Positions 1 through 64,000 of a stretch of 64,000 nt of DNA are shown one piece after another; positions within the stretch are counted from its first letter, which is position 1, and each line of letters starts with the position of its first letter. The translations under genes were made by a program, and so were the position numbers. The notes beneath the pieces were generated by a model. The model did not search any database and was not told the DNA's origin. It saw only the letters and a list, made by a program, of their open reading frames with translations. The stretch spans positions 544,001-608,000 of the forward strand of contig CAWCNY010000003.1 in the NCBI GenBank assembly GCA_963797095.1, written 5' to 3'. The stretch comes from an uncultured Chloroflexia bacterium (GTDB taxonomy: Bacteria; Chloroflexota; Chloroflexia; QHBQ01; JADMIH01).

Positions 1-1043
1 TGGAAAAACCACTCTACTTGGAGAGTAGCGCCAGTAGCAACCCGTATATTGACCCCTCTACCGCGCAAGCCAATATTCTTGAGGAATTGCTTCGCACGCG
101 GCAGTTCACACTTGCCATAGCGCAGCAAGCAAATATCCCAACGCCTGATGTCGCCGCTGAGGACAGTGTCATTGATCGAATTCAGCGTCAATTGTATGTA
201 GAGACTATAGGCGCACACCTGGTGCGCCTAAGTTGCACAGCCAACAAAGATAACCAATGCAAAGACATCATCACCCAGACTATAAATGTCTTTGTCAACG
301 AACTGAACGCGGATCATCAGCACCAGGCCGATGTAGCTTTGCAGTTATATGAGCAACAGCGTACCCAATATGAAGAACAGATGGTCAAGTCGCGAGATGC
401 ATACAATAAGTATCTTGCCCAGAATCCCAGTACTGGGTTCGACCCATCCGCGACTAATCCCACCCTGGTTGAGCTACAGCAACAATATATGACAGATAAA
501 GGCCGGTATGATGATATCGTAGCCAAGATTGACGATATTCAGATCCAGTCAACCGCAGACTCCGAAGCCAATAGTAGCTTTTTCCGAGTGATCGATCCAG
601 CCTCGGATGCTGAGCCATATAAGTTCTCCATGAAAGACTTGTTGAGAAATAGCCTTGTTGCTCTAGTAATGGCAATGCTTGCAATCGTAGCTATCACCCT
701 TGTTGCTACCTGGGCCGATCCAGCTGTCTATACTTTGAATGATATCAGCTCGCTTGTACTAGCTGAAGATGAATCCGCGCCCGAGTTGTTCGTCAGCATT
801 GTGCCCTACAATAAGGCCCTCGCGGCCATCAGGCGTCGAACCGACCAGGAGAGCAGAGCAAAGGCCAAAAGTATGAGCAAGAATGCCTCAGGCAGATCAG
901 GTGGCGAACCGATCACGGGCATTGACACCGCCAGGCTGGGGCCAAAGCCACCACAAACTAACGTGGCCGCCCCAACCGGGCCACTTGTGGGGCCGGTAGA
1001 CGTTGCGGCATCGTCACAGACTCGTCAACAAGGAGTTTCATAA
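1..1043 (+). CDS. Polysaccharide co-polymerase / chain-length determinant (Wzz/GumC-like), 5'-partial
   Basis: Frame open to window start; coiled-coil region, then FRVIDPA and a C-terminal TM helix; abuts CpsD/CapB-like gene. Confidence 0.8.
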   Translation, partial: EKPLYLESSASSNPYIDPSTAQANILEELLRTRQFTLAIAQQANIPTPDVAAEDSVIDRIQRQLYVETIGAHLVRLSCTANKDNQCKDIITQTINVFVNELNADHQHQADVALQLYEQQRTQYEEQMVKSRDAYNKYLAQNPSTGFDPSATNPTLVELQQQYMTDKGRYDDIVAKIDDIQIQSTADSEANSSFFRVIDPASDAEPYKFSMKDLLRNSLVALVMAMLAIVAITLVATWADPAVYTLNDISSLVLAEDESAPELFVSIVPYNKALAAIRRRTDQESRAKAKSMSKNASGRSGGEPITGIDTARLGPKPPQTNVAAPTGPLVGPVDVAASSQTRQQGVS

Positions 1044-1724
1044 ATGAACTTGGTAAAGGCCAGAAACCAGAGCAAAGCAGGTGATCCCGTGTTCACGCCT
1101 GAGTATCAGGCAATCTGTAGACCGATCTTTGTGCAAATGCAAAGCGAGATGTCACTAGGGAGCGCATTTGCCCTCGGGGTCACAAGTTCTTCGCGGGGAG
1201 ATGGACGTTCCACCCTGGCTCTTGGGCTTGCGGTGGCAGCCTCCAGCCAGATTGGTATTAATGGCCGGGTGCTGGTGGTCGATGCAGATATAGCGAACCC
1301 CACGCTGCATATTCGGTGCGGGCGTGCATTGGCTCCCGGCCTCAGTGAAGTAATGACTCAGCGCGTTCCCATGACCCAGGCCATAGTCGAGGTGATCCCC
1401 GGTGTTTGGGTGCTGCCGGGCGGCTCCAGCCCAACAAATGCCACCCGCCATCTGAAGAAACTCGAAGAACTAGCGCTCTTCGAGCAACTTGGCAAGCATT
1501 TCGACGTTGTCATTGTCGACCTGCCACCGGTACTAAGCCCGGAACTTGGTATGCTACCGTCACGTCTGGTTCCCAAACTGGTTGTGGTGGCGAGAGCAGG
1601 AGTTACGAAGAGGGATCAGTTGCAGAGCACGTTAGCGGTGTTCCCAACAGGCAGTGTTTCCGCTGTATTGCTGAACGAATACCGGGAGCGTACACCTGGC
1701 TGGATGAAGCGTTTCCTGCATTAA
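1044..1724 (+). CDS. CpsD/CapB-family tyrosine kinase domain protein (variant Walker A)
   Basis: GVTSSSRGDGRST, VLVVDAD, VIVDLPP motifs; follows Wzz-like gene. Confidence 0.85.
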   Translation: MNLVKARNQSKAGDPVFTPEYQAICRPIFVQMQSEMSLGSAFALGVTSSSRGDGRSTLALGLAVAASSQIGINGRVLVVDADIANPTLHIRCGRALAPGLSEVMTQRVPMTQAIVEVIPGVWVLPGGSSPTNATRHLKKLEELALFEQLGKHFDVVIVDLPPVLSPELGMLPSRLVPKLVVVARAGVTKRDQLQSTLAVFPTGSVSAVLLNEYRERTPGWMKRFLH

Positions 1725-2026
1725 CTTGTAACCGATAGTAGTCGCAGATAGGAACTTGTAGAACGTTCTTCCAATATGTAAGAATAGTCGCGGGCGTAGC
1801 GATACTCAAAATGATGGGTTGCGAATGACAAATACATCTGTCCTGGTAATAATACTGGTGATTGCGTGCCTTTGGTACACAGGCAGGCAATCTTCCAATG
1901 CCAAGGCGGGGAAAGCGGTAACTCTGCTCAACGCCCAAGTATATACCGCTCTACTTGCATTCGCGCTGATCCTAGCTTTTGTTTGGAGTTGAGGAGACAG
2001 TCATACTTCAAAATGTGAGGATCTTA

Positions 2027-3106
2027 ATGCAAGAGAAGAAGGTAGTGGTCATAGGAGGCGGAACCGGCACAGACATTACACTGGCCGGCCTGAAACGCTA
2101 TACCTCTCAACTGACGGCGTTAGTGTCGACATTCGATGCGAACTCGCGCAGCCGGGAGCAGGATAGCAATAACACAAGCGAAGGTGGCCCAGCGGCAGAT
2201 GACGTACGCAATAGCTTGCTAGCTCTTGGCGCTGATGCATCTACGACGCAAATCATGAGAAGTCTCTTTGCGTACCAGCTTGCACAATCTGCCGAACATG
2301 GTGGCCGCAGTTACACTCTTGGAAATTTGCTTATCTCAGCCCTCACCGACATTACTGGTGGTGCGGACCTCGCCCTGAAAGCAGCCGCGCGCGTGCTAAA
2401 TGTGCAGGGTCAGGTGCTGCCTCTGACATTACAGCCTTGCGCCCTTACCGCTCACTTGAATGATGGCACGGAAGTAACGATCGATTGCCCGGCAGACATG
2501 ATCGCAGCCGCAGCAGGAATAGGGTTGCGTCATATTAGTCTGGCTGAACATGCCCAAGCACTCGAAGCAGCACTGGATGCGATACGAAGCGCCGATATTA
2601 TTGTGCTTGGGCCGGCGGACTTTTACTTCAATTTGCTGGCACCCTTGCAGCTGGAAGGGGTCATCGAGGCATTAGCTGCATCGAGAGCAGTCAAGATATT
2701 CGTCTGCAACATTCTGACGCAGCCGCATACCACAGATGGTTGGCCTGCTTCGCGATTTATGCGTGTAATGCTTGAAAATATGGGGGGAGCAGGCACGTTG
2801 GATTATGTAATCGTGAACAGCACCTCCCTGGCTCTTGATGCTCTCGCCATCAAGGCAGCGAACGGCTATTTCCCGGTACGGCTTGATCTTGAAGAATGTC
2901 TTTCTCTTGGATTAGATGTGATTGTACGGCCTGTTGCCTCCCCGGATACCCTCCAACACGATCCGGAGAAACTGGTGCGAACGATCCTCTTCCTGGGAGG
3001 TTGGCGGTCCGCACGCCGCTCTGAGAAGCAGGGCATCTTTGGCAACGATCAATTCGAAGCTAAATCGGCAATAAACACCTTTACTCGTAGCGAAGCTATG
3101 TCATAG
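2027..3106 (+). CDS. YvcK/GlmR (CofD-like, UPF0052) family protein, divergent
   Basis: VVVIGGGTG, TLGNLLISAL, ADIIVLGP, HDPEKL motifs; ATG 2027 after GAGGA (ORF track start 1979). Confidence 0.8.
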   Translation: MQEKKVVVIGGGTGTDITLAGLKRYTSQLTALVSTFDANSRSREQDSNNTSEGGPAADDVRNSLLALGADASTTQIMRSLFAYQLAQSAEHGGRSYTLGNLLISALTDITGGADLALKAAARVLNVQGQVLPLTLQPCALTAHLNDGTEVTIDCPADMIAAAAGIGLRHISLAEHAQALEAALDAIRSADIIVLGPADFYFNLLAPLQLEGVIEALAASRAVKIFVCNILTQPHTTDGWPASRFMRVMLENMGGAGTLDYVIVNSTSLALDALAIKAANGYFPVRLDLEECLSLGLDVIVRPVASPDTLQHDPEKLVRTILFLGGWRSARRSEKQGIFGNDQFEAKSAINTFTRSEAMS

Positions 3107-3158
3107 AAGATTGCACCGCCGGGACGTGGCATTAAAGTAGAGAGGATCAACCCAAGAA

Positions 3159-5060
3159 TTGTTCCGGTCCAGTAATATCAAGCGACTTATCATCCCGTTT
3201 GCGGCGCTAATGGTGCTAGGGGGCTGCATGGACCCAAATGTCCCTGCCGATCTAACCCCAAGCCCTGTTCCCACATCTCAGCTGCTCAATACGGCTACGC
3301 CTCCCAATACTCTCTCAGTTGCAACTGCGCCTCCATCCGTGGTAGTTGTTCCAACCCCCGAAGAGCAGACCCAGTCACCGGATCCGCCAAGTCCAACATC
3401 AATACCGCCAACATCAACGGCAGACACATCAGATGCTGACGATCCGACCAAGCTTGCCGTCGAAGTCAACGTCAATGCTTCCATCCGCCATCCGATCAGT
3501 CCCTGGATATATGGCCTGGCCGATAGCACATCCGATCATGAGGAGCAGTTACAATGGTTGGGGGCATCTCTTGTGCGTTGGGGAGGTAATGCACGTAGCA
3601 GGCACAATTGGGAAGTAAACGCTTCAAATGCAGGTTCGGATTGGGAATTTCGTAACGTGAGCCAGGGCGACAGCGTGCCGGGTAGCGCATCTTTGCTTTT
3701 CATGCAGCGCAACGAGCGTTTGGGTGCGCTGAGCCTGCTGACGATACCTACCATCGGCTGGGTAGCCAAAGACGGCGACAACGACAGCCAATCGATCAAC
3801 GTGCCTGAACACGGTGGACCTGCCGTATCGCCAGGCTCGGATACAGCGTTCACGAGTTTCAGCAACGGCAGTTGGTCACAGCCTTATGATCCTTCTGATA
3901 ACCGGGCGAGAACCAGCATCCAATCGCTGCCAAGCAAGAACGGGCCATACACTTACCCTCCCGATCTTACCGATGGGAAGGTTTACCAGGATGAATGGGT
4001 TGCGTATTTGCGCAGCCAGCGGCCAGAAGATGCGCTCCCCACGATATATGCAATGGATAACGAGCCTGAGCTTTGGTCCGACGACACGCACGTCGATGTA
4101 CATCCGGTTCGCCTGGGATTCGATGATCAATTGTCCAATTTCCTGACCTATGCCAGGGCTGTTAAGCATGCCGATCCGGACGGATTGGTAGCGGGACCTG
4201 AAAGCTGGGGAGTCACCGCCTATCTGCACTCAGCTCTAGATGATGGAGGCGACGGCTACCAGACATCCGCCGACACTGCCGCTCATGGAGGCATCCCCTG
4301 GTTGCAATGGTTCCTGAGAGCTGTGCGCGAGGACGATGAAGCACAGGGCAGTCGATCCCTGGATATACTAGATGTTCACTATTACCCACAAACAGGGGTT
4401 TCTTATGGTGATAATTCGCCGGATATGCAGGATAAGAGAATGCAAGCCCCGCGCTCACTCTGGGACACCACTTATATTGAACCCAGCTGGGTAGCGAGAA
4501 CCGAATGGCCCAACCTGGCGCTTATTCGCAGGTTGCAGAGGCTAATTGAGCAGAACTATCCCGGAACAAAGATTGGCATCAGCGAGTGGAACTTCGGAGG
4601 TGAGGACGACATTAGCGGCGCAATAGCCATAGCTGACACTTTGGGCATTTTCGGCAGGGAGAATGTCTATTCGGCTGCATGCTGGTGTCTCCCCCAGGAG
4701 AATACCCCGGCGGGTTGGGCATTTCGACTCTATCGCAATTACGACGGCAACGGCTCGACTTTTGGCACCGAGTCGGTAGCGGTCGACAGCACCAATACGA
4801 CAGAGTTCAGCGCATACGCCGCCACAACAGAGGATAATGGAAAGCTAACCGTGATGCTGATCAACAAGAATCGTGACAAGAGCGCAAGCGTTACGATCAA
4901 CACCCAAGACTTCACGCCCGGTGCAAACTCGATGGAGTACGGTTATGGCCCGGGCGATCTGGGTGAGATAGCCGGCAAGGCGTTAACCTCAGCCAGTTCA
5001 GAACCAATCAGAGTAACCATGCCACCCATGTCTATCAAGTTGCTGGTTTTCGATAACTAG
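3159..5060 (+). CDS. Glycoside hydrolase family 44 lipoprotein (endoglucanase-like)
   Basis: Lipobox-like LGGC, P/T linker, RWGGN..R.NW, MDNEP, LDVHYYPQ, GISEWN. Confidence 0.85.
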   Translation: MFRSSNIKRLIIPFAALMVLGGCMDPNVPADLTPSPVPTSQLLNTATPPNTLSVATAPPSVVVVPTPEEQTQSPDPPSPTSIPPTSTADTSDADDPTKLAVEVNVNASIRHPISPWIYGLADSTSDHEEQLQWLGASLVRWGGNARSRHNWEVNASNAGSDWEFRNVSQGDSVPGSASLLFMQRNERLGALSLLTIPTIGWVAKDGDNDSQSINVPEHGGPAVSPGSDTAFTSFSNGSWSQPYDPSDNRARTSIQSLPSKNGPYTYPPDLTDGKVYQDEWVAYLRSQRPEDALPTIYAMDNEPELWSDDTHVDVHPVRLGFDDQLSNFLTYARAVKHADPDGLVAGPESWGVTAYLHSALDDGGDGYQTSADTAAHGGIPWLQWFLRAVREDDEAQGSRSLDILDVHYYPQTGVSYGDNSPDMQDKRMQAPRSLWDTTYIEPSWVARTEWPNLALIRRLQRLIEQNYPGTKIGISEWNFGGEDDISGAIAIADTLGIFGRENVYSAACWCLPQENTPAGWAFRLYRNYDGNGSTFGTESVAVDSTNTTEFSAYAATTEDNGKLTVMLINKNRDKSASVTINTQDFTPGANSMEYGYGPGDLGEIAGKALTSASSEPIRVTMPPMSIKLLVFDN

Positions 5061-5393
5061 TCGGATTTTTGTGGTCCTACTTCTATAAAGCGACCAAAGT
5101 TATAATCTAAGTTTGTACAAACCGTAAGACAAAGATACGGTCAGTAGTCTTGAAACTTCCAAACCATACCCTTATAATACTTACCAATAATCGTTTCTGG
5201 AAGCTCCGGTCCTGGATCCCTGGGCCAACTCAGCGACTTCTATTTCGTAGCGGTGTGGCTCCCCTCTTCTTTTCCTAGTGATCGAGCCAATCGTTACTCT
5301 TCCTTGCTCAAGTGCTACACATTGAGTGTCGCGCCCCTTCCCTGGCTCGGATTGTCTCGAACACGGCGGACAAAGTCGATATTGGAGTCGTAG

Positions 5394-6626
5394 ATGAAGT
5401 CCTTTTTACCCTCGCTGGATAAGGTCAGGAGTTATAGAGAAAAGCCTGTTCACGTTTTCACTTCGGCGCAATTTCACGCCGAAAAGATCACCACTATTGA
5501 GCAGCTACGCAAGCTTGAGCACGATTGGAACACCCTGCATCGAGAGTCCAGCAATACCCTGCCATTTACAACCTATACATGGGCTTATCATTGGTGGCGA
5601 CACTTTCATGAAGAAAGGCTGGTGGTTAGAGACTCGCTTTCGATTCTGGTTGTCCGTAATAGCGTTGGTAAAGCCATAGCTATTGCTCCGATGATGACCA
5701 CAGCATATCCGGCATTCGGACCATTGCAGCTGAGATTCCTGCAATTCCTTGGTGCTGATCCGCAAATCACGGAGGTACGTGGGCCACTTTTGCACCCCGA
5801 TTTTGAGGGGCCTGCATTACGTTGCATAGTCTATGCCCTCGAGTCATCCTTTCACGGGTGGAATTGGATTAGGTGGACTGGTGTACGTGCGGATAGCAAA
5901 GCATCTGAAGTCCTCGAGCAAGCATACGGGAAGGAAGCCTCCACAAATGGGGTATGCGAATATGTACTGCCGTTGGCATCATCATGGGAAGAGTTCCGCA
6001 TGAGTTGCAAGCGCAATATTCGCGAGTCCTTACGAAAATGCTACAACTCACTTGCACGGGATGGATACGAGTACACCTTCAATGTTGCCGAAACACCTGA
6101 CGAGGTTAAGGCAATGCTGGAGCAATTCTTTTTGCTCCACAGGAAGAGATCTCAAGAACCACGGCCCGTTCGTCACCCAGACTACTTCCGCAACGCTCAA
6201 TCTCGTGCATTCCTGCGCGATGTGTGTAAGGATCTCGCAAAAAGCTGCTGCGTGAAAGTCTTTACCCTATCAGTAGGGGATAAAGTGGTAGCAGCCAGAG
6301 TAGGGTTCATCCTGAACAACTCCCTATATTTATATTACTCAGGGTATGATCCAGAGTGGGGTAAGTACAGTGTAATGACTACAACAGTCGCTGAAGCCAT
6401 CAAGTATGCGATTGCTCATGGGCTTCGAACTGTTGGCCTCTCCACAGGCAAGGATGTATCGAAAACTCGCTGGGGTCCTAATGAAGTTGCCTACAAACGG
6501 TACCTTCTGACTGCACCGTCAACTAAAGCGCAGCTAGCTTATAGTGCTTACTCCCATTTACAGCAGGTACGAACACAGCAGATGATGCAGCGCCTGGCCG
6601 GATGGCTGTTGCGGCGTTCCGAGTAG
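5394..6626 (+). CDS. GNAT acetyltransferase, CelD/BcsL type
   Basis: PFTTYTW, YLYYSGYDPEWGKYSV, G...K.RW pattern. Confidence 0.8.
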   Translation: MKSFLPSLDKVRSYREKPVHVFTSAQFHAEKITTIEQLRKLEHDWNTLHRESSNTLPFTTYTWAYHWWRHFHEERLVVRDSLSILVVRNSVGKAIAIAPMMTTAYPAFGPLQLRFLQFLGADPQITEVRGPLLHPDFEGPALRCIVYALESSFHGWNWIRWTGVRADSKASEVLEQAYGKEASTNGVCEYVLPLASSWEEFRMSCKRNIRESLRKCYNSLARDGYEYTFNVAETPDEVKAMLEQFFLLHRKRSQEPRPVRHPDYFRNAQSRAFLRDVCKDLAKSCCVKVFTLSVGDKVVAARVGFILNNSLYLYYSGYDPEWGKYSVMTTTVAEAIKYAIAHGLRTVGLSTGKDVSKTRWGPNEVAYKRYLLTAPSTKAQLAYSAYSHLQQVRTQQMMQRLAGWLLRRSE

Positions 6627-6911
6627 GACAGAAGCCAGGCCAAAGATCCCGTACCCAATACTCCCCTAGAAAGCTGAATCAAACCATATCAAGAAGGACT
6701 GTAAGCTATAGCTTATCAGTTCCCGGTCGGGTTAAGGGAAGTTCGCGGTCTGCAATATGAGTTCTGTATAGATCGTAAGATATCGCGGTTGCGTTATTCT
6801 TATCGTGTTAAAGAAGTGCTCATATAATGATAGAGGTAAAGGTTCCCATCACACTCTTTTGGCCTGGGTTGGAATTCCCTGCCCGGGCAAATTAGGTCCA
6901 GGAGGCTGGTA

Positions 6912-8378
6912 ATGGCCGCAGCAAAAGTGGTCTGGCAGGTCATCTGCCCTACCTGCAGCAATGGCGCTCCGCAGGGTTCCCCGTATTGCGATAAATGCGG
7001 GACATCGCTGAGCAACATACCCGCGGTGCAGATCGAATCAAAGACAATGCAGATAGCCACTCCGGACCACGTGCTAAAGAAGTTTCTGAACGAAGAGCAA
7101 GATCCGGCACTGGTTCGTCAGATATATGAGAAAGCTTTGCAGATCATGGTGGAAGGCGAAGAGATTGAATATATCGCCACCGCAAACAAGACTATGGTAG
7201 GTATCTCGTTTGATTGCGTGGTCGCTACCAATAGACGATTGATAGACTACAAGAAGAAAATGCTTGGCAAGGTAGCCCTCGATGACTGCTTCTGGCGAGA
7301 TGTGCGAGAAGTCGAGATGAAAGAGGCACGCCAGGGTGTATCGCTCATGGTAGAAACGATCCAGGGCTGGCGTCTGACCGTGGAATCGCTGCCCAGGGCG
7401 CAGGCGTGGCGGTTATATGAGGTAGGAGCGGAATACAATCCGAAGCTCCAGGCGAGGCTGCACGACATGCTGGGGGCTGCCAGTGCCCAGCAAATCGATC
7501 ACGCCTCGGTGGACCACGCAACAGCCGTGCCTGTTCACCCATACGGAGAATTCGACCATGCCGGCACGGAGCACCATAACGTACCATGGGCTGGCCCAGT
7601 TAGCGATCATTTGGGCGGCGCACGGCCCGCAGACCCAGCTTCGACCGGACCATTGCCGTTGATCATGCCACCATCGACTGAGTCTTTTCCCGTGCAGGGG
7701 TGGCAGGCTGCGCCTGCTATGAGTGCAGAACCGCCCCACTATCTCCCGGAGAACATCAGTTTTGAGCAGCCTTCAATGCCCAGTCTCGATGATTTGTTCT
7801 CTCCGTTGATGGAGAAGGAGCTATCAAACTCAAGCCATCAAGAAGAGCAGCCTACGCACAATCCTACTCCGATGGCTCAGGCAGAGCAAGGATCAATACT
7901 GTTCGACGTGCCGGTAGGAGAACAATCCCATAACAATGAAATTGTTCCTGCACATGTAGCCAGCTATCAGTCGGCGACGAAACCCTCGCCAGTTGCGAGC
8001 ACGTCAAACGGCTCAAATGGCAACGGCTCAAATGGCAACGGCTCAAATGGCAATGGTAAGGGTATTGGCGCGCTCCAGCTGCCCCGGATGAATGGCCTGC
8101 TAACGCCGGAAGTCTCAGAAACTCCACATGTGGATTTGCCTAGAGCTCTACCACAGACAATGCAACCGGATATCCGGAGCACACATGAATCCCGGCAAAC
8201 GGAAACAGCCAACCAACACCTTCATTCCAATACGACTTCAGAAGAGCATCAGAAAGTGCCAACAAAGAACGAAAGTCCAATGCGGAAGTTGAGGCAATTA
8301 AAGCGTATGTTGGACGCAGGGCTGATCACTCAAGAGGACTATGAGGTCAAGAAAACCGACATATTGTCGCGAATATAG
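6912..8378 (+). CDS. Zinc-ribbon / bacterial PH domain / SHOCT domain protein
   Basis: CPTC..CDKCG, VVATNRRLI, long disordered linker, C-terminal LKRMLDAGLITQEDYEVKK. Confidence 0.7.
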   Translation: MAAAKVVWQVICPTCSNGAPQGSPYCDKCGTSLSNIPAVQIESKTMQIATPDHVLKKFLNEEQDPALVRQIYEKALQIMVEGEEIEYIATANKTMVGISFDCVVATNRRLIDYKKKMLGKVALDDCFWRDVREVEMKEARQGVSLMVETIQGWRLTVESLPRAQAWRLYEVGAEYNPKLQARLHDMLGAASAQQIDHASVDHATAVPVHPYGEFDHAGTEHHNVPWAGPVSDHLGGARPADPASTGPLPLIMPPSTESFPVQGWQAAPAMSAEPPHYLPENISFEQPSMPSLDDLFSPLMEKELSNSSHQEEQPTHNPTPMAQAEQGSILFDVPVGEQSHNNEIVPAHVASYQSATKPSPVASTSNGSNGNGSNGNGSNGNGKGIGALQLPRMNGLLTPEVSETPHVDLPRALPQTMQPDIRSTHESRQTETANQHLHSNTTSEEHQKVPTKNESPMRKLRQLKRMLDAGLITQEDYEVKKTDILSRI

Positions 8379-10246
8379 ATGTTACATGAGGTAATAAACC
8401 TGAGTATCAGCACAACAATTCAGAGGGGCGGCGTTTCTGTAGCGGAGATACAAAGAGGGCGGCGGTCGACAGGTATACCTGTCACCTTACTTGTGCTTCT
8501 GTGTTTCGTAGGCTTAGGACTGCTCTTTACCTCGGCGGCTGACAATCCAGCAATCATTATTGCCCTTGGCGTAAGTTTGATCTTCGCTGTTTGCATAATA
8601 CGCTGGCCCGTTACCGGTACTTATATGGCCGTCGTTATGGCCATCCTGTTCGACACTCTCCCTTCGGCATACGCTCATACATTCTTCTCGGATCTGGGTG
8701 TCTTTCGCAATCTCAGCTATGTCGGACTGCCGGAAGGCGTTGTCGTCAGTCTGTTTGAGTTGGTGGTGGTGCTGTCTTTGATTAGCGCACTCGTCCATCG
8801 CTTTCACAACCATATGAAGCTTGTGCAGGGACCACTTTTCTGGCCCATGGTACTTTTCGGAGTTATGGTCGTGGCCGGAGAGGCATCGGGAATCCTGTCT
8901 GGGAGGCGACTTCAAGATCTCACTTATGGGAAATTCGCGCCACTGATGTACCTGGTGGCGTTATATTTATTGGCCGTGAACACGATAAATGGAGCAGCGC
9001 AGATACGCACGTTGCTGTGGATCACAATCTTTGTATCAGCTATTCGTTGCGCGGAAGGCATGTGGCGATATTTCCAAATACCTGCAGCGACACGGGGCCA
9101 GGTTCCAACAGTTCTGGAGCATGAAGACTCTCTGTTTCCTGGTGATGCCTTTTGCATTGGCGCTGGTAGGGGTTCTATGGCGAAACTGGCTGCCCAGACA
9201 TATGCTATGGTGGCTTATAGCACTGATACCGGTCTGTTTTTACGTGATCCTAATCAATCACCGTCGCGCTGCCTTCCTCTGCATTTTCCTAAGTATTGCA
9301 AGTTGCTTGCCCATCATCTGGATCACCCTCAAGATCACAGCAGGAACGAAAGCGATTTCATTTATGCCTTGGTTGTAGCCGCCTTTCTTGGTGCCGCCTA
9401 CTTGGCGGCGTTTTGGAATAGTTCCAACGGCATTGCCGCTCCTGCACAATCAATCCGCTCAATGATTCAACCTGATGAGCGAGATTACCTTTCCAATCTT
9501 TACAGGGATGAGGAAAACACTCAACCTGAAATATACGATCAGCTTCAGCCCGATTACAGGCATTGGCTTCGGCAAGCCTATGCAGCTTATTACTCCCATG
9601 GTCGACCTGGAATTGGACTGGTCGTTACAACTTTACATGCCACACAATAATATGCTGTGGCTTTGGATGCGGATGGGCATTAGTGGGTTTTATTGAGTTT
9701 CTGGATGCTTTGCGGAGCAGGGATCCTGCTAATCGTCACAGCGTGAGAAAGCATTTGCACGATGGAGATTTCTCGAGTGGGAAGGGGACACAACTCTACC
9801 CGCCGACTCTTCGAGACAACAAAAGTAACAAGAAAAGGATCACAAAATTGGATCATCGGCATACATATCTGAACAGCAGTTACATCCAGCGAACCAGAGA
9901 TACAAGTACAAGGGACAGGCTCAAGAAATGGAGACAAGAGATGACAGAGTTTACCGAATTCATCATCTTCATCTTCCTGGCTCAAACAGTGTTGATATCA
10001 CTCATAGGCATCGCGATAGTAGATCAGGGCCTGATGAGTTTCCGGCTCGCCTCTTATGCAGGAGCAGTCCTGGGCACTTTGGCTTCTGCATGGCCTGCAT
10101 ATAGTGCATTCACAGCACCTCAAGCTCAAGGGGTAACCCCCCAAAAGGATCACCAAACTGGTAGCATCAAGCCCACGACGACGCGAGATACGCGTAATCG
10201 TGGGTGGCCAGTATTAGCTTTTAACTTACATAGCAGGCAACAATAG
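8379..10246 (+). pseudogene. Wzy-like polymerase / O-antigen ligase family membrane protein, multiply frameshifted (probably sequencing indels)
   Basis: TM segments continue across three frames; HRRAAF, GIGFGKP, PHNNMLWLWMRMG motifs. Confidence 0.75.
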
Positions 10247-10259
10247 GAAAGGAACAGGA

Positions 10260-11399
10260 ATGCTCAAGATTACCGAATACTCAGGTCTATACAAGAGCTT
10301 CTAGCAGTGAGCACCGAATGGAGCACGTCTACTTGATAAATGCGAAAATGCGTCCATCTTTGCCCAATGGGAATGGGCGGATGCTTACTTTAGGTTTGGC
10401 CCTTCCGGCAAACGACCCCTCATACTTGCGGCGTGGGATGATCGCGATACATTGGTCGGGTTACTGCCACTTTCAATAGCAACTCGGTTAGGTGCCTTGC
10501 GAACTTTTGAGGTATTAGGCTGTACTTCTTCAGGCTATCCAATCAGTGATTACGGAGGTCCTGTTGCAGTGCGCGGAATGGAAGGAACCGTATGGCAGGC
10601 AATGCTTGCACACCTTAACCAAAGTCCTTGGGCCATCATCGATTTGCGCAACTGCCCCCAAGGAAGTGATAGCGAAGAACGCCTAACCAATATCGCTAGC
10701 AGAGCTAAGCGTAATTCTGGCTGGACATTCAAAGTCCAGCCATCCGATGTATGCCGGGTTATTCCACTAGCCAATTCCTTCGATACTTATCTAGCTACAC
10801 TGAGTTCCAACGCCCGCCAGAATCTGCGACGCAAGTTGCGCAAACTAAAAGAAGCTGGATACTCATTAGAACAAGTGCCTTTACAGGATGCAACGGCCCG
10901 CGCAGAAGCAGTTGATGCGCTCATCGCACTCCACCGACAAAGATGGGCTATGTATGAAGGAGGGGGCTTCCCCGATGAGAGGTCTTGTACACTCCACAAA
11001 TATCTTATCGAGAAGCTGACTGTCAATGGACATGTAGATATGCGTATTGCTCGTTCTTCTGAGGGGAAGATCGCAGGAGTTATCTATAATCTACGGCGTA
11101 ATGGCATTAGTTCCTTTTACTCAATTGGTGTTTCTCAGGATCCTGCATTATCCCATCTCAGCTTGGGAGTTTGTCTATTAGCAGACAGCATACGCGCCGC
11201 AATTGAAGGAGGTTACCATACCTTCGATCTATTGCGAGGGGATCATGATTACAAAGCGCATTTCGGTGGATATACCACCCACAATCTACGTGTGACAATA
11301 TATCGCTATGGCTGGCTGCAAAAGGCAGAAGAGATGCTGCGCGGACTGAAGCACGTAGTGCGGGATCGACAGACCATGCACGCAGCCCCACAACAATAA
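10260..11399 (+). CDS. GNAT acetyltransferase, CelD/BcsL type (5' end frameshifted; intact ORF from 10452)
   Basis: SIFAQWEW upstream in frame, SDY motif, FDLLRGDHDYK; ATG 10260 after AGGA. Confidence 0.75.
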
Positions 11400-11435
11400 C
11401 TAGCCCATCTCAGTTACCCAAAGAGGTAGTAAGAA

Positions 11436-12596
11436 ATGACACGCGTTGCTGTCCTCGTCTCCACACAAATCAAGGAAGACCTTGCTGAAATGATCGCTGC
11501 GGGTAAAGCCCCGCGCCGCGATTACTTCGAGTTAAGGGACATGCTAAATGCTGAACTGATGAGCCCATCCGTATCCAAAGGTCTGATATACAAGATTTCG
11601 AAGCGAGGAAGTACAGTCCTGGCTACGGTGTGGTCAGCCTGGGCACGAAGATCAGAATATGACATTATCGTAACTGACCAGGAAACCACCGGACTGTTGT
11701 TGGCGCTACTCTTCAAGCTCACCCGCACGCGACGCGGGCATGTAATGATCTCACATTACCTGAGCCCTGCCAAGAAACAGGTGCTCTACCGCCTCTTGCG
11801 TGCACAAAGCCACATCGATATCACGGTATGCTACAGTACGGCTCAGGAAAAGGTAGCTATAGAAAAGTTGCATTTGAAAAAAGAGCAGGTTGGCTTGGTT
11901 CTTCACCCAGCCGATAGTCGATTCTGGAGGCCGGCCGCAAGCCATTCTGAGGCGCAAGCCGACCTTGAAATATTGCACCGGGCAGGTGTCTATCTTCCCG
12001 ACCATGCGCAGGTCGTTTGTAGCGCGGGCCTGGAGTTTAGAGATTATCCCACGTTGATGAATGCGGTCCAGGAACTACCCAAGAACGTGCGAGTGGTTAT
12101 CGCTGCCGCCAGCCCCTGGTCAAAGCGCAAGAACACTTCTGAAGAAGTGAAGTTACCTGAGAATGTACAAAGAGTATCCCTGACACCTCTACAGTTACGC
12201 GCCCTATACCGCCGATCACAGGTGGTTGCAATCCCTCTATATGATGTCGACTTCCAGGCAGGGTCACTCGTGGCATACGAGGCGATGGCATGTGGCAAGC
12301 CGGTTGTAATAACGCATACGCGCGGCCAGACTGATATTGTACGTGACGGAGTAACAGGATTATATGTGCCGCCTGGCGATCCCCCCGCAATGGCCCAAGC
12401 ACTTAACCGCCTGTTAGCCGATCCAGACCAAGCACAATCATTCGGCAAGGTGGCTCAGCAGATAGTTGAACAGGAACTGAACCTCGACACATATCTAGCA
12501 GCTATGATCGCACTCGTTCACAAGGTGACGGCCCGCCACTCACCTTACGCGGGGATAGACCCGCAAATCAATGCAACAAAACAGGTCGTCAGGTAG
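11436..12596 (+). CDS. Glycosyltransferase family 4
   Basis: RDYPTL, EAMACGKPVV, GLYVPPGD. Confidence 0.9.
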   Translation: MTRVAVLVSTQIKEDLAEMIAAGKAPRRDYFELRDMLNAELMSPSVSKGLIYKISKRGSTVLATVWSAWARRSEYDIIVTDQETTGLLLALLFKLTRTRRGHVMISHYLSPAKKQVLYRLLRAQSHIDITVCYSTAQEKVAIEKLHLKKEQVGLVLHPADSRFWRPAASHSEAQADLEILHRAGVYLPDHAQVVCSAGLEFRDYPTLMNAVQELPKNVRVVIAAASPWSKRKNTSEEVKLPENVQRVSLTPLQLRALYRRSQVVAIPLYDVDFQAGSLVAYEAMACGKPVVITHTRGQTDIVRDGVTGLYVPPGDPPAMAQALNRLLADPDQAQSFGKVAQQIVEQELNLDTYLAAMIALVHKVTARHSPYAGIDPQINATKQVVR

Positions 12597-13353
12597 CTCC
12601 ACGAATAGCATAGTTGATAAGCCTACCAACCAAGAGGACTTGGGCAAACATGCCCGACAGGACGAAACCGATATCATGACCAACACCGAGATGCCCCAAC
12701 CAGGCAAGACGCGCAGTCTAGTCGCACGGGCGAAGCTCTATATCAGCAAGCAAACCGAAGCCATTCACCTACGTTTAGGGGTCGCACAAATCTTGCTCCG
12801 ATTGATCCCATACGGCACCATGGGTAACTTGCGCAGTATGATCTACGGCTGGTGCGGTTTCGACATCAGTAGCAAAGCGTACATTGCCGGTGCTCTCGAA
12901 CTGCGTGGAGATGGTGACATCTATCCCCATTTGCATGTTGGGGAGCACACATTCATAAATACACCATGCTTCATCGAACTCAATGCTCCAGTTCATATTG
13001 GTGCACATGTGGGTATTGGGCATCATACTGTCTTCGTCACCAGCAACCACGAGCTTGGGCCTGCATCTGCCCGCATGGGTAAGCTCAAAGCAGGGCCCAT
13101 AACCATAGGCGATGGTGCGTGGATTGGGGCCGGCGCAATGATACTTCCCGGAGTGACAATTGGCCCTGGGGCATTCGTCACTGCCGGAGCCGTAGTAACT
13201 CGCGATGTGCCTGCGAATGCCAAAGTTGCAGGTGTTCATGCCCGGATAACTAGTTCACTGGATGGCAGAGACCCAGCGCTATGGCAAGCGATGGCTGGAA
13301 ACTCAGCCGAACATACCGAAAGCGTACAAGAATCCGACAAAGTGGTCTATTGA
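12571..13353 (+). CDS. Hexapeptide-repeat (LbH) O-acyltransferase
   Basis: PITIGDGAWIGAGAMILPGVTIG..AGAVVTRDVP; true start may be ~12676. Confidence 0.9.
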   Translation: MQQNRSSGSSTNSIVDKPTNQEDLGKHARQDETDIMTNTEMPQPGKTRSLVARAKLYISKQTEAIHLRLGVAQILLRLIPYGTMGNLRSMIYGWCGFDISSKAYIAGALELRGDGDIYPHLHVGEHTFINTPCFIELNAPVHIGAHVGIGHHTVFVTSNHELGPASARMGKLKAGPITIGDGAWIGAGAMILPGVTIGPGAFVTAGAVVTRDVPANAKVAGVHARITSSLDGRDPALWQAMAGNSAEHTESVQESDKVVY

Positions 13354-14433
13354 ATGAGCGACATCATGAACTTACCCCAAGCAAAAACATTGGATCTAAG
13401 TGTCATAGTTCCAACTCATAACCGACTGAGTTTTCTACCAGCCCTGATAGCGAGTTTGGCATCACAGGACTATCAACCGAACCTCTGGGAACTGATAATC
13501 GTAGTTGATGGCTCCTCTGACGGCACGCTGAAATATCTAGATTCCGTTACAGAGCCGACACTACCCAATCTACGTGTATTATCACAACCCCAGAGTGGTG
13601 TGGCCGCTACGCGCAATACTGGCGTAAAGGCCGCCAGGGGGCGTGCAGTGCTTTTCCTGGACGACGATATGATTGCGTCGCCCTCTCTCGTCCGTGAGCA
13701 TGCTCAGGTTCATCTACATGACCCAGAAGCGGTAGTAGTCGGTCACGTGAGTGTGCCTGCAGAGAAGCGAGATCCGTGGGTTGTCTGGGAGGATAGCCAA
13801 TTAGAGAGACACTTCACAGCGTTGAAAAAAGGCACCCGCATTCCAGGCCCACGAGATTTCTATACTGGCAATTGCTCGGTTTCTGGCGAACTATTCCAAC
13901 GAATCGGAGGGTTTAATATCAACCTCCCGAGAACCGAAGACGTCGAGTTGGGCTATAGACTAGCCGACGCGGGTGCACACTTCTTTTATCGCCCTGAGGC
14001 CCATAGCCTGCACCTCGGGCTCCATCCGTTTGCAAGTTGGCTGCGTAATGCGAGACTCTACGGACGCTGTGATGTGCTTCTAGCCTGGGACAAAGGCCAT
14101 ACCCATCTACAAGTTGAGCTTTTCCGGTGGTACCACCTTCGTAATGCCCTAAACAAAGCTCTTGTCCAGGTCTGCGCCCGCTGGCCCACGCTGGAAAAAC
14201 TGTCTATTAGTGGGGCACATCTTATTGGACGCGCACTCTACAAAGCAGGCGCTCGTCGCCTCTCTACTACGTGTTACAGCGCCATTTACAATCTCGCCTA
14301 CTGGCTCTCCGTCATCGAATCCATAGGTAAGGAGCGCTTTTGGTCTGAAATTAGGGCACAAAAAATCAACAAGGAGAACATAACCACAGACCTAAAAGAT
14401 CCGCAACCTACGAAGGTCATAGTCGAGAACTGA
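13354..14433 (+). CDS. Glycosyltransferase family 2
   Basis: SVIVPTHNR, VDGSSD, FLDDD, EDVELGYRL. Confidence 0.9.
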   Translation: MSDIMNLPQAKTLDLSVIVPTHNRLSFLPALIASLASQDYQPNLWELIIVVDGSSDGTLKYLDSVTEPTLPNLRVLSQPQSGVAATRNTGVKAARGRAVLFLDDDMIASPSLVREHAQVHLHDPEAVVVGHVSVPAEKRDPWVVWEDSQLERHFTALKKGTRIPGPRDFYTGNCSVSGELFQRIGGFNINLPRTEDVELGYRLADAGAHFFYRPEAHSLHLGLHPFASWLRNARLYGRCDVLLAWDKGHTHLQVELFRWYHLRNALNKALVQVCARWPTLEKLSISGAHLIGRALYKAGARRLSTTCYSAIYNLAYWLSVIESIGKERFWSEIRAQKINKENITTDLKDPQPTKVIVEN

Positions 14434-14454
14434 CAAGAGGTAGGAAGATCGTTT

Positions 14455-15279
14455 ATGAGAAGTGAGACGGGGCTGCTACGCACTTACCTGAACTGGATAC
14501 CAATACTCATGTTCCATGAGGTAGTGCTGGATGGAACCGATCCCATACCTCCATACGCAGTTTCTCAGGCTCAACTCCGCACAATTTTACATGATTTCGC
14601 CAGGCGAGGTTATACGTCGGGCACACTAGATCAGGTTGTAGGTGGTCCAGTCGATGACAGAAAGAAACAAGATACGGACGACGTAACCAATAAACCAAGA
14701 AAGCAGATAGTGCTCACGTTTGATGATGGCACCTCTGATTTTCTAGAAAATGCCCTGCCCGTATTGCAAGAATTCAGGTTTACTGCCACCATATTTGCAA
14801 TCGCCGGTATGGTGGGCGGAAAACGCGAGTGGAATAGTCTGCCAGGTCAAGCTCCTCTAACTCCCGTGCCGCTTATGAGCATTGCAGATTTGCGAGCATT
14901 GCGCGATAAGGGTTTCACTATAGGCTCCCACACAATTTCCCACCCGCGCCTTACTGACTTGAACATCGAACAAGCAGAAAAAGAAGTCGCAAATTCGCGA
15001 GCAATGTTAGTAAATATGCTGGGAGAACCGGTACGTTGGTTCGCATATCCTTACCTTGCTGCGAATGAAGTTACACGTAATCTGGTGAGGGCTGCAGGGT
15101 TTGTAGGAGCATGCGGTGGGCCTAATCAAAAGCATTCCAGATTCTATTTGAATAGGTTAGATGCTTCTTACTACAAGATCCCCCAACTACGCATACGCTG
15201 TAACGGTCTGTTCCATATGACACGCCAGATGCTCCGTCAGGCGCGGCATAGTGTAAGTGGAACTCCTACGCTGACTTAG
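14455..15279 (+). CDS. Polysaccharide deacetylase (CE4/NodB)
   Basis: PILMFH, LTFDDG, GSHTISH, FAYPY. Confidence 0.9.
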   Translation: MRSETGLLRTYLNWIPILMFHEVVLDGTDPIPPYAVSQAQLRTILHDFARRGYTSGTLDQVVGGPVDDRKKQDTDDVTNKPRKQIVLTFDDGTSDFLENALPVLQEFRFTATIFAIAGMVGGKREWNSLPGQAPLTPVPLMSIADLRALRDKGFTIGSHTISHPRLTDLNIEQAEKEVANSRAMLVNMLGEPVRWFAYPYLAANEVTRNLVRAAGFVGACGGPNQKHSRFYLNRLDASYYKIPQLRIRCNGLFHMTRQMLRQARHSVSGTPTLT

Positions 15280-15682
15280 CATCTGAGCAGCTAAACGGAA
15301 TCCTCCTCTTACATGCAGAGCACATAACTAGAGCCTTCTTGTTATTTCGACAAGACATGATTCTGACCTAGCCCCGAGAATCTAGTCCAGCACCAATGAG
15401 AGTTCCCGGTAAAATAGCACAATCAGAAAGGAGAACTCAAGATGAAAAGGGGCCAGTTTGTTTCTGATAATGCTCTATCTTTGCAGATTTTAGAACTGGC
15501 CCGTCAAGCGGCGAATAGGTCTGTTTCTGCTAATGTAAAAGGGAGCCATTCGATGAAATCTTGACAGTCAAAAAGGGAGCCACTTAGCTCTCTCTTTGCT
15601 ATCGTTGGGACAAGGCAAAGATGTTGCCTTTCGGTTACTCGGCTAGACCGTTAGACCGCAAACGATACGATAGCAAAGAGAG

Positions 15683-17377
15683 GTGGAGATGATTACCGTG
15701 GAACAACACGAAGCCATCCGCCGCGCCTTCTACCTCGAACACAAGAGTGTCAGGCAGATCGCACGAGAACAAAGGCACTCCCGCAAGACTGTTGACAAAG
15801 CCATTGCCCAAGCCCAAGCCCAGGCTCAGGACCCATCCCAGTCCCAATTCTACCAACCGTACCCTTACCCAACTTACCGGCGCACCAAACCTAGACCCGC
15901 TCCGGTGTTCGGCTCTTTCCAGACCCGTGTCGACGAACTCCTACAGCAAAACGACCGTCTCCCACGCAAACAACGCTACACCGCTCGCAAGATCTTTGAA
16001 CTTTTGGTCAAGGAAGGCTACCAGGGTAGCAAGTCTCGCGTGCGATTGCACGTGAGCAGATATCGCAAAGCCCATCACGCACCACCCCTGTTCATACCAC
16101 TAGAGTTCGAGCCTGGGAAGGACGCCCAGGTTGACTGGGGTGAAGCTGTTGCCGTCATCGGTGGCGAGCGCCAAACCGTGCAGTTGTTCATCATGCGTCT
16201 GAACTACTCAAGGCGATCCTTCGTGATGGCCTACCCCTCGCAGAAACAAGAAGCCTTCTTTGCCGGTCATGTGGCAGCTTTCCAGCACTTTGGTGGAGTT
16301 CCCCAACGTATCAGCTACGACAACCTGGCCTCGGCGGTGGATCCGGTTGCCTCTTTCAGCTCGGTGCGCCTCCTGATCGAAGGACGAGTACGACGAGAGC
16401 AGAGAGCATTCGTAGCCTTTCGTAGTCATTACCTGTTCGAGAGCCACTTCTGCACGCCTGGACAAGGGCATGAGAAGGGAGGTGTTGAACACAGCGTAGG
16501 GTTTAGCCGCCGCAACTTCCTGGTACCTATCCCAGATGTGGCCTCATTTGAAGCATTGAACATCTTTCTTCTGAGCGAGTGCCTGCGAGATGATCAGCGC
16601 CGGGTTGCGCGCCAACCCACCACCATCAAAGAAGCCTGGGAGCAGGAGCTACCTCATCTGCGTCCTCTACCTTCCTACCAATATGAATGTTGCGTGACGA
16701 GCACGGCACATCTCACTCCATACAGCCAGGTGATCTTTGAGACCAATCGCTACTCGGTGCCCGTCGAGAGAGCAAGGCGAGAAGTGATCGTCAAGGCTTA
16801 CCCTTTCCATGTGGACATATTCGACCCCAATCCCAACCCCAATCCCAACGATGGCCAGCCACGTAATCAATCGCATGACCAGCCCGGCCGCTCCGGCCTA
16901 CCAGGATTGCTTGCCCGTCATCCCCGCTGCTACGAGCGAGAGCAGGATATCTTCGAGCCACTGCATTACCTGCCTTTGCTCGCTCAGCGGCCAGGGGCAT
17001 TCGATTATGCCAAACCATTGCGCCGGTGGCGAGCCAAATGGCCACCTACATATGAGAAGGCGTTGGAACTGTTACGGGAGAAGTGGCCGGAAGGCAGAGG
17101 AGTGAAGGAGTTTGTCCGCATCTTGCAACTTCATCAGGATTATCCCGCTGTGCTTGTGGAGCGAGCAGTTGGGCAGGCTCTTTCGTATGGGTGTGTTCAT
17201 TTTGATGGAGTTACCCATTGTTTGAGGCAACTCACCACGCCTGAAACAGAGCTGACCATGCTTGCAGGTCTTGATCTGGTAGGGCTGGCCGATCACCCAC
17301 ACCTGCAAGCCATTGGCAAAATCGGCAGCCAGCCCATCGACTTACGTCGTTATGAGCAACTGCTTCAAGGAGGATGA
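15683..17377 (+). CDS. istA: IS21 transposase IstA
   Basis: AQVDWG, YDN, EKGGVE DDE motifs; NRYSVP. Confidence 0.95.
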   Translation: MEMITVEQHEAIRRAFYLEHKSVRQIAREQRHSRKTVDKAIAQAQAQAQDPSQSQFYQPYPYPTYRRTKPRPAPVFGSFQTRVDELLQQNDRLPRKQRYTARKIFELLVKEGYQGSKSRVRLHVSRYRKAHHAPPLFIPLEFEPGKDAQVDWGEAVAVIGGERQTVQLFIMRLNYSRRSFVMAYPSQKQEAFFAGHVAAFQHFGGVPQRISYDNLASAVDPVASFSSVRLLIEGRVRREQRAFVAFRSHYLFESHFCTPGQGHEKGGVEHSVGFSRRNFLVPIPDVASFEALNIFLLSECLRDDQRRVARQPTTIKEAWEQELPHLRPLPSYQYECCVTSTAHLTPYSQVIFETNRYSVPVERARREVIVKAYPFHVDIFDPNPNPNPNDGQPRNQSHDQPGRSGLPGLLARHPRCYEREQDIFEPLHYLPLLAQRPGAFDYAKPLRRWRAKWPPTYEKALELLREKWPEGRGVKEFVRILQLHQDYPAVLVERAVGQALSYGCVHFDGVTHCLRQLTTPETELTMLAGLDLVGLADHPHLQAIGKIGSQPIDLRRYEQLLQGG

Positions 17378-17378
17378 A

Positions 17379-18440
17379 TTGGAGAAAGAGAGGGAGAGAA
17401 CGGAGAGGACGCAGACCGTGAACACGGCGAATACGAACACGGTAAAGCCAGCAAGGGCAGCAAGGGCGACAGAACATCACATGTTGCTGGAAAGCTATCT
17501 ACGCCAGTTACGATTGCCCAGCTTCGTGCAACACTACCAGAAGTTGGCTCAAGATGCCGCACAGACCAACCTCAGCTATGAACGTTTTCTGTTAGCTCTG
17601 GCTGAAGGAGAGGTAGGCCAACGAGAAGTGCATCGAGTGGAACGCTCTATCGCCTCCGCCAAATTCCCGGTGCTCAAAGAGCTTGCTGACTTCGATTTCA
17701 GTGTCGTGCAGGGTTTAGCCAAGACGAGGGTACTTGAACTGGCTCAGGGTGGGTACATTCAGAGGGCAGAGCCGATCCTTTTGGTTGGCAATCCAGGGCT
17801 TGGCAAGACCCATATTGCCACAAGTCTTGCCCTTGCGGCTTGCCGTCAGGGCCATCATGTGCGCTTCTACAACGTAGCAGGCTTAATCAATGATATGATC
17901 CAGGCACAACAGGAGCTGCGATTGTCCCGTTTCATGACACAGATGTGCAAGCAGCAGGTGATTGTGCTGGACGAGCTAGGCTTCATACCATTTACAGCGG
18001 CGGGTGCGCAGTTGCTCTTCCAGTTCTGTTCGACCCTTTACGAGAGAGTGGCAATCATCATAACTACGAACCTGCGATTTGGAGATTGGAACAGTGTGTT
18101 AGGAGATGAGCGAATGACGGCTGCACTTTTGGACCGGCTCACGCACAAAGCACACATTCTGGAGTTTGTTGGAGAGTCGTTTCGTTTTCGCCAGCGTCTT
18201 CAACAGCAACAGGTGCAGGGGCAGGGGCAGGGGCGAAGTGAAAGAACAGGTGATGGTGCGAACGGGAATTTCGGGTACGGTTCTATTCAGAGTCTGGAGA
18301 GCCGAGAGATGGAAGGAGGGGAGGAAGACGAGGGGGCAGAAGCGGGGGAGATCGGGGAGAGCGGGGAGAGAAACGGGGAGAGCGGGGAGACAGAGGAAGC
18401 AGAACCGGCGCAAATGGCAAGCATCGCTGATCGGCCTTAG
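17379..18440 (+). CDS. istB: IS21 helper ATPase IstB with acidic C-terminal tail
   Basis: GNPGLGKT, LDELGF, ITTN, LLDRL, GESFR; TTG after AAGGAGG (ORF track start 17313). Confidence 0.95.
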   Translation: MEKERERTERTQTVNTANTNTVKPARAARATEHHMLLESYLRQLRLPSFVQHYQKLAQDAAQTNLSYERFLLALAEGEVGQREVHRVERSIASAKFPVLKELADFDFSVVQGLAKTRVLELAQGGYIQRAEPILLVGNPGLGKTHIATSLALAACRQGHHVRFYNVAGLINDMIQAQQELRLSRFMTQMCKQQVIVLDELGFIPFTAAGAQLLFQFCSTLYERVAIIITTNLRFGDWNSVLGDERMTAALLDRLTHKAHILEFVGESFRFRQRLQQQQVQGQGQGRSERTGDGANGNFGYGSIQSLESREMEGGEEDEGAEAGEIGESGERNGESGETEEAEPAQMASIADRP

Positions 18441-18481
18441 TTTTTTCGCAAAATTGACCTCAAAATGGCCGAAATTAAGTC

Positions 18482-18796
18482 ATGACCTCTAACTCCAGCT
18501 CTAACCCAAGCGCACTCCCAGCTAGCGAACCTGCCGTCGAACCGCCCTCGAAGGTGGTAACGACCTGCCGGGGCTACACACGAACCCTCCACGCTCAACT
18601 CGTTTCGTTCCGTTGCGAGTGGTGCAGCGAGGAGCGAGAGGTGTGGCAGTATCCAGGGGCAGCTCCGCGTTACTGCGATGGTTGCCGAAGGGAAGCCCAA
18701 AGGGCGATGAACACGGCGCGCCAGCGGGAGAAGCGCAAGCGAGACACTAGCCCCTACGGATGGCGACCACGGGTAGGACGGCCTCGCAAGCCTTGA
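18482..18796 (+). CDS. Small Cys4 zinc-finger-like basic protein (IS21 cargo)
   Basis: CEWC...YCDGC, basic helix, terminal GRPRK. Confidence 0.6.
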   Translation: MTSNSSSNPSALPASEPAVEPPSKVVTTCRGYTRTLHAQLVSFRCEWCSEEREVWQYPGAAPRYCDGCRREAQRAMNTARQREKRKRDTSPYGWRPRVGRPRKP

Positions 18797-18907
18797 AATC
18801 GGTGAACTGAGCGTATCCTAATTGGCACACCGAGCCTTATTGCGTCTGGGTAAATGAGCAGGATGGTCCCTGTGCCTACTCTTCCGATGCCAAATGGCTA
18901 TAACCAT

Positions 18908-19444
18908 TCACTGTGATATCTCTAGCTTCAATATCACCGGATCCGAGGGATCGCCGTCTATGTGGGCATACCAAATCTTGACTTGTAGCCCCTCTTTCAT
19001 TGGCCCCCCAAGTGTACTTACATGGTGAAAGCCAAGGCTCTCGCTGTATTCGGAGTAACTAAACTGGACCCCTTGCACCCTAAAGCTCTCGGCCTTGCCA
19101 CTGGCCGTACTGGTTAGGTCTATTACTTGCCCCTCAGCAACCTGTGCCTGATTAGTGGCGAGCAAATCGCTGCCAGTATGATATGCGGAAAGCGTCGACG
19201 CAAAGAGGAAGATCGCAACGCACAAACCAGCACAGATCAGGGTTACAGATCCAGATATCCTTATGGCACTAGGTACCTTGGGTATGCGGCTGCGATTGAC
19301 CAATATTCCAACACCGACGAACGCAACCGCCAGAGGGATTATTACAACCCACCATGCAAACGATTGTTGCGAAGCGTCAAAGACCGTTCGATAAGCCACG
19401 ACCGTGCTGCGGTCCATGTTGTTCCAAATGTCGACTAAAGTCAT
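18908..19444 (-). CDS. Hypothetical two-TM membrane protein (IS21 cargo)
   Basis: Two hydrophobic helices followed by a beta-rich domain. Confidence 0.65.
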   Translation of the reverse strand: MTLVDIWNNMDRSTVVAYRTVFDASQQSFAWWVVIIPLAVAFVGVGILVNRSRIPKVPSAIRISGSVTLICAGLCVAIFLFASTLSAYHTGSDLLATNQAQVAEGQVIDLTSTASGKAESFRVQGVQFSYSEYSESLGFHHVSTLGGPMKEGLQVKIWYAHIDGDPSDPVILKLEISQ

Positions 19445-19582
19445 GTCCGTGATGTCCCCACTAGACTTGCGATTTCCGTGTGGCCCCCTTTTCGATTATC
19501 AAATGGCTCCCTTTTTAATTATCAATATTTTCGTCGGGGAGGAGAAGTGGCTCCCTTTTTGGTTATCAAATGGCTCCCTTTT

Positions 19583-21079
19583 CTATTGACAAAAACATAG
19601 GTCATACAGATGCTCCTGAGCAACACCCGCCACAAACTGCTTATGCAGCCAATCCAGCAAGTGCCGCCGATGCACTCGCTGCATTTCTCGGCGCGCATCC
19701 CCGATGGTCACACGAACATGTTCAGTCTCGGTCGTGGTGGCCTGCAAACGGGCACGCTCCTCGTCCAAGAGCAGGTACGCCGCCAACACCAACGTCCAGA
19801 ACCGCTCGATAGCCGGGGCGCTCATCACTTGGTAGTGGTCAAGCCCCATCAACTCCTTGCAGTCGGCAAACAGCACCTCGATGTCCCAGCGTGCCGCTAC
19901 ATATTGCAGCAACTGCTCCACACTTGCCCCCAAGTCACTCGATGCCCAGTATCTGGTCTCGGACACAGGAGCACCCAGGCTGTGCCTCACTACCAGCACC
20001 TGGCACTTGTACAGCTTACGCACCATTGTGGTAATCGCATGCGCGTACACAGTGCTCACCTCCCCTTTGGCATCGGCATCGCGACCGCAACCGAGTTCGC
20101 TTCTGGGCCAGCGTACCAGCACGTAATCGGCCTCGCTCAAGCCCGCCACATATTCCGGCAGAGGCTGCCAACACCAGTCTGCAGCACTGGCGGCACTGGC
20201 GGCACTGGCGGCACTGGCGGCACTGGCGGCACTGGCGGCACTGGCGGCACTGGCGGCACTGGCGGCACTGGCGGCACTCGTACCGCCGACAAGCTGCTCT
20301 ACTCGGATGGAGCGATTGGCTTTCAGCCCACTGGTAATATGGAAGGCTCGCTGCCGAGCCGCCTTCCATACCGCCTTGCACCCAAACCAACTGTCCACCA
20401 GCACATGGGTGTCGGTCCCTTCCACCGGCTCGAAACTCTCAATCTGCTCCACCAGCAGGTCAACCTTGCTCTTGAAGGGCACACCCTCTCGCTCACAGAC
20501 CTCTCGCTGCCGATACAGACAAGGAGCCTGGGGACAGCACCTATCCAACGTAGGCAACACATACAGGGTGGTCAACATGTTGTGCCCTTGCACCGGGTGC
20601 CCCACCGTCGAGGAGAAGTGGCGGCCTATCCCAGCCATCTTGCGGCCTTTGGGCTTGTGCATGGTGGAGTCGTCTCCAATCAAGTAACCGGTCACAGAGG
20701 TTACACGAGCAGGAAGGCGACCCTTACGACCCCGACCGGTGTAGCGTCGGTGGTGACTACGCAAGGTGGCACGCTCTTGGGCTACCTGGGGGGCAAGTTG
20801 TGCTCGGAAACGGGCACACCAGGCAGCCACAACAGCCTGCCCTTCCCAAGGAGCGCGGCTCAAGAAGCGGCTCAGGCCACAGTAAGCGCGAGCGCGGGTG
20901 CGTACTCCGCCTCCGCACACAGCACGGTGCAGTCCACACAGGGTACGAGCTTCCATGCACAACAGCAAGGCCAGCAGTACGGTAACAAAGTACTGGAATT
21001 GAGGCTTGCTGAAGCAGTGACGGAAGGTCTGGGCGAAGTAGCGCACGCTCCCATCGGCGCATATAATGGGGGTAGGCAT
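19583..21079 (-). CDS. IS701-like DDE transposase
   Basis: IGDDS, LVDSWF, RWDIEVLF..K..GL; ATG 21079 after GAGGAGG; native end FAA* lies at 15504-15515. Confidence 0.85.
   Translation of the reverse strand: MPTPIICADGSVRYFAQTFRHCFSKPQFQYFVTVLLALLLCMEARTLCGLHRAVCGGGVRTRARAYCGLSRFLSRAPWEGQAVVAAWCARFRAQLAPQVAQERATLRSHHRRYTGRGRKGRLPARVTSVTGYLIGDDSTMHKPKGRKMAGIGRHFSSTVGHPVQGHNMLTTLYVLPTLDRCCPQAPCLYRQREVCEREGVPFKSKVDLLVEQIESFEPVEGTDTHVLVDSWFGCKAVWKAARQRAFHITSGLKANRSIRVEQLVGGTSAASAASAASAASAASAASAASAASAASAASAADWCWQPLPEYVAGLSEADYVLVRWPRSELGCGRDADAKGEVSTVYAHAITTMVRKLYKCQVLVVRHSLGAPVSETRYWASSDLGASVEQLLQYVAARWDIEVLFADCKELMGLDHYQVMSAPAIERFWTLVLAAYLLLDEERARLQATTTETEHVRVTIGDARREMQRVHRRHLLDWLHKQFVAGVAQEHLYDLCFCQ
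20184..20278. repeat. 9-bp tandem repeat (GCACTGGCG)x10.5 encoding poly-SAA inside the transposase
   Basis: Direct reading. Confidence 0.95.
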
Positions 21080-21194
21080 AGTGGTCCTCCTCGGGTAAGG
21101 ATTGGTGTTCGCAACCCTCTTATACCCGATAGGCCCTATGCCTTCAATCATTCACTTTGAAATGTGCAAAGATAGAGTGATAATGTAAAAGGGG

Positions 21195-22596
21195 TGTACT
21201 GCGCCCTTGGTGTTGGACACAAATGGGGCTTAGGTTAGTCAATAGCCCCGACCGGCTGGGCTGACCGGCTAGCGGCGAGTGCGTCCTGGCTCCCCACGCC
21301 ACCACCCAGATATACCTGGTTGCAGCTCTGGTTGCGCTGAACCCACTGCGCCTCGAACTCAGCAGGGGTCATGTACCCCAGCGATGAGTGTATCCGCTTG
21401 TGCTGGTACACCTCGTCCAGGAACCGCCCGATCTGCTGGTAAGCATCATTGTAGTCGATGTATTCCGATAAATCTACCTCCTCTTCCTTGATGGTTCGAA
21501 TCACCCGTTCCGCGTACCCGTTCTGCCACGCCTGCCCCACCTCAGCCATGCTGATGGCAACTCCCGCTCCCACCAGCATCTGCACGTAGCCACCCGCCGC
21601 GTACTGTACTCCCTGGTCGGAGTGGTGGATTTGAGGAGTGCCAACGAGCAGTGCCCGCCGCAGTGCCGTTTCAGTAAGGTCAGCATCCAGCCACCGCGAG
21701 AGGTGCCACCCACGGATTGAGCGAGTGAACACATCCATGACCACAGCCAAGTAGACAAACTCGCTCCCGAGGCGCACGTAGGTGATGTCCCCGACCCAAA
21801 GCTGCTCTGGTCGCACCACCGCCAGCCCCTCTACCAGGTTGGGGTAGCGTGGGAACGAGTGGGCACTATTGGTCGTGCGCTTCTTACGGCGAGGGATGCG
21901 TCCTTGCAGGCCCATCTCACGCATCAACCGCCGCACTCGCTTGTGGTTGGCCCGAAGCTCGTACCCACCCGCTTCCTTGCTTCTGCGTAGCTGATGGGTG
22001 ATGCGCCTGTATCCATAGGTAGACCAGCGGTCAGCAACCGCTTGGATGGCCTCTTTTACCTCTTGGTCTGGCGCACTCTGGACCCGAGACGTGGTCTGAG
22101 CTTGAGTGTAATGGTAGTAGCTGCTGCGAGGGTAGTCCAGCAGACGGCAAACCAGCTGTACCGGGTAGCTCTCCTCTTGAACGAGCTTCACGACTGCCCG
22201 CCTTTTCTGCTCAGCTCTGCATTCAAGATCGCAGACCCCTTTTTTAGGATTTCCATCTCCAGAGTCATGCGTCCAACCAGCCTCTCCAACTCGGCTATCC
22301 GTTCTGCTTGTGGGTCGGCCACTCGTCCGGAAGGGCCGTTCTCGAAGAGCTTGGGGGCACTTGCCACGAAATCGGCTTTCCATCTGGACAGCAATTCGGG
22401 CTTGATGGAGTACTCGCGAGAGGCCTGAGCTACACTCTTGGCTCCTGTGAGGATTTCCAGCACTACCTGCGCTTTGAACTCGGCGCTGAAACTCCGCCGA
22501 TTTTGCATCTGAGGCATCTTGTTGCGCTCCTTTCCGTTCTTGGACCATCATACGACATTGATTATCCGCTGTGTCCAAGTCCCGGGGCGCACTACA
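21195..22596 (-). mobile_element. IS3-family element
   Basis: 26-bp imperfect IRs TGTACTGCGCCC..TTGGACAC / GTGTCCAA..GGGCGCACTACA; flanks differ (GGGG vs GAGG). Confidence 0.9.
21235..22517 (-). CDS. IS3 transposase OrfAB (orfA 22188-22517; -1 frameshift at A6G 22239-22245)
   Basis: RRSFSAEFK HTH; WVGDITY, HHSDQGVQY, NGYAER, RIHSSLGY. Confidence 0.9.
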
Positions 22597-23563
22597 GAGG
22601 TAACTCCATCGAGTGGAGAGTTAGCCCTCTCCCAGTGGATTCTGTCCCACTGTCCCCACGTAAAAGGGTCTCTGACCCCGGCCACGCCAGTAGTAAGCAA
22701 TGAACCTGGTGGAATGCAGGCCACGCAAGCGCCGCTGACTGGTAGCCTAAACCTGGTCATGCGCAAGGGGAAGTCAGATAGGTCAACGCAAGTGAACTGC
22801 CATCTAAAGCTTCGTGATTCGGCAAGAGTGCAATAAGGCTGAGACACTCTCACCAAAATGGTAAGTGGGTGGTCGAGCAAATCCAGTCGCTGCTCGACGA
22901 CAGGACACACTCCCACCGGAGCATAGGCAGGACCTTCCCTGGACGCATCTCAACACCTGGAACTACGGTAAGCCCGTTGAGTTCTCCACTTGGCATGCGG
23001 AGTAAGCCGACCGTAAGGAAGGCAGAATTACTCATCGGGTAAAAGACGCTGGAGCAAGCGAAGGCCCGCAGTAATGCGCGGGATAGGGGTTCTTTTCAAG
23101 ATTTGCCCCACGCCGAAAGGCGGCTGACTTCCAGCTAGCTTCTGACGATAGAACTAATGTGAAGGAACCAAACTGACGTGCAAGATAGAGTCACTTCTGA
23201 CATCGGAACGCCAGGATCTGCTTTCAGCGAGATACCCAAACAAGGCACTCCCATTGATTGGGACGCTATTGACTGGGCTATTGTTAACAATCGGGTCAGG
23301 AACCTGAGACAAAGGATTTATCGTGCGACCGCAGCGGGTCAGTGGAATCAGGTGCGCAGCCTGAAGAAGCTGATGATGCGCAGCTACGCAAACCTGCTAC
23401 TGTCAACGCGAAGAGTGACCATGGACAATCACGGCAAGAAAACGGCTGGCATTGATGGTCAGACTGCTCTTACCGCCAAAACCAGGACGCAAGTGATCCG
23501 CGAGATGCCGGAGTACAAACCACGACAGGTCAAACCAGCCCGGCGGATATATATACCTAAGGC

Positions 23564-25039
23564 TATTGGTGACAAGTTAAGGTAATCACAGGGATGTCAA
23601 ACAGCAGATTGAGCATGAGAAGCACGACAACGACGTTTCTGCTTGAGCAGGTCAAGGTCCTTGGCCTTGCGAGCCAGGTAGTCTACCACATCAAGCTCCA
23701 GGGTAGGGTCTCGCCCTTGCTCTCGCAGACGTTGACAGGCTTGCGTGTAATGGTACAATGCCCGGAACACCATCTCCAACGATATTGCCTTGAATGGCTG
23801 CCTTACCGCCTCAGCCACTGCGTCGGTGAGGTCCACCAGCACCGCATACAGTATCCAGGTGGCCCATACCTGCACCTGCACGGCGTTGGACGCTCCACAC
23901 CAGAAGTAGGCCAGTCCCAGCAGACGCTTGACGATGTTGAAGGCATCTTCCATGCGCCACCGCTCAGCATACAACGCCGCCACCTGCTCAGCCGGCAATC
24001 TGTGGGGGTCGGTCACGTTGGTCAGGTAGCGGTACCACTTGCCTTTCACCGATATTTCCACTACCCGCATCGGGTGAGCACAGCGTGTGGTGCCCTGACC
24101 CAACACCACTTCATAGTCGTGTATGCTGTCCGTCTGTTGCAGCACCCGCACCACTTGTATGGCCGCATTCGCCTTGAGAGGGGTCAGCATACTCACTCCT
24201 CGCTCGGTGAGGCGGTCGAAGAAGGTGTAGTTGACAAAGCCCATGTCAAACAAGGCCAACAGCCCACTCTCCAACGTCTCGATGATCCCGTCCCAGAAGA
24301 GTTGGTCGTGCGCCGCACTATCCGGTTCATAAATGATGTGCACAGGCAAGCGAGAACACAGGTCGAGCACCCCCGCGATGCGCCCACCCAACAGGGCCGA
24401 GTGCTTGTCAGGGAGCTCTTGCAGCAGACCCACTTTACGCAGCAAAGTGTCAAGGGTGGACCCATCGAAAGCCACCACACCCGTGTAATGCCCCTTGGCC
24501 CAGGTGAGCACGCTTGGCAAGGGGCGCACTCGAGCGTGCCAGCGGTCATGCATGAGGGGCAGCACATCCAGGAGCACCTGCCTGAACAGCGAGGCGGGCA
24601 TAGTCCTCAGACGCTGGTTTACAGCTTGTTGCGACACCGACACAGGAGGCACCCACAGTACTCCATCTTCATGCAGTACCCTCACGGCTTCTCGCACCGA
24701 GCCGATCTGACGCCAGATCATGCTCAACGCGAAGGCCATCATCACCGGCAAAGTCAGGATGCGGTGGCGCAAGCCCATGACCTGATAGGCAGCTATCTGG
24801 GCATAGGTAGCAGGGTGGATAAGTTCAGTCAGCCTCTGCTCCACTGCAGCGGCAGGCGGTCCCACAGTAGGACGCTTGGAGCGGTCCCGCTGTATAGCGC
24901 GAGTATGGCGGACGCTGCTGTTCTTTGGTTTGGAAGGGTTGGAAGATGTGCTCATGCATGATTCTACCCAACCTCTCGACCCAAATCCAGCAGCAAAACA
25001 GCTTGACATCATGCACATGACCTTAACTTGTCACCAATA
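23564..25039 (-). mobile_element. IS4-family element
   Basis: Perfect 20-bp IRs TATTGGTGACAAGTTAAGGT; 9-bp TSD ACCTAAGGC at 23555-23563 and 25040-25048. Confidence 0.93.
23597..25018 (-). CDS. IS4-family transposase
   Basis: FDGST, FDMGF, YLTN, Y..RW.ME..F..VK (YREK signature). Confidence 0.9.
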   Translation of the reverse strand: MCMMSSCFAAGFGSRGWVESCMSTSSNPSKPKNSSVRHTRAIQRDRSKRPTVGPPAAAVEQRLTELIHPATYAQIAAYQVMGLRHRILTLPVMMAFALSMIWRQIGSVREAVRVLHEDGVLWVPPVSVSQQAVNQRLRTMPASLFRQVLLDVLPLMHDRWHARVRPLPSVLTWAKGHYTGVVAFDGSTLDTLLRKVGLLQELPDKHSALLGGRIAGVLDLCSRLPVHIIYEPDSAAHDQLFWDGIIETLESGLLALFDMGFVNYTFFDRLTERGVSMLTPLKANAAIQVVRVLQQTDSIHDYEVVLGQGTTRCAHPMRVVEISVKGKWYRYLTNVTDPHRLPAEQVAALYAERWRMEDAFNIVKRLLGLAYFWCGASNAVQVQVWATWILYAVLVDLTDAVAEAVRQPFKAISLEMVFRALYHYTQACQRLREQGRDPTLELDVVDYLARKAKDLDLLKQKRRCRASHAQSAV

Positions 25040-25574
25040 ACCTAAGGCCAATGGCAAACAAAGGCCGATCGGCATCCAAACTCTCAAAGACCGCATCGCG
25101 CAGGCAGTTATCAAGAACGCACTGGAACCAAGTTGGGAGGCCCAATTCGAGCCGAACAGCTATGGCTTTCGTCCGGGCCGCAATTGTCATGATGCCATCG
25201 TGCAATGCTGGAACTGGTTTAAGGGCGCAAACGGACACAGCTTTGTGCTCGACGCCGATATCCGGGGTGCGTTCGACAATATCAGTCAGGAATATATCCT
25301 CGACGCCATTGGCCAAACGCCGGGACGCGAGTGGATAGAAGCATGGCTGAAGGCAGGCTATGTAGAGGCCGAGATCTTCCACGCCACTGAGAGTGGTACC
25401 TCACAAGGCTCTGTCGTCTCACCATTACTCGCCAACATTGCCTTGGACGGTATGGAACGCTGGCTTGGTCAATGGACTAACCAGCGAACTTACACCAACA
25501 AGCGCGGCAAACAGGTGGGATGTGTACATAAACAGGCTAATCCACGCTACGGTTACATCCGTTTTGCGGACGAC

Positions 25575-28081
25575 GTGCGCCACATAACCAAGATAATGGA
25601 TTCCTTTCGCAGAAAGGGGAGGTACGGAAGACAAGACCTCCGGGTCAACAGCTTACCTGGAAGCGAAAGCTGAAGGGAACAGTAGCATGCTGCTGAAGCG
25701 GAAGATACTTGAAGATGCTTAGGGTATCGTTCTGCAAGACCCGCGTGATATGGTGAGAGCCAAACTGCCCAAACCTTAGTCTCCAGCGATGCAAGCGAAT
25801 ATTCTCCGACCATAGCATCTATTGGCGGAGCCATTGTGATAGGGCGGTTAAGTCGTCGCCGCCTGAACCTTTCGCACAATGGGCGGTCAGGAACGACCTG
25901 ACTCAAGGAGACGGAACAGGCACCTACGTCACGCTCGATACGTCCATAACCTTGGGAATGTGGGATCGCCTACAGGGCGCGAGCCCCATGGCGACGGAGC
26001 CACCATATTACTCCGAGGACGGGAAAGCCGTCTACATGGCAACATAGCAACATAGCAACATAGCAACATGGCAATGCCTTGCAAAGAAGATAAGTTGCCA
26101 ATGGGGAAGGGTGGCAGGTGTTGTGAGACCCAATCAGGGAGGTACGCGAGATGCGAAACGCCGAAACTGTGCTGGGGATCATCCATGAACGCGGCAAGAA
26201 GGGCTTGCCATTGGAGGACGTGTACCGGCAACTGTTCAACCCAGACTTGTATCTACTCGCTTATGGGCATATCTACCGCAATAACGGGGCTATGACACCT
26301 GGCGTAACAGACGAAACTGTGGATGGGATGTCGCTGGCCAAGATCGAAGCCATCATCGGTGCACTACGACAGGAACGATATCGATGGACGCCAGTACGAC
26401 GCGTGTACATCGCCAAGAGAAACTCGACCAAAAGGCGTGGGCTAGGAATCCCTTCTTGGTCGGATAAGCTGTTGCAAGAAGTGATACGCCTTATCCTACA
26501 GGCATATTACGAACCGCAATTCAGCCCGGCCTCACACGGCTTTCGCCCTCAACGTGGGTGTCACACCGCGCTAAGCGAGATCCAACATAAGTGGGTAGGC
26601 ACAAAATGGTGGGTGGAAGGCGATATCAGAGCGTGCTTCGACACTCTGGACCACACAGTCCTGATATCAATCCTACGCGAGAAGATCTTCGACAATCGCT
26701 TCTTACGCTTGATCGAACGCCTCCTGCAAGCCGGATACCTGGAAGAATGGCGTTATCACTGCACCCTGAGTGGAAGCCCACAAGGTGCCGTGCTCAGCCC
26801 CGTTCTTTCGAACATCTACATGGACAAGTTGGACCAGTTTGTCGAGAAGACACTGCTTCCCAGGTACACGTGCGGAAACCGTCGTAGACTTAATCCTGAA
26901 TGGCAACGGCGACAACAGCTTGCTCGGCAATTGAAGGAACATGGTGACAAGAAAGAGGCCTGCAAAATGCGTCGTCTGATGCAGCAGGTCCCCTCCTTGG
27001 ACACACACGACCCCAACTACCGACGCCTGCGTTACTGTCGTTACGCCGATGATTGGCTACTCGGTTTCAGCGGCCCACGAGAAGAAGCCCAGGAAATCAA
27101 GTCTGCAATCCGGGACTTCTTACGAGAGGATCTCAAGTTGGAACTCTCTGAGGAAAAGACGCTGATTACCCATGCGCGGACCAAAGCTGCGCATTTCCTG
27201 GGCTATGATATCGTGGTGCTCAATAACGACCACAAGCTGGATCGCCGAGGTCACCGCAGCATCAACGGCGGGATCGGACTGAAAGTACCAGCAGAGGTTG
27301 TGAAAGTGAAATGCAAACGCTATCTGCGCCACGCCAAACCGATCCACCGACCGGAACTTGAACACGATGCTGTCTTCAGTATCGTGGCACAATACCAGCA
27401 GGAGTACCGGGGTCTCGTGGAATACTATCGACTGGCCTTCAACCTTCACAAACTCAACCAACTGAAATGGCTAATGGAACGCTCCCTGGCACAGACACTG
27501 GCCTCAAAACTCAAGATCAGTGTCCGATCTATCTACAAGCGATACCACACCTTAGTACGGACAGATCAGGGAACACGTGCAATCCTCGAAGTCAGGGTAG
27601 AGCGTGATGAGGGCGATCGTGATAAGGGCGATAAAGGAAGAAAACCGTTGATAGCGCGGTGGGGCGGTATTTCACTCGCACGCAACTCCAAGGCAATACT
27701 GAACGACGCGCCCCTACAAATCAGCGGACCGAGAGCGGAACTCGAACGACGCCTCTTGGCACAAGCTTGTGAGCTTTGTGGTTCACGAGAAAACATCGAG
27801 GTGCATCATGTACGAGCACTCAAAGATCTACGGACCAAAGGACGCGCAGAACCGCCTTTCTGGATGCAGGTGATGGCAGCTCGCAAGCGCAAGACGCTGG
27901 TGGTCTGTCGCGAGTGCCACGATAGCATTCATGCTGGTCGCAACACTCAAACTGCTGCCGTGAAAGCCGCGAGAAGGAAAACACTGGAGAGCCGGGTACT
28001 CCGAAAGGCGTAAGCCCGGTTCGGGGAGAGGCGGACAGAAAAGAGCTGCGCAAGCAGCACCTCGCTGGCCGCCCACTCCAC
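25575..28081 (+). mobile_element. Group II intron (ML/IIA-like), apparently intact, nested in the outer intron
   Basis: GTGCG 5' end at 25575, domain V 27989-28022, ends CCAC at 28081; removal restores FADD|FII. Confidence 0.93.
26151..28013 (+). CDS. ltrA: Group II intron reverse transcriptase/maturase with HNH domain
   Basis: SHGFRP, GSPQG, RYADD, FLGY, CELC..HHV..CRECH. Confidence 0.93.
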   Translation: MRNAETVLGIIHERGKKGLPLEDVYRQLFNPDLYLLAYGHIYRNNGAMTPGVTDETVDGMSLAKIEAIIGALRQERYRWTPVRRVYIAKRNSTKRRGLGIPSWSDKLLQEVIRLILQAYYEPQFSPASHGFRPQRGCHTALSEIQHKWVGTKWWVEGDIRACFDTLDHTVLISILREKIFDNRFLRLIERLLQAGYLEEWRYHCTLSGSPQGAVLSPVLSNIYMDKLDQFVEKTLLPRYTCGNRRRLNPEWQRRQQLARQLKEHGDKKEACKMRRLMQQVPSLDTHDPNYRRLRYCRYADDWLLGFSGPREEAQEIKSAIRDFLREDLKLELSEEKTLITHARTKAAHFLGYDIVVLNNDHKLDRRGHRSINGGIGLKVPAEVVKVKCKRYLRHAKPIHRPELEHDAVFSIVAQYQQEYRGLVEYYRLAFNLHKLNQLKWLMERSLAQTLASKLKISVRSIYKRYHTLVRTDQGTRAILEVRVERDEGDRDKGDKGRKPLIARWGGISLARNSKAILNDAPLQISGPRAELERRLLAQACELCGSRENIEVHHVRALKDLRTKGRAEPPFWMQVMAARKRKTLVVCRECHDSIHAGRNTQTAAVKAARRKTLESRVLRKA

Positions 28082-29606
28082 TTCATCATAACAGCAGCCA
28101 CGAGGGAGGAAATCGAGGCTATTCAACCTCATGTGGTAGCCTGGCTGGCCGAGCGCGGACTCGAACTCAACACCGAGAAAACCCATATCCGCAACATTGC
28201 AGATGGTTTCGACTTCTTGGGTTTCAACATCCGTCGCTACGGCACGAAATGCCTAATCAAGCCCCAGAAGGAAAAGGTGCAGACCAAACTGCGTGAAATC
28301 AAGCAGTGGCTGGTCACGCATCCGAACGTTGGTCCCGACGACGTGATTGACGTGCTAAACCCGATTCTGAGGGGTTGGGCGAACTACTACAAGCATGGGG
28401 TGAGCAAGAAGATGTTCGCCACCTTCAGCCACCGGTTAGTGTTACTACTTATCCGATGGGCGAGACGGCGACACCCGGGTAAGGGTCCACGGTGGGTACT
28501 TCCGCGTTACTTCACGAGAGTAGGCGGGAACAACTGGGTCTTCTACGCCAAGACAAAGAACCGGCACGGTAAGATGACGAAGACCTATCTGTATCGGATA
28601 GGGCAGACGCCAATTACTCGCCACATCAAAGTCAAAGGCGCAGCATCCCCAGACGACCCAACGCTGGGCGAATACTGGGCGGCACGGCAGACAAGATATG
28701 GCAAAAGCTATTTTGCTGTGGGGTCAAAGCTATACCGGGTAGCCGCAAAGCAGCACTGGCGATGTCCCCTGTGCCGAATGCACTTGTTCAATGAAGAGCG
28801 TATTCATATTCACCATGAGCAATCGGTAGCAGACGGTGGAACAGATGAGGAGGAAAACCTCAGCATCTTACACGAAGTCTGCCACCGCGCAACATTTGGT
28901 AGAAGACCCGCAGTAAAGTCGGTGGAAGCCTGAGCCGGATGATCGGCGACGGTCTTGTCCGGTTCTGTGAGGAGGGAGGCGGGGCGACCCGCTCTCCCTT
29001 ACTCGATAAGTACCTGCTCTGCCTTGAACTGACCGACCCTGGTTTTGACCATACCGTGTTCAGCGAGTTTCGCACTCGCCTGTTGGATCACAACGCTGAG
29101 CGCCAACTGTTCGACACCATGCTTGCACTCGCTCAAGACCGGGGTCTGCTCAAAGCCGGTGGCCGTCAGCGCAGCGACTTAACTCATGTCCTAAGTGCTG
29201 CACGCACCCTCAACCGGCTGGAATGTGTTACCGAAACCCTACGTCACGCCCTCAATGTGCTAGCGACCTCCGTCCCGCAGTGGCTACGAGCACACACTAC
29301 ACCAGAGTGGGTGGAGCGCTATGGCTTACGTGCCAGTGAATTTCGGCTGCCCAAAGGCGATGCCAAACGGCTGGCGTGGGTTGAGCAAGTTGGGCGCGAT
29401 GGGATGGCCTTGCTCGATGCCATCTACGCAGCAGACCCGGCAGACCCGGCAGACCCGGCAAATGGTCCAACTCCAGCCTCTTTGCGCGAGGTGCGGGGTC
29501 TTGAGTAGGTGCAGATACTGCGCCGGGTTTGGATCCAGAAGTTCTGGATGAACCAGGATCAATTGCAATGGCGCGACAACGACAACACCCCACCAAGCGG
29601 CACTTA

Positions 29607-30893
29607 GGAGCCTTCCGCAGATAAGGTGATCAAAGTAGCTGAGGCTTGATAGTGTAGTTCCATTCCCCGTGGAAGGCATCTTTGAACAGATTGAGGGCAG
29701 CCACTTGCTCATCAGTGACCTTGATCCCTGTCGGATATGCATGGCTGTCCTTGAGCGCCCTCACCACTAACCCCTCTTGGGTGGTAGTATGCGAGATCAG
29801 TTCCAACACCACTTCCATAGACGTGAGCGGGGTGGCCCGCCAATTTATTGATATGTACGAAAACACTCGATGCTCTATCTTGTTCCATTTGCTGGTAGCA
29901 GGGGGATAATGCGCCACCGTGATGGCCAGTTGTTCTTCATTGGCCAGTGCCTGTAGCTTTTGCTTCCACAGGCGGTTTCTCACCCCATTGGAGCCTCCTC
30001 CATCAGCGGTGATCAGCAGTTCCTTTTTGCCTGGATAGAGGGTTTTGCCCCACTTCTGCCACCACCTGCGGATACTCTCCACCGCAAACTCAGCCGTATC
30101 ATGGTCAATACCCACATTCACAAACCCCACGTTCACAAACCCCACGTTATGCACCAGGTCATATATCCCGTAGGGGATGGCCTTGCCATCGGCCAGGGAA
30201 ACAAAGTCATACACCGATACCACCCTCTCTTCCCCTTGAGCCTGCCATTCCCGTCCGTTGTTCCTGAACTGGCCTATCAACTCCTTCTTCTTGCAGTCAA
30301 CGGAGATGATAGGAGCGCCTTTGTGTTCAAACTCTTTGCACCGAGCGTTGATGTGAGTAAATTGCTCATCCCGGTCAGGGTGCGATTGGCCTTCGATATT
30401 CTTCTTGTTGACGCGCAGAGAAAATCTCTGCTCGTGCAGCAATTCGGCCAGTGCTGACTTCTTGATGTGATGCCCTTTGCCTTCAAGGGCTTGCACCAGG
30501 TGTGCCAACGATTTGGTGGTCCATCGTACAAGGCTCATCGGGTCACCCTTGGGTTCCAATTCCCTCTCCAGATCGGGGAGCAGGGTGGGATCGGTCTGTG
30601 CAAGCTTTTTCATGCCCCCACCAGGCTTGCGGATGCGTTCTCCTGGTTGATAGTTGTCCCCTGCCTCCCGTTCTTTCAGACCCCGCTTGACCGTGTTGAG
30701 GGAGACCCCTGCCTCCCGAGCTACTGTGCTGGTGCTTCCTCTGCGTTGAGCCTCGGCTGCCAGGTACTGTCTCCACTGCTTCTCATTTAGCAGTGTCCGA
30801 AGCTGTTGGTATTCTTGTTCGGTCGAGAGCTTTTCCATACTCTCTATCTTCGCATATCTCCCTCTCTATGTCAACTAATTCTCGGAAGGCTCC
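29607..30893 (-). mobile_element. ISAzo13-family element
   Basis: IRs GGAGCCTTCCG / CGGAAGGCTCC; 3-bp TSD TTA at 29604-29606 and 30894-30896. Confidence 0.92.
29630..30838 (-). CDS. ISAzo13-family transposase
   Basis: GDPMS..RWT, ISVDCKKKELIG, ADGGGSNG, SKWNKIEHR, FHGEWNYTI. Confidence 0.93.
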   Translation of the reverse strand: MEKLSTEQEYQQLRTLLNEKQWRQYLAAEAQRRGSTSTVAREAGVSLNTVKRGLKEREAGDNYQPGERIRKPGGGMKKLAQTDPTLLPDLERELEPKGDPMSLVRWTTKSLAHLVQALEGKGHHIKKSALAELLHEQRFSLRVNKKNIEGQSHPDRDEQFTHINARCKEFEHKGAPIISVDCKKKELIGQFRNNGREWQAQGEERVVSVYDFVSLADGKAIPYGIYDLVHNVGFVNVGFVNVGIDHDTAEFAVESIRRWWQKWGKTLYPGKKELLITADGGGSNGVRNRLWKQKLQALANEEQLAITVAHYPPATSKWNKIEHRVFSYISINWRATPLTSMEVVLELISHTTTQEGLVVRALKDSHAYPTGIKVTDEQVAALNLFKDAFHGEWNYTIKPQLL

Positions 30894-31913
30894 TTACATC
30901 AACTCGCCTTATGACATTGATATACGCTACGCTCACAAAGGCTCCATCACCTGGACCGGCTTCAAGGTGCATCTGACCGAGACTTGTGACGATGAAGGAC
31001 CAAACTTGATTACCAACGTTGAAACCACTTCGGCCTCAGTAGCGGATGACGCTGTAACCGGGTCAATTCATGCTTCTTTGGCTGAGCACCAGTTGCTACC
31101 CGACAAGCATGTCGCCGACACGGGGTTCGTCAATTCGAAGCTGTTCGTCGAGAGTACACAAGAATACGGCATCACCCGGATCGGTCCGATGCGCTCTGAC
31201 AACAATTGGCAGGCTAAAGAAGGAGGCGGTTTCTCGGCACAGGACTTTGTGATTGATTGGGCGCAACAACGAGCCATCTGTCCACAAGGCCAAGTCAGCA
31301 GCAGTTGGACCAAAGCACTAGACCGTGTGAAGAACGAGGTCATCAAGATCAAGTTTGGCAAGCACGAATGTGGGGTCTGTCCGAGCGTAGCAAGATGCAC
31401 GCGATCAGACCCGCCGCGACGAAGCATCAGTATCAGACCGCAAGCGCAGCACGAGGCATTGGTGGCTGGACGGCGACATGAACAAAGTGAGGAATTCAAG
31501 CAAGAATATGCGCGACGGGCGGGGGTAGAAGGGACAATTGCGCAAGGGGTGCGGTCGTGCGGGCTGCGTGGTTCGCGCTACTATGGATTGGCAAAGAACC
31601 ATCTACAACACCTGATGATAGCGGCGGGAATAAACCTGATAAGGATTGTACGCTGGCTCATGGGCGAGGAGAAGGCCAAAACTCCTGTGTCTGCGTTCGC
31701 ACGTTTGTATCAGCAGGCCGCATGATCACTATTCGCCACCAATATCAAAGTGCGGATGAACCCCTTTCCCCTTTTTCGTTATCAAATGGCTCCCTTTTCT
31801 ATTGACAAAATCACCAGTTCAGCGAAGAGCAGATAATTGGGATCCTGCGGGAAGCCGAGGCAGGTCAGAAAGTGGCCGATGTCTGCCGCAAGTACGGAGT
31901 AAGCCAGAGCACC

Positions 31914-33006
31914 TTCCAGAGGTGGCGGCCCATCCTCTGTAAGGGCACTGCGTACCGCCAGACAGTAACCAAGGATCGCCTTTCCCAAGTCCTGGGCCTC
32001 ATGGTCTTTGTCTTTTTGCCGTTGCACAGCGTGTGAGGAGTTGTCGAGATGCGCTTGACCCTTCAGTTTGTCCTCGACACTGCGCTCTATGGCTCGTACC
32101 CCGCGCACTTGCTTCTTCAGTTCTTTCTTGGCGTGCCGGTCGGCCTCATATATGGGTCGAGTAGCTTCCCGCAGATAATGGAACTGGCACAACTGGTGGG
32201 GCACTTTGGGCAGAGCCCCTTGTACAGCCAGCCGGATTGACCGCTCACCGTCCGAGATTACCCCACAGATGGATATGGGTTGTTCTCCTTCCCCTTCTCC
32301 TGGCTCCTCAAACGAGGCAAGTGCTTGTTGCACCTCGAAAAGCAGGGCCATCAGATCAGGATGAGCAGCACTCAACAAGGGGCGAGCCAACAGGATCTCA
32401 CCAGACAGGCAATCGCGTATCACCCACAGCACTTCGTGTCCCATGTCCGGCTGCAGGCCGTCAATGGCCAGCACTACTCTGCCTTGTTCCCTTAGCCGCA
32501 CCTTGAGCCGGTCATGGTCGGCCAGGTGCAGAGCCACGAGTTCCTCGTACCTCTCTATCAGATAGGTAACGGTGCGCTCAGCTATGCTCACTCCTCTCCC
32601 CAGCAGTTCCTTGTGGATCTCGGGCACTGAGCGATGCTGGGAGTAGCGCAAGGTGCCGATTAGGGTAATGATGTCCAGTCCGAACTCCCCTTGAGGCAGA
32701 GCCAGTGCTCCTTCCTCTTCTGGTCGATAAGGTCGGTGGTAAAGTGGGCAGTTCGGGTTATGGCAGCGGCGTATCTTGAGTGTCACTCTACACAGACCAT
32801 GCAGTGTTACCACAGTGCGGAAATTGTGGTAGCCCATCCAAAGGGAGCCACCGCAAGCCCAACAGATATCACTCAGAGGCTGCAATGTCAGGTGCGAGGC
32901 AGCTGCTGGTCGGCATTGTCTTCTTGTCATGGGTAGCCTCCCAACTGAAGATCTCAACCTCCTTGCCAGCATCACTCGTGCCCTCGCTCAAGCCAGCTTT
33001 GCCGTT
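31914..33006 (-). mobile_element. Truncated ISNCY-like element (transposase from 32930, 3' part deleted)
   Basis: AIDGLQPD.GHEVLWV.RD, ISDG, QLCQFHYLRE; candidate end AACGGCAAAGCTGG next to CTAG; ORF fuses into antisense IS3 orfA. Confidence 0.7.
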
Positions 33007-33016
33007 CTAGAAAAAA

Positions 33017-33940
33017 ATGGTAACGCCCGATGTTGAGCGTGAGGCGGTGGTCCACCTCACAACCCAATACCAGGTATCTCAGCGTCGGGCGTGCCGAGTA
33101 GTCGGGATAAACAGAGCTACAGCCCGCTATCGCCCTCAGCGTAAAGCCGAGCTGGTGCACAAAGAGGCGGGTGTCCAAAGTCGGTTGGTGGAGTTGGCCA
33201 AAGAGCGGCCTCGCTTCGGCTACCGCCGGTTGGGCGTGCTGTTACGGCGGGAAGGCATAGTAGCCAACCACAAGCAGGTGCATCGTCTGTACAAGCTCAA
33301 CGAGTTGGCTTTACGCAGGAAGAGCAGAAAGCGATTGGCTTCCGTCAGCAGGGTACCTCTTGCTCAACCGAGCAAGCCCAACCAGGTGTGGGCAATGGAT
33401 TTCGTGCATGACACGCTGGCAAGCGGGCGCAAATTCAGGACGCTGAACGTAGTGGACGTGTACACCAGGGAGTGCCGGGTTATCGAGGTAGACACCAGCC
33501 TGGGTGGTCAGCGGGTAGTGCGGGTGTTGGATCGGTTGCGGGAGGAGCACGGAGTGCCCGAGCGGATCATGATGGACAATGGGCCGGAGTTCACAGGTAA
33601 GGCGCTGGACGCCTGGGCCTATTCTCAGAAGGTAGAATTGGATTTCATTCGACCAGGTAAACCGATGGAGAACGGGTACGTGGAAAGCTTCAATGGCCGC
33701 TTCAGGGACGAGTGCCTTAACAGCCACTGGTTCTTGAGCATGGAGGACGCCAGGCAAATAATCGAGGAGTGGAGAGTAGACTACAACGAGGTCCGTCCTC
33801 ACAGCTCGCTTGGGCACCTAACCCCTGCAGATTTTGCCAGGCGCAGCATCTTTTTCGACAGGATTTCTCTCACTGCTGTTGGATGTAACAATGGGGGCAG
33901 GTCAGGAGTGAAGGAGATGGGAGGTGGCAGCGTGAGGTGA
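33017..33940 (+). CDS. IS3 (IS407 group) OrfB integrase-core transposase
   Basis: A7 slippery site 33011-33017; WAMDF, DNGPEF, NGYVESFNG, RPHSSLG; reads through IRR. Confidence 0.9.
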   Translation: MVTPDVEREAVVHLTTQYQVSQRRACRVVGINRATARYRPQRKAELVHKEAGVQSRLVELAKERPRFGYRRLGVLLRREGIVANHKQVHRLYKLNELALRRKSRKRLASVSRVPLAQPSKPNQVWAMDFVHDTLASGRKFRTLNVVDVYTRECRVIEVDTSLGGQRVVRVLDRLREEHGVPERIMMDNGPEFTGKALDAWAYSQKVELDFIRPGKPMENGYVESFNGRFRDECLNSHWFLSMEDARQIIEEWRVDYNEVRPHSSLGHLTPADFARRSIFFDRISLTAVGCNNGGRSGVKEMGGGSVR

Positions 33941-34076
33941 GGGGTAGACAGCGTGCCAGCGGGGTTCACCGCCCAGAAACGTCAATTACGCAGTCTCGAA
34001 AACGGTGGTACGTTACCGAGCGAGACTTGACAAAGTACTTTCAGCCACTATTCTTCTATGCGGGAATTCTTTATTT

Positions 34077-35828
34077 CTAGCTCCAGGGAGAATCCAGAGC
34101 TGAGAGGAGAATCAGCGCGCCTATGACCACTACAACAGCGGCGCTTATCACCGGTACCCAACGCGTCCACGCCGGGTTTGTAATCCGTCGAAGGCTGTTA
34201 GTGCGCTCCAACATGCCTTTCATTTTCACAAGTGTAACGCCTATGGCTATTAGCACACCTGCAAGCCCAAGACTAAAGGCCACCACCAAGCTCAGGCCAA
34301 GTGCAAATTGGCTGACACCCGCAGCCAGCAAAAGTATCGCCAGAGCGTCGGGGCAAGGCACTAGCCCACCTGACACCCCCAGGCAAATGAGCGACCGCAA
34401 CCCATCGGGCTTTGCATCGTGATCGTGAACATGGGCATCGCCATGAGTGTGACTGTGACTGTGGCTGTGCGTTTCATGGCTATGAGTATGAATGCCATCA
34501 CGGCTATGACTAAGGTTCCAATGGAGGTGATCTTCCTTAGCGACATGCGTCGCGTACCGCTCACCTGTTACAGACCGTACGGGCAAAGAGGTTGTAGCCG
34601 AAGCCAGGGAAAGCGTGGAAACTGCGCCGCCCACGGATTTGCGCAGATTGGTCTTCGCTTCTAGCCTGCCAGAGACCGCAGTACTATGTAACTCATCTAA
34701 TAATATCCGGCTCTCGTTCCATCTCCGGATCAGTAAATATAATCCCAGGCTGAGCACCAATAAACCGGAAATTAGCTCCAATGCAGGTGTCAATGAGCGA
34801 GGTACAGTAAAGTTGCTGATAAGCAGCAGGGCCAGACCCAACACTAACACACCAACTGTATGAGTGAATGTCACTACTCCACCCAGCAGTACAGCATCTC
34901 GAACCCTACCACGTGAACCGACCAGATAGGCAGCTACCATAGCCTTGCCATGTCCCGGCGTGAGGGCGTGTAAGGCTCCAACGACCACAGCAAGGGCTAG
35001 CATACCCAGCGCGGTCCAAATCTCACCCCTCCAGTTGCGTAAGGTATCAAGCAGTTGAGCGATAGGTCCTGAAGATGAACTTACTTGAGTATCGGTTGGA
35101 GGCTGCACACCCTGAGATGCCGGACTATTAGGGCTTGCTTGCGCTGCACCTCCCTGCGTCGCATCCTGAGGTGGGCTTTCCACCGCCGTCCAGGGCGCAG
35201 GGGCCAGCACGCCGGCAGAGAGGCCCTGAGTTTGTCCCTCAGAAGCAGCCGGCATCTGATAGATCACCTGATAGGTAGCAGGATATATAGGACGCGATAT
35301 TCCTACAGGTTGTCCATCATTAACCACGTCGCCTTTTACACTGACATAGTACTCGTCGTAATCGAGATAGTTATCGCCATAGGTCAGACGAATACGATGC
35401 TTGCCGGACAATGCTTTTTCGGGAGTAAAAGTGTAAGTAACAAGCACTGGCTGGTTCAGGCTCAGGAGCAAGTCTTCATTGCTAAGCGATGCTAGTTCGC
35501 TCAATGTAACCGGCACATCCACATCGTCAAGCGCAACCTGTAATTTGGACGGATGTGCCTCGGACCAAGACGCAAGCTCAGCCGCCGAGGTTTTCCCATT
35601 CCCATCTGTGTCTATCTGCCTGTACACTTCCGGAACAAGCTCAGGACTAATTCGAAGGTAGGACTTTACCTTCAGTAGCTGTGGCGTGAGACTGATCACA
35701 TAGTCGTGCAATACCGACGGCGCAGGGTGTGCAAAGGCCACTGAGCCGGATATAGCCAGCAGACAGGCGGATATTATCGCGCAAAGGGTAATGCGTAGCG
35801 AAGCCAATTTCGTAACCTTGTTTTGCAT
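34077..35828 (-). CDS. NicO/RcnA-family Ni/Co transporter with N-terminal extracytoplasmic domain
   Basis: Signal peptide ending AFA-HP; HALTPGHGK, His-rich loop, GLVPCP. Confidence 0.85.
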   Translation of the reverse strand: MQNKVTKLASLRITLCAIISACLLAISGSVAFAHPAPSVLHDYVISLTPQLLKVKSYLRISPELVPEVYRQIDTDGNGKTSAAELASWSEAHPSKLQVALDDVDVPVTLSELASLSNEDLLLSLNQPVLVTYTFTPEKALSGKHRIRLTYGDNYLDYDEYYVSVKGDVVNDGQPVGISRPIYPATYQVIYQMPAASEGQTQGLSAGVLAPAPWTAVESPPQDATQGGAAQASPNSPASQGVQPPTDTQVSSSSGPIAQLLDTLRNWRGEIWTALGMLALAVVVGALHALTPGHGKAMVAAYLVGSRGRVRDAVLLGGVVTFTHTVGVLVLGLALLLISNFTVPRSLTPALELISGLLVLSLGLYLLIRRWNESRILLDELHSTAVSGRLEAKTNLRKSVGGAVSTLSLASATTSLPVRSVTGERYATHVAKEDHLHWNLSHSRDGIHTHSHETHSHSHSHTHGDAHVHDHDAKPDGLRSLICLGVSGGLVPCPDALAILLLAAGVSQFALGLSLVVAFSLGLAGVLIAIGVTLVKMKGMLERTNSLRRITNPAWTRWVPVISAAVVVVIGALILLSALDSPWS

Positions 35829-35873
35829 CACAATTTCCTCGTTGATACCGATACCCATACCCAATCCGGGAAT

Positions 35874-37415
35874 CTAGTTGGTGACCTCGGCATGTCTCCT
35901 GCGACGGCTGATGGACCTGCGCACAAGTTGTAAGTCGCCAGGCGTAATCAGATGCAGGAACCAAAGGCCTGAAAAATAGACAAGAGAGCCTACTGGCACA
36001 TAGATAAGGAGCGGAATGTTTAGCCGTTGAAGCACCACTACTACTACCATCATCACAAACGATAATCCAATGATTTGCGCTGCAGGGTAAAGCACTTCTT
36101 TCTGGCGCAGTTTACGAGGAAGCACTATCCACGCCCAGGTGAGCAGTAAGCTTTCCCCGACTAAGTTGGCTAAACCTGCTCCAATCGCGCCATTCGACAG
36201 ATTCGCTTGAAACCACCAAATAAGAAATATATAGAGCGGCGGGAAGATACAGACCGCAAACGCCGAAATCTTTACCCACTGACGTTCCTGCCCAATAGCA
36301 ACTGCAAGCGAGCCCAGTACCATCAATACACCTGTTACAGGCATACCAAGAGCAAGTAAAGAGAGTACGGGTGCAGCATTCAAAAAGCTGGAAGGATATG
36401 GAAGAAGCTTAATCACATCACTCGATGAGACGGCGAGACCCACCCCGATCGGAGCAGTCAACAGCAAGGTTGTAATAGTTGTCTTGGCTGCAACTCTATC
36501 GAACTGATCCCTCTTCTTACCATGCAATTGGCACAACATCGGCAGGGCCACAGCATTGATGGCGGTGGGTATCATAATCAGCACGCTGGTAATCTGCAAT
36601 GATGCCCCAAACCAACCAATAACATGCTCATCAGCGAACAAACTCAAGATAGTAGCATCTATTTGGCCGTATGCCGTTTGCAGGAAACCCCAGATAAATA
36701 ACGGCATTCCACCAATAAGCAAGGCATGCATCACACTCTTACTTACACTGAACTTGATTGGATGCTTCAAGAAGTAGTATGAGACTGCGATTATCAATTC
36801 GATCAACATGCCCAGTGGGATCGAGAATGCGTACATTACCGCATCTGCCCCCGCCAGAAGCATGGTAACACCTGTCACTGTTGCAACCATTTGGCCGGCT
36901 GCCACTGCAATTGCCCGCCAACCTTGTTGCTCAAGGCCCTGTAAGCCCGACTCAAAAACGTTGGAAATGGTGAAAATCACCATTGAGACGCCGACGATGA
37001 AAATCACGACCTGCGTTTGGGGCGAATAACCTATCAGATTGGCTACTGACATGAGAATGGCGAGCACTCCGACGCCCATTACCACACGCAATAGGAGGGC
37101 ATTACTCAGGTAACGACTTGCTTCATCGCGATCTCGTGCTATAGCTCTGACCAGATAAGTGGACGTACCCAGAGAGGTGAAGATCCCAAAGAAGGTGGTG
37201 AAAGATATCGCAAGTGTGATAACACCCATACCACTATCACCAAGCTTTGTGGGTAATACTAGGACTCGCAATGTGTTGAATATCACGGCAAACCAGCTGG
37301 AACCGAGTACTACCAGTACGGTGCGCAACGCGCTCGGCCCACGATTTATTGTACCTCCAGAAAGATGGTGGTCACGGTTGTGGGCACGAGCATCTCTTAA
37401 GCTTCGTGCCCACAA
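35874..37415 (-). CDS. Wzx-type polysaccharide flippase (MOP superfamily)
   Basis: Many TM helices; Y.QID..IL motif; EPS context. Confidence 0.85.
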   Translation of the reverse strand: MWARSLRDARAHNRDHHLSGGTINRGPSALRTVLVVLGSSWFAVIFNTLRVLVLPTKLGDSGMGVITLAISFTTFFGIFTSLGTSTYLVRAIARDRDEASRYLSNALLLRVVMGVGVLAILMSVANLIGYSPQTQVVIFIVGVSMVIFTISNVFESGLQGLEQQGWRAIAVAAGQMVATVTGVTMLLAGADAVMYAFSIPLGMLIELIIAVSYYFLKHPIKFSVSKSVMHALLIGGMPLFIWGFLQTAYGQIDATILSLFADEHVIGWFGASLQITSVLIMIPTAINAVALPMLCQLHGKKRDQFDRVAAKTTITTLLLTAPIGVGLAVSSSDVIKLLPYPSSFLNAAPVLSLLALGMPVTGVLMVLGSLAVAIGQERQWVKISAFAVCIFPPLYIFLIWWFQANLSNGAIGAGLANLVGESLLLTWAWIVLPRKLRQKEVLYPAAQIIGLSFVMMVVVVVLQRLNIPLLIYVPVGSLVYFSGLWFLHLITPGDLQLVRRSISRRRRHAEVTN

Positions 37416-37428
37416 CGGGTTAGAATGG

Positions 37429-40400
37429 TTACGGTTGGTTGATTTTACTGATGAACGTGTTCAGGTTGTCTCCATCGGAGATGCCTATACGCGTCACTTC
37501 GTATAGATCAGCATAGCTGGTGTACTGCTTCGTCTGACCGATAATGGTTGCGGCTTTGAAGCCACTGTGAGCGACAAGCCACTTGGCGCTGTCGGGATAC
37601 TGGCCGTAAGGGTATGAGAAACTGCTGCCTGGTTGTCCGAGATGGGCCGCCAGATCAACCTGGTTACCCCATATTTCTCCACGCTGCTCAGGCACCGTCA
37701 AGTCGTAAAGTGCGACGTGGTGCTGAGTATGGCCGTCGGCACTGTTACCACTCTGGTAAATCGAGTTCAGCATACTCCAAGTCATATGCATATGCTGTGG
37801 CTCGATCCCCAGATCCCAGCTATTCAGCATGCCCATATACTGGGTCACAGTGAAGATACTGGCTTTCAGACCATTGGCCTGAAGCGTTGGGTAGGCGTAA
37901 TCGTATATGTTTTGATAAGAGTCATCGAAAGTCAGCCAGATTGGCTTGCTGGGAAGCGCAGTGCCCTTATATATGTAGTTGTACAGGTCAGACCCAGTAA
38001 CCGTGTGCCAGCCATTACTAGCAAGGTAAGTCATCTGGGAATTGAAGTTGCAGATTGCTACCCAGTTACCGCTTCCTGTGGTCGGATTTACGCTGTGGTA
38101 CATCAGGATAGGTACACCAACGTTCGCAATCACGGCGGAGTTTGTGATTTGCAACGCATTAGAAACAAGTGTGTTATCAATCGCTCCTGCGAAGTCGGAA
38201 TCGCTCAACTCCCACAGTACATCATACGAACCGCTTGGCAGATAGCGTGGCACAGCAAACACCAAACTGAACGAATTGGTGCCTACAGGAACCGCCACCA
38301 ATCTCTCGCCTGGCAAGTCGCTCACCCAGTTCGAGCTATTGTGGACTCTGATGCGCATCCTCATCAACACTCTCTTAGTGGTGGACGCTTCGTTTAGGAT
38401 CGTGAAGTTACCGGTAATTGTGTTCACCACTCCACCCTGCAGCGTGATGGAATTGTTGGCTAGTGAAACATTGCTAAGACTGATGCCGGAGGTATTGTCC
38501 TGGCCGGGCACCGATAGCCACACTTGATTCTTGCCGGTTCGGGTGGCAAGCGTAGCGTTGGTCGAACCGTCCAACAAACTCCACACCAGGTCATAGCTCC
38601 CCTCGCTGCTAGTTGTGGGCACCTGGAACTGTCGGCTGAAGTTGCTCGTACCGGCAGGAGCGCTAACTGTCGTCTGATGAGCTAGGTCATCGACTGCGGG
38701 ATATATATCGAAACCGCTAGGCACAAGGCGAGCGCTTAGCTTGATAGATTTGGTGCTGCCCGTTGTGTTGTAGACCGTGTAGTTGACTGTAAAGGTGCTC
38801 CCGGTGTTCACTATCGTCCCGGCTGCCGGTCCGGTGGCACCTAGAGCTATAGTTGCACCGCTCGGCGTAGGTATTGTTGTGGAAGTGGCAGTAGGAGGAA
38901 CATTCGTCGGTGTAACAGTTGCCTGACCAACGACCAACGCACTCGACTGTTGCTGGCTACCGTATTCGTTGACAAAGCACATGTCCCATAGACCCCAGAT
39001 CACATCGAATGTGCCAGCGTTAGTGCCAGGTTCGACATAGAACTGCCTGGTCACAACGGAACTACCTGCTGGCACCGTCACCAGGCGATCATTCCCAACG
39101 TTGTTATACGTAGCAGAGCTGTTACGGAGGGCTGCGCCAAGTGCATATGTGCCCCCGGTTGGGCTGTAGACGGTGTATGAAAAAGTCACCGATCCGCCTC
39201 TGATTAACCGAGCCCGGCGACACACTTGCCCCCAGCAAAGTAGGCGCAACAGGCGTGATCGTTGATATCGGTGTAAATGTGGCGGTAGGAGGCGTACCCG
39301 TAACCGTGCGAGTTGCGGTCGCCGGGGTCCCAAGCGTCGCAGTTGAAGTCGGGGTATTAGGTATGGGGGTATCGGTCGGTGTAGCGGTGGCAGCCAGGAT
39401 TGTCAGCACACCGGTGCGTATCTTCTCATCATATTCCGTCGTGAAGGTACTGTTCCACAAACCCCAGCGTACATCCTGCAAACCGGCAGGGAGAGTACCC
39501 AGGCCAAATGTGCGTGTTAGGACGGAGGTACCGGCAACTCCATTGACGACACGATCGGTGATCGGATCATAGACCCACTGTCCGGTACCAGCAGGTGCTA
39601 CTCCTGCGCCAAGCCCTATTTGTTGCGCCGTGGGCAGGAAGACCGTGTAACTAAGCACGATCATTCCTCCTCTGTAGGCAGTCGAAGGGCTGAGCGCTAC
39701 ATCTATCAAGGTTGGCAAAGCAGGTGTGGGAGTAGGCCCGGCTATTGTGACCGCATTCAGGACTGTTTGGTCTCCATACTCAGTGCCAAACCCACTACTC
39801 CACAATCCCCAGATGATGTCCTGCGAGCCACTCGCATCCAATGGTACCCGGAACAGACGGCTTACCGTGCTTGTGCCTGCTCCTATAGTGAGAGTGCGGT
39901 CGTTGGTACCGTCGTACGTCCAGCAGCATGCACCGTTGGCTCTAATACCTGCCCCCAACGATACCTGCCATGAGATTGGGCTGAACACCGTATAGGACAG
40001 CACCAGCAAGCTTCCTGGTGATGATACCAGCGGAGATACGCTTACTGACAACAGGGTGGGTTGCGTAGGTGTTGCGGTAGGAGACCCTACTGTTGGCGTC
40101 CGCGTAATGGTCGGCGTATTGGTCGCGGGAGGGGTGCTGGTGAATGTAGGAGTAACAGGAGGACCAGTCACCGACACTGCGCTCAACGCCGTCTGGTCTC
40201 CATATTCCGTCCCAAATCCAGCGCTCCATAACCCCCATATCACATCGTACTGTACGTCCGTCGGACTGCTCGGTATCGAGAACTGCCTCGCCAGTATGTT
40301 CGTTCCGGCCGTTATGTTCAGCGTCGCATCGTGGCTTGGATCATAGAACCACCCACTCCCATTTCCATTCACCCTCAACCCTGCGCCCAACGACACCTGC

Positions 40401-43093
40401 CATGAGGAAGGGCTATATACCGTGTAAGTCAGCACCAACATTGACCCTGGTGCTGTGTTGGTTGGTCCCACCGCTACACTCAACAGCACCGGTTGGGTTG
40501 GGATCGGGGTGTTGGTTGGACTGAGTGTACGTGTCGGGCTTGGGGTGTTCGTTGGCGTTGCAAGAGGTGGAGTGTTGCTGGGGGTGGCTGTGGCAGGTGC
40601 ACCTTGTACCTGCACCACAGACAGCATCGTACTAGCCCCATACTGGGTGCCGAACCCACCACTCCATAATCCCCAGATGATGTCCTGCGGGCCGCTGGCG
40701 TTCGATGGTACATGGAACAAACGAGAGACTGTGCTTGTGCCTGCTCCTATGGTGAGGGTGAGGTCATTGGCACCATCATAGGTCCAGCAGCAATCACCGC
40801 TGGCTCTAATACCTGCCCCCAACGATACCTGCCATGAGGAAGGACTGAACACCGTGTAGGAGAGGACCAATGAGCCATCGGGTGCTATGGTCAATGGTGA
40901 TACGTCCACCGACAACAACACCGGCTGTGTCGGCGTGGCCGTTGGGGTATTTGTAGCCGTAGGTGTGACGGTAGGAGTATTTGTGGCCGTCGGGGTATTC
41001 GTGGCAGTAGAGGTACTTGTATTGGTTGGCGTTCTGGTCGGTGTGTTGGTTATGGTCGGCGTCCTGGTTGGCGTGCTCGTTATGGTAAACGTCGGTGTCC
41101 TGGTCGGCGTTCTGGTAATAGTAAATGTTGGTGTTCTGGTTGGCGTTCGGGTAATGGTAAATGTCGGTGTTCTGGTTGGCGTCCTGGTTGGCGTGCTCGT
41201 TATGGTAAACGTCGGCGTCCTGGTTGGCGTTCTGGTAATAGTAAACGTTGGTGTCCTGGTCGGTGTGTTGGTTATGGTCGGCGTCCTGGTTGGCGTGCTC
41301 GTTATGGTGAACGTTGGTGTCCTCGTGGGGGTATTAGTGTTCGTGGGAGTATTGGTGGCCGTATTGGTGCGCGTGTAAGTAGGTGTTGAGGTCGGCGGGA
41401 CTGTTGCTGTGCTGGTGGATGTTACCGTGAAGGTGCTGCTTGGAGTCCTCTGAGGCGTATTAGTTGGGGACGCAGGCGCAGGGGTCGCCAATGAGCAGTC
41501 CTGCGTAAACGTCAGCATCATACCTGAGCCGAGACCGCCGGTTTGACAAGAGAGCGTCTGATAAATTGAGGTATCAAGCTGCAATCCAACGCTGCCGTTG
41601 AGACCACCATTGTCTACCTGGTCGTAAATTACATCGAACCGAGTTTGGCTTTCATACAAGCGGACCTCAAAGTGGACCGGGGTATTGGTTGACACTGTGT
41701 GCGCTCGCCACTCGATGTTCATGATGCGGTTGGGGGCTGAGCCACTGATAGACGTATACACACCCTCTCCAGGGAGTTCGGCATCCAGGTCCTCGAACAA
41801 GGGCGCTATAGCATAGCTGAACCCGGCTTGCGGCAGGCAACCGCTGGAAATACCTGAGGCAGTTGGGAATTGCAGATTACCATTCACCCCTGCATGAACA
41901 ACTGTGAAGGCCTCATCGTACAGCGGGAAGGCAAACGGCATATCAATGTGCCCTGTGCAGTCATCGCATTGTGTGCGGCTCACGAGAGTGGTACCCGGGA
42001 CGATAGTTGCCCCACTAGATTGAGTCACACTATAAGAGCAAAGTTGAGGAAGATCACCGTTCACGCTTACTGCGTTATCACTTTCGATCGAGCCATATTG
42101 CGTACCGAAGCCAGGGCTCCAGATAGCCATTACGACATCATAACTGACGTTGTTATCGCCTGCTAAAGTATAAGCTCTTGTGACGGTGTTGGTGCCTGGG
42201 GTAAGGTTTACAGTCGTATCATTCCAGGGATCGGTGGTGAATCCACCGCCTGAGCCATGAAGTCGCAATCCTGCACCAAGCGATATCTGCTGACTGCTTG
42301 GACTCCACACATGATAAGTAAGCACCAGAGATTCATAAGGCGAAGCTGAGGTAGGCGAGACGCCGACACTCTGCAGCGTCGGATGGCTAGGCGTGGGGGT
42401 GGATGTTGGAGTATTTGACGGAGCAGCAGTATTAGTTGGAGCAACTGTGTTGGTTGGAGCAACTGTGTTGGTTGGAGCAACTGTGTTAGTGGCAGTAGCC
42501 GTTACAGGAGTACCCTGCACGTTTACGACCGATAGTCTCGTTTCTAATCCGTACTGGGTACCAAAGCCGGCACTCCACAGTCCCCAGATAATATCTTGTG
42601 GGCCACTGGCATTCGAGGGTACATGGAACGGGCGCGAGACGGTGCTGGTACCTGCTCCTATGGTAAGGGTAAGGTCATTGGCACCATCATAAGTCCAACA
42701 ACAATCACCGCTGGCTCTAATACCCGCTCCCAACGATATTTGCCATGAGGATGGGCTAAACACCGTGTAAGAGAGGACCAACGTGCCGTTGGGTGCAATG
42801 GTTAGTGGCGCCACGTCCACCGACAACAGCACCGGCTGTGTTGGCGTCGGTGTCGCTGTAGGAGTATCGGGGGCATCCTTTTGCTGGGCGACTACTGCAT
42901 TGCTGACAGAGGCTACCTTGGAGTCCTGTGCACTGGCACTGCTGGTTACAACTCCAGTTGGCAATGCTGCGCTAGCCAGAGGCATAGAAGCCTGCAACTG
43001 CCAAACTATGAGCAGAATAAGCATTACCATAGGGACGCGGGACCTGCGGGACAGCTTGGTCGGGAACGATTTGAACATTCGATGCTTTTTCAT
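37429..43093 (-). CDS. Giant secreted repeat protein with C-terminal polysaccharide deacetylase (one-base frameshift ~39202 joins ORFs 39122-43093 and 37429-39333)
   Basis: Signal peptide; nine ~105-aa beta-rich modules, Thr/Pro linkers; module 7 continues across the frameshift; PILMYH, LTFDD, GHTQHH, SYPYG. Confidence 0.8.
40925..41400. repeat. Degenerate tandem repeats encoding a Thr/Pro linker ([11 protein letters not shown])
   Basis: Direct reading. Confidence 0.85.
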
Positions 43094-43364
43094 AAAAGTA
43101 AGTCTCTCAGCAATCAGTCTTTATTGCGAATATGCCTCGGTTGGCAGAAATGCGCGGATACAGATCGGGAGGGTCCCCGACCTATGCATACTGTAAACTT
43201 TTGAAGTGAACTAGCGATTAATAGATGAGAGCGACACCCTTACAAATGTGAAAAGAATGCAAGGAAAACCTCATGTGAGAAACACATAAGGCTAGCGCTC
43301 AAACAGCAGAGATAAATGACAAGCTGGTAGGTTTCGTTTGCGAACCTTACCAGTTTGTCATTTA

Positions 43365-44689
43365 GTTGGTGTATTATCTTTTCTGTAAATTGGGAAATGT
43401 GGACCGGCTGAGATAGACAGCAGGTCAGGGTGTATCCTTTGAGTTGCGAAACACCAAAAGGAGGGCACCCATGACCTACCAGCCAGATTATACGTTATCG
43501 CAGGAACTGTTGGAACGTCTCAACGAAGAAGGATTAGACGCTTTACCAGAGATGATTCGAATCGTCATTAACTCAGCTATGCAAGCTGAGCGGCTCAAAT
43601 AGTTGGGTGTTGGTGCTCCTTACGAGCGCTCTGCGGAGCGGCAGGACCAGTCCAACGGTTACAAGCCAAAGACGCTCAAGACCAGAGTGGGTGAGATTAC
43701 CTTCTCTGTGCCCCAGGTGCGACAGGGCGACTTCTACCCTGGAGCCCTGGAGAAGGGACTGCGCTCGGAGCGTGCTCTCACACTGGCGTTGGCAGAGATG
43801 TACGTGCAAGGGGTCTCGACGCGCAGAGTGGCAGCCATCACCGAGAAGCTATGCGGTACCCAGGTATCCAGTGCTGCAGTGAGCCGAGCTGCCTCCCAGT
43901 TGGACGAGGTGCTGGAAGGGTGGCGCAACCGACCGCTGGGGGAGTGTCCCTACCTTATCCTGGATGCCCGTTATGAGAAGGTGAGGCAGGACGGGCAGGT
44001 GAGAGACGCTGCAGTGCTGATTGGTATTGGCATCACCCGTGCAGGGCGACGGCAACTGCTGGGAGTATCGGTATCTTTGAGCGAGCATGAGGTGCATTGG
44101 CGCACCTTCCTGCAGAGCCTGGTATCGAGGGGGCTATCAGGAGTGAGGATGATAACATCCGACGCTCATGAGGGGCTGGGGGCAGCACGCAAGGCGGTAT
44201 TCGGAGGAGTGCCCTGGCAGCGGTGCCAGTTTCATCTGCAGCAGAATGCCCAGGCTTATGTTCCCCGGCAGGAGATGAAAGCTGAGGTAGCCCAGGACAT
44301 TAGAGCCATCTTCTCGGCATCATCATTGGAGCAGGCCAAACAGATGCTGGACAAAGCGGTTGCGAAGTATGAGAAGAGCGCTGCTCGCCTATCGCACTGG
44401 CTGCAAAACAACATCTTGGAAGGGTTGACCGTCTTTGCCCTCCCACAATCACAGTGGCGATCCCTTCGCACCACCAACGGGCTGGAACGCATCAACCAGG
44501 AGGTACGCCGGCGGACCAGAGTGGTGGGGATCTTCCCCAACGAGGCGAGTTGCCTGCGCTTGGTGACGGCAGTGCTGATGGAGATCAGCGACGAATGGGA
44601 GACAGGCCGAGCTTACATGACTTTTGACTACTGATTGACCAATTTAGAGGAACACCCTGACCAATTTACAGAAAAAGGCTTGCATAATC
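43365..44689 (+). mobile_element. IS256-family element
   Basis: IR core TTTTCTGTAAATTGG at both ends; 9-bp TSD TGTCATTTA at 43356-43364 and 44690-44698. Confidence 0.92.
43471..44634 (+). pseudogene. IS256 transposase with in-frame TAG at 43600
   Basis: ATG 43471 after AGGAGG; EMYVQGVSTR, LDA, SDAHEGL, QRCQFH, TTNGLER. Confidence 0.88.
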
Positions 44690-44715
44690 TGTCATTTATC
44701 TCTTGTTTTGGGGCA

Positions 44716-45609
44716 TTATTGCCTGGTAAGTCCAGGATCGGGAGGACTCTCAGGGGCCTGCCCCACAGTGAATTGGGTTCTGCCTATGCCTACTTCGCCC
44801 AACTCCCGTTGAGGTTCGAGTGTTCCTATGGGACTCACAAATAGACCAATAATGCGTAATTGCAAAGCATAGAAGGCCAACCTCGCAACAACAGGCAGAT
44901 CATTGACGAAATAACGTCGCCAAAGCCGACCTGGTTCCTGGGAAACGCGATATAGCCACTCGAGGCCATGCTTTTGCATCCACATGGGAGCACGCTTAAC
45001 CCGGCCTGTCAGGAAATTGAAGACGCCACCGACACCGATCGCTAGCGGTACTGATAACTGACGTTGATGAGCTGCTATCCACTTGTCTTGTTTGGGAGCA
45101 CCGAAGGCCACCAGTAAGATGTGTGGACGCGCTTCTTGTATCATTGATACAATCTTGTGGTCTTCATCCTCAGAAAATGGGCCAACTGGTGGCGAGTACG
45201 TACCAACCACTTGCAGGCCTGGATGGCGCTCTTCAAGTATGCGTGCTGCTGCCTGCGGCACACCTTCTTCGCCGCCCAGCAAAAACACCCGATATCCTTC
45301 AGAAGCTGCGAAACGGCAGCAGTGGTCAACCAATTCAACGCCGGCCACGCGCTCAGGTAATCTGTCACCCATCCACCCAGAAGCCCATACCAGAGGCATG
45401 CCATCAGCTACAGCCAGGGCACTGTGATTTATGATATCCATAAATTCTCTGTCCTGCTGCGCCTGCCTCAAAAAATCTATATTAACGGTTACTACTTGAT
45501 GTGGAACACCGGACTCTATGAATTCGCGCGTTCGCTCTGCTGCCTGTGCTGCAGTTACACAGTCCACATAGGCACCTAACATGCCCACCTGCCTATGCAT
45601 TACGTGCAT
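44716..45609 (-). CDS. WecB/TagA/CpsF-family glycosyltransferase
   Basis: VTVN, ADGMP, GAPKQD, GVGG, RAP.WM...GLEWLYR..QEP.RL.RRY. Confidence 0.93.
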   Translation of the reverse strand: MHVMHRQVGMLGAYVDCVTAAQAAERTREFIESGVPHQVVTVNIDFLRQAQQDREFMDIINHSALAVADGMPLVWASGWMGDRLPERVAGVELVDHCCRFAASEGYRVFLLGGEEGVPQAAARILEERHPGLQVVGTYSPPVGPFSEDEDHKIVSMIQEARPHILLVAFGAPKQDKWIAAHQRQLSVPLAIGVGGVFNFLTGRVKRAPMWMQKHGLEWLYRVSQEPGRLWRRYFVNDLPVVARLAFYALQLRIIGLFVSPIGTLEPQRELGEVGIGRTQFTVGQAPESPPDPGLTRQ

Positions 45610-46124
45610 GATCTGCCTCCGTTCTTAGCTGATGCCATTTATGAATGGCGATTGATGCTAGCTCGCATACTAGTTACTGGACGCTGTCCGGGGTGGCGAG
45701 GTCCGGGACTTATCATGGTTTACCCACCCCAGATGGCATAAGGGTCGGAGTAAACAAATCTTAGCAAGTAGACTTTGCTGCCTTGTGAAGTCGATAGGCG
45801 CGAAATGTGAAAGCTTTTGACAGAGCTCGTGCCTGAGCGTCGTTATTGCCCCATCAGCAACATGACAGTCGTGTAATACATTAAGAAAGAGACCATTCTT
45901 GCAATAATGCAAGAATGGTCATCCCTATCGCTTCTTACGCTAGGAACAGGATGGCCTAGTCACCAGAAGCACTTGGATCGTAGTCAAGCTTACAGTGCTA
46001 ACAGAACTGTAACTGCTAATTGAGCGTTCGTTCAGTTTATGGTAAAGCCCCTCTTGTAATATTTCTTACAGGACCTGCAATTGCCAGGCGCTAACACTAT
46101 GAAACTAGAGATCGAGACTATTGA

Positions 46125-46784
46125 ATGATTGAGGGGGAGCAAATTTCAAACTTGGCTCAGGTAAACCGGAGAAGAGATGACGTCTCAGATATCATCCATC
46201 TCCTCACACACCAACCTCCACTACATACGTGGCGATTGGTGCATAGCATCCTATGGGCCAAATGGAATCTACGGAAAGCTACATCGGTCGGAAAGTATGT
46301 CAAATTGGTGGGACGCATACGCATCGTAAGTGATGGCCTCTTAATCATAGATGACAGGGTGCTCTTCAATTTCTATCATGGCGAAAGTCAATTGGTAGTG
46401 GCGAATGGCGCAGAACTTACTGTAGGTAAGGGGGTTTTCATTAACTACGGTGCGGATATCTGTGCTCTCAAGCACATTAGTATTGGGGAAGAGTCTCGTA
46501 TCGGCACGTACTGTATCATCATGGACAGCGACTTTCACCATATTGAGCTGCAAAGGCGTCACGAAAAGCCTACTCCCGCTTCTGTTGTCCTTGAGCCACA
46601 TACCTGGATTGGCAATCGAGTGACTATTTTGAAAGGCGTACGAATAGGATATGGCTCAGTGATAGCTGCCGGCAGTGTAGTTACCAAATCGATCCCACCA
46701 ATGAGTGTAGCCGCAGGTGTGCCCGCTAAGGTCATTAGACGAATAGATAAATCCCAAGATGGATCCCAATCTGTAGGAGAATAG
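46125..46784 (+). CDS. LbH O-acyltransferase
   Basis: DSDFH, WIGNRVTILKGVRIG..AGSVVTKSIP..AGVPA. Confidence 0.9.
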   Translation: MIEGEQISNLAQVNRRRDDVSDIIHLLTHQPPLHTWRLVHSILWAKWNLRKATSVGKYVKLVGRIRIVSDGLLIIDDRVLFNFYHGESQLVVANGAELTVGKGVFINYGADICALKHISIGEESRIGTYCIIMDSDFHHIELQRRHEKPTPASVVLEPHTWIGNRVTILKGVRIGYGSVIAAGSVVTKSIPPMSVAAGVPAKVIRRIDKSQDGSQSVGE

Positions 46785-46789
46785 TTACT

Positions 46790-47557
46790 ATGGACGAAAT
46801 TGACCCTAACGTAATCCAGGCTGCCTCTCTTGCCATCAGCTCTGTATCGTTGGGTATTGCCAAGACCTTGACAAACGACAAGGCCGAGCGAGACTCCACC
46901 GGCAGTGTAGATTCATCCATATCCGAATCAGTTAGTAAGAGCCAACTCGCTTCTCAGGTCAATGAGATCCCATCTGAACTACATGAGCCAAATGTGCCCT
47001 CCTCCCCGCTTGAGGCTTTGCAGTCGCACGGCCTGGGGTGGGCACTAAGCATAGTTCGGCAGGTACTTCTGGCGAGGTGGCAATTGCGACGATGCGATAA
47101 CTTGGGCAAATGGGTACGCATTCGAGGCAAGGTGCGCGTACATAACGAGGGTAGGATCGCGATATCTGATCGCGTGCGCTTTAGAGCCGAAACAGCTAAG
47201 AGCGAATTAGTTGCATGGAAAGGCGGAACTATCGAAATAGGGGAGGGCACAACAATCAACTACGGAACCTCACTCTCAGCCGCCAGCACAGTAAAAATCG
47301 GCTGCAACTGCCTTATAGGTGCGTATGTGAACATTATGGATTGCAACTTCCATAATATGAAAGACCATTCATGGAATATGGATGCCGAACCCATCATCAT
47401 TGGAGATAACGTATGGCTTGGTAACAGGGCAGTTATCACAAAAGGAGTAACAATCGGAAGCGGCGCAGTGGTAGCTGCATCTAGTCTGGTGACCAAAAAC
47501 GTACCACCGAACACGTTGGTTGTCGGCGTGCCTGCACGTGTAGTTCAACATCTGTAA
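46790..47557 (+). CDS. LbH O-acyltransferase
   Basis: DCNFH, IGDNVWLG..KGVTIG..GVPA. Confidence 0.9.
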   Translation: MDEIDPNVIQAASLAISSVSLGIAKTLTNDKAERDSTGSVDSSISESVSKSQLASQVNEIPSELHEPNVPSSPLEALQSHGLGWALSIVRQVLLARWQLRRCDNLGKWVRIRGKVRVHNEGRIAISDRVRFRAETAKSELVAWKGGTIEIGEGTTINYGTSLSAASTVKIGCNCLIGAYVNIMDCNFHNMKDHSWNMDAEPIIIGDNVWLGNRAVITKGVTIGSGAVVAASSLVTKNVPPNTLVVGVPARVVQHL

Positions 47558-47599
47558 TTAGGGACGTCTTAGCCATTCAAGATATGACAGTTTAACGAT

Positions 47600-49208
47600 A
47601 TGCAAGCTCCTTCATATAGACCTACATCGCCACTTCCTAAGCCTTCAAGTGGCTCCAACACAGCAAACACGGGCGTATCTTCGATAACCACTCTCCCTGG
47701 CCGTGTTTATACTCAAGCGGAACAAGCTCAAGACTTTCATCGCTTGCGGTTGACACTCCTTGCTGCTCAGAGTGGCGAGCGATGGTCTCCTCCTTGTGCT
47801 CTCCTTCATACTGGCTTATTGGCTGCGATATGAACTTGAGTTAGGCGGATCCCCCATCACGTCTGGTATTTCAAACTCAATCCTGGCGATCCCGGCTGTT
47901 GCCGTCTTTCTTACAACATATGTGCTTATCAGTTTGGCTGCATTCCAAACGCGAGGGCTGTACGCTCTTCCAAGAGGTGCATCCTGGCCTGAGCAATTAC
48001 GGGTGATAGCGGGCGCGTCGTTGATTAGCATGTCAATCTTAGTGCTTGGAACACTCCTTTTTAGCGCAGTGCTGCCGAGCCGCTTGCTATTCATATTCCT
48101 CTGGCTCTGTACTGTTGCGATCTTCGGAATCGAACGGTTTTTGTACCGGAGATTACGCCTCTGGATCTGGCGGCGAGGGATCAACATACGACGAGTGCTC
48201 GTGGTCGGCGCTGGGTTGGCAGGTCAGCGCATAATGAAAGACATCCTTGAAAAAGCCGATCTGGGCTACGAGCTTGTCGGATACCTGGCAGATAGCAATC
48301 ATGGGCATGAAAGCCCCAGTTGGAAGGTTCCGATAGGCAGTAGATATGGCTCAAGACTACAGAGGCTAGGCGAATTGAAGGATGTCCAGGATCTCATTTG
48401 CCAGGACAATGGGCCTTTGCACGAAGTAATAGTGGCTCTGCCTGCCACCCACCATACACAGATAATGGGCATAGTTGATAGCTGCCGTGAATATGGCATC
48501 GAGTTCAGGCTCGTGCCGGACCTATTCGAAATGCATTTTAACGAAGTTCGCATAGATGCCTTGAATGGGGTACCCCTCATAGGTGTGAAAGATGTCGCTC
48601 TACGTGGGTTCAATCTCTTTCTGAAAAGGATGCTCGACGTAATATTAGCTATAGGGGCACTCATCGTGGCCGCGATCCCTATGCTGATAATCGCTGTAGC
48701 CATCAGGCTTACTTCATCTGGCCCAATACTATTTCGCCAGCAGCGTGTCGGTAAAGGCGGCAGTAACTTCACATGCTACAAGTTCCGCTCTATGTACCAG
48801 GACGCTGAAGCCCATCTGGAGAAGATAAGACACCTGAATGAGGCAGATGGCCCTCTCTTCAAGATGAAGAACGATCCACGCGTGACCACCATCGGTAGAG
48901 TTTTGCGGCGAACCTCACTTGACGAATTGCCACAGATATTCAACATTCTCAAAGGTGAGATGAGCTGGGTCGGACCGCGTCCCCCCATGCCCAGAGAAGT
49001 AGTTGACTATGCCGAATGGCACCGCAAACGCCTCGATGTTACGCCCGGCCTGACCGGACTGTGGCAGATCAGTGGCCGTTCAAATCTTACATTCGACGAA
49101 ATGGTAAAGCTTGATCTTTACTATGCGGATAGTTGGTCGTTGTATCTCGATTTCATGATAATTCTGCGCACTCTGCCGGTCCTACTCAAGCGTGAAGGTG
49201 CGTACTAG
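47600..49208 (+). CDS. Priming polyprenyl glycosylphosphotransferase (WcaJ/WbaP-like); apparent frameshift near 47755
   Basis: KRMLD, YKFRSM, DPRVT, SLDELPQ, GEMSWVGPRP, PGLTGLWQ. Confidence 0.9.
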
Positions 49209-49237
49209 ATACTTACCAGTTCTGACACGATAAGGAG

Positions 49238-50494
49238 TTGATGTTGGTAGATAACAACAGACCAGGGGATAAGATCAAAATACTCTTCTTCTATCCAAAC
49301 GAATTCCTCGGTCCGGAGATGACTGTCTACACACAGATAATCCGGAATATGGACAAGACCCACTTTGCTGCGTACCTGGCGCTCGACAGCAATGTAGAAG
49401 GAGAAATCCGCCTCAATCAGAGTGATAATGTCACCATCAAACGATGGCGATTCGGAACGGCTTTGCGAGGAGGTGTCGGTCAAGCGATACGTACTGGTGT
49501 GCGGCTCCCAGCCAGCATCATCTCGCTCGCGAACTATATCCGTCGCGAAGGCATAGCCATTGTGCAATGTTCAGCAGTACCACGCGTAGGCTTACTGGGC
49601 TTGCTCGTAGCGCGATTATCAGGCGCGCATCTCCTTTTGCACTTCCATGTCATCCCAGGCAGGTATAGAGGCTTGAGGGGTTTTGCAGAGCAGTTTGTAG
49701 CCCGCCGAGCTAGCCGCTCTGTGGCTGTGTCGCGCTTTCTCGCTACCCGAGTGCAAGAACACTCCCGAGGGGCAAAAGTTGATGTCGTGGTGAATGGAGT
49801 GGATTGCGAGCGCTTCCACCCTGGGTTGGATGGATCCAAAATAAGAGATGAGTATGGGATTGCTAACAACGAGGTAGTAATCCTGCAATTGGCACGGATA
49901 ATCCAGCAGAAGCGTCAAGAGGACACTATTCGCGCCTTCAGCATAGCCCGACGCAAAGCACCAAACCTCCGCCTCCTTATAGTGGGTTGGGAGGATCCAC
50001 GCTACGTCGGCCCGTTTGCTAGCTACAGAGCCGAGTTGGAGCACATCCGCAATGAAACAAATCTAGGCGACAGCCTCATTATTGCTGATGCCAGGCCTGA
50101 AGCTCACCTGTTAGTTGCGGCAAGTGATATGGTAGCAATGCCCTCTGTGGAAGATGCCTGGAATCTGGCGGTAACCGAAGCAATGGCCGGGGGCAAACCC
50201 GTTATTGGAAGCGATTCGGGTGGCATACCTGAGCAGATCATCGATGGCATCACCGGCTTCCTGGTACCACTCCAATCGCCCGAAGCACTTGCACATAGAA
50301 TGGTAGAATTGTGCTGCAATCCCGAATTACGTCAGCGTATGAGTCAAGCTGCCTACAAACGTGCGGTAAGTCACTTTGACGAAGCGCACGTTGCTACAGG
50401 CTTTGCGCAAATCTACCGGGAGATGGCCTCCGTCTCCCGATCACCCGTTTACCCCATAGAAAAACAGTCTGCACTTGAAGAAGTGCGTGAGTAA
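49238..50494 (+). CDS. Glycosyltransferase family 4
   Basis: NGVD, EAMAGGKPVI, GGIPEQI. Confidence 0.9.
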   Translation: MMLVDNNRPGDKIKILFFYPNEFLGPEMTVYTQIIRNMDKTHFAAYLALDSNVEGEIRLNQSDNVTIKRWRFGTALRGGVGQAIRTGVRLPASIISLANYIRREGIAIVQCSAVPRVGLLGLLVARLSGAHLLLHFHVIPGRYRGLRGFAEQFVARRASRSVAVSRFLATRVQEHSRGAKVDVVVNGVDCERFHPGLDGSKIRDEYGIANNEVVILQLARIIQQKRQEDTIRAFSIARRKAPNLRLLIVGWEDPRYVGPFASYRAELEHIRNETNLGDSLIIADARPEAHLLVAASDMVAMPSVEDAWNLAVTEAMAGGKPVIGSDSGGIPEQIIDGITGFLVPLQSPEALAHRMVELCCNPELRQRMSQAAYKRAVSHFDEAHVATGFAQIYREMASVSRSPVYPIEKQSALEEVRE

Positions 50495-50502
50495 TCAAGA
50501 CA

Positions 50503-51198
50503 ATGAATATGCTAACCTACAACGTCCAGCGCGTCCTCAACAGGTATTTACTGGATGGAACACGCGATCGCAAAGACATACTTGCAATGCAGGTACTCAT
50601 GCCGCTCTCTTCACGTTATTTACCCTGGAGCCAGGCGGCTATGCGCCCAAGCGCACTTGTCGCTGTCTTGAATGATATCATAATCAACAGTAGAACCCAT
50701 ATTGTAGAGTGCGGTGGAGGCATCTCCTCATTCTATATCGCACGCATTCTGAAGGAACGTGGAGGACATCTGTACACGATCGAACACGATCCTGAATGGG
50801 CCACCGTTTTGAATAAAGCTTTGGAGGCAGAACAACTACACGATTACGCATCTGTAGTCGTTGCTCCTTTGACCAAAACCAAATTATCCCTCAACGGCGC
50901 GCCTTGGTACAACGAGGAGAAACTTAATCATCTGACGACTGAACGTCAGATCGACCTGTTGATCGTCGATGGCCCTCCTGCTTACACCCGTGAATTACGC
51001 CACGCCCGCTATCCAGCATTGCCGTTCTTCAAGGACTCCCTGGCAAATAACTACGCCGTTGTTCTTGATGATATCAACAGGCAAGGCGAGCAAGAAATCC
51101 TACAAAAGTGGGAAGAAATGCTTGGCGTTACTTTCAATCGCCGGTTCCTGGATGGAACTATAGCGGTGGGTCGCCCGCAGCATTCATTCACGGTATAG
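50503..51198 (+). CDS. Class I SAM-dependent methyltransferase
   Basis: VECGGGISS, IEHD, LLIVDGPP, VLDD. Confidence 0.8.
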   Translation: MNMLTYNVQRVLNRYLLDGTRDRKDILAMQVLMPLSSRYLPWSQAAMRPSALVAVLNDIIINSRTHIVECGGGISSFYIARILKERGGHLYTIEHDPEWATVLNKALEAEQLHDYASVVVAPLTKTKLSLNGAPWYNEEKLNHLTTERQIDLLIVDGPPAYTRELRHARYPALPFFKDSLANNYAVVLDDINRQGEQEILQKWEEMLGVTFNRRFLDGTIAVGRPQHSFTV

Positions 51199-51267
51199 GA
51201 TGCCCGGATATATTTCGCAGGAATGAAACATAAGGCGTCCCGAATTCTAGATAAGGTATGCGATCTG

Positions 51268-51323
51268 GTTCTAGAATAATCAAAAATCGCCGCTTTGGCC
51301 GCGATTTTTGATTATTCTAGAAC
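51268..51323. terminator. Long hairpin (23-bp perfect arms) between convergent genes
   Basis: GTTCTAGAATAATCAAAAATCGC / GCGATTTTTGATTATTCTAGAAC. Confidence 0.65.
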
Positions 51324-51330
51324 TCCCCTC

Positions 51331-52251
51331 CTAAAAAGCCGGTTTTGCATCTCCAACTGGCGCGCGCTCCGCAACTACGAATAACAGATCGCCCGTAAGC
51401 CCAGCAAGCGGGGGAATAGCCATTACAACGCGTTCCAGTAGTTGGGAGCGTATTCGTTCCGGCAAATTGAGCAGGGCTGTAATTTTTCGCACGCGATATT
51501 GTTTGAGTAGCCTGCGCATTTCAGCGGCGTCAAAACGGTAATAGTAAAGATCCTTACCGTGGTAGCCTTCTCGAACGCCTCGGCGTCGTTTGGATAGCGA
51601 ATAATTATACACGGTAAGAACCGCCTGCCCGCCCGTTTTCAGCACTCTATGGATCTCACCAATACAGCGTCGACGTTCAGCATCGGTTGGTATGTGTTCC
51701 AGCATCATCCCGCTGCCCACTTTGCCAGCTATTCCATCGCGCAACGGTAGGTAACACGCATCAACAACCATATGGTGAACATTTGCGTCCGCAAGTATTG
51801 CGCACTTTGCTTTGTTGGTTTCCAAGGAACGTGGCGAGATATCAAACGCCAACACAACGGCTCCGCGCTTCGCCAACTCTACGGTTAATCTCCCCGTGCC
51901 TGCACCCAGGTCCACAATGATGTCACCCGGTTTTATCTGCAAGGCGCTTAAGATCGCATCTATTTCCAGCAGGGTCTGAAAGCCCGACACCGTATTATCG
52001 TAGACCGGCACATCAGCGTCGCGAGCCGCCAACTCACGGGCCTTAGCTGCTACAACTTCAGCGTCCTGCACTTCCTTGGGCGGGATAAGGTTCGGGATCC
52101 CGTTTGTCACTGGATAACTGTTACCGCACGAACGGCAGCGCAGGTCGCCAGACATGAGTCCTTCACCTTCCCAGCTTGCGTTTTCCACATCCAGCGGGAA
52201 GCTATGATCCAGGGGACAACATAAATACTTCTCCAATACAGTGCGTTGCAT
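51331..52251 (-). CDS. Trm112-like zinc domain fused to class I SAM methyltransferase
   Basis: LCCP..CRSC..YPV.NGIP; VDLGAGTG; LEHI. Confidence 0.85.
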   Translation of the reverse strand: MQRTVLEKYLCCPLDHSFPLDVENASWEGEGLMSGDLRCRSCGNSYPVTNGIPNLIPPKEVQDAEVVAAKARELAARDADVPVYDNTVSGFQTLLEIDAILSALQIKPGDIIVDLGAGTGRLTVELAKRGAVVLAFDISPRSLETNKAKCAILADANVHHMVVDACYLPLRDGIAGKVGSGMMLEHIPTDAERRRCIGEIHRVLKTGGQAVLTVYNYSLSKRRRGVREGYHGKDLYYYRFDAAEMRRLLKQYRVRKITALLNLPERIRSQLLERVVMAIPPLAGLTGDLLFVVAERAPVGDAKPAF

Positions 52252-52580
52252 TTTAGTCCTCCAGCCCCATTTGTTCCACCTGACCCAGTTGGGAGTGCAA
52301 GGCAGGTTGATAGATAACGTTCACTCTATACCAACCAAACAGACCACTCGCCTTAAGAACGCGTGGTGATTTATGCATTTGTGAGATGCGTAAGATAAAG
52401 TGTAAGAGAGCGTTCTTGTTGAGGACTGAATTAACAAGAGGAAGTCAGTTACAGTTCTGTCATCACTTCTGTTCAGGCACCAAATGTTTGCCAAACCTTT
52501 GCGGGGTTTCTTTGCATTCGAGAACTTCACAGTCTACAGGTGCCCTTCAGGACTTGGTTTCATAGATAAATCGCGCTGGC

Positions 52581-53831
52581 TTAGCTAGATGATGAGATAG
52601 TTGTGCGCTCGGTTCGCACCCAGCCACGTGCACCCCGGCCCATCAGCATCAGAGCATAGATCTTCACCTTCCAAACAAGGAAGAGTGGTGTACAGAGGAG
52701 GTAAAGGTAAGCCTTGGGCTTAGCGCCACATATCAACATTCCACCAAGCACGTAAACGCACGCGCTGGCTAGAACTGTCAGCCATACCCAACCTGCCAAC
52801 ACCATTGGCCCTCCCCACAGCCAAGCCAGAGCAGCATTTACTACAAGCAACATAAGGGGCATACCGATCAAAATTGCCATTGGTGGAGTGAGCAGATCTA
52901 TCGCCCAATCGAGGCGGGCGATGGATCGAGTACGAATAAAGGCGCGTAGCAAAGGTAACGTGTCACGCTTGATCAGGGCAAAACGCCCCCCCTCCCAGCG
53001 CATGCGCTGAGAGTCAGCTTGCTTTCCCGTCCGTGCAGCTTGAGCATAAAGAACTGCCTGAGGCACTGATCGTACCGTAATACCTCTGTTCATCAACTTG
53101 GTTGTATATTCGATATCTTCGGCCAGAGAATAAGCGTTCCAACCGAAACGCTCGATAACGCTCCGGGCAAAACACATCCCATTGCCCTTGAGCAGTGTGG
53201 TCCATCCCAGCGCTTGCCTTGCCAATGGGCGCAGACGATTGTGCAACAACAGCGCTGAGTACAACAAGGATGTACGCCAATTGTCAAAGGGATTCAACAC
53301 ATCGTAGTGTCCCTGTAGGGCCACATTACCCGTCCGCAATTGCTCGTCCATGTAACCGAGGAAGTCAGGGTGGGCTTGGGTATCAGCGTCAAAGATGACT
53401 ACTGCATCTGTCCAACCGCCATCTCGTTCCAGTACCCGGCGCATGGCCCAATCAAGGGCATAACCTTTGCCTCGCTTCTCAGGATCAAATCTTTCGTATA
53501 CAGTCACGCCAAGCGAGCGACCTAATTCCGCAGTATTGTCGGTGCAATTATCGGCGACGAGCACTATATGCCAGAGACCGGCAGGATAATGGAATGAGAG
53601 CAAGCTCTTCAGACAGTCGGTGATAACCAGTGCTTCATTGTGCGCAGGCACTAAGATCGTAAAATTGGTCGTAGCAAAGGCGAGATTGGGCTTCGATCTT
53701 CTCTCCTTGAGTTGGGCCACTAATGCTGTAACAGTTAAGAACAAAAGATAGAGGGCAAGCACACCCCAAGCCAATAGAAGGGGCACCTGCGCGATTGTTA
53801 TGATCCAACTTATGATATCGACCACGGTCAT
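52581..53831 (-). CDS. Membrane GT2 glycosyltransferase (D,D,D,QxxRW type)
   Basis: VPAHNE, DNCTD, GKG, DAD, AED, QRMRW; flanking TM helices. Confidence 0.9.
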   Translation of the reverse strand: MTVVDIISWIITIAQVPLLLAWGVLALYLLFLTVTALVAQLKERRSKPNLAFATTNFTILVPAHNEALVITDCLKSLLSFHYPAGLWHIVLVADNCTDNTAELGRSLGVTVYERFDPEKRGKGYALDWAMRRVLERDGGWTDAVVIFDADTQAHPDFLGYMDEQLRTGNVALQGHYDVLNPFDNWRTSLLYSALLLHNRLRPLARQALGWTTLLKGNGMCFARSVIERFGWNAYSLAEDIEYTTKLMNRGITVRSVPQAVLYAQAARTGKQADSQRMRWEGGRFALIKRDTLPLLRAFIRTRSIARLDWAIDLLTPPMAILIGMPLMLLVVNAALAWLWGGPMVLAGWVWLTVLASACVYVLGGMLICGAKPKAYLYLLCTPLFLVWKVKIYALMLMGRGARGWVRTERTTISSSS

Positions 53832-54335
53832 GCCATCCTTTATCTAAACAGGTCTGCCGGTAAGTTCAATGCCTACAAATTGGGCACAAGTCCTCCCAAC
53901 CGAAGAAGAGAGCGGCGCTCAAACTTGGGATCCAACCCAGGCCTAACCAGAGCGCCATGATCGACTCAATATATATTGTAGGCATCGTTGACGAAGGATC
54001 TCTTAACTGAAGACGGAGGTGTCCTTACAAAACAGACACCTGGAAATAGGGGTTCCATGCGGAATCCTGCACAGAAGCCAGCCGATTGCACACTATCTTA
54101 TTAGTTAAGCGCGTTACCTTCGGGGGTAATTGATAAAATGAATTACCAACTAATTGAGGCATGGTCATAATTCATTTTCCGTGCGTAGAAGGAGAGCAAC
54201 TTCATCTGGAAACAGCCCATTTTGGCGGCATTTTGTGACATTAAGGCCACATCCCAAGCGTGGGGTAATAGACAGATTTGGATTTATGACCATGCCTCAA
54301 CTAATTTGGGGAAAGAGCGTAGTATTCCTACAAAC

Positions 54336-54392
54336 ATTCAAGAAGCACAGAAAATGCTCGGTGTAGCCGAGCATTTTCTGTGCTTCTTGAAT
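54336..54392. terminator. Long hairpin (26-bp perfect arms) after the SLH gene
   Basis: ATTCAAGAAGCACAGAAAATGCTCGG / CCGAGCATTTTCTGTGCTTCTTGAAT. Confidence 0.65.
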
Positions 54393-54412
54393 TCCCCTCC
54401 ATTAATGAAATA

Positions 54413-57256
54413 CTATGGAGAAGGAAGAATTAGAGCATTACCAACGATCTTTGCCACTTGAGCCCGCGTGGCGTTATTGCCTGGCATAAAGTATGGAAGG
54501 TTATCTGGTGTCGTGCATGGTAGATCGGCCCCACAATCGTAACCAGACATTATATCTCTGTTTGCCAATCGTTGGACCCAAATGTAGAAAGTGCTTCCTG
54601 GTGGTACATCCGCGAATAATTGATTATTAGGAGAATCATTGAAACCAGAGGCATTGGACACTATCTTCGCTACCTGAGCGCGTGATGTCGGAGCGCCAGG
54701 GCGGAAATAGGGCATGTTGCTGGACAAGCAGGGCTCATCTGGAGAACCTCCGCAATCATAACCACCAACTATGCCTCTCCTGCTCAATCTGTTGATCCAC
54801 ACGAAGAAAGGACTATTGGCAGGTACATCTTGATAGATTTGCCCACCAGGGTCGTCATCGAATCCGGCGGAATTAGACACTATCTTCGCTACCTGACCAC
54901 GACTAACATTGTGGTTAGGATGGAATGTACCATCAGGATACCCATTTACGATATCGTGGCACGCCATATAAGTGACGTAGTTCCAAGCCCAGTGGTCACG
55001 CGGCACATCGATAAAGCTCTCGCTGCATAGACTGGGCCAGGGGGTATTAGTGGGATGCGCCCCGAATGTGGGCTGTGCAGGAGCCGTGGAGGTAGGAGTA
55101 GGGCTAGGAGCGACGCCCGTTGCAGTGGACGTCGGCGGCATTGGGTGTGTTGGGGTAGCCGGCACATGTGAGGTCGCTGTAGGCGGTACGGGAGATGTCG
55201 GAGTGGGTGTTCCACCGCCTCCTGCTCCGTGATAGTCGGGTATAGCATTCTTGTTGAAGTTCGTTATGTAGTAGCTAGGATCTATTTGTGTAAACTGCGT
55301 CCTACTGTCCTCTCTCACCGCATAAACGCCGATATAGGCTGGCATTTCCGCACCATCTATGCGGATGATACCCTCTGCATTGTCATCAATGCCGCTGAAG
55401 TTGACAGACATAGTAAGCGCCTGTAGCCCACCACCTTCAGCCGGAGATTGGAGCAAACCGAAACCAGGCGTTATAGAAAGCCACTCCCCACCAGATACCA
55501 CTGTCGCAGAGAAGGGAATTGTGCCTACTATGCCCTGGCTATAGACATAGGTAGTCAGAGTATGGACAATAGGATCGCCTGGCACATGCTCTACCCGGAA
55601 ATTTCCATTCGTCAGTGCCATCAGCGGGTGCGGAACAAACTGGGTCGGCTCCGTCAGCACATGAGGCTGGTTGAACACTACTTCTAATTCTACCTGAGCC
55701 AACCCATAGGATGCGCCCGGTGCATTTATCGTCAGAGTATTGGTGCCATTCACAAGCCATGTAGGGTTCAGCGACCATGCGTTAATCTGCTCGAAGTCGC
55801 CACCCTCGTAATTCGTAATACTCACCTGTTGGCTATGGCCGTTGAGAATTGCAGTAAACGATGATGGATCCTTACCATTCACCAGTAAGCGCACAGAACG
55901 AGCACTGGCGGCCTCCGAACCAAGTGCAAACGTAAAAGAGTTGGATGTACGATGATCATCCACAAAAGCCGAGCAGCCCACAATCACATTATGCCCATCA
56001 TCCGCGCTCCCATCGCAGCCAGGCTGTATGAAAGTCTTCATCAGCGGGCTGTACGTACCCTCAGGTCCATCAAACTGAAGAGTCTCCCAGTGGTTCAACT
56101 GCAAGATCATCGACGGCTGCCGCTCATAGTCGACCTTGCCCGCTCCATAGTTCTTCTGCCCAAGGATCACCCATCCCTTCTCGAAGGGCAGAGTAAAACC
56201 CGAAGCCTGAACTACTCTAACTCCGTTTATCCACATCTCAGCTGTGGTGCGGCTGATCTTCAGCACAACAGGTAAACGCACATTGGATGGCGATAAAACT
56301 CCCTCTGACGCTACAAATCTCTGTATTGAGCCATTGACGTTAACCGCTATAAAAGGCAGGTTGAAGCCGGGGGTATAGTTGGGCCGATCAGCATTCTCAT
56401 AAACACCGAATTCAACTGAATTGGGAAATTGGTCACCGGTTGAATCTCCAAAGCTTGAGGGAAGAGAAGGCTCATTTTGGGTGACGTGCACCGACCACCA
56501 CTTACCATGTGAAGTCATGACAGGAGGATCGTCCACTTCGAACTGGATAGTACCTGTGCGCCCTGTAAAGTCCAGTTGAGTGCGGGGTCGTATATCGACG
56601 CCGCTGACGTTACCGGCGCATACCATCTGTGTATGCCAGTGACCTTCCATCAGGAAAGCAGCGCGGTTTTCTGTCAGGTCTTCCTCAGGTCCACAACCTT
56701 CCGTACGAATATCGTAGTAGTTGTAGTCGAAATCGCCATGGTGAAGGCTGTTGAAATCATCATAAAAGGCTGCATTTCGCATGGGCGACTGCGGGTCTGT
56801 CGCGGCAGTAGCCGTGGCTACTGAAGTAAGCACTCCTGTTACGCCCATATCATATACCGTAACATTATAAGTTCGACCAGGTATGAGACCGTTCGCCTGT
56901 GCAACCCCCAGTGTGCGTCCGATTACCTTGGCCTGTTGAACAGTACCTTGATCTCGCACCACCATTAGCTGGTACTGTGCACTTGGGTCAGTCGTAGGGG
57001 TCCAGTTGACATGCAAAGTGGAATCCAGAGACACAACCTGTGCTACTTGAATATTGCTTTGAGCATACCCATTGGTAGGTGAAGCCTTCGTAAGTGAGGG
57101 CTGCACAAAACTAAGAACACCCGAAAGCAACAACAAGGGTACCACAAGTATTAATACGACTCGAAGCTCACGAGATCTGAACTTTGAATCAGAATGCTGC
57201 TTCAATGTTGGTAGCGCCTTCGAAGCGCCATCGTAGCGACTAATCACTTCCATCAT
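54413..57256 (-). CDS. Secreted S-layer homology (SLH) domain protein with FN3-like and beta-rich domains
   Basis: Signal/TM segment, GL.PGRTY.V.V, P/T linker, three SLH repeats (F.DVP, GY, SRGQ/SRAQ/TRAQ). Confidence 0.85.
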   Translation of the reverse strand: MMEVISRYDGASKALPTLKQHSDSKFRSRELRVVLILVVPLLLLSGVLSFVQPSLTKASPTNGYAQSNIQVAQVVSLDSTLHVNWTPTTDPSAQYQLMVVRDQGTVQQAKVIGRTLGVAQANGLIPGRTYNVTVYDMGVTGVLTSVATATAATDPQSPMRNAAFYDDFNSLHHGDFDYNYYDIRTEGCGPEEDLTENRAAFLMEGHWHTQMVCAGNVSGVDIRPRTQLDFTGRTGTIQFEVDDPPVMTSHGKWWSVHVTQNEPSLPSSFGDSTGDQFPNSVEFGVYENADRPNYTPGFNLPFIAVNVNGSIQRFVASEGVLSPSNVRLPVVLKISRTTAEMWINGVRVVQASGFTLPFEKGWVILGQKNYGAGKVDYERQPSMILQLNHWETLQFDGPEGTYSPLMKTFIQPGCDGSADDGHNVIVGCSAFVDDHRTSNSFTFALGSEAASARSVRLLVNGKDPSSFTAILNGHSQQVSITNYEGGDFEQINAWSLNPTWLVNGTNTLTINAPGASYGLAQVELEVVFNQPHVLTEPTQFVPHPLMALTNGNFRVEHVPGDPIVHTLTTYVYSQGIVGTIPFSATVVSGGEWLSITPGFGLLQSPAEGGGLQALTMSVNFSGIDDNAEGIIRIDGAEMPAYIGVYAVREDSRTQFTQIDPSYYITNFNKNAIPDYHGAGGGGTPTPTSPVPPTATSHVPATPTHPMPPTSTATGVAPSPTPTSTAPAQPTFGAHPTNTPWPSLCSESFIDVPRDHWAWNYVTYMACHDIVNGYPDGTFHPNHNVSRGQVAKIVSNSAGFDDDPGGQIYQDVPANSPFFVWINRLSRRGIVGGYDCGGSPDEPCLSSNMPYFRPGAPTSRAQVAKIVSNASGFNDSPNNQLFADVPPGSTFYIWVQRLANRDIMSGYDCGADLPCTTPDNLPYFMPGNNATRAQVAKIVGNALILPSP

Positions 57257-57269
57257 TATCTCCTAATTA

Positions 57270-58468
57270 ATGCATAATCAAGCAGTCTTTTGTTCAATAT
57301 GATCAAGATGTTCACAACCAAAGTAACCACAAACTCGCCCAGCCACTTCGTGGGCAGCCAGGGTGCGGGTCGGTTCGACTATCGCTCGCTTTCCATGGAC
57401 CCATCTCGGCTCTATCGGGTTGAGCCAGGGACTCTTGGACGGCAGCCAGCAGGGAATTATCTGCACACCTCTCTCTCCTCCACCTCCTCGCCGCCCTGCC
57501 AGCACCCCACGGTTGTGCTCCCCCAGCCATTCCCTCACTTCTCTGCTTACATGCCAACTCGCGTTATCCCATACCATCACCAACACCCGCTTCCCTTCAG
57601 CACTCAATACCTCGCACACCCACTCCAGATAAGTGATGGTAACAGAGCTTACTGGACGCCCATCAACGAAGCGCAGCATGACTTTATGCGTGTCGTCTCG
57701 CAAAAGGCCATAGCAACACAACGCCTTGGGGTCTTTGTCTTGCTTGCTCAGGCTCTTCTCCACCAACCGCAATGGCGCCTTCTCCTCACTCCAACTGTGC
57801 ATCGCCGGTTGGGAGAGACGGCTCCACCATACCTCATCCTGAAAGCCCACCACCCAACCCTCCTGCGCACGCTCAATTGCTCTCTCAATCAGGGTGTCGC
57901 GTCGTATTTTTTCCTGACATACTCCGGATCAGGGGAGGTAATCCAATTCTTGGCTCGCCGCCAGCCCACTCCCAGCCGCCGCAGGGCCATTCGCACCGTC
58001 TCATCGCTCACCAATCGTTCAGTCAATCCGCTCTGCAAGCAGACGTCTGCGGCAATCTCCAATGTCCACACTGAGGTCTCCTTGCCAAAATCACGCGGAC
58101 TTGTGTGCAACAGCGCCTTCAACTCTTCGCACTTATGCTCATCAAAGATAGGGTGTGTCTGAATGGGACCCATTGGCTTTGGTCGTAGGCAAGCTTCTCC
58201 CTGGGCATGGTATGCTCTTATGGTGTTACGCACTGTTTGCACAGCACACCCCAGGTTGTGGGCAATGAGTGATGGCCGTTCTCCTCGGGAGGAGGCGAGC
58301 AGTATCTGGCTACGCCGTAAGGTAAAAGCATCTGAACAACGTAGTCCCCTCTCCAGGGCTGCTCGTTCTTCGTCGGTTAGTTCCCCAACAAACATAGGTG
58401 GTCTTCTCATACCCACCATTATCTCATATTCATTCATGCTTTGTACAATATACTTCTTGGAATGGCAT
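57270..58468 (-). mobile_element. IS630-family element
   Basis: TA flanks 57268-57269 and 58469-58470; imperfect IRs ATGCATAATCAAG / CTTGGAATGGCAT. Confidence 0.85.
57278..58437 (-). CDS. IS630 transposase in two frames (A6 slip site 57907-57912)
   Basis: HTH ORF 57889-58437; DDE ORF with FQDE, WDNASWH, SPWLNPIE. Confidence 0.88.
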
Positions 58469-58781
58469 TAACCACTACCTTACAACCATACCACTTTGCA
58501 ATCATTCGACAGATAGTAGATCGAGGCCGAACGCGGACAAGAAGCCATTCATGCTCTTGCTTTCGTACTTCCCTTGTACGACTACGGCGTGTTAGCTGTC
58601 TTCAGATATTCTCGTGCGTCTGCTTCAGTGGGGGAACGAAAACAGGAAGTATGACCATTTTGGCTGGGGCCTGCTAATATGGGGGGAGAAGTCAATGGGC
58701 CCGATGAGGTCGTGGCGGAAATTTCCCGCAAAGTACCTGCAGCGCAATCGCCCTTATTCTACACTTGTTGATCAACCCGGA

Positions 58782-58844
58782 CAATAGGATATAGGGCCCA
58801 CCTGTCAGTAGGAGATAGGGTGTAGCGATCAGTAGGAGTACCAG
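58782..58844. promoter_or_regulatory. Three direct repeats CARTAGGAK(ATAGGG) at 24-bp period
   Basis: Copies start at 58782, 58806, 58830. Confidence 0.5.
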
Positions 58845-58890
58845 ATCTAGGCGTGGATCAATGGGTCGCTTTGGTCGCAAAGATGGGGTC

Positions 58891-59021
58891 TACGTGCCAA
58901 AGCGTATGCAAAATACGCATCGAAGCGTAGGTAAGATACGCAGGAAATCGTATAGGCCCCACGCATTACAGCGTATACTCTATACGCGTCAAAACGTAAA
59001 CCGATTACGCGAGTATACGTA
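58891..59021. promoter_or_regulatory. Array of palindromes NCGTA-N7-TACGC at exact 23-bp period
   Basis: Full sites at 58902, 58925, 58948, 58971, 58994; in-phase half-sites at 58891 and 59017. Confidence 0.65.
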
Positions 59022-59480
59022 TTTTTCTGAGATTTTACGCGTAACCGGAGTTGCATGCCAGGTCCTGCGCTCATTTGGCGGGCTTAACTTCTAGTACAAT
59101 CGGACGGGTACCAAGGACTGCTTAAGTCCAGGACCAATAGACTAGGCATAACTATTGATCAGCCTTTAGCCGGGTTCCTATAATGGGGCGACAGATAGAA
59201 GTGCTATTCAGTTACAGGACTAAGTGTCTGAGAAGTGCTAAGCCGACTTGTACTTGATCAATTTAGCTCCCAGTTACAGTTTCACGCTTATTTGCCATCT
59301 CATTGCCTGAGAAGCTCACATCTCAGGCTGCATTTTCGTCCCACCTGCAAGTTCAAGCTCAACGTTCATCTGGGAGCAAATACAGCGGCGCGCCGAGCCG
59401 CTAGAAAACGGTGCGCCCATCTCGCACCATGAACCAACGCTCCGAGAGGCGAAAAAGGGGAGCATAGGAGAGGTTACAAC

Positions 59481-62400
59481 ATGTTTGATCATATTCATCC
59501 ATTTCCAACGCCAGTAAGGAAGACAAGCCTGCTGACCATCGGGTTGCTAGGTGCTACACTTTTGCTCACCACTGTTAGGTCAGGAACCATCAGTGCCAAT
59601 GCAGGCATTGAAGGTAGTACATCCTCTAAACTAGTGGTACCTGACGTGCTACCTCCCATACCGACGGGTATGCCTGGTGACTTCAACTTCGGCCTATTCA
59701 ATGCCTCGATTAACACGGTTCCCGCTTCTATCCCCTGGGATTTCAGATACCAGTACCTCTCAGGAGGTGTAAATACCGGAGACGGTTGGGCTACCTGGAA
59801 CGCAAACGGCGGTTATGCCACCAACTATATCAATGATGCCCAAAGCAGAGGCATGATCCCCGCCTTCCAGTATTACCAGATACTTCAGTCTGAGCCCTAC
59901 TACGACGAATACCAGAATATGCAGAACGCCGGCACTATGTACGACTACTTCACCGACTGGGCGCTGCTCATGACTAAGTGCGAACAGGCAGGAGGCACTG
60001 TCGTGGTCATGCTGGAAGCGGACCTAACGGGCGTCATGCAACAACTATCTACAGGTGATGACGCTAGCACGGTATCTGCTTCGGTGGCCTCCTCCGGGTA
60101 CCCCCAGGCCTCAGGTTATCCCAACAACTTCAAAGGTATGTACCAGGCGATGTTGCACATAAGGGATATTACCGCTCCAAGTGTGCTCGTTGCCCTGGAT
60201 GTAAGCGCCTGGGGTGCTGGTGACGACGTAGTATTGGCTCTACGCGACGATCCAAGCTACAACTGGCAGGCGCACGCAGATCACACGGCAGCCTTCCTCA
60301 ATAGTATAGGTCCAGGTTTTGACCTGCTCTCCTGGAACCCTGCCGATCGAGACGCAGCGTGGTATCAAAACACGCAGGGAAGCAATCGCTGGTGGGATAC
60401 CAACAACATAACACAACCCACCTTCAATACTATGGGAGCTTGGATTGGAAGGATAGTCCAGGAAACAAACAAGAGAGTAATCCTATGGCAGGTGCCCAAT
60501 GGCAATCGAGTGTACCGAAGCGAGAACAATACCGATGGGCACTGGCAGGACAACCGTACAGAGTACTTCCTAAATCCCACCAATGGCAGGCAACATATAC
60601 AGGATTGGGCCAACCTGGGTGTTCTCGGTATATGGTGGGGCGCAGGTGTTGGTTCGCAAAGTCATTACTTCGACTATAAAGGAGATGGGATCACTAACCC
60701 ACCACCGATCAACGGCAACAACGAAACGGCTCTTTATGCCGACGATGATGGCGGATATATCCGCGTAAACAGCGACGCCTACTACTCTGGCGGCACAATT
60801 CCACTACCTGGAGGTAGCGGAGCCACTGCGACCAGTACATCCACAAGTTCAGCGCCTACAGCCACACGTACGCCTACAGGCCCTGTACCCACAGCTACCC
60901 AAACAGCCACAGGTACCTTGCCAACGGCCACGCGTACCAGGACACCTACCAGGACAGCTACCAATGCAGCGCCAACGGCTACACACACTAATACTGTGGT
61001 ACCAGCTACGCCTCCGCCATCAGGCCCATTGCCCTGGCTAAAAACACAAGGTGGACGTATAGTCCGCGCCGACACCAACCAACCGGTCGAACTACGGGGC
61101 GTAAACTTGCTCCGCAATGAATGGGCATATCCAAGCATGGACTTCGAGAGGGAAGCCATTCCGCAGCTTGCTTATGTATGGCATGCCAACTTCATCCTCC
61201 ATGATTTCGCCTCTAATCCTGTGGTAGATGGTGACTCCACATATCTGGCCGTCCTTGACGAATACCAGAGGTTGGCCGAGCAGAACGGAATGTACATCAT
61301 ATTCTGCTATTACTACCCAACTATCAATGGCGACCAGCCTCCCAACCCGGATGTTGATCCACACTCTCAGCAGGCTTTAGTGGACCTCGTGCAACGCTAT
61401 AAGGATAAGTCAAACGTGATGTTCATGTTGCAGGCAGAACCTCATAGCGACACCTGGAACGGCACTTACTACCATGTGACCTGGAATACCTTGCGTCCAA
61501 CCTATGACAATATGATCACGGCGATGCGTGCTGTAGACAATCCATCACCGGAGAAACACCTTATTCTGGCCTCGGGCGATGGATACGGCAGAGATATCAG
61601 CCCGGTCGTGGTAGATGAGTATGGCGTAGGCTATGTGGACCCAATAACAGCGGACGGCGGTCAAAACATTGTCTATTCGTCGCACCCCTACGACCCACCC
61701 TCAGAGTGGAGTTACTTCCTGCCGGTGGCGGATGCAGGCTATCCCGTCCTGGTGACCGAGTTCGGCACCGGCGGGCAAATGAGCCAATCAGACACCGAAA
61801 CCCTCATGAATACTCTCAACAGCGGCAACCGCCACATAGGATGGACCGCCTGGATATTTGACAGCGAGGGGTGCCCATGCCTACTCACCGGCGACAGGAC
61901 CGACTTCATACCGAGCGATCCTTATGGCGTCTCAGTAAGGGACCGCATCATTTCTGAGGCTACCCGCTTCGGTGGAGGTGGAGGTGGTGGCGGCTCACCT
62001 ACCATTACCCCTACCAATACTCCGACCCGCACCAATACACCCACAGGCACATGGTTCGCTCCCACCAGCACCAGAACACCAACCGGTACATGGGTGCCTC
62101 CTACCAACACCCCCACAACTTGTACGATCTCGTTTACCGATGTGCACACTACTGACTACTTCTACAACCCGGTGCAGTATCTCTTCTGCAACAATATTGT
62201 CTCCGGCTACGCGGATAACACGTTCAGGCCTTACAACACCACCAGCCGCGCTCAGTTGACCAAAATGATAGCTCTGGCCGAAGACTGGGGGCTGTCCAAT
62301 CCTTCAAACAACACCTTCAAGGATGTCCAGCAAGGCTCGACCTTTTACCGGTATGTTGAGACAGCAGCCCAACACTCGCTGATCTCAGGCTACTCATGCG

Positions 62401-62732
62401 GCGGGTCAGGCGAGCCGTGCGATGGGCAGAGCCGGCCTTATTTCAGGCCCAACAACGACGTTAGCAGAGCGCAAGTAGCAAAGATCATCGTACTCGCCGA
62501 AAACTGGTTGATGCTCAACCCTGTTGACAATACCTTTATGGACATCGTTCCAAACTCAACTTACTACCGGTATGTTGAGACAGCAGCCCAACACTCGCTG
62601 ATCTCGGGCTACCCATGCGGCGGGTCGGGCGAGCCGTGCGACGGGCAAAACCGGCCTTACTTCAGGCCCAACAACTCGGCAACACGCGGCCAGGTCGCCA
62701 AAATGGTCTACTGGGCAATCACTGGCCCCTGA
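59481..62732 (+). CDS. Secreted multidomain glycoside hydrolase: unassigned N-terminal domain + GH5-like domain + three SLH repeats
   Basis: Signal peptide; LRGVN, QAEPH, SHPY, VTEFG, GWTAW; SLH repeats. Confidence 0.8.
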   Translation: MFDHIHPFPTPVRKTSLLTIGLLGATLLLTTVRSGTISANAGIEGSTSSKLVVPDVLPPIPTGMPGDFNFGLFNASINTVPASIPWDFRYQYLSGGVNTGDGWATWNANGGYATNYINDAQSRGMIPAFQYYQILQSEPYYDEYQNMQNAGTMYDYFTDWALLMTKCEQAGGTVVVMLEADLTGVMQQLSTGDDASTVSASVASSGYPQASGYPNNFKGMYQAMLHIRDITAPSVLVALDVSAWGAGDDVVLALRDDPSYNWQAHADHTAAFLNSIGPGFDLLSWNPADRDAAWYQNTQGSNRWWDTNNITQPTFNTMGAWIGRIVQETNKRVILWQVPNGNRVYRSENNTDGHWQDNRTEYFLNPTNGRQHIQDWANLGVLGIWWGAGVGSQSHYFDYKGDGITNPPPINGNNETALYADDDGGYIRVNSDAYYSGGTIPLPGGSGATATSTSTSSAPTATRTPTGPVPTATQTATGTLPTATRTRTPTRTATNAAPTATHTNTVVPATPPPSGPLPWLKTQGGRIVRADTNQPVELRGVNLLRNEWAYPSMDFEREAIPQLAYVWHANFILHDFASNPVVDGDSTYLAVLDEYQRLAEQNGMYIIFCYYYPTINGDQPPNPDVDPHSQQALVDLVQRYKDKSNVMFMLQAEPHSDTWNGTYYHVTWNTLRPTYDNMITAMRAVDNPSPEKHLILASGDGYGRDISPVVVDEYGVGYVDPITADGGQNIVYSSHPYDPPSEWSYFLPVADAGYPVLVTEFGTGGQMSQSDTETLMNTLNSGNRHIGWTAWIFDSEGCPCLLTGDRTDFIPSDPYGVSVRDRIISEATRFGGGGGGGGSPTITPTNTPTRTNTPTGTWFAPTSTRTPTGTWVPPTNTPTTCTISFTDVHTTDYFYNPVQYLFCNNIVSGYADNTFRPYNTTSRAQLTKMIALAEDWGLSNPSNNTFKDVQQGSTFYRYVETAAQHSLISGYSCGGSGEPCDGQSRPYFRPNNDVSRAQVAKIIVLAENWLMLNPVDNTFMDIVPNSTYYRYVETAAQHSLISGYPCGGSGEPCDGQNRPYFRPNNSATRGQVAKMVYWAITGP
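62346..62675. repeat. Near-identical ~110-bp direct repeat in SLH2/SLH3 (from 62346 and 62565)
   Basis: Direct comparison; about 7 transitions. Confidence 0.85.
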
Positions 62733-62773
62733 TCGCCTCAACGACACTTTCTTGAATTATTCAGATGAATAGC

Positions 62774-62802
62774 AAGTGGGGTGGCCACATGCCACCCCAC
62801 TT
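62774..62802. terminator. Intrinsic terminator hairpin
   Basis: AAGTGGGGTGGC-CACAT-GCCACCCCACTT then pyrimidine run; between convergent genes. Confidence 0.75.
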
Positions 62803-62856
62803 CTCTTTCGTCTTATTTCTTACTGAATTGTAACAAGGAACCTTGCACCGGCCATC

Positions 62857-63587
62857 TTATGGCCCAAAAGTCCGCCACCTGGCTACGCTACGCGAATGCT
62901 CTTCCCCTCTTGAGTTGAACCGGTATCCCAGGCCCCAGACAGTACTGATCAAAGTCGGATTGGACGAGTCGCTTTCTATCTTGCGCCGCAACCTCGGATG
63001 TAAACATCAACCTGCCCGTTCTCTCTTCCCTCGATGTCGCCCCACGCATGGGCGATCAATACCTCGCGCGTCAGGATCTTATTAGCGTTACGCATCAGGC
63101 AATAAAGAAGTTGGCTTTCGGTAGGGGTAAGGTCGGTCTTCTTACCATCGGGCAGTGTAACTGCATGCCTCATAGGGTCAAGCTGCACGCCTCCCACATT
63201 GAGCAAACGCCCTTCCGAGGTGGGCTGTGCTTGCGAGCGGCGGGCAAGGGCCTTGACGCGAGCGATCAGCTCCGAAGGCTCGCAAGGCTTCGGCATATAG
63301 TCGTCCGCTCCATCGAGCAGCCCACGCACCCTATCTTCCGTGGCTCCTCGCGCCGACAGCATTATGATCGGCACGCAATTCGTTTCCCGTATCTGACGGC
63401 AAATCTCAAATCCCTGCATGTCGGGGAGCATGACGTCCAAAATCACCATGTCCATCCACTGTTGTTTGAGGTATCTGAGCGCCTCAGCACCAGTAGAGGC
63501 CGTGACCACTTCATAGCCCTCATCCTTGAGCAAGAAGTCGAGCATTTTGACATGAGTCGGATCGTCATCTATGACGAGTATTTTCAT
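62857..63587 (-). CDS. OmpR/PhoB-family response regulator (one-base frameshift ~62995)
   Basis: ILVIDDD, LDVMLP, GADDY.KP, LTPTE; RLRRKIE..TVWGLGYRF continues in another frame to stop at 62857. Confidence 0.9.
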
Positions 63588-64000
63588 CTTATGATCCCTC
63601 TCACTTTACTCTCCCTATTTTCTTTGATTCGTTTCGGTCTATTTTTCTCTAAGTCGCAACTTGATATCAATATAGGTAGATAGCGTACTATTATCGCCGA
63701 TAGCAGAAACCGGATCGGGGTCTACCAACTCCACATAAGGTATGAGTACACACCCCCACGATAGAGCCGCAGACGCTGAAATTGTAACACATATCTCTTA
63801 ACGAGAAATTAACAGAATGTAAGCAAGGCGCGATGTCAAAAAATGAACAGACCAGCCTGCCTGGAATGTGTATCCCGCTCTGGTGGAACAGAAGGTCACC
63901 GCGATCCCCATCCCAATGATCGTGCCGGAATAGATCTCAAATCCGTCAGTACTGTAAGCATTGGCCGTGTCCTGGCCCTACACCTTTCAGCGCGCATTAA

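Follow-up and report, generated by a model that had tools for sequence, protein, structure and literature searches.

Results

A nest of eleven mobile elements between two convergent genes

The window, by which we mean the whole 64,000-nucleotide stretch of Chloroflexia DNA that was analysed, contains an 18.5-kb block (15364..33904) made up of eleven mobile elements, both insertion sequences (IS) and group II introns, nested up to five deep. The block separates two convergent genes and leaves residual flanks of 84 and 172 bp, whose sum of 256 bp bears out the intergenic gap of about 250 bp given in a preliminary description of the locus. That description had placed the gap between convergent polysaccharide operons; the genes do converge, but the immediate right neighbour encodes a NicO/DsbD_2-type membrane protein, and the polysaccharide flippase gene comes next after it. 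Family names are backed by Pfam and NCBIfam profiles and intron 3' ends by Rfam model RF00029, and coordinates are those of the preliminary description after correction by 1-3 nt. The features are as follows (TSD, target-site duplication; a slash in a peptide marks the point of insertion):

14455..15279, plus strand: polysaccharide deacetylase gene, left flank, last of a plus-strand cluster (Pfam PF01522, 99.3 bits)
15364..33904, plus: level 1, outermost IS3-family element (own sequence remaining: about 1,086 nt)
15459..31813, plus: level 2, IS21 relic ('shell') inside orfA of the outermost IS3; TSD CCAGTT (15453-58 and 31814-19)
15473..21177, minus: level 3, IS701-family element, 14 nt inside the IS21 relic; TSD TGATAATG (15465-72 and 21178-85)
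15522..19597, plus: level 4, intact IS21-family element, 4,076 bp, 49 nt from the IS701 end; TSD TAGGTC (15516-21 and 19598-603)
15683-17377: istA of the intact IS21 (NCBIfam IS21, 277.8 bits)
17313-18440: istB of the intact IS21 (NCBIfam IstB, 265.6 bits)
18482-18796, plus, and 18908-19444, minus: two passenger ORFs of the intact IS21
21195..22596, minus: level 3, IS3b, intact IS3-family element, 1,402 bp (NCBIfam IS3, 274.3 bits)
22597..29007, plus: level 4, outer group II intron, own length 2,419 nt, without its first 27 nt
23178-23563, 25049-25574 and 28082-28933: three pieces of the outer intron's RT/maturase/HNH gene (Pfam RVT_N, RVT_1, GIIM, HNH)
23564..25039, minus: level 5, IS4-family element, 1,476 bp, in the outer RT gene (IPKA/NGKQ); TSD ACCTAAGGC (23555-63 and 25040-48)
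25575..28081, plus: level 5, inner group II intron, 2,507 nt, in the same orientation as the outer intron
26151-28013: intact RT/maturase/HNH gene of the inner intron, 620 aa (Pfam RVT_1, Intron_maturas2, AI2M-like HNH)
29008..31746, plus: level 3, IS1182-family remnant, own length 1,449 nt (29008-29606 and 30897-31746)
29607..30893, minus: level 4, intact ISAzo13-family element, 1,287 bp, in the IS1182 gene (PSGT/YINSP); TSD TTA (29604-06 and 30894-96)
31917..33010, minus: level 2, 1,094-bp fragment of a 1,864-bp IS, 100% identical to that part of the full copy
31917..31928, no strand assigned: 12-nt microhomology CAGAGGTGGCGG common to orfA of the outermost IS3 and the 1.86-kb IS, junction of the second deletion
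33011..33017, plus: A7 heptamer (A AAA AAA) of the outermost IS3, read directly from the sequence
34077..35864, minus: NicO/DsbD_2-type membrane protein gene, right flank (Pfam PF03824, PF13386)
35874-37415: Polysacc_synt flippase gene, next beyond the right flanking gene (Pfam PF01943)

The tally at this one locus is eleven elements of nine kinds, one element more than the ten first claimed, with two deletions superimposed. The outermost IS3 encloses the IS21 relic and the 1.86-kb IS fragment; the relic encloses IS701, IS3b and the IS1182 remnant; IS701 holds the intact IS21; and IS1182 holds ISAzo13 and the outer intron, which in turn contains IS4 and the inner intron. This is essentially the nesting order proposed before, with the piece then called 'ISNCY-like' read as part of the 1.86-kb IS.

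Boundaries, empty sites and copies elsewhere in the genome

All five TSDs reported in the preliminary description are exact, some at coordinates shifted by 1-3 nt, and simple arithmetic puts the probability that two given sites match exactly at 2e-4 for CCAGTT, 2e-5 for TGATAATG, 2e-4 for TAGGTC, 4e-6 for ACCTAAGGC and 2e-2 for TTA. In silico excision rejoins the host frames as stated before, but two deletions have intervened and not every host is restored; in particular, IS1182 and the outer intron differ from their earlier description in that both lack their 5' parts, and IS1182 carries an in-frame TAG at 29506-08. Together, the exact duplications, shared termini, empty sites and rejoined frames bear out the claim of nested elements in one intergenic gap.

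As an independent check of the element ends, the genome that contains the window (6.02 Mb) was searched by blastn. Seven of the eleven elements end exactly at the termini of near-identical copies, and the copies of these seven inner elements are spread over six other contigs:

Intact IS21: four other copies, 99.4-99.8% identical, which share its ends and in three of the four cases have 6-bp duplications
IS701: three other intact copies, differing from the restored element by 1-2 mismatches and a 45-46-nt repeat indel
IS3b: two other copies, 100% and 98.8% identical
IS4: one other copy, 99.5% identical, with a 9-bp duplication
ISAzo13: three other copies, 99.6-99.9% identical
Twintron (outer plus inner intron): one full copy (C2) and one fragment
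1.86-kb IS: one full copy

By contrast with these guests, all of which have copies at least 99.4% identical, the outermost IS3, the IS21 relic and the window's IS1182 have no close copy in the genome, a pattern that fits the outer elements being older. Repeats make up 4.9% of the genome, the nest being the largest repeat block, and of 14 other copies of the nest's IS, 3 are flanked by DNA that is in turn repeated at 99% identity or more; nesting is common in this genome.

We also compared the site in related soil bacteria, as had been suggested before. In both congeners with the two flanking orthologues on one contig (G041 and G010), these genes are adjacent and only 16 and 32 bp apart; the closest genomes compared belong to other species, with flanking-gene proteins 51-67% identical to those of the window.

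IS21, IS701 and the younger guests

Of the IS21 relic there remain 23 nt at the left (15459-72 and 21186-94), 21 of them matching the intact IS21, and 67 nt at the right (31747-31813), whose last 25 nt differ from that element by one; removing the relic rejoins orfA of the outermost IS3 (MKRGQF/SEEQII). The intact IS21 has the istA and istB genes, repeated end motifs and 6-bp duplications of its family, and its removal rejoins the IS701 frame (YDL/FAA, then stop). The exact empty site for this IS21 is present in three intact IS701 copies. The putative IS701-family element has 1,623 nt of its own sequence (15473-15521 and 19604-21177), 18-nt inverted repeats that match at 94% and an exact 8-bp duplication. 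Its best NCBIfam model is IS701 (E 2.4e-40), with a score of 139 bits that falls just below the cut-off of 150, the match being split by a 9-nt tandem array within the transposase gene (20163-20297).

IS4 is assigned to its family by its NCBIfam score (161.5 bits against a cut-off of 115), its inverted arms and its 9-bp duplication, and ISAzo13 by 530.8 bits against an NCBIfam cut-off of 200 and by Pfam PF07592 (416.8 bits). The IS1182 element is a remnant of a family member: it has lost its left end and some 86 N-terminal positions of the profile, and NCBIfam matches it in two pieces, one covering positions 87-230 of the 488 in the profile (81 bits) and the other 246-488 (180.6 bits), so that a full transposase and the pair of inverted repeats are lacking. 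Its right inverted repeat, placed by comparison with the C2 relative, ends 67 nt short of the relic's right tip, and from this one junction, the left end being gone, IS1182 appears to have inserted into the relic.

A predicted twintron in the IS1182 transposase gene

Both introns bear the signature of mobile group II introns and together form a predicted twintron. RF00029 matches the outer intron at 28930-29007 (47.3 bits) and the inner intron at 27987-28081 (54.5 bits), against a gathering score of 40; the inner intron starts with GTGCG, a 5' end that the outer intron shows in its C2 and C4 copies alone. Taking out both IS4 and the inner intron leaves an open outer RT frame of 587 codons, and excision of the inner intron, which stands directly after the (F/Y)ADD codons, rejoins FADD/FII in frame. 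The C2 twintron differs from that of the window by 3 mismatches in 4,923 nt and is an exact empty site for IS4, the 316-nt excised junction being found there letter for letter. Likewise, one soil-metagenome contig joins 23554 to 25040, so that IS4 is missing from the intron, just as it is in the C2 copy.

The outer intron lies at RIDW/KY, a conserved codon junction of IS1182-family transposase genes, and the C2 copy occupies the homologous site, although the adjoining IS1182 exons are only 66% identical in DNA and the C-terminal parts of the transposases 41% identical in protein. A near-identical twintron at the homologous site of so divergent a host argues for site-specific homing of the outer intron. 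Since the C2 copy also contains the inner intron, a separate landing of the latter in the nest need not be invoked, and no solo copy of either intron is present; the two introns probably reached this site together, as a single unit.

Introns of the inner lineage that are at least 75% identical stand directly after YADD codons in three of three separate contexts (the window/C2 twintron, G000 C3 114949-119350 and G013 C155), and relatives at 69-75% identity from other Chloroflexota families do so in none of nine cases examined. Our literature searches, whose scope stopped short of a 2003 Methanosarcina paper and supplements, returned no report of a homing site at YADD codons.

Two deletions, IS3b and the outermost elements

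Two junctions in the nest are odd. At the first stands IS3b, with termini TG...CA, between the left end of the IS21 relic and nucleotide 28 of the outer intron. No TSD flanks it in the nest (GGG versus GAG), whereas its C3 copy has GCT on both sides. As the C2 and C4 copies carry the 27 nt of intron and the 5' exon that are absent from the window, a deletion beside IS3b appears to have removed the IS21 interior, the 5' part of IS1182 and these 27 nt.

The outermost IS3 (243.7 bits with NCBIfam IS3, cut-off 160; Pfam domains rve, rve_3 and HTH_21) has inverted repeats TGACCT...AGGTCA, an orfA start at 15442, orfB at 33017-33940 and the A AAA AAA frameshift heptamer at 33011-17, after which the orfA frame reads TGG TAA and so stops two codons on. 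It has no TSD, the flanks being ATTC and GGAG, and blastn and tblastn detected no other copy in the genome. From the likeness of its repeats, it presumably belongs to the IS407 subgroup, as labelled before.

The piece at 31917-33010, described before as 'ISNCY-like', is a fragment of an IS whose full 1,864-bp copy (G000 C2 489740-491603; L012 2740-4603) has perfect 24-bp inverted repeats and a T7 duplication. The fragment retains the transposase gene and a single inverted-repeat end, at 33010; the remaining 770 bp are lost. No Pfam model passes for the fragment, and the NCBIfam matches, to IS66 and IS256, are both weak; atlas neighbours, homologue searches and some source names suggest a transposase of Mutator/MULE type. 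The preserved end abuts the A7 heptamer of the outermost IS3 and the C2 copy has TTTTTTT on both sides, and the heptamer appears to have served as the 7-bp target of this IS. At the second odd junction, CAGAGGTGGCGG, which reads FQRWR in orfA, precedes the sequence in which the window and the C2 copy diverge.

Build-up of the nest and alternative explanations

The nest was most likely built as follows. An IS3-family element would first have entered the gap, and an IS21 would then have entered codon 6/7 of its orfA. IS701 would have landed 14 nt from one IS21 tip and IS1182 67 nt from the other, and a ready-made twintron would have homed into the RIDW/KY codons of the IS1182 transposase gene, followed by ISAzo13 into IS1182, the young IS21 into IS701 and IS4 into the RT gene of the outer intron, the order of such sister events being our best estimate. 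A deletion beside or between IS3b copies would have taken the IS21 interior, the 5' part of IS1182 and the start of the intron; the Mutator-like IS would have inserted on the A7 heptamer; and a deletion between the 12-nt microhomologies may have removed 770 bp of this IS together with about 130 bp of orfA.

That repeats common to other loci were mis-joined in assembly, so that the nested order is absent from the cell, seems to us hardly credible. Seven elements have copies at least 98.8% identical elsewhere, which is the situation in which assemblers err, and two soil-metagenome runs contain only short contigs of single elements, none of which bridges a nest junction. Mis-joins would, however, yield neither strictly nested, paired duplications 1.3 to 16.4 kb apart nor exactly rejoining host frames; the nest copies have private differences, such as an IS701 array shorter by 45-46 nt and 0.2-0.6% mismatches in IS21; and the contig measures 1.15 Mb in a genome of eight contigs in which 4-kb repeats are resolved elsewhere. 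Import of most or all of the nest, built in another replicon or organism and brought in by recombination or as an oversized IS3 in one step, would account for an outermost IS3 that lacks a TSD and is the sole one of its kind in the genome, and for the want of close copies of the IS21 relic and the window's IS1182. We consider it improbable: the near-identical copies on six other contigs indicate that the seven inner elements were active in this lineage, the G+C content (0.52-0.62, against 0.47-0.53 in the flanks) differs by no more than that of single elements among themselves, and neither an integrase gene nor an attachment site nor a plasmid gene was seen in or beside the block.

The most probable of these alternatives is that stacking was mainly targeted, the members preferring mobile elements as targets (introns conserved codons of transposase and RT genes, the 1.86-kb IS runs of A7 or T7, the IS3 frameshift heptamer among them, and transposases the termini of resident IS), so that neutrality of the gap would matter little. 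It draws on the twintron at homologous codons of two IS1182 relatives, on the YADD contexts of the inner lineage, although its more distant relatives do not share them, on the 7-nt A or T run that both copies of the 1.86-kb IS abut, although that makes two sites only, and on the four of seven transposase-driven insertions with interpretable position that lie less than 100 nt from a host terminus (95, 14, 67 and 49 nt), a small count from hosts whose interiors a deletion took. Against it, unique DNA surrounds ISAzo13 and IS4 and, elsewhere in the genome, the majority of the other IS21, IS701 and ISAzo13 copies, with a repeated flank at just the 3 of 14 noted above, and we hold targeting as the main cause to be possible but doubtful.

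Discussion

In the maize adh1 region, nested retrotransposon clusters lie between plant genes, and the nesting order gives relative age. The nest described here resembles them in that successive elements lie inside earlier ones, between genes; the maize case is eukaryotic, consists of LTR retrotransposons and is far more extensive. From bacterial genomes, deletion bias would be expected to clear such piles quickly.

Precedents from bacteria and archaea exist for the separate layers. In four Wolbachia genomes, 18 IS copies are split by nested IS (PMC3205602), and there as here one IS lies inside another and splits the host copy in two, which is counted as a single old event; the Wolbachia cases described are single-level splits, whereas the present nest adds further levels, kinds and deletions. 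Twintrons are known from Thermosynechococcus elongatus, where TeI3 lies inside TeI4 (PMC2882425), from the nested introns of Methanosarcina acetivorans, as summarised in PMC4424553, and from Trichodesmium (PMC4649490). The window's twintron has in common with these that one group II intron lies, similarly oriented, within the RT gene region of a second, such that inner splicing would restore the outer gene, and some T. elongatus introns are likewise described at a conserved site in an IS element (PMC2882425). However, the T. elongatus inner introns described lack an ORF and lie between the first two ATGs, whereas the inner intron here has a full RT/maturase/HNH gene and follows YADD codons; and where in T. 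elongatus identical inner and diverged outer introns point to independent insertions (PMC2882425), both parts are near-identical between copies here and lack solo copies, which fits movement of the composite. The intron RmInt1 in ISRm2011-2 of Sinorhizobium meliloti (PMC1802570) also has its homing site inside a transposase-bearing IS, with which it spreads while leaving the host unharmed, but in our case an IS1182-family element is the host and a twintron the guest.

The preliminary description saw the gap as a neutral sink in which each element lands inside a previous one. The nest, its order and its intergenic site agree with this view; the homing twintron, the IS abutting A7 and the two deletions do not support it in that form. 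Very probably the eleven elements did accumulate in the chromosome one step after another, in a short gap in which insertions would be costless to the host. We conclude that the nest is real, that it represents a known phenomenon at unusual depth, and that neutral drift alone probably does not account for it, part of the nest stemming from elements that target other elements.

The nest fills a very short convergent gap

In this genome (6.02 Mb, 8 contigs), the block of mobile elements separates two convergent pairs of genes.

Genes flanking the block
13354-14433, + strand: glycosyltransferase gene, upstream of the deacetylase gene
14455-15279, + strand: polysaccharide deacetylase gene, whose end at 15279 is the left flank of the gap
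34077-35864, - strand: NicO/DsbD_2-type membrane protein gene, whose end at 34077 is the right flank of the gap
35874-37415, - strand: Polysacc_synt flippase gene, beyond the NicO-like gene

The 18,797 bp between the flanking genes consist of the block (15364-33904) and of 84 and 172 bp of unique DNA on either side. This residual DNA (15280-15363 and 33905-34076) has no other match in the genome at word size 7, and we therefore rejected the idea that it represents relics of further repeats.

A search for the empty site by DNA similarity found relatives only 64-66% identical, over parts of genes only, and because these are too distant we used protein searches instead. The deacetylase has matches in 15 of 26 genomes of the genus (E <= 1e-20), at orthologue level only in G041 (59% identity), G014 (57%) and G010 (51%), and the NicO-like protein has matches in 23 of the 26; these tallies include three unpublished genomes (G016, G021 and G022), on which no claim depends. 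In G014 the deacetylase match is divided between two contig ends, so that the locus is broken over contigs and uninformative. In both genomes that carry the two orthologues on one contig (2/2), they are convergent neighbors with the flippase gene next, separated by 16 bp in G041 and 32 bp in G010. The empty site that the preliminary description had suggested looking for in related genomes is thus present in these two; the block has therefore been inserted into what was a very short gap between convergent genes. The G041 orthologue of the NicO-like gene (contig C7, locus L009 3213-5004) consists of two overlapping ORFs of 219 and 414 aa, a pattern suggestive of a frameshift or of an error in sequencing.

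Eleven elements of nine kinds are nested five deep

The preliminary description had counted ten nested mobile elements; the nest is confirmed, but the number rises to eleven elements of nine kinds, stacked five deep.

Elements of the nest, from the outside in
Level 1, 15364-33904: outer IS3-family element (outer IS3); inverted repeats start with TGACCT; ~1,086 nt of its own sequence left
Level 2a, at codon 6/7 of orfA: IS21 relic; left end reduced to 23 nt, right end to 67 nt
Level 2b, 31917-33010: 1,094-bp piece of a Mutator-like IS, between orfA and orfB
Level 3, inside the IS21 relic, 14 nt from its left tip: IS701
Level 3, inside the IS21 relic, 23 nt from its left tip: IS3b, an intact inner IS3-family element (21195-22596)
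Level 3, inside the IS21 relic, right end at 31746, 67 nt from its right tip: IS1182 remnant
Level 4, in IS701, 49 nt from the IS701 end: young IS21
Level 4, both in IS1182: outer group II intron and ISAzo13
Level 5, both in the RT gene of the outer intron: IS4 and inner group II intron

The outer IS3 has no target-site duplication (ATTC versus GGAG) and no other copy in the genome. Compared with the living IS21, the IS21 relic is identical at 21 of its 23 left-end positions and at 24 of the last 25 at its right end. An origin of the relic from a short non-autonomous IS21 is unsupported, as the genome contains no IS21-type ends beyond those of five full copies and the relic.

All five target-site duplications that had been claimed are exact (5/5) at corrected coordinates; they are strictly nested and span 1.3 to 16.4 kb.

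Target-site duplications
15453-58 and 31814-19: CCAGTT
15465-72 and 21178-85: TGATAATG
15516-21 and 19598-603: TAGGTC
23555-63 and 25040-48: ACCTAAGGC
29604-06 and 30894-96: TTA

As an independent test of the boundaries, we compared 15001-34500 with the whole genome by blastn and inspected the flanks of the copies. The young IS21 (15522-19597, 4,076 bp) has four other copies (99.4-99.8% identity) with termini identical in position, three of them flanked by 6-bp duplications of their own. IS701 has three intact copies elsewhere in the genome, which are uninterrupted at the site of the window's IS21 and carry a single TAGGTC, and thus provide exact empty sites for IS21. Further copies were found for IS3b (two, 100% and 98.8%), IS4 (one, 99.5%, with a 9-bp duplication) and ISAzo13 (three, 99.6-99.9%). 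The two-intron unit recurs on contig C2 of the same genome without IS4, and the 316 nt around the excised IS4 site match letter for letter. The family names agree with Pfam and NCBIfam, and Rfam detects group II domains V-VI twice in the block, at 27987-28081 and 28930-29007, and nothing else there at E <= 0.1. We conclude that the observation of nested mobile elements is confirmed.

Only two public runs, both soil metagenomes from one study (X1 and X2), contain any of the window (8-9% of sampled words). Their contigs over 14800-34400 are short and cover single elements, neither covering the unique left flank nor bridging a nest junction, and are uninformative on the assembly; one joins 23554 to 25040, an arrangement of the intron that lacks IS4 and that the C2 copy shares. 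Within 15454-33765, short contigs are at least 99% identical to IS21, IS701, IS4, ISAzo13 and the inner intron, and none of the unique flank occurs in either run, so that these elements or a close relative of the organism occur in that soil.

The length of IS21 (4.08 kb) is due to a region of ~1.1 kb between istB and the right end (18441-19521) that carries two extra ORFs.

Passenger ORFs of IS21
18482-18796, + strand: 104 aa, zinc-ribbon-like
18908-19444, - strand: 178 aa, membrane protein, no passing Pfam family

As the passenger segment is present in all five IS21 copies, it travels with the element. At C5 167305-172698, another IS21 copy, which has kept its own 6-bp duplication (CTTGAA), is split at the passenger region by a 1.3-kb insertion, a further case of nesting in this genome. 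The IS701 transposase gene holds a 9-nt tandem array (20163-20297, unit GCGGCACTG) that encodes Ser-Ala-Ala repeats on the coding strand and is 45-46 nt shorter in the window than in the three other copies, which otherwise show 1-2 base differences. Short in-frame repeats also occur in istA, istB, ISAzo13 and IS1182.

Two deletions have pruned the nest

Removal of inner elements had been said to restore the reading frame of each host. This holds for the RT gene of the outer intron, which is open for 587 codons once the inner intron and IS4 are taken out, but not for every host, since IS1182 carries an in-frame TAG (29506-08) and two deletions have removed host sequence besides.

The first deletion lies at the left end of the outer intron. 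On contigs C2 and C4 this intron starts with GTGCG, 27 nt before the similarity to the window begins, and is preceded by an IS1182-type 5' exon ending in ...RIDW; the window is without those 27 nt, the 5' exon and the IS1182 left end, and IS3b stands exactly at the break. The flanks of IS3b in the window are unlike (GGG and GAG), and the C3 copy of IS3b has GCT on both sides. These junctions would be explained most simply by a deletion adjacent to IS3b, or by two IS3b copies having recombined; either event would have removed the old IS21's interior, the intron tip and the 5' part of IS1182.

The second deletion affects the 1,094-bp piece, which matches part of a 1,864-bp IS on contig C2 at 100% identity. 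The full copy of this 1.86-kb IS (G000 C2 489740-491603; locus L012 2740-4603) has perfect 24-bp inverted repeats and a 7-bp T7 duplication, and its two ORFs encode a Mutator-like transposase and a second protein of 218 aa. In the window, one inverted-repeat end of the fragment abuts AAAAAAA (33011-17). These seven bases form the outer IS3's frameshift heptamer (A AAA AAA), followed by TGG TAA in the orfA frame and by orfB in the -1 frame. The opposite border is not an IS end but a 12-nt stretch, CAGAGGTGGCGG, common to orfA (FQRWR) and the IS. This shared stretch is the mark of a microhomology deletion, in which the IS lost 770 bp and orfA about 130 bp. The transposase has no passing model in Pfam or NCBIfam; its family is very large, with at least 8,000 members (8,000 of 8,000 scored candidates at E <= 1e-5) of a typical length of ~332 aa, mostly unnamed in metagenomes. 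Some relatives are named or flagged Mutator/MULE, and the Atlas neighbors are also of Mutator/MULE type.

The twintron and the YADD site

The outer intron (22597-29007) and the inner intron it contains (25575-28081) form a twintron. The inner intron starts with GTGCG and ends with AC; the RT/maturase/HNH protein that it encodes is intact (620 aa), and the intron itself is oriented like the outer one and directly follows the FADD codons of the latter's RT gene. Between the window and C2, the four segments of the twintron differ at only 2/964, 0/527, 1/2,506 and 0/926 nt, whereas the adjoining IS1182 exons share only 66% DNA identity and the C-terminal parts of the transposases 41% protein identity. 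The composite thus sits at the homologous junction between RIDW and KY in two distant IS1182 relatives, which, judged from the sequence, is site-specific homing, and it probably arrived as a single unit. Neither intron has a solo copy in the genome at >= 90% identity.

A second, different twintron is found at C3 114949-119350, in which an intron 75% identical to the inner one follows RYADD in a different RT gene. On C1 (492589-495760) lies a 5'-truncated copy of this composite (99.94% over 3,172 bp), a pattern that incomplete reverse transcription of the entire composite would be expected to leave. In a third case, on contig C155 of G013, another species of the genus, the intron again lies directly after YADD. 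More distant relatives of the inner intron (69-75% identity) occur in 13 other genomes, or 14 with G000, of 401 Chloroflexota genomes, and none of the nine examined follows YADD codons. On these nine cases we rejected YADD homing as a phylum-wide habit; the habit therefore belongs to a small sub-lineage. One relative in G000 with 70% identity (C6 301748-302175, - strand) has its GTGCG start directly after ...LDWHSR codons, which look like an IS3-type transposase core and would be another mobile-element target of this intron group.

Relative age of the elements

The outer IS3, the IS21 relic and the nest's IS1182 are without a close copy in the genome, and the guest elements have copies at 98.8-100% identity elsewhere in it, IS701 with only 1-2 mismatches once the array difference is set aside. 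This pattern of identities fits an older exterior and a recent burst of guests. One pair does not follow the ranking cleanly, IS4 (99.5% to its sole copy) lying inside the twintron (99.9%); the order is not contradicted by this, since the similarity of an element to a surviving copy does not date its insertion.

Neutral landing and targeting

Repeats (>= 300 bp, >= 90% identity) make up 4.9% of the genome in 175 blocks, the largest of which is the nest. The block occupies 0.31% of the genome and, by our own arithmetic, would be expected to receive ~0.5 of ~175 insertions placed at random over the genome, a rough figure because lethal insertions escape view. Nesting is common elsewhere in the genome: three of 14 other copies of the nest's IS have a flank repeated at >= 99%, and three further copies have flank paralogues of 68-81%, two on both sides and one on a single side. 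The second largest repeat block (C3 77361-89425, 12 kb) is made up of three adjoining segments (6.1, 2.6 and 3.3 kb), each at least 99.9% identical to a copy on C1 or C5, and may be another mobile-DNA cluster.

That the nest was built stepwise and in place is, in our judgment, very probable. The convergent gap would have been a safe landing place, enlarged by the first IS and then more by each later one. To this extent the interpretation in the preliminary description stands; its view of a selection-neutral sink is unsupported in that form, being opposed by the site-specific arrival of the twintron, by the location of the 1.86-kb IS at A7/T7 in both of its sites (2/2) and by four insertions less than 100 nt from a host terminus. 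These same observations favor targeting as the main driver of the nest, which is not exclusive with stepwise assembly in place and which we nevertheless regard as unlikely. We advance only tentatively the proposal that elements preying on other mobile elements, and not neutral drift, built much of the nest. Its three parts are that a protein-coding intron sub-lineage of the genus would home to the YADD-coding DNA of other group II introns, that the twintron would behave as a single composite retroelement that moves from one IS1182 transposase gene to another, distantly related one, and that a widespread, unnamed Mutator-like IS would target 7-nt A/T runs and so would hit the programmed-frameshift heptamer of IS3 elements. 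Stepwise assembly in place remains our preferred account of the locus.

Relation to known nested elements

Passages in published reports describe nested IS in bacteria, with 18 split copies in four Wolbachia genomes (PMC3205602), and IS detection pipelines that allow for nesting (PMC4072520). According to a review, up to five nested introns occur in Methanosarcina and several bacterial twintrons lie outside housekeeping genes (PMC4424553). T. elongatus carries introns that lack an ORF between the first and second ATG of RT genes, as well as introns at a conserved position within an IS (PMC2882425); bacterial twintrons are termed rare in a Trichodesmium paper (PMC4649490). The nest is an unusually deep case of this known phenomenon of nested elements. 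In the portions of the twintron literature searched, we found no statement of a homing site after YADD codons; one may already have been published.

Deep accumulations of mobile DNA are expected to be rare in bacteria, whose genomes are thought to shed useless DNA rapidly. A stack of 18.5 kb and five levels can, as the present locus shows, exist on a bacterial chromosome. The stack is a dated record of insertions, the outer elements without living copies and the inner ones with copies at 99.4% identity or more, and two pruning processes are visible in it, IS-associated deletion and microhomology deletion. For seven active elements from a lineage of uncultured soil Chloroflexia, it provides natural pairs of empty and filled sites, and it yields two testable target rules, the intron after YADD codons and the IS on A7/T7.

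What the first reader, a model, noticed from the sequence alone, without database searches (positions are those of the whole stretch)
25569..28084. Twintron: a group II intron that targets the catalytic FADD codons of another intron's reverse transcriptase
Seen: the inner intron starts (GTGCG, 25575) right after TTT GCG GAC GAC and ends just before TTC ATC. A hairpin GGCGGT-TAAGTCGTC-GCCGCC (25843-25863) displays GTCGTC, the exact complement of the last six exon bases GACGAC (EBS1/IBS1). The preceding AA can pair with the 3' exon TT, the delta pairing known for IIA introns. GCGAA at 25795 is a candidate EBS2. Inference: its homing site is the most conserved RT motif, so it is a hyperparasite of retroelements. 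Its own motif is coded GAT GAT, a poorer EBS1 match. Twintrons are known; this junction-level targeting logic is the notable part.
Basis: partly seen in the sequence, partly recalled or inferred. Interest (0 to 1): 0.75.

Follow-up and report, generated by a model that had tools for sequence, protein, structure and literature searches.

The report
Intron homing into another intron's RT
A complete mobile group II intron sits exactly after the active-site (F-A-D-D) codons of another group II intron's reverse-transcriptase gene, and belongs to a lineage that always inserts there; this habit was already described for a different intron lineage.

Summary
It has GTGCG at its 5' end, Rfam domain V/VI, a bulged branch A and an intact 620-aa LtrA-like protein (RT, maturase, HNH). 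It splits an outer intron's RT between ...IRFADD and FIITA....

EBS1 (GTCGTC, 25852-57) lies in a hairpin loop whose stem shows compensatory changes. EBS2 is GCGAA(T) at 25795.

Fourteen further relatives from this genome, cyanobacteria and metagenomes sit at the same RT site (twelve with the 5' junction read, two 3' only). In the 14 introns aligned (window included), IBS1-EBS1 pairs in 84 of 84 cells, with compensatory changes at -1 and -11. The -11 change occurs only in the window and matches its Phe (TTT) target.

Inner proteins are 64-91% identical, while the outer RTs are 32-57%. This indicates repeated homing, not co-divergence.

Homing into RYADD codons is in print (Tourasse & Kolstø 2008; Dai & Zimmerly 2003), but for a small, endonuclease-less, "B-like" lineage. 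This scan also met it before on other DNA. What looks new is a second lineage, LtrA-like and endonuclease-bearing, with the same target. I could not see the 2003 paper, Simon et al. 2008, or the intron database.

The window's outer copy is dead, cut by two IS elements. An intact twintron lies on contig C2.

The parts
21195..22597 (-). IS3-like insertion sequence that removes the first ~29 nt and the 5' exon of the outer intron
   Evidence: Copies at 98.8-100% identity lie elsewhere in the genome. Its ORFs carry HTH_Tnp_1, HTH_21, rve and rve_3. The intact outer 5' end, GTGCGAC..., is seen only in the C2 and C4 copies and is absent from the window.
22598..23562 (+). Outer intron, 5' part: ribozyme domains I-IVa (truncated) and the start of the RT ORF (23178 onward)
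   Evidence: 99.8% identical to C2. RVT_N domain.
23563..25040 (-). IS4-like IS (DDE_Tnp_1 transposase, 23597-25018) inserted in the outer RT, with 7-bp target duplication CCTAAGG (23556-62 and 25041-47)
   Evidence: The empty site is present in the C2 copy. A second IS copy lies on C1. Pfam.
25041..25574 (+). Outer RT ORF, motifs 1-5, ending ...GYIRFADD; holds IBS2 (25562-25567) and IBS1 (25569-25574)
   Evidence: RVT_1. TIGR04416 positions 62-215.
25575..28081 (+). Inner group II intron (IIA / mitochondrial-like), 2507 nt
   Evidence: GTGCG...CCAC ends. Rfam RF00029. A second copy on C2 differs at one base, 26891.
25795..25800 (+). EBS2, GCGAAT; pairs with exon -8 to -12 (GC of the Ala codon plus TTT)
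   Evidence: Position 25798 is A here and U in 13 relatives, matching TTT against TAY.
25843..25863 (+). Domain Id3 hairpin. The loop carries delta (AA, 25850-51) and EBS1 (GTCGTC, 25852-57)
   Evidence: RNAalifold and pair counts.
26151..28013 (+). Inner intron-encoded protein, 620 aa: RT, maturase (X), DNA-binding and HNH endonuclease domains; own motif is RYADDW
   Evidence: Pfam RVT_1, Intron_maturas2 and AI2M-like_HNH. LtrA match at E 5.6e-121.
27989..28079 (+). Inner domain V (27989-28022) and domain VI (28023-28079), with an unpaired branch-point A at 28075
   Evidence: Fold at -49 kcal/mol, z -4.8. Rfam.
28082..28933 (+). Outer RT ORF, continuation: FIITAA..., RT motifs 6-7, GIIM maturase, HNH
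   Evidence: Pfam. TIGR04416 positions 216-353. T.el4h protein 6me0 at E 7e-57.
28930..29007 (+). Outer intron domains V/VI; the outer intron ends at 29007
   Evidence: Rfam RF00029, 47.3 bits. Similarity to the C2 copy drops after ...CTCGAT.
29008..29508 (+). 3' exon of the outer intron: an IS1182-like (DUF772) transposase gene, resuming at KYLL...
   Evidence: Pfam DUF772. The C2 and C4 copies show the 5' exon ...RIDW before the intron.

Best explanation
The inner element is an apparently intact retrohoming group II intron of the LtrB type (IIA RNA; RT/maturase/HNH protein). It belongs to a lineage whose guide sequences are set to the codons of RT motif 5.

**How the target is read.**
- EBS2 (GCGUAC, or GCGAAU in the window) reads the Tyr or Phe codon plus the GC of the Ala codon.
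- The four-fold degenerate third base of the Ala codon (-7) is left unpaired.
- EBS1 (GUCGUC) reads GAY GAY. Its two G residues face the codon third positions, so C or U is accepted.
- The AA just 5' of EBS1 (delta) reads the TT of the following Phe or Leu codon.

The intron RNA would reverse-splice into DNA right after ...ADD and be copied by its own RT. This last step is inferred from the known LtrB mechanism.

**Result.** The product is a twintron. The outer intron's RT can be translated only from RNA from which the inner intron has spliced.

**This genome.** The window's intron is the one member retargeted from YADD to FADD by a single EBS2 change. The window copy sits in a dead outer intron, 5'-truncated by an IS3-like element and with its RT split by an IS4-like element. 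An intact twintron is on contig C2.

**Shown versus inferred.** Shown here: boundaries, pairings, covariation, site fidelity across the lineage, and divergence of the outer hosts. Inferred: actual splicing, reverse splicing and endonuclease use.
For: **Anatomy.**

**Site fidelity.**
- Window, L003, L010, L032, L033, L037, L039 and L040 all read R-[YF]-A-D-D | (F/L).
- Among 21 of the 80 metagenome loci examined, L064, L066, L067, L069, L070, L074 and L075 read RYADD at the 5' junction. L065 and L068 show an RT-like 3' exon only.

**Phylogeny.**
- In the 37-row IEP tree, the eight site-confirmed rows plus L045 form one group with SH-aLRT 100.
- In the 73-row tree they form a 20-row group (SH-aLRT 84) with no member at a determined non-RT site. 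That group plus its 5-row sister has support 98.

**Pairing (14 introns).**
- IBS1-EBS1 is paired in 84 of 84 cells and IBS2-EBS2 in 90.5%.
- At -1, C-G changes to U-A in L003 and L040.
- At -11, A-U changes to U-A in the window only.

**Independent homing.**
- Inner IEP identity is 64-91%, while the outer RT 3' part is 32-57% in the pairs with 129-209 aligned residues; pairs involving the degenerate outer RTs of L032 or L037 aligned over only 27-67 residues or not at all. For L033/L040 the figures are 91% against 36%.
- L066 and L067 have identical IEP rows but different outer 5' exons.

**Role of delta.**
- All 14 sites whose 3' exon was read cleanly begin with TT: 8, plus L064, L065 (register corrected by 3 nt), L066, L067, L069 and L070. 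L068 would be a fifteenth, but its 5' junction is unresolved and a non-RT candidate 5' end was seen.
- In this genome, the uninterrupted YADD sites are followed by CT twice, GA once, TG (two other ML-type RTs and the inner intron's own RT) or GT (the L003-type intron's own RT).
Against: - No RNA data: no run was listed, so splicing is untested.
- The delta pairing never varies (AA with TT), so it has no covariation support. The occupied-versus-empty contrast rests on a handful of sites in one genome.
- The 20-row group has only moderate support (84).
- Three of its rows (L045, L076, L078) have no determined junction. For L068 a non-RT candidate 5' end was seen, so it may be truncated or rearranged.
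- L074 and L075: the 3' junction was not placed cleanly.
- EBS-IBS pairing is also needed for splicing. Covariation alone therefore does not prove repeated homing; that rests on the divergence contrast.
- Both copies in this genome sit in near-identical outer introns and no inner-free outer copy exists. Homing by the inner intron within this genome is not shown.
Confidence: 0.85

Rival explanations
1. There was one ancient insertion followed by co-divergence. The inner and outer introns have been inherited together, and EBS-IBS complementarity is kept only because splicing needs it. The lineage is not a repeated invader of RT genes.
For: EBS-IBS pairing serves splicing as well as homing. L010 and L039 are sister inner introns and sit in related outer RTs (57% identical).
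Against: Inner IEPs are far more alike (64-91%) than their outer RTs (32-57%). The sister pair L033/L040 (91%) sits in outer RTs that are 36% identical and of different types (FVIFCE against FIITGS). L066 and L067 have identical IEP rows with different 5' exons. Some targets are LtrA-like RTs (L070, L074), while others are T.el4h-like.
Confidence: 0.05
2. In this genome the inner intron is only a passenger. The two copies arose because the whole twintron, meaning the outer intron carrying an unspliced inner intron, moved into a second IS1182-like transposase gene. The inner intron itself did not home here.
For: The two twintrons are alike throughout: inner 1 difference in 2507 nt, outer 99.8-100% in the segments compared. 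The 3' exons beyond the intron are visibly far more divergent, roughly 70% by my own eye-count of the sequences printed (one search gives 93.6% over a 1142-nt hit that includes the intron). No outer copy without the inner intron exists.
Against: It does not explain how the inner intron reached an FADD target with a matching EBS2 change. It also does not explain the second, 70%-identical inner-type intron at YADD|TTC of a different RT in the same genome (L003). It concerns only the last duplication and is compatible with the main explanation.
Confidence: 0.35
3. The element is a member of the already described RYADD-homing lineage (B.th.I3, M.a.I5, UA.I3, P.l.I2).
For: The insertion point and the IBS1/IBS2 content are the same (target AGGTATGCTGATGAC|T in PMC2504315, section 13).
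Against: That lineage is described as about 1.8 kb, 'B-like' and lacking the endonuclease domain (PMC2504315). This intron is 2507 nt. Its protein matches LtrA end to end and has an HNH domain and the Intron_maturas2 type of maturase. In the IEP trees its neighbours are LtrA-like introns at other targets.
Confidence: 0.03
4. Target choice is made mainly by the intron protein recognising conserved DNA around motif 5, and the RNA pairings are secondary.
For: LtrA-type proteins are known to contact flanking positions (recalled, not from a call). T at +5 is invariant in the 8 sites.
Against: Outside -13 to +2 the 8 target sites share little at the DNA level (consensus line). The changes at -1 and -11 are matched in the RNA. 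L068 has G at +5.
Confidence: 0.1

Closest known systems
RYADD-homing introns B.th.I3 (Bacillus thuringiensis israelensis), M.a.I5 (Methanosarcina acetivorans), UA.I3 and P.l.I2 (Photorhabdus luminescens): Tourasse & Kolstø 2008, PMC2504315, section 13 (passages read); Dai & Zimmerly 2003, RNA 9:14 (not held; known to me only through citations)
   Same: Insertion is immediately after the R-Y-A-D-D codons of an RT gene, with IBS2 and IBS1 formed by those codons. Most create twintrons in other group II introns.
   Different: Those are about 1.8 kb, of a 'B-like' structural class and without an endonuclease domain, and are thought to use replication forks. This lineage is 2.4-2.5 kb and LtrA-like (IIA / mitochondrial-like), with an HNH endonuclease and a delta-delta' pairing into the 3' exon. 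The window's member targets FADD, not YADD.
Ll.LtrB intron with LtrA (Lactococcus lactis), PDB 5g2x
   Same: The protein has the same architecture and is similar over its whole length (E 5.6e-121). EBS2, EBS1 and delta have the same layout in domain I.
   Different: Ll.LtrB sits in a relaxase gene (recalled). This lineage sits in RT genes of other introns.
Thermosynechococcus elongatus twintrons TeI3 in TeI4 (Mohr, Ghanem & Lambowitz 2010, PMC2882425; passages read)
   Same: [quoted passage not shown] Some introns in that genome also target IS elements, as the outer intron does here.
   Different: There the inner introns are ORF-less IIB1 relatives of the outer intron and insert between the first two ATGs of the ORF. 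They do not insert at the catalytic motif.
Nested intron arrays of Methanosarcina acetivorans (as summarised in Zimmerly & Semper 2015, PMC4424553, 'Twintrons' section, read)
   Same: Repeated site-specific homing of introns into other introns provides a perpetual homing site.
   Different: [quoted passage not shown] Here there are two levels, plus an IS transposase gene as the outermost host.

Membership tests
Group II intron | 5' GUGYG and 3' AY ends, with domain V/VI ahead of the 3' end | tested here: met
   GTGCG at 25575 and ...CCAC at 28081. RF00029 at 54.5 bits against gathering 40. Domain V hairpin and bulged A at 28075.
Group II intron | Intron-encoded RT/maturase in domain IV | tested here: met
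   RVT_1, Intron_maturas2 and AI2M-like HNH. TIGR04416 at 258 bits, below its 300-bit cut-off.
Group II intron | EBS1/EBS2 in domain I complementary to the 5' exon | tested here: met
   6 of 6 and 5 of 6 pairs in the window. 95.1% of cells paired across 14 introns, with controls.
Group II intron | Self-splicing through a lariat | not testable with these tools
   No RNA run was listed.
IIA / mitochondrial-like (ML) class | IEP of the LtrA/aI2 type, with the Intron_maturas2 maturase and a C-terminal HNH | tested here: met
   That this Pfam family marks the ML class is recalled knowledge.
IIA / mitochondrial-like (ML) class | Delta immediately 5' of EBS1, pairing with the first base(s) of the 3' exon | tested here: inconclusive
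   Pairing of the two bases 5' of EBS1 with TT is possible at the cleanly read sites (G.U in L064, and one base mispaired in L032, whose loop reads TTAT before EBS1). It never varies, so there is no covariation. Empty YADD sites in this genome lack TT.
IIA / mitochondrial-like (ML) class | Full IIA secondary-structure hallmarks of domains I-III | not tested
   Only part of domain I was folded.
Published RYADD-homing lineage (B.th.I3 / M.a.I5 / UA.I3 / P.l.I2) | Insertion right after the RYADD codons, with IBS1 and IBS2 inside the motif | tested here: met
Published RYADD-homing lineage (B.th.I3 / M.a.I5 / UA.I3 / P.l.I2) | IEP without an endonuclease domain | tested here: not met
   AI2M-like HNH at residues 540-590.
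Published RYADD-homing lineage (B.th.I3 / M.a.I5 / UA.I3 / P.l.I2) | About 1.8 kb and of the 'B-like' structural class | tested here: not met
   The intron is 2507 nt. The IEP is LtrA-like over its whole length. The structural class itself was inferred from the protein and not modelled.
Published RYADD-homing lineage (B.th.I3 / M.a.I5 / UA.I3 / P.l.I2) | 58-67% nucleotide identity to those introns | not tested
   No sequence of those introns was available from a tool.
Twintron | One intron inside another, with removal restoring the outer element | tested here: met
   The outer RT halves match TIGR04416 positions 62-215 and 216-353. Outer domains V/VI are at 28930-29007. The C2 copy is intact.
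Twintron | Sequential splicing, inner intron first | not testable with these tools
   No RNA data.

The most novel reading that the evidence does not exclude
There is a second, independently evolved guild of intron-parasitising introns, LtrB-like and carrying an endonuclease.

**Guide built around the genetic code.**
- G residues face the third positions of the Tyr and Asp codons.
- An unpaired base faces the four-fold degenerate Ala third position.
- Delta AA reads the TT of the next Phe or Leu codon.

Any RT encoding YADD followed by F or L would therefore be a target whatever its synonymous codons.

**A round of escape and pursuit.** The window would capture an outer RT that changed Tyr to Phe. 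That breaks the -11 pair. The inner intron restored the pair with one EBS2 change.

**Wider habit.** Sister lineages of the same protein clade sit in domain V of other introns. The whole subclade may therefore specialise in the two most conserved sequences that group II introns possess.
Probability: 0.3. Interest if true: 0.6.

Novelty: new variant of a known kind. Interest (0 to 1): 0.42.

Why it matters
If this lineage is independent of the published RYADD-homing introns, two unrelated intron lineages converged on the same few codons. That would show the RT active-site sequence to be a preferred safe harbour for retroelements that parasitise retroelements.

The set of 14 natural target/guide pairs, plus empty sites in the same genome, is a ready-made data set on how an LtrB-type intron reads its target. 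It covers wobble tolerance at codon third positions, a skipped degenerate base, and the weight of the delta pairing. This bears on targetron design.

The finding also gives a concrete, testable case of target escape (Y to F) and guide re-adaptation.

For this genome's annotation the point is ordinary. The locus is a heap of nested mobile elements, and the window's outer intron is dead.

Tried and rejected
- **RNA evidence.** No RNA holder was listed for window 25300-28400.
- **Earlier notes of this scan.** None fit this place. A search by the IEP sequence gave only LtrB-like introns at other targets. The word search found no note holding all its words, and its one partial hit was unrelated.
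- **Papers not held.**
  - Dai & Zimmerly 2003 was not held.
  - Two PMC ids tried for Simon et al. 2008 (the first recalled and wrong, the second taken from a reference list) were not held.
  - A title search found nothing.
  - I therefore cannot say whether those papers, or the Zimmerly intron database, already list LtrA-like YADD-homers.
- **Papers searched.**
  - Searches returned no paper describing one. Only PMC2504315 holds 'RYADD' together with 'group II intron'.
  - PMC8643678, PMC12584367, PMC8919778 and PMC4476101 mention twintron or YADD only in other contexts.
- **Own phylum.**
  - A 576-nt DNA search of 401 genomes matched 12, G000 included.
  - Of the 12 loci from other genomes, a 5' junction could be placed in 11, one of them (L058) on weak grounds. 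None follows xADD codons.
  - BLAST sensitivity is limited to roughly 65-70% identity or more.
- **Self-immunity through the residue after YADD.**
  - Seven of 8 genome-derived members have W (TGG) and one has V.
  - The sister Desulfosporosinus group, which targets domain V, also has W.
  - W is therefore not specific to the YADD-homers, and I do not claim it as an adaptation.
- **Junctions not determined.** L045, L076 and L078 remain open. L068 has only a doubtful candidate.
- **First flank alignment.** One search used the wrong strand of L002 and is void. It was redone.

Full report
**What is in the window**

The inner element runs from 25575 (GTGCG) to 28081 (...CCAC), a length of 2507 nt. 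Rfam's group II domain V/VI model matches 27987-28081 at 54.5 bits against a gathering score of 40. Folded alone, this stretch gives a 34-nt domain V hairpin (27989-28022). It also gives a domain VI with an unpaired A at 28075, seven bases from the end. The fold is at -49 kcal/mol, z -4.8 against shuffles.

The ORF 26151-28013 encodes 620 residues with Pfam RVT_1, Intron_maturas2 and AI2M-like HNH. Its best solved relative is LtrA of Lactococcus (5g2x), at E 5.6e-121 over residues 24-593 of the query and 26-594 of LtrA. On the protein evidence this is an LtrB-type (IIA, mitochondrial-like) intron carrying an endonuclease. The 3' exon starts with TTC at 28082.

**The host**

The host is the RT gene of a second group II intron. 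Upstream the frame reads ...NPRYGYIRFADD, ending at 25574. Downstream it resumes FIITAATREE... and continues through a GIIM maturase and an HNH domain to 28933. The two halves match positions 62-215 and 216-353 of NCBIfam TIGR04416, so removing the inner intron restores a colinear RT. The downstream half is closest to the T.el4h protein (6me0, E 7e-57). The outer intron's own domain V/VI lies at 28930-29007.

The outer intron sits in an IS1182-like (DUF772) transposase gene. The exon resumes KYLL... at 29008, and intact copies on C2 and C4 show ...RIDW before the intron.

In the window the outer intron is dead:
- An IS3-like element (21195-22597) has replaced its first ~29 nt and the 5' exon.
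- An IS4-like element (23563-25040, target duplication CCTAAGG) splits its RT.

An intact twintron lies on contig C2. Its outer RT is open for 304 residues up to FADD, and its inner intron differs at one base, 26891. No outer copy without the inner intron exists in this genome.

GTCGTC (25852-57) is the reverse complement of the last six exon bases. The hexamer occurs twice in the intron, so position matters more than mere presence. In an RNAalifold consensus of seven relatives it lies in the 9-nt terminal loop of a hairpin, and four of the seven stem pairs show changes on both sides. GCGAA(T) at 25795 pairs with TTTGC (-12 to -8), with one G.U.

**Relatives**

I collected relatives from three sources.

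*Species-representative genomes.* A protein-guided scan gave 39 loci, and the own-genome relative L003 was analysed with them. Boundaries came from Rfam hits and from alignment to the window's ends. Seven loci share the window's site:

| Locus | Source |
|---|---|
| L003 | this genome; 69% DNA identity, in a different RT gene |
| L010 | Brasilonema |
| L032 | Tolypothrix |
| L033 | cyanobacterial assembly |
| L037 | Stigonema |
| L039 | Stigonema |
| L040 | cyanobacterial assembly |

All read ...R-Y-A-D-D | F/L-V/I.... The loci at 50-60% protein identity sit elsewhere, for example DNMLKI|TSDGRKL in several Firmicutes.

*Metagenome contigs.* Of 80 loci I examined the 21 most similar. L064, L066, L067, L069, L070, L074 and L075 have RYADD at the 5' junction. 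L065 and L068 show an RT-like 3' exon only. L071 onward sit at other sites.

*Own phylum.* A DNA search of 401 genomes matched 12, this genome included. Of the 12 loci from other genomes, a 5' junction could be placed in 11, one of them (L058) on weak grounds, and none follows xADD codons.

**Formal pair count**

The count used 14 introns, with exon and guide columns named by me.

| Measure | Result |
|---|---|
| IBS1-EBS1 cells paired | 84 of 84 |
| IBS2-EBS2 cells paired | 90.5% (only the -13 pair fails, in 8 introns) |
| Whole named structure paired | 95.1% |
| Same, partners slid by 1-3 columns | 15-54% |
| Shuffles reaching the observed value | 0 of 500 |

Two exon-guide pairs change on both sides:
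- At -1, C-G becomes U-A in L003 and L040 (GAT as the last codon, EBS1 ATCGTC).
- At -11, A-U becomes U-A in the window alone. Thirteen relatives have EBS2 GCGUAC or GCAUAC against TAY (Tyr). The window has GCGAAU against TTT (Phe).

The guide G residues opposite -4 and -10 pair with either C or U (9 U-G with 5 C-G at -4; 9 U-G, 4 C-G and 1 U-A at -10). The base opposite the Ala third position (-7) is unpaired throughout. More distant relatives carry different sequences in the same loop that match their own exons (L051 CACTG, L053 TAATCC). This independently fixes the loop as EBS1.

**One lineage, many hosts**

In a 37-row IEP tree the eight site-confirmed rows, together with L045 (junction unknown), form a group with SH-aLRT 100. 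With metagenome rows added (73 rows) there is a 20-row group at SH-aLRT 84. It holds:
- all 15 rows with a confirmed 5' junction,
- the two rows with a 3' junction only,
- three undetermined rows.

No row in it has a determined non-RT site. That group plus its 5-row sister has support 98, and L071 (66% identical, non-RT site) falls in the sister. Both are quick searches with LG+G4 and no bootstraps.

Inner IEPs are 64-91% identical. Over the first 200 residues after the junction their outer RTs are only 32-57% identical in the pairs with 129-209 aligned residues; pairs involving the degenerate outer RTs of L032 or L037 aligned over only 27-67 residues or not at all. The sister pair L033/L040 is 91% against 36%. 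L066 and L067 have identical IEP rows but different outer 5' exons. Some targets are themselves LtrA-like RTs (L070 and L074, with YRRLRY.RYADD). This excludes simple co-divergence from one ancient twintron.

**The 3' exon**

All 14 sites whose 3' exon was read cleanly begin with TT: 8, plus L064, L065 (register corrected by 3 nt), L066, L067, L069 and L070. L068 would be a fifteenth, but its 5' junction is unresolved and a non-RT candidate 5' end was seen. The two bases 5' of EBS1 are AA in most members; L064 has AG, giving a G.U at +1, and L032 has AT, leaving one base mispaired.

Within this genome the uninterrupted YADD sites are followed by other dinucleotides:

| Site | +1/+2 |
|---|---|
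| C1:29304 | CT |
| C1:429442 | CT |
| C2:711879 | GA |
| two other LtrA-like RTs, and the window-type intron's own RT | TG |
| the L003-type intron's own RT | GT |

Several of these sites pair well with EBS1 and EBS2 of the L003-type intron. This fits a real role for delta-delta' but rests on few sites and has no covariation.

Its own site gives two G.U pairs, an EBS2 mismatch and a +2 mismatch. For L003 and L040 it does not hold at EBS1. The W after YADD is shared with a sister group that has another target, so I do not claim it as an adaptation.

**Mechanism**

The shown parts are the anatomy, the guide-target complementarity with compensatory changes, the site fidelity of the lineage and the diversity of its hosts.

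The inferred parts come from what is established for Ll.LtrB (recalled). The excised lariat with its protein would reverse-splice into the top strand after ...GAY GAY. The HNH domain would cut the bottom strand. The RT would then copy the intron.

The consequence is that the outer RT is broken at its catalytic motif until the inner intron splices. The inner element is thus a parasite of a parasite, and the outer intron is itself lodged in an IS transposase gene.

The two twintrons of this genome are equally alike inside and out, but their flanking exons are visibly far more divergent (roughly 70% by my own eye-count of the sequences printed; for the inner copies). The last duplication was therefore probably a move of the whole twintron.

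**What is known**

Homing into the RT catalytic motif is in print. Tourasse & Kolstø 2008 (PMC2504315, section 13, passages read) describe B.th.I3 inserted at AGGTATGCTGATGACT (RYADD). They state that M.a.I5, UA.I3 and P.l.I2 share this specificity and create twintrons, citing Dai & Zimmerly 2003. Those introns are about 1.8 kb, 'B-like' and without an endonuclease domain.

Toro & Martínez-Abarca 2013 (PMC3552965, passages read) place B.th.I3 in a group whose own motif is FADD. Mohr et al. 2010 (PMC2882425, passages read) and Zimmerly & Semper 2015 (PMC4424553, section read) cover other bacterial and archaeal twintrons.

This scan has also met YADD-homing introns on other DNA. Those notes gave me the names of the published introns, and I then checked them in the paper.

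The present lineage fails two of that family's described features, since it has an endonuclease and is LtrA-like and 2.5 kb. It therefore works like that family without belonging to it. I found no paper describing an LtrA-like YADD-homer. However, the 2003 paper, Simon et al. 2008 and the intron database were out of reach.

**Verdict**

The phenomenon is known. This appears to be a second, convergent lineage, with a neat natural series of guide-target pairs and one retargeting event (YADD to FADD). The window's own outer copy is a wreck among IS elements. Interest is moderate.

Noticed in passing
L012, L014, L029, L035, L077 (also L016, 3' exon only): Sister lineages of the same LtrA-like protein clade are inserted in domain V of other group II introns, just 3' of the tetraloop. 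The 22-nt and 16-nt flanks taken together fold into a domain V-like hairpin in 5 of 5, and 4 of 5 match a GAGC..GNRA..CGGTTC-type pattern. They form one side of a branch in the tree, SH-aLRT 84. My one literature search returned no paper holding the phrase 'inserted in domain V'.
   Followed up: partly
window 29008-29508; G000 C2 around 827331 and C4 around 274630: The outer intron itself targets a conserved ...RIDW|KYLL... site of IS1182-like (DUF772) transposase genes. It occurs in at least two such genes whose exons are visibly much more divergent than the introns, roughly 70% by my eye-count. The nesting is therefore IS gene > intron > intron.
   Followed up: partly
window 21195-22597, 23563-25040, 29630-30838: Three further IS elements pile into the same locus: an IS3-like element cutting the outer intron's 5' end, an IS4-like element in the outer RT, and an ISAzo13-type transposase (PF07592, E 6e-125) splitting the IS1182-like gene, whose rest lies at 30793-31725.
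   Followed up: partly
window 26041-26075: A short tandem run (CAACATAG, about four times) sits in the inner intron between the ribozyme 5' part and the IEP start. It is absent from the 69%-identical relative L003.
   Followed up: no
G000 C6:301510-302175 (L005, L008, L009): A related intron that matches only inner-intron positions 60-465, 527-599 and 2407-2499. It looks like an ORF-less deletion derivative, inserted after ...LYLVAVLDWHSR, which looks like a transposase/integrase core by eye; the host gene was not tested.
   Followed up: no
G000 C1:492590-494777 (L004): A 5'-truncated copy of the L003-type inner intron with the same 3' exon as L003, 100% identical over 400 nt. It is a broken second copy of that twintron.
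   Followed up: partly
L066 and L067; L070 and L074: L066 and L067 have identical intron proteins but lie in two different outer RT genes. L070 and L074 sit in LtrA-like RTs that have F after YADD, meaning RTs of the lineage's own class.
   Followed up: partly
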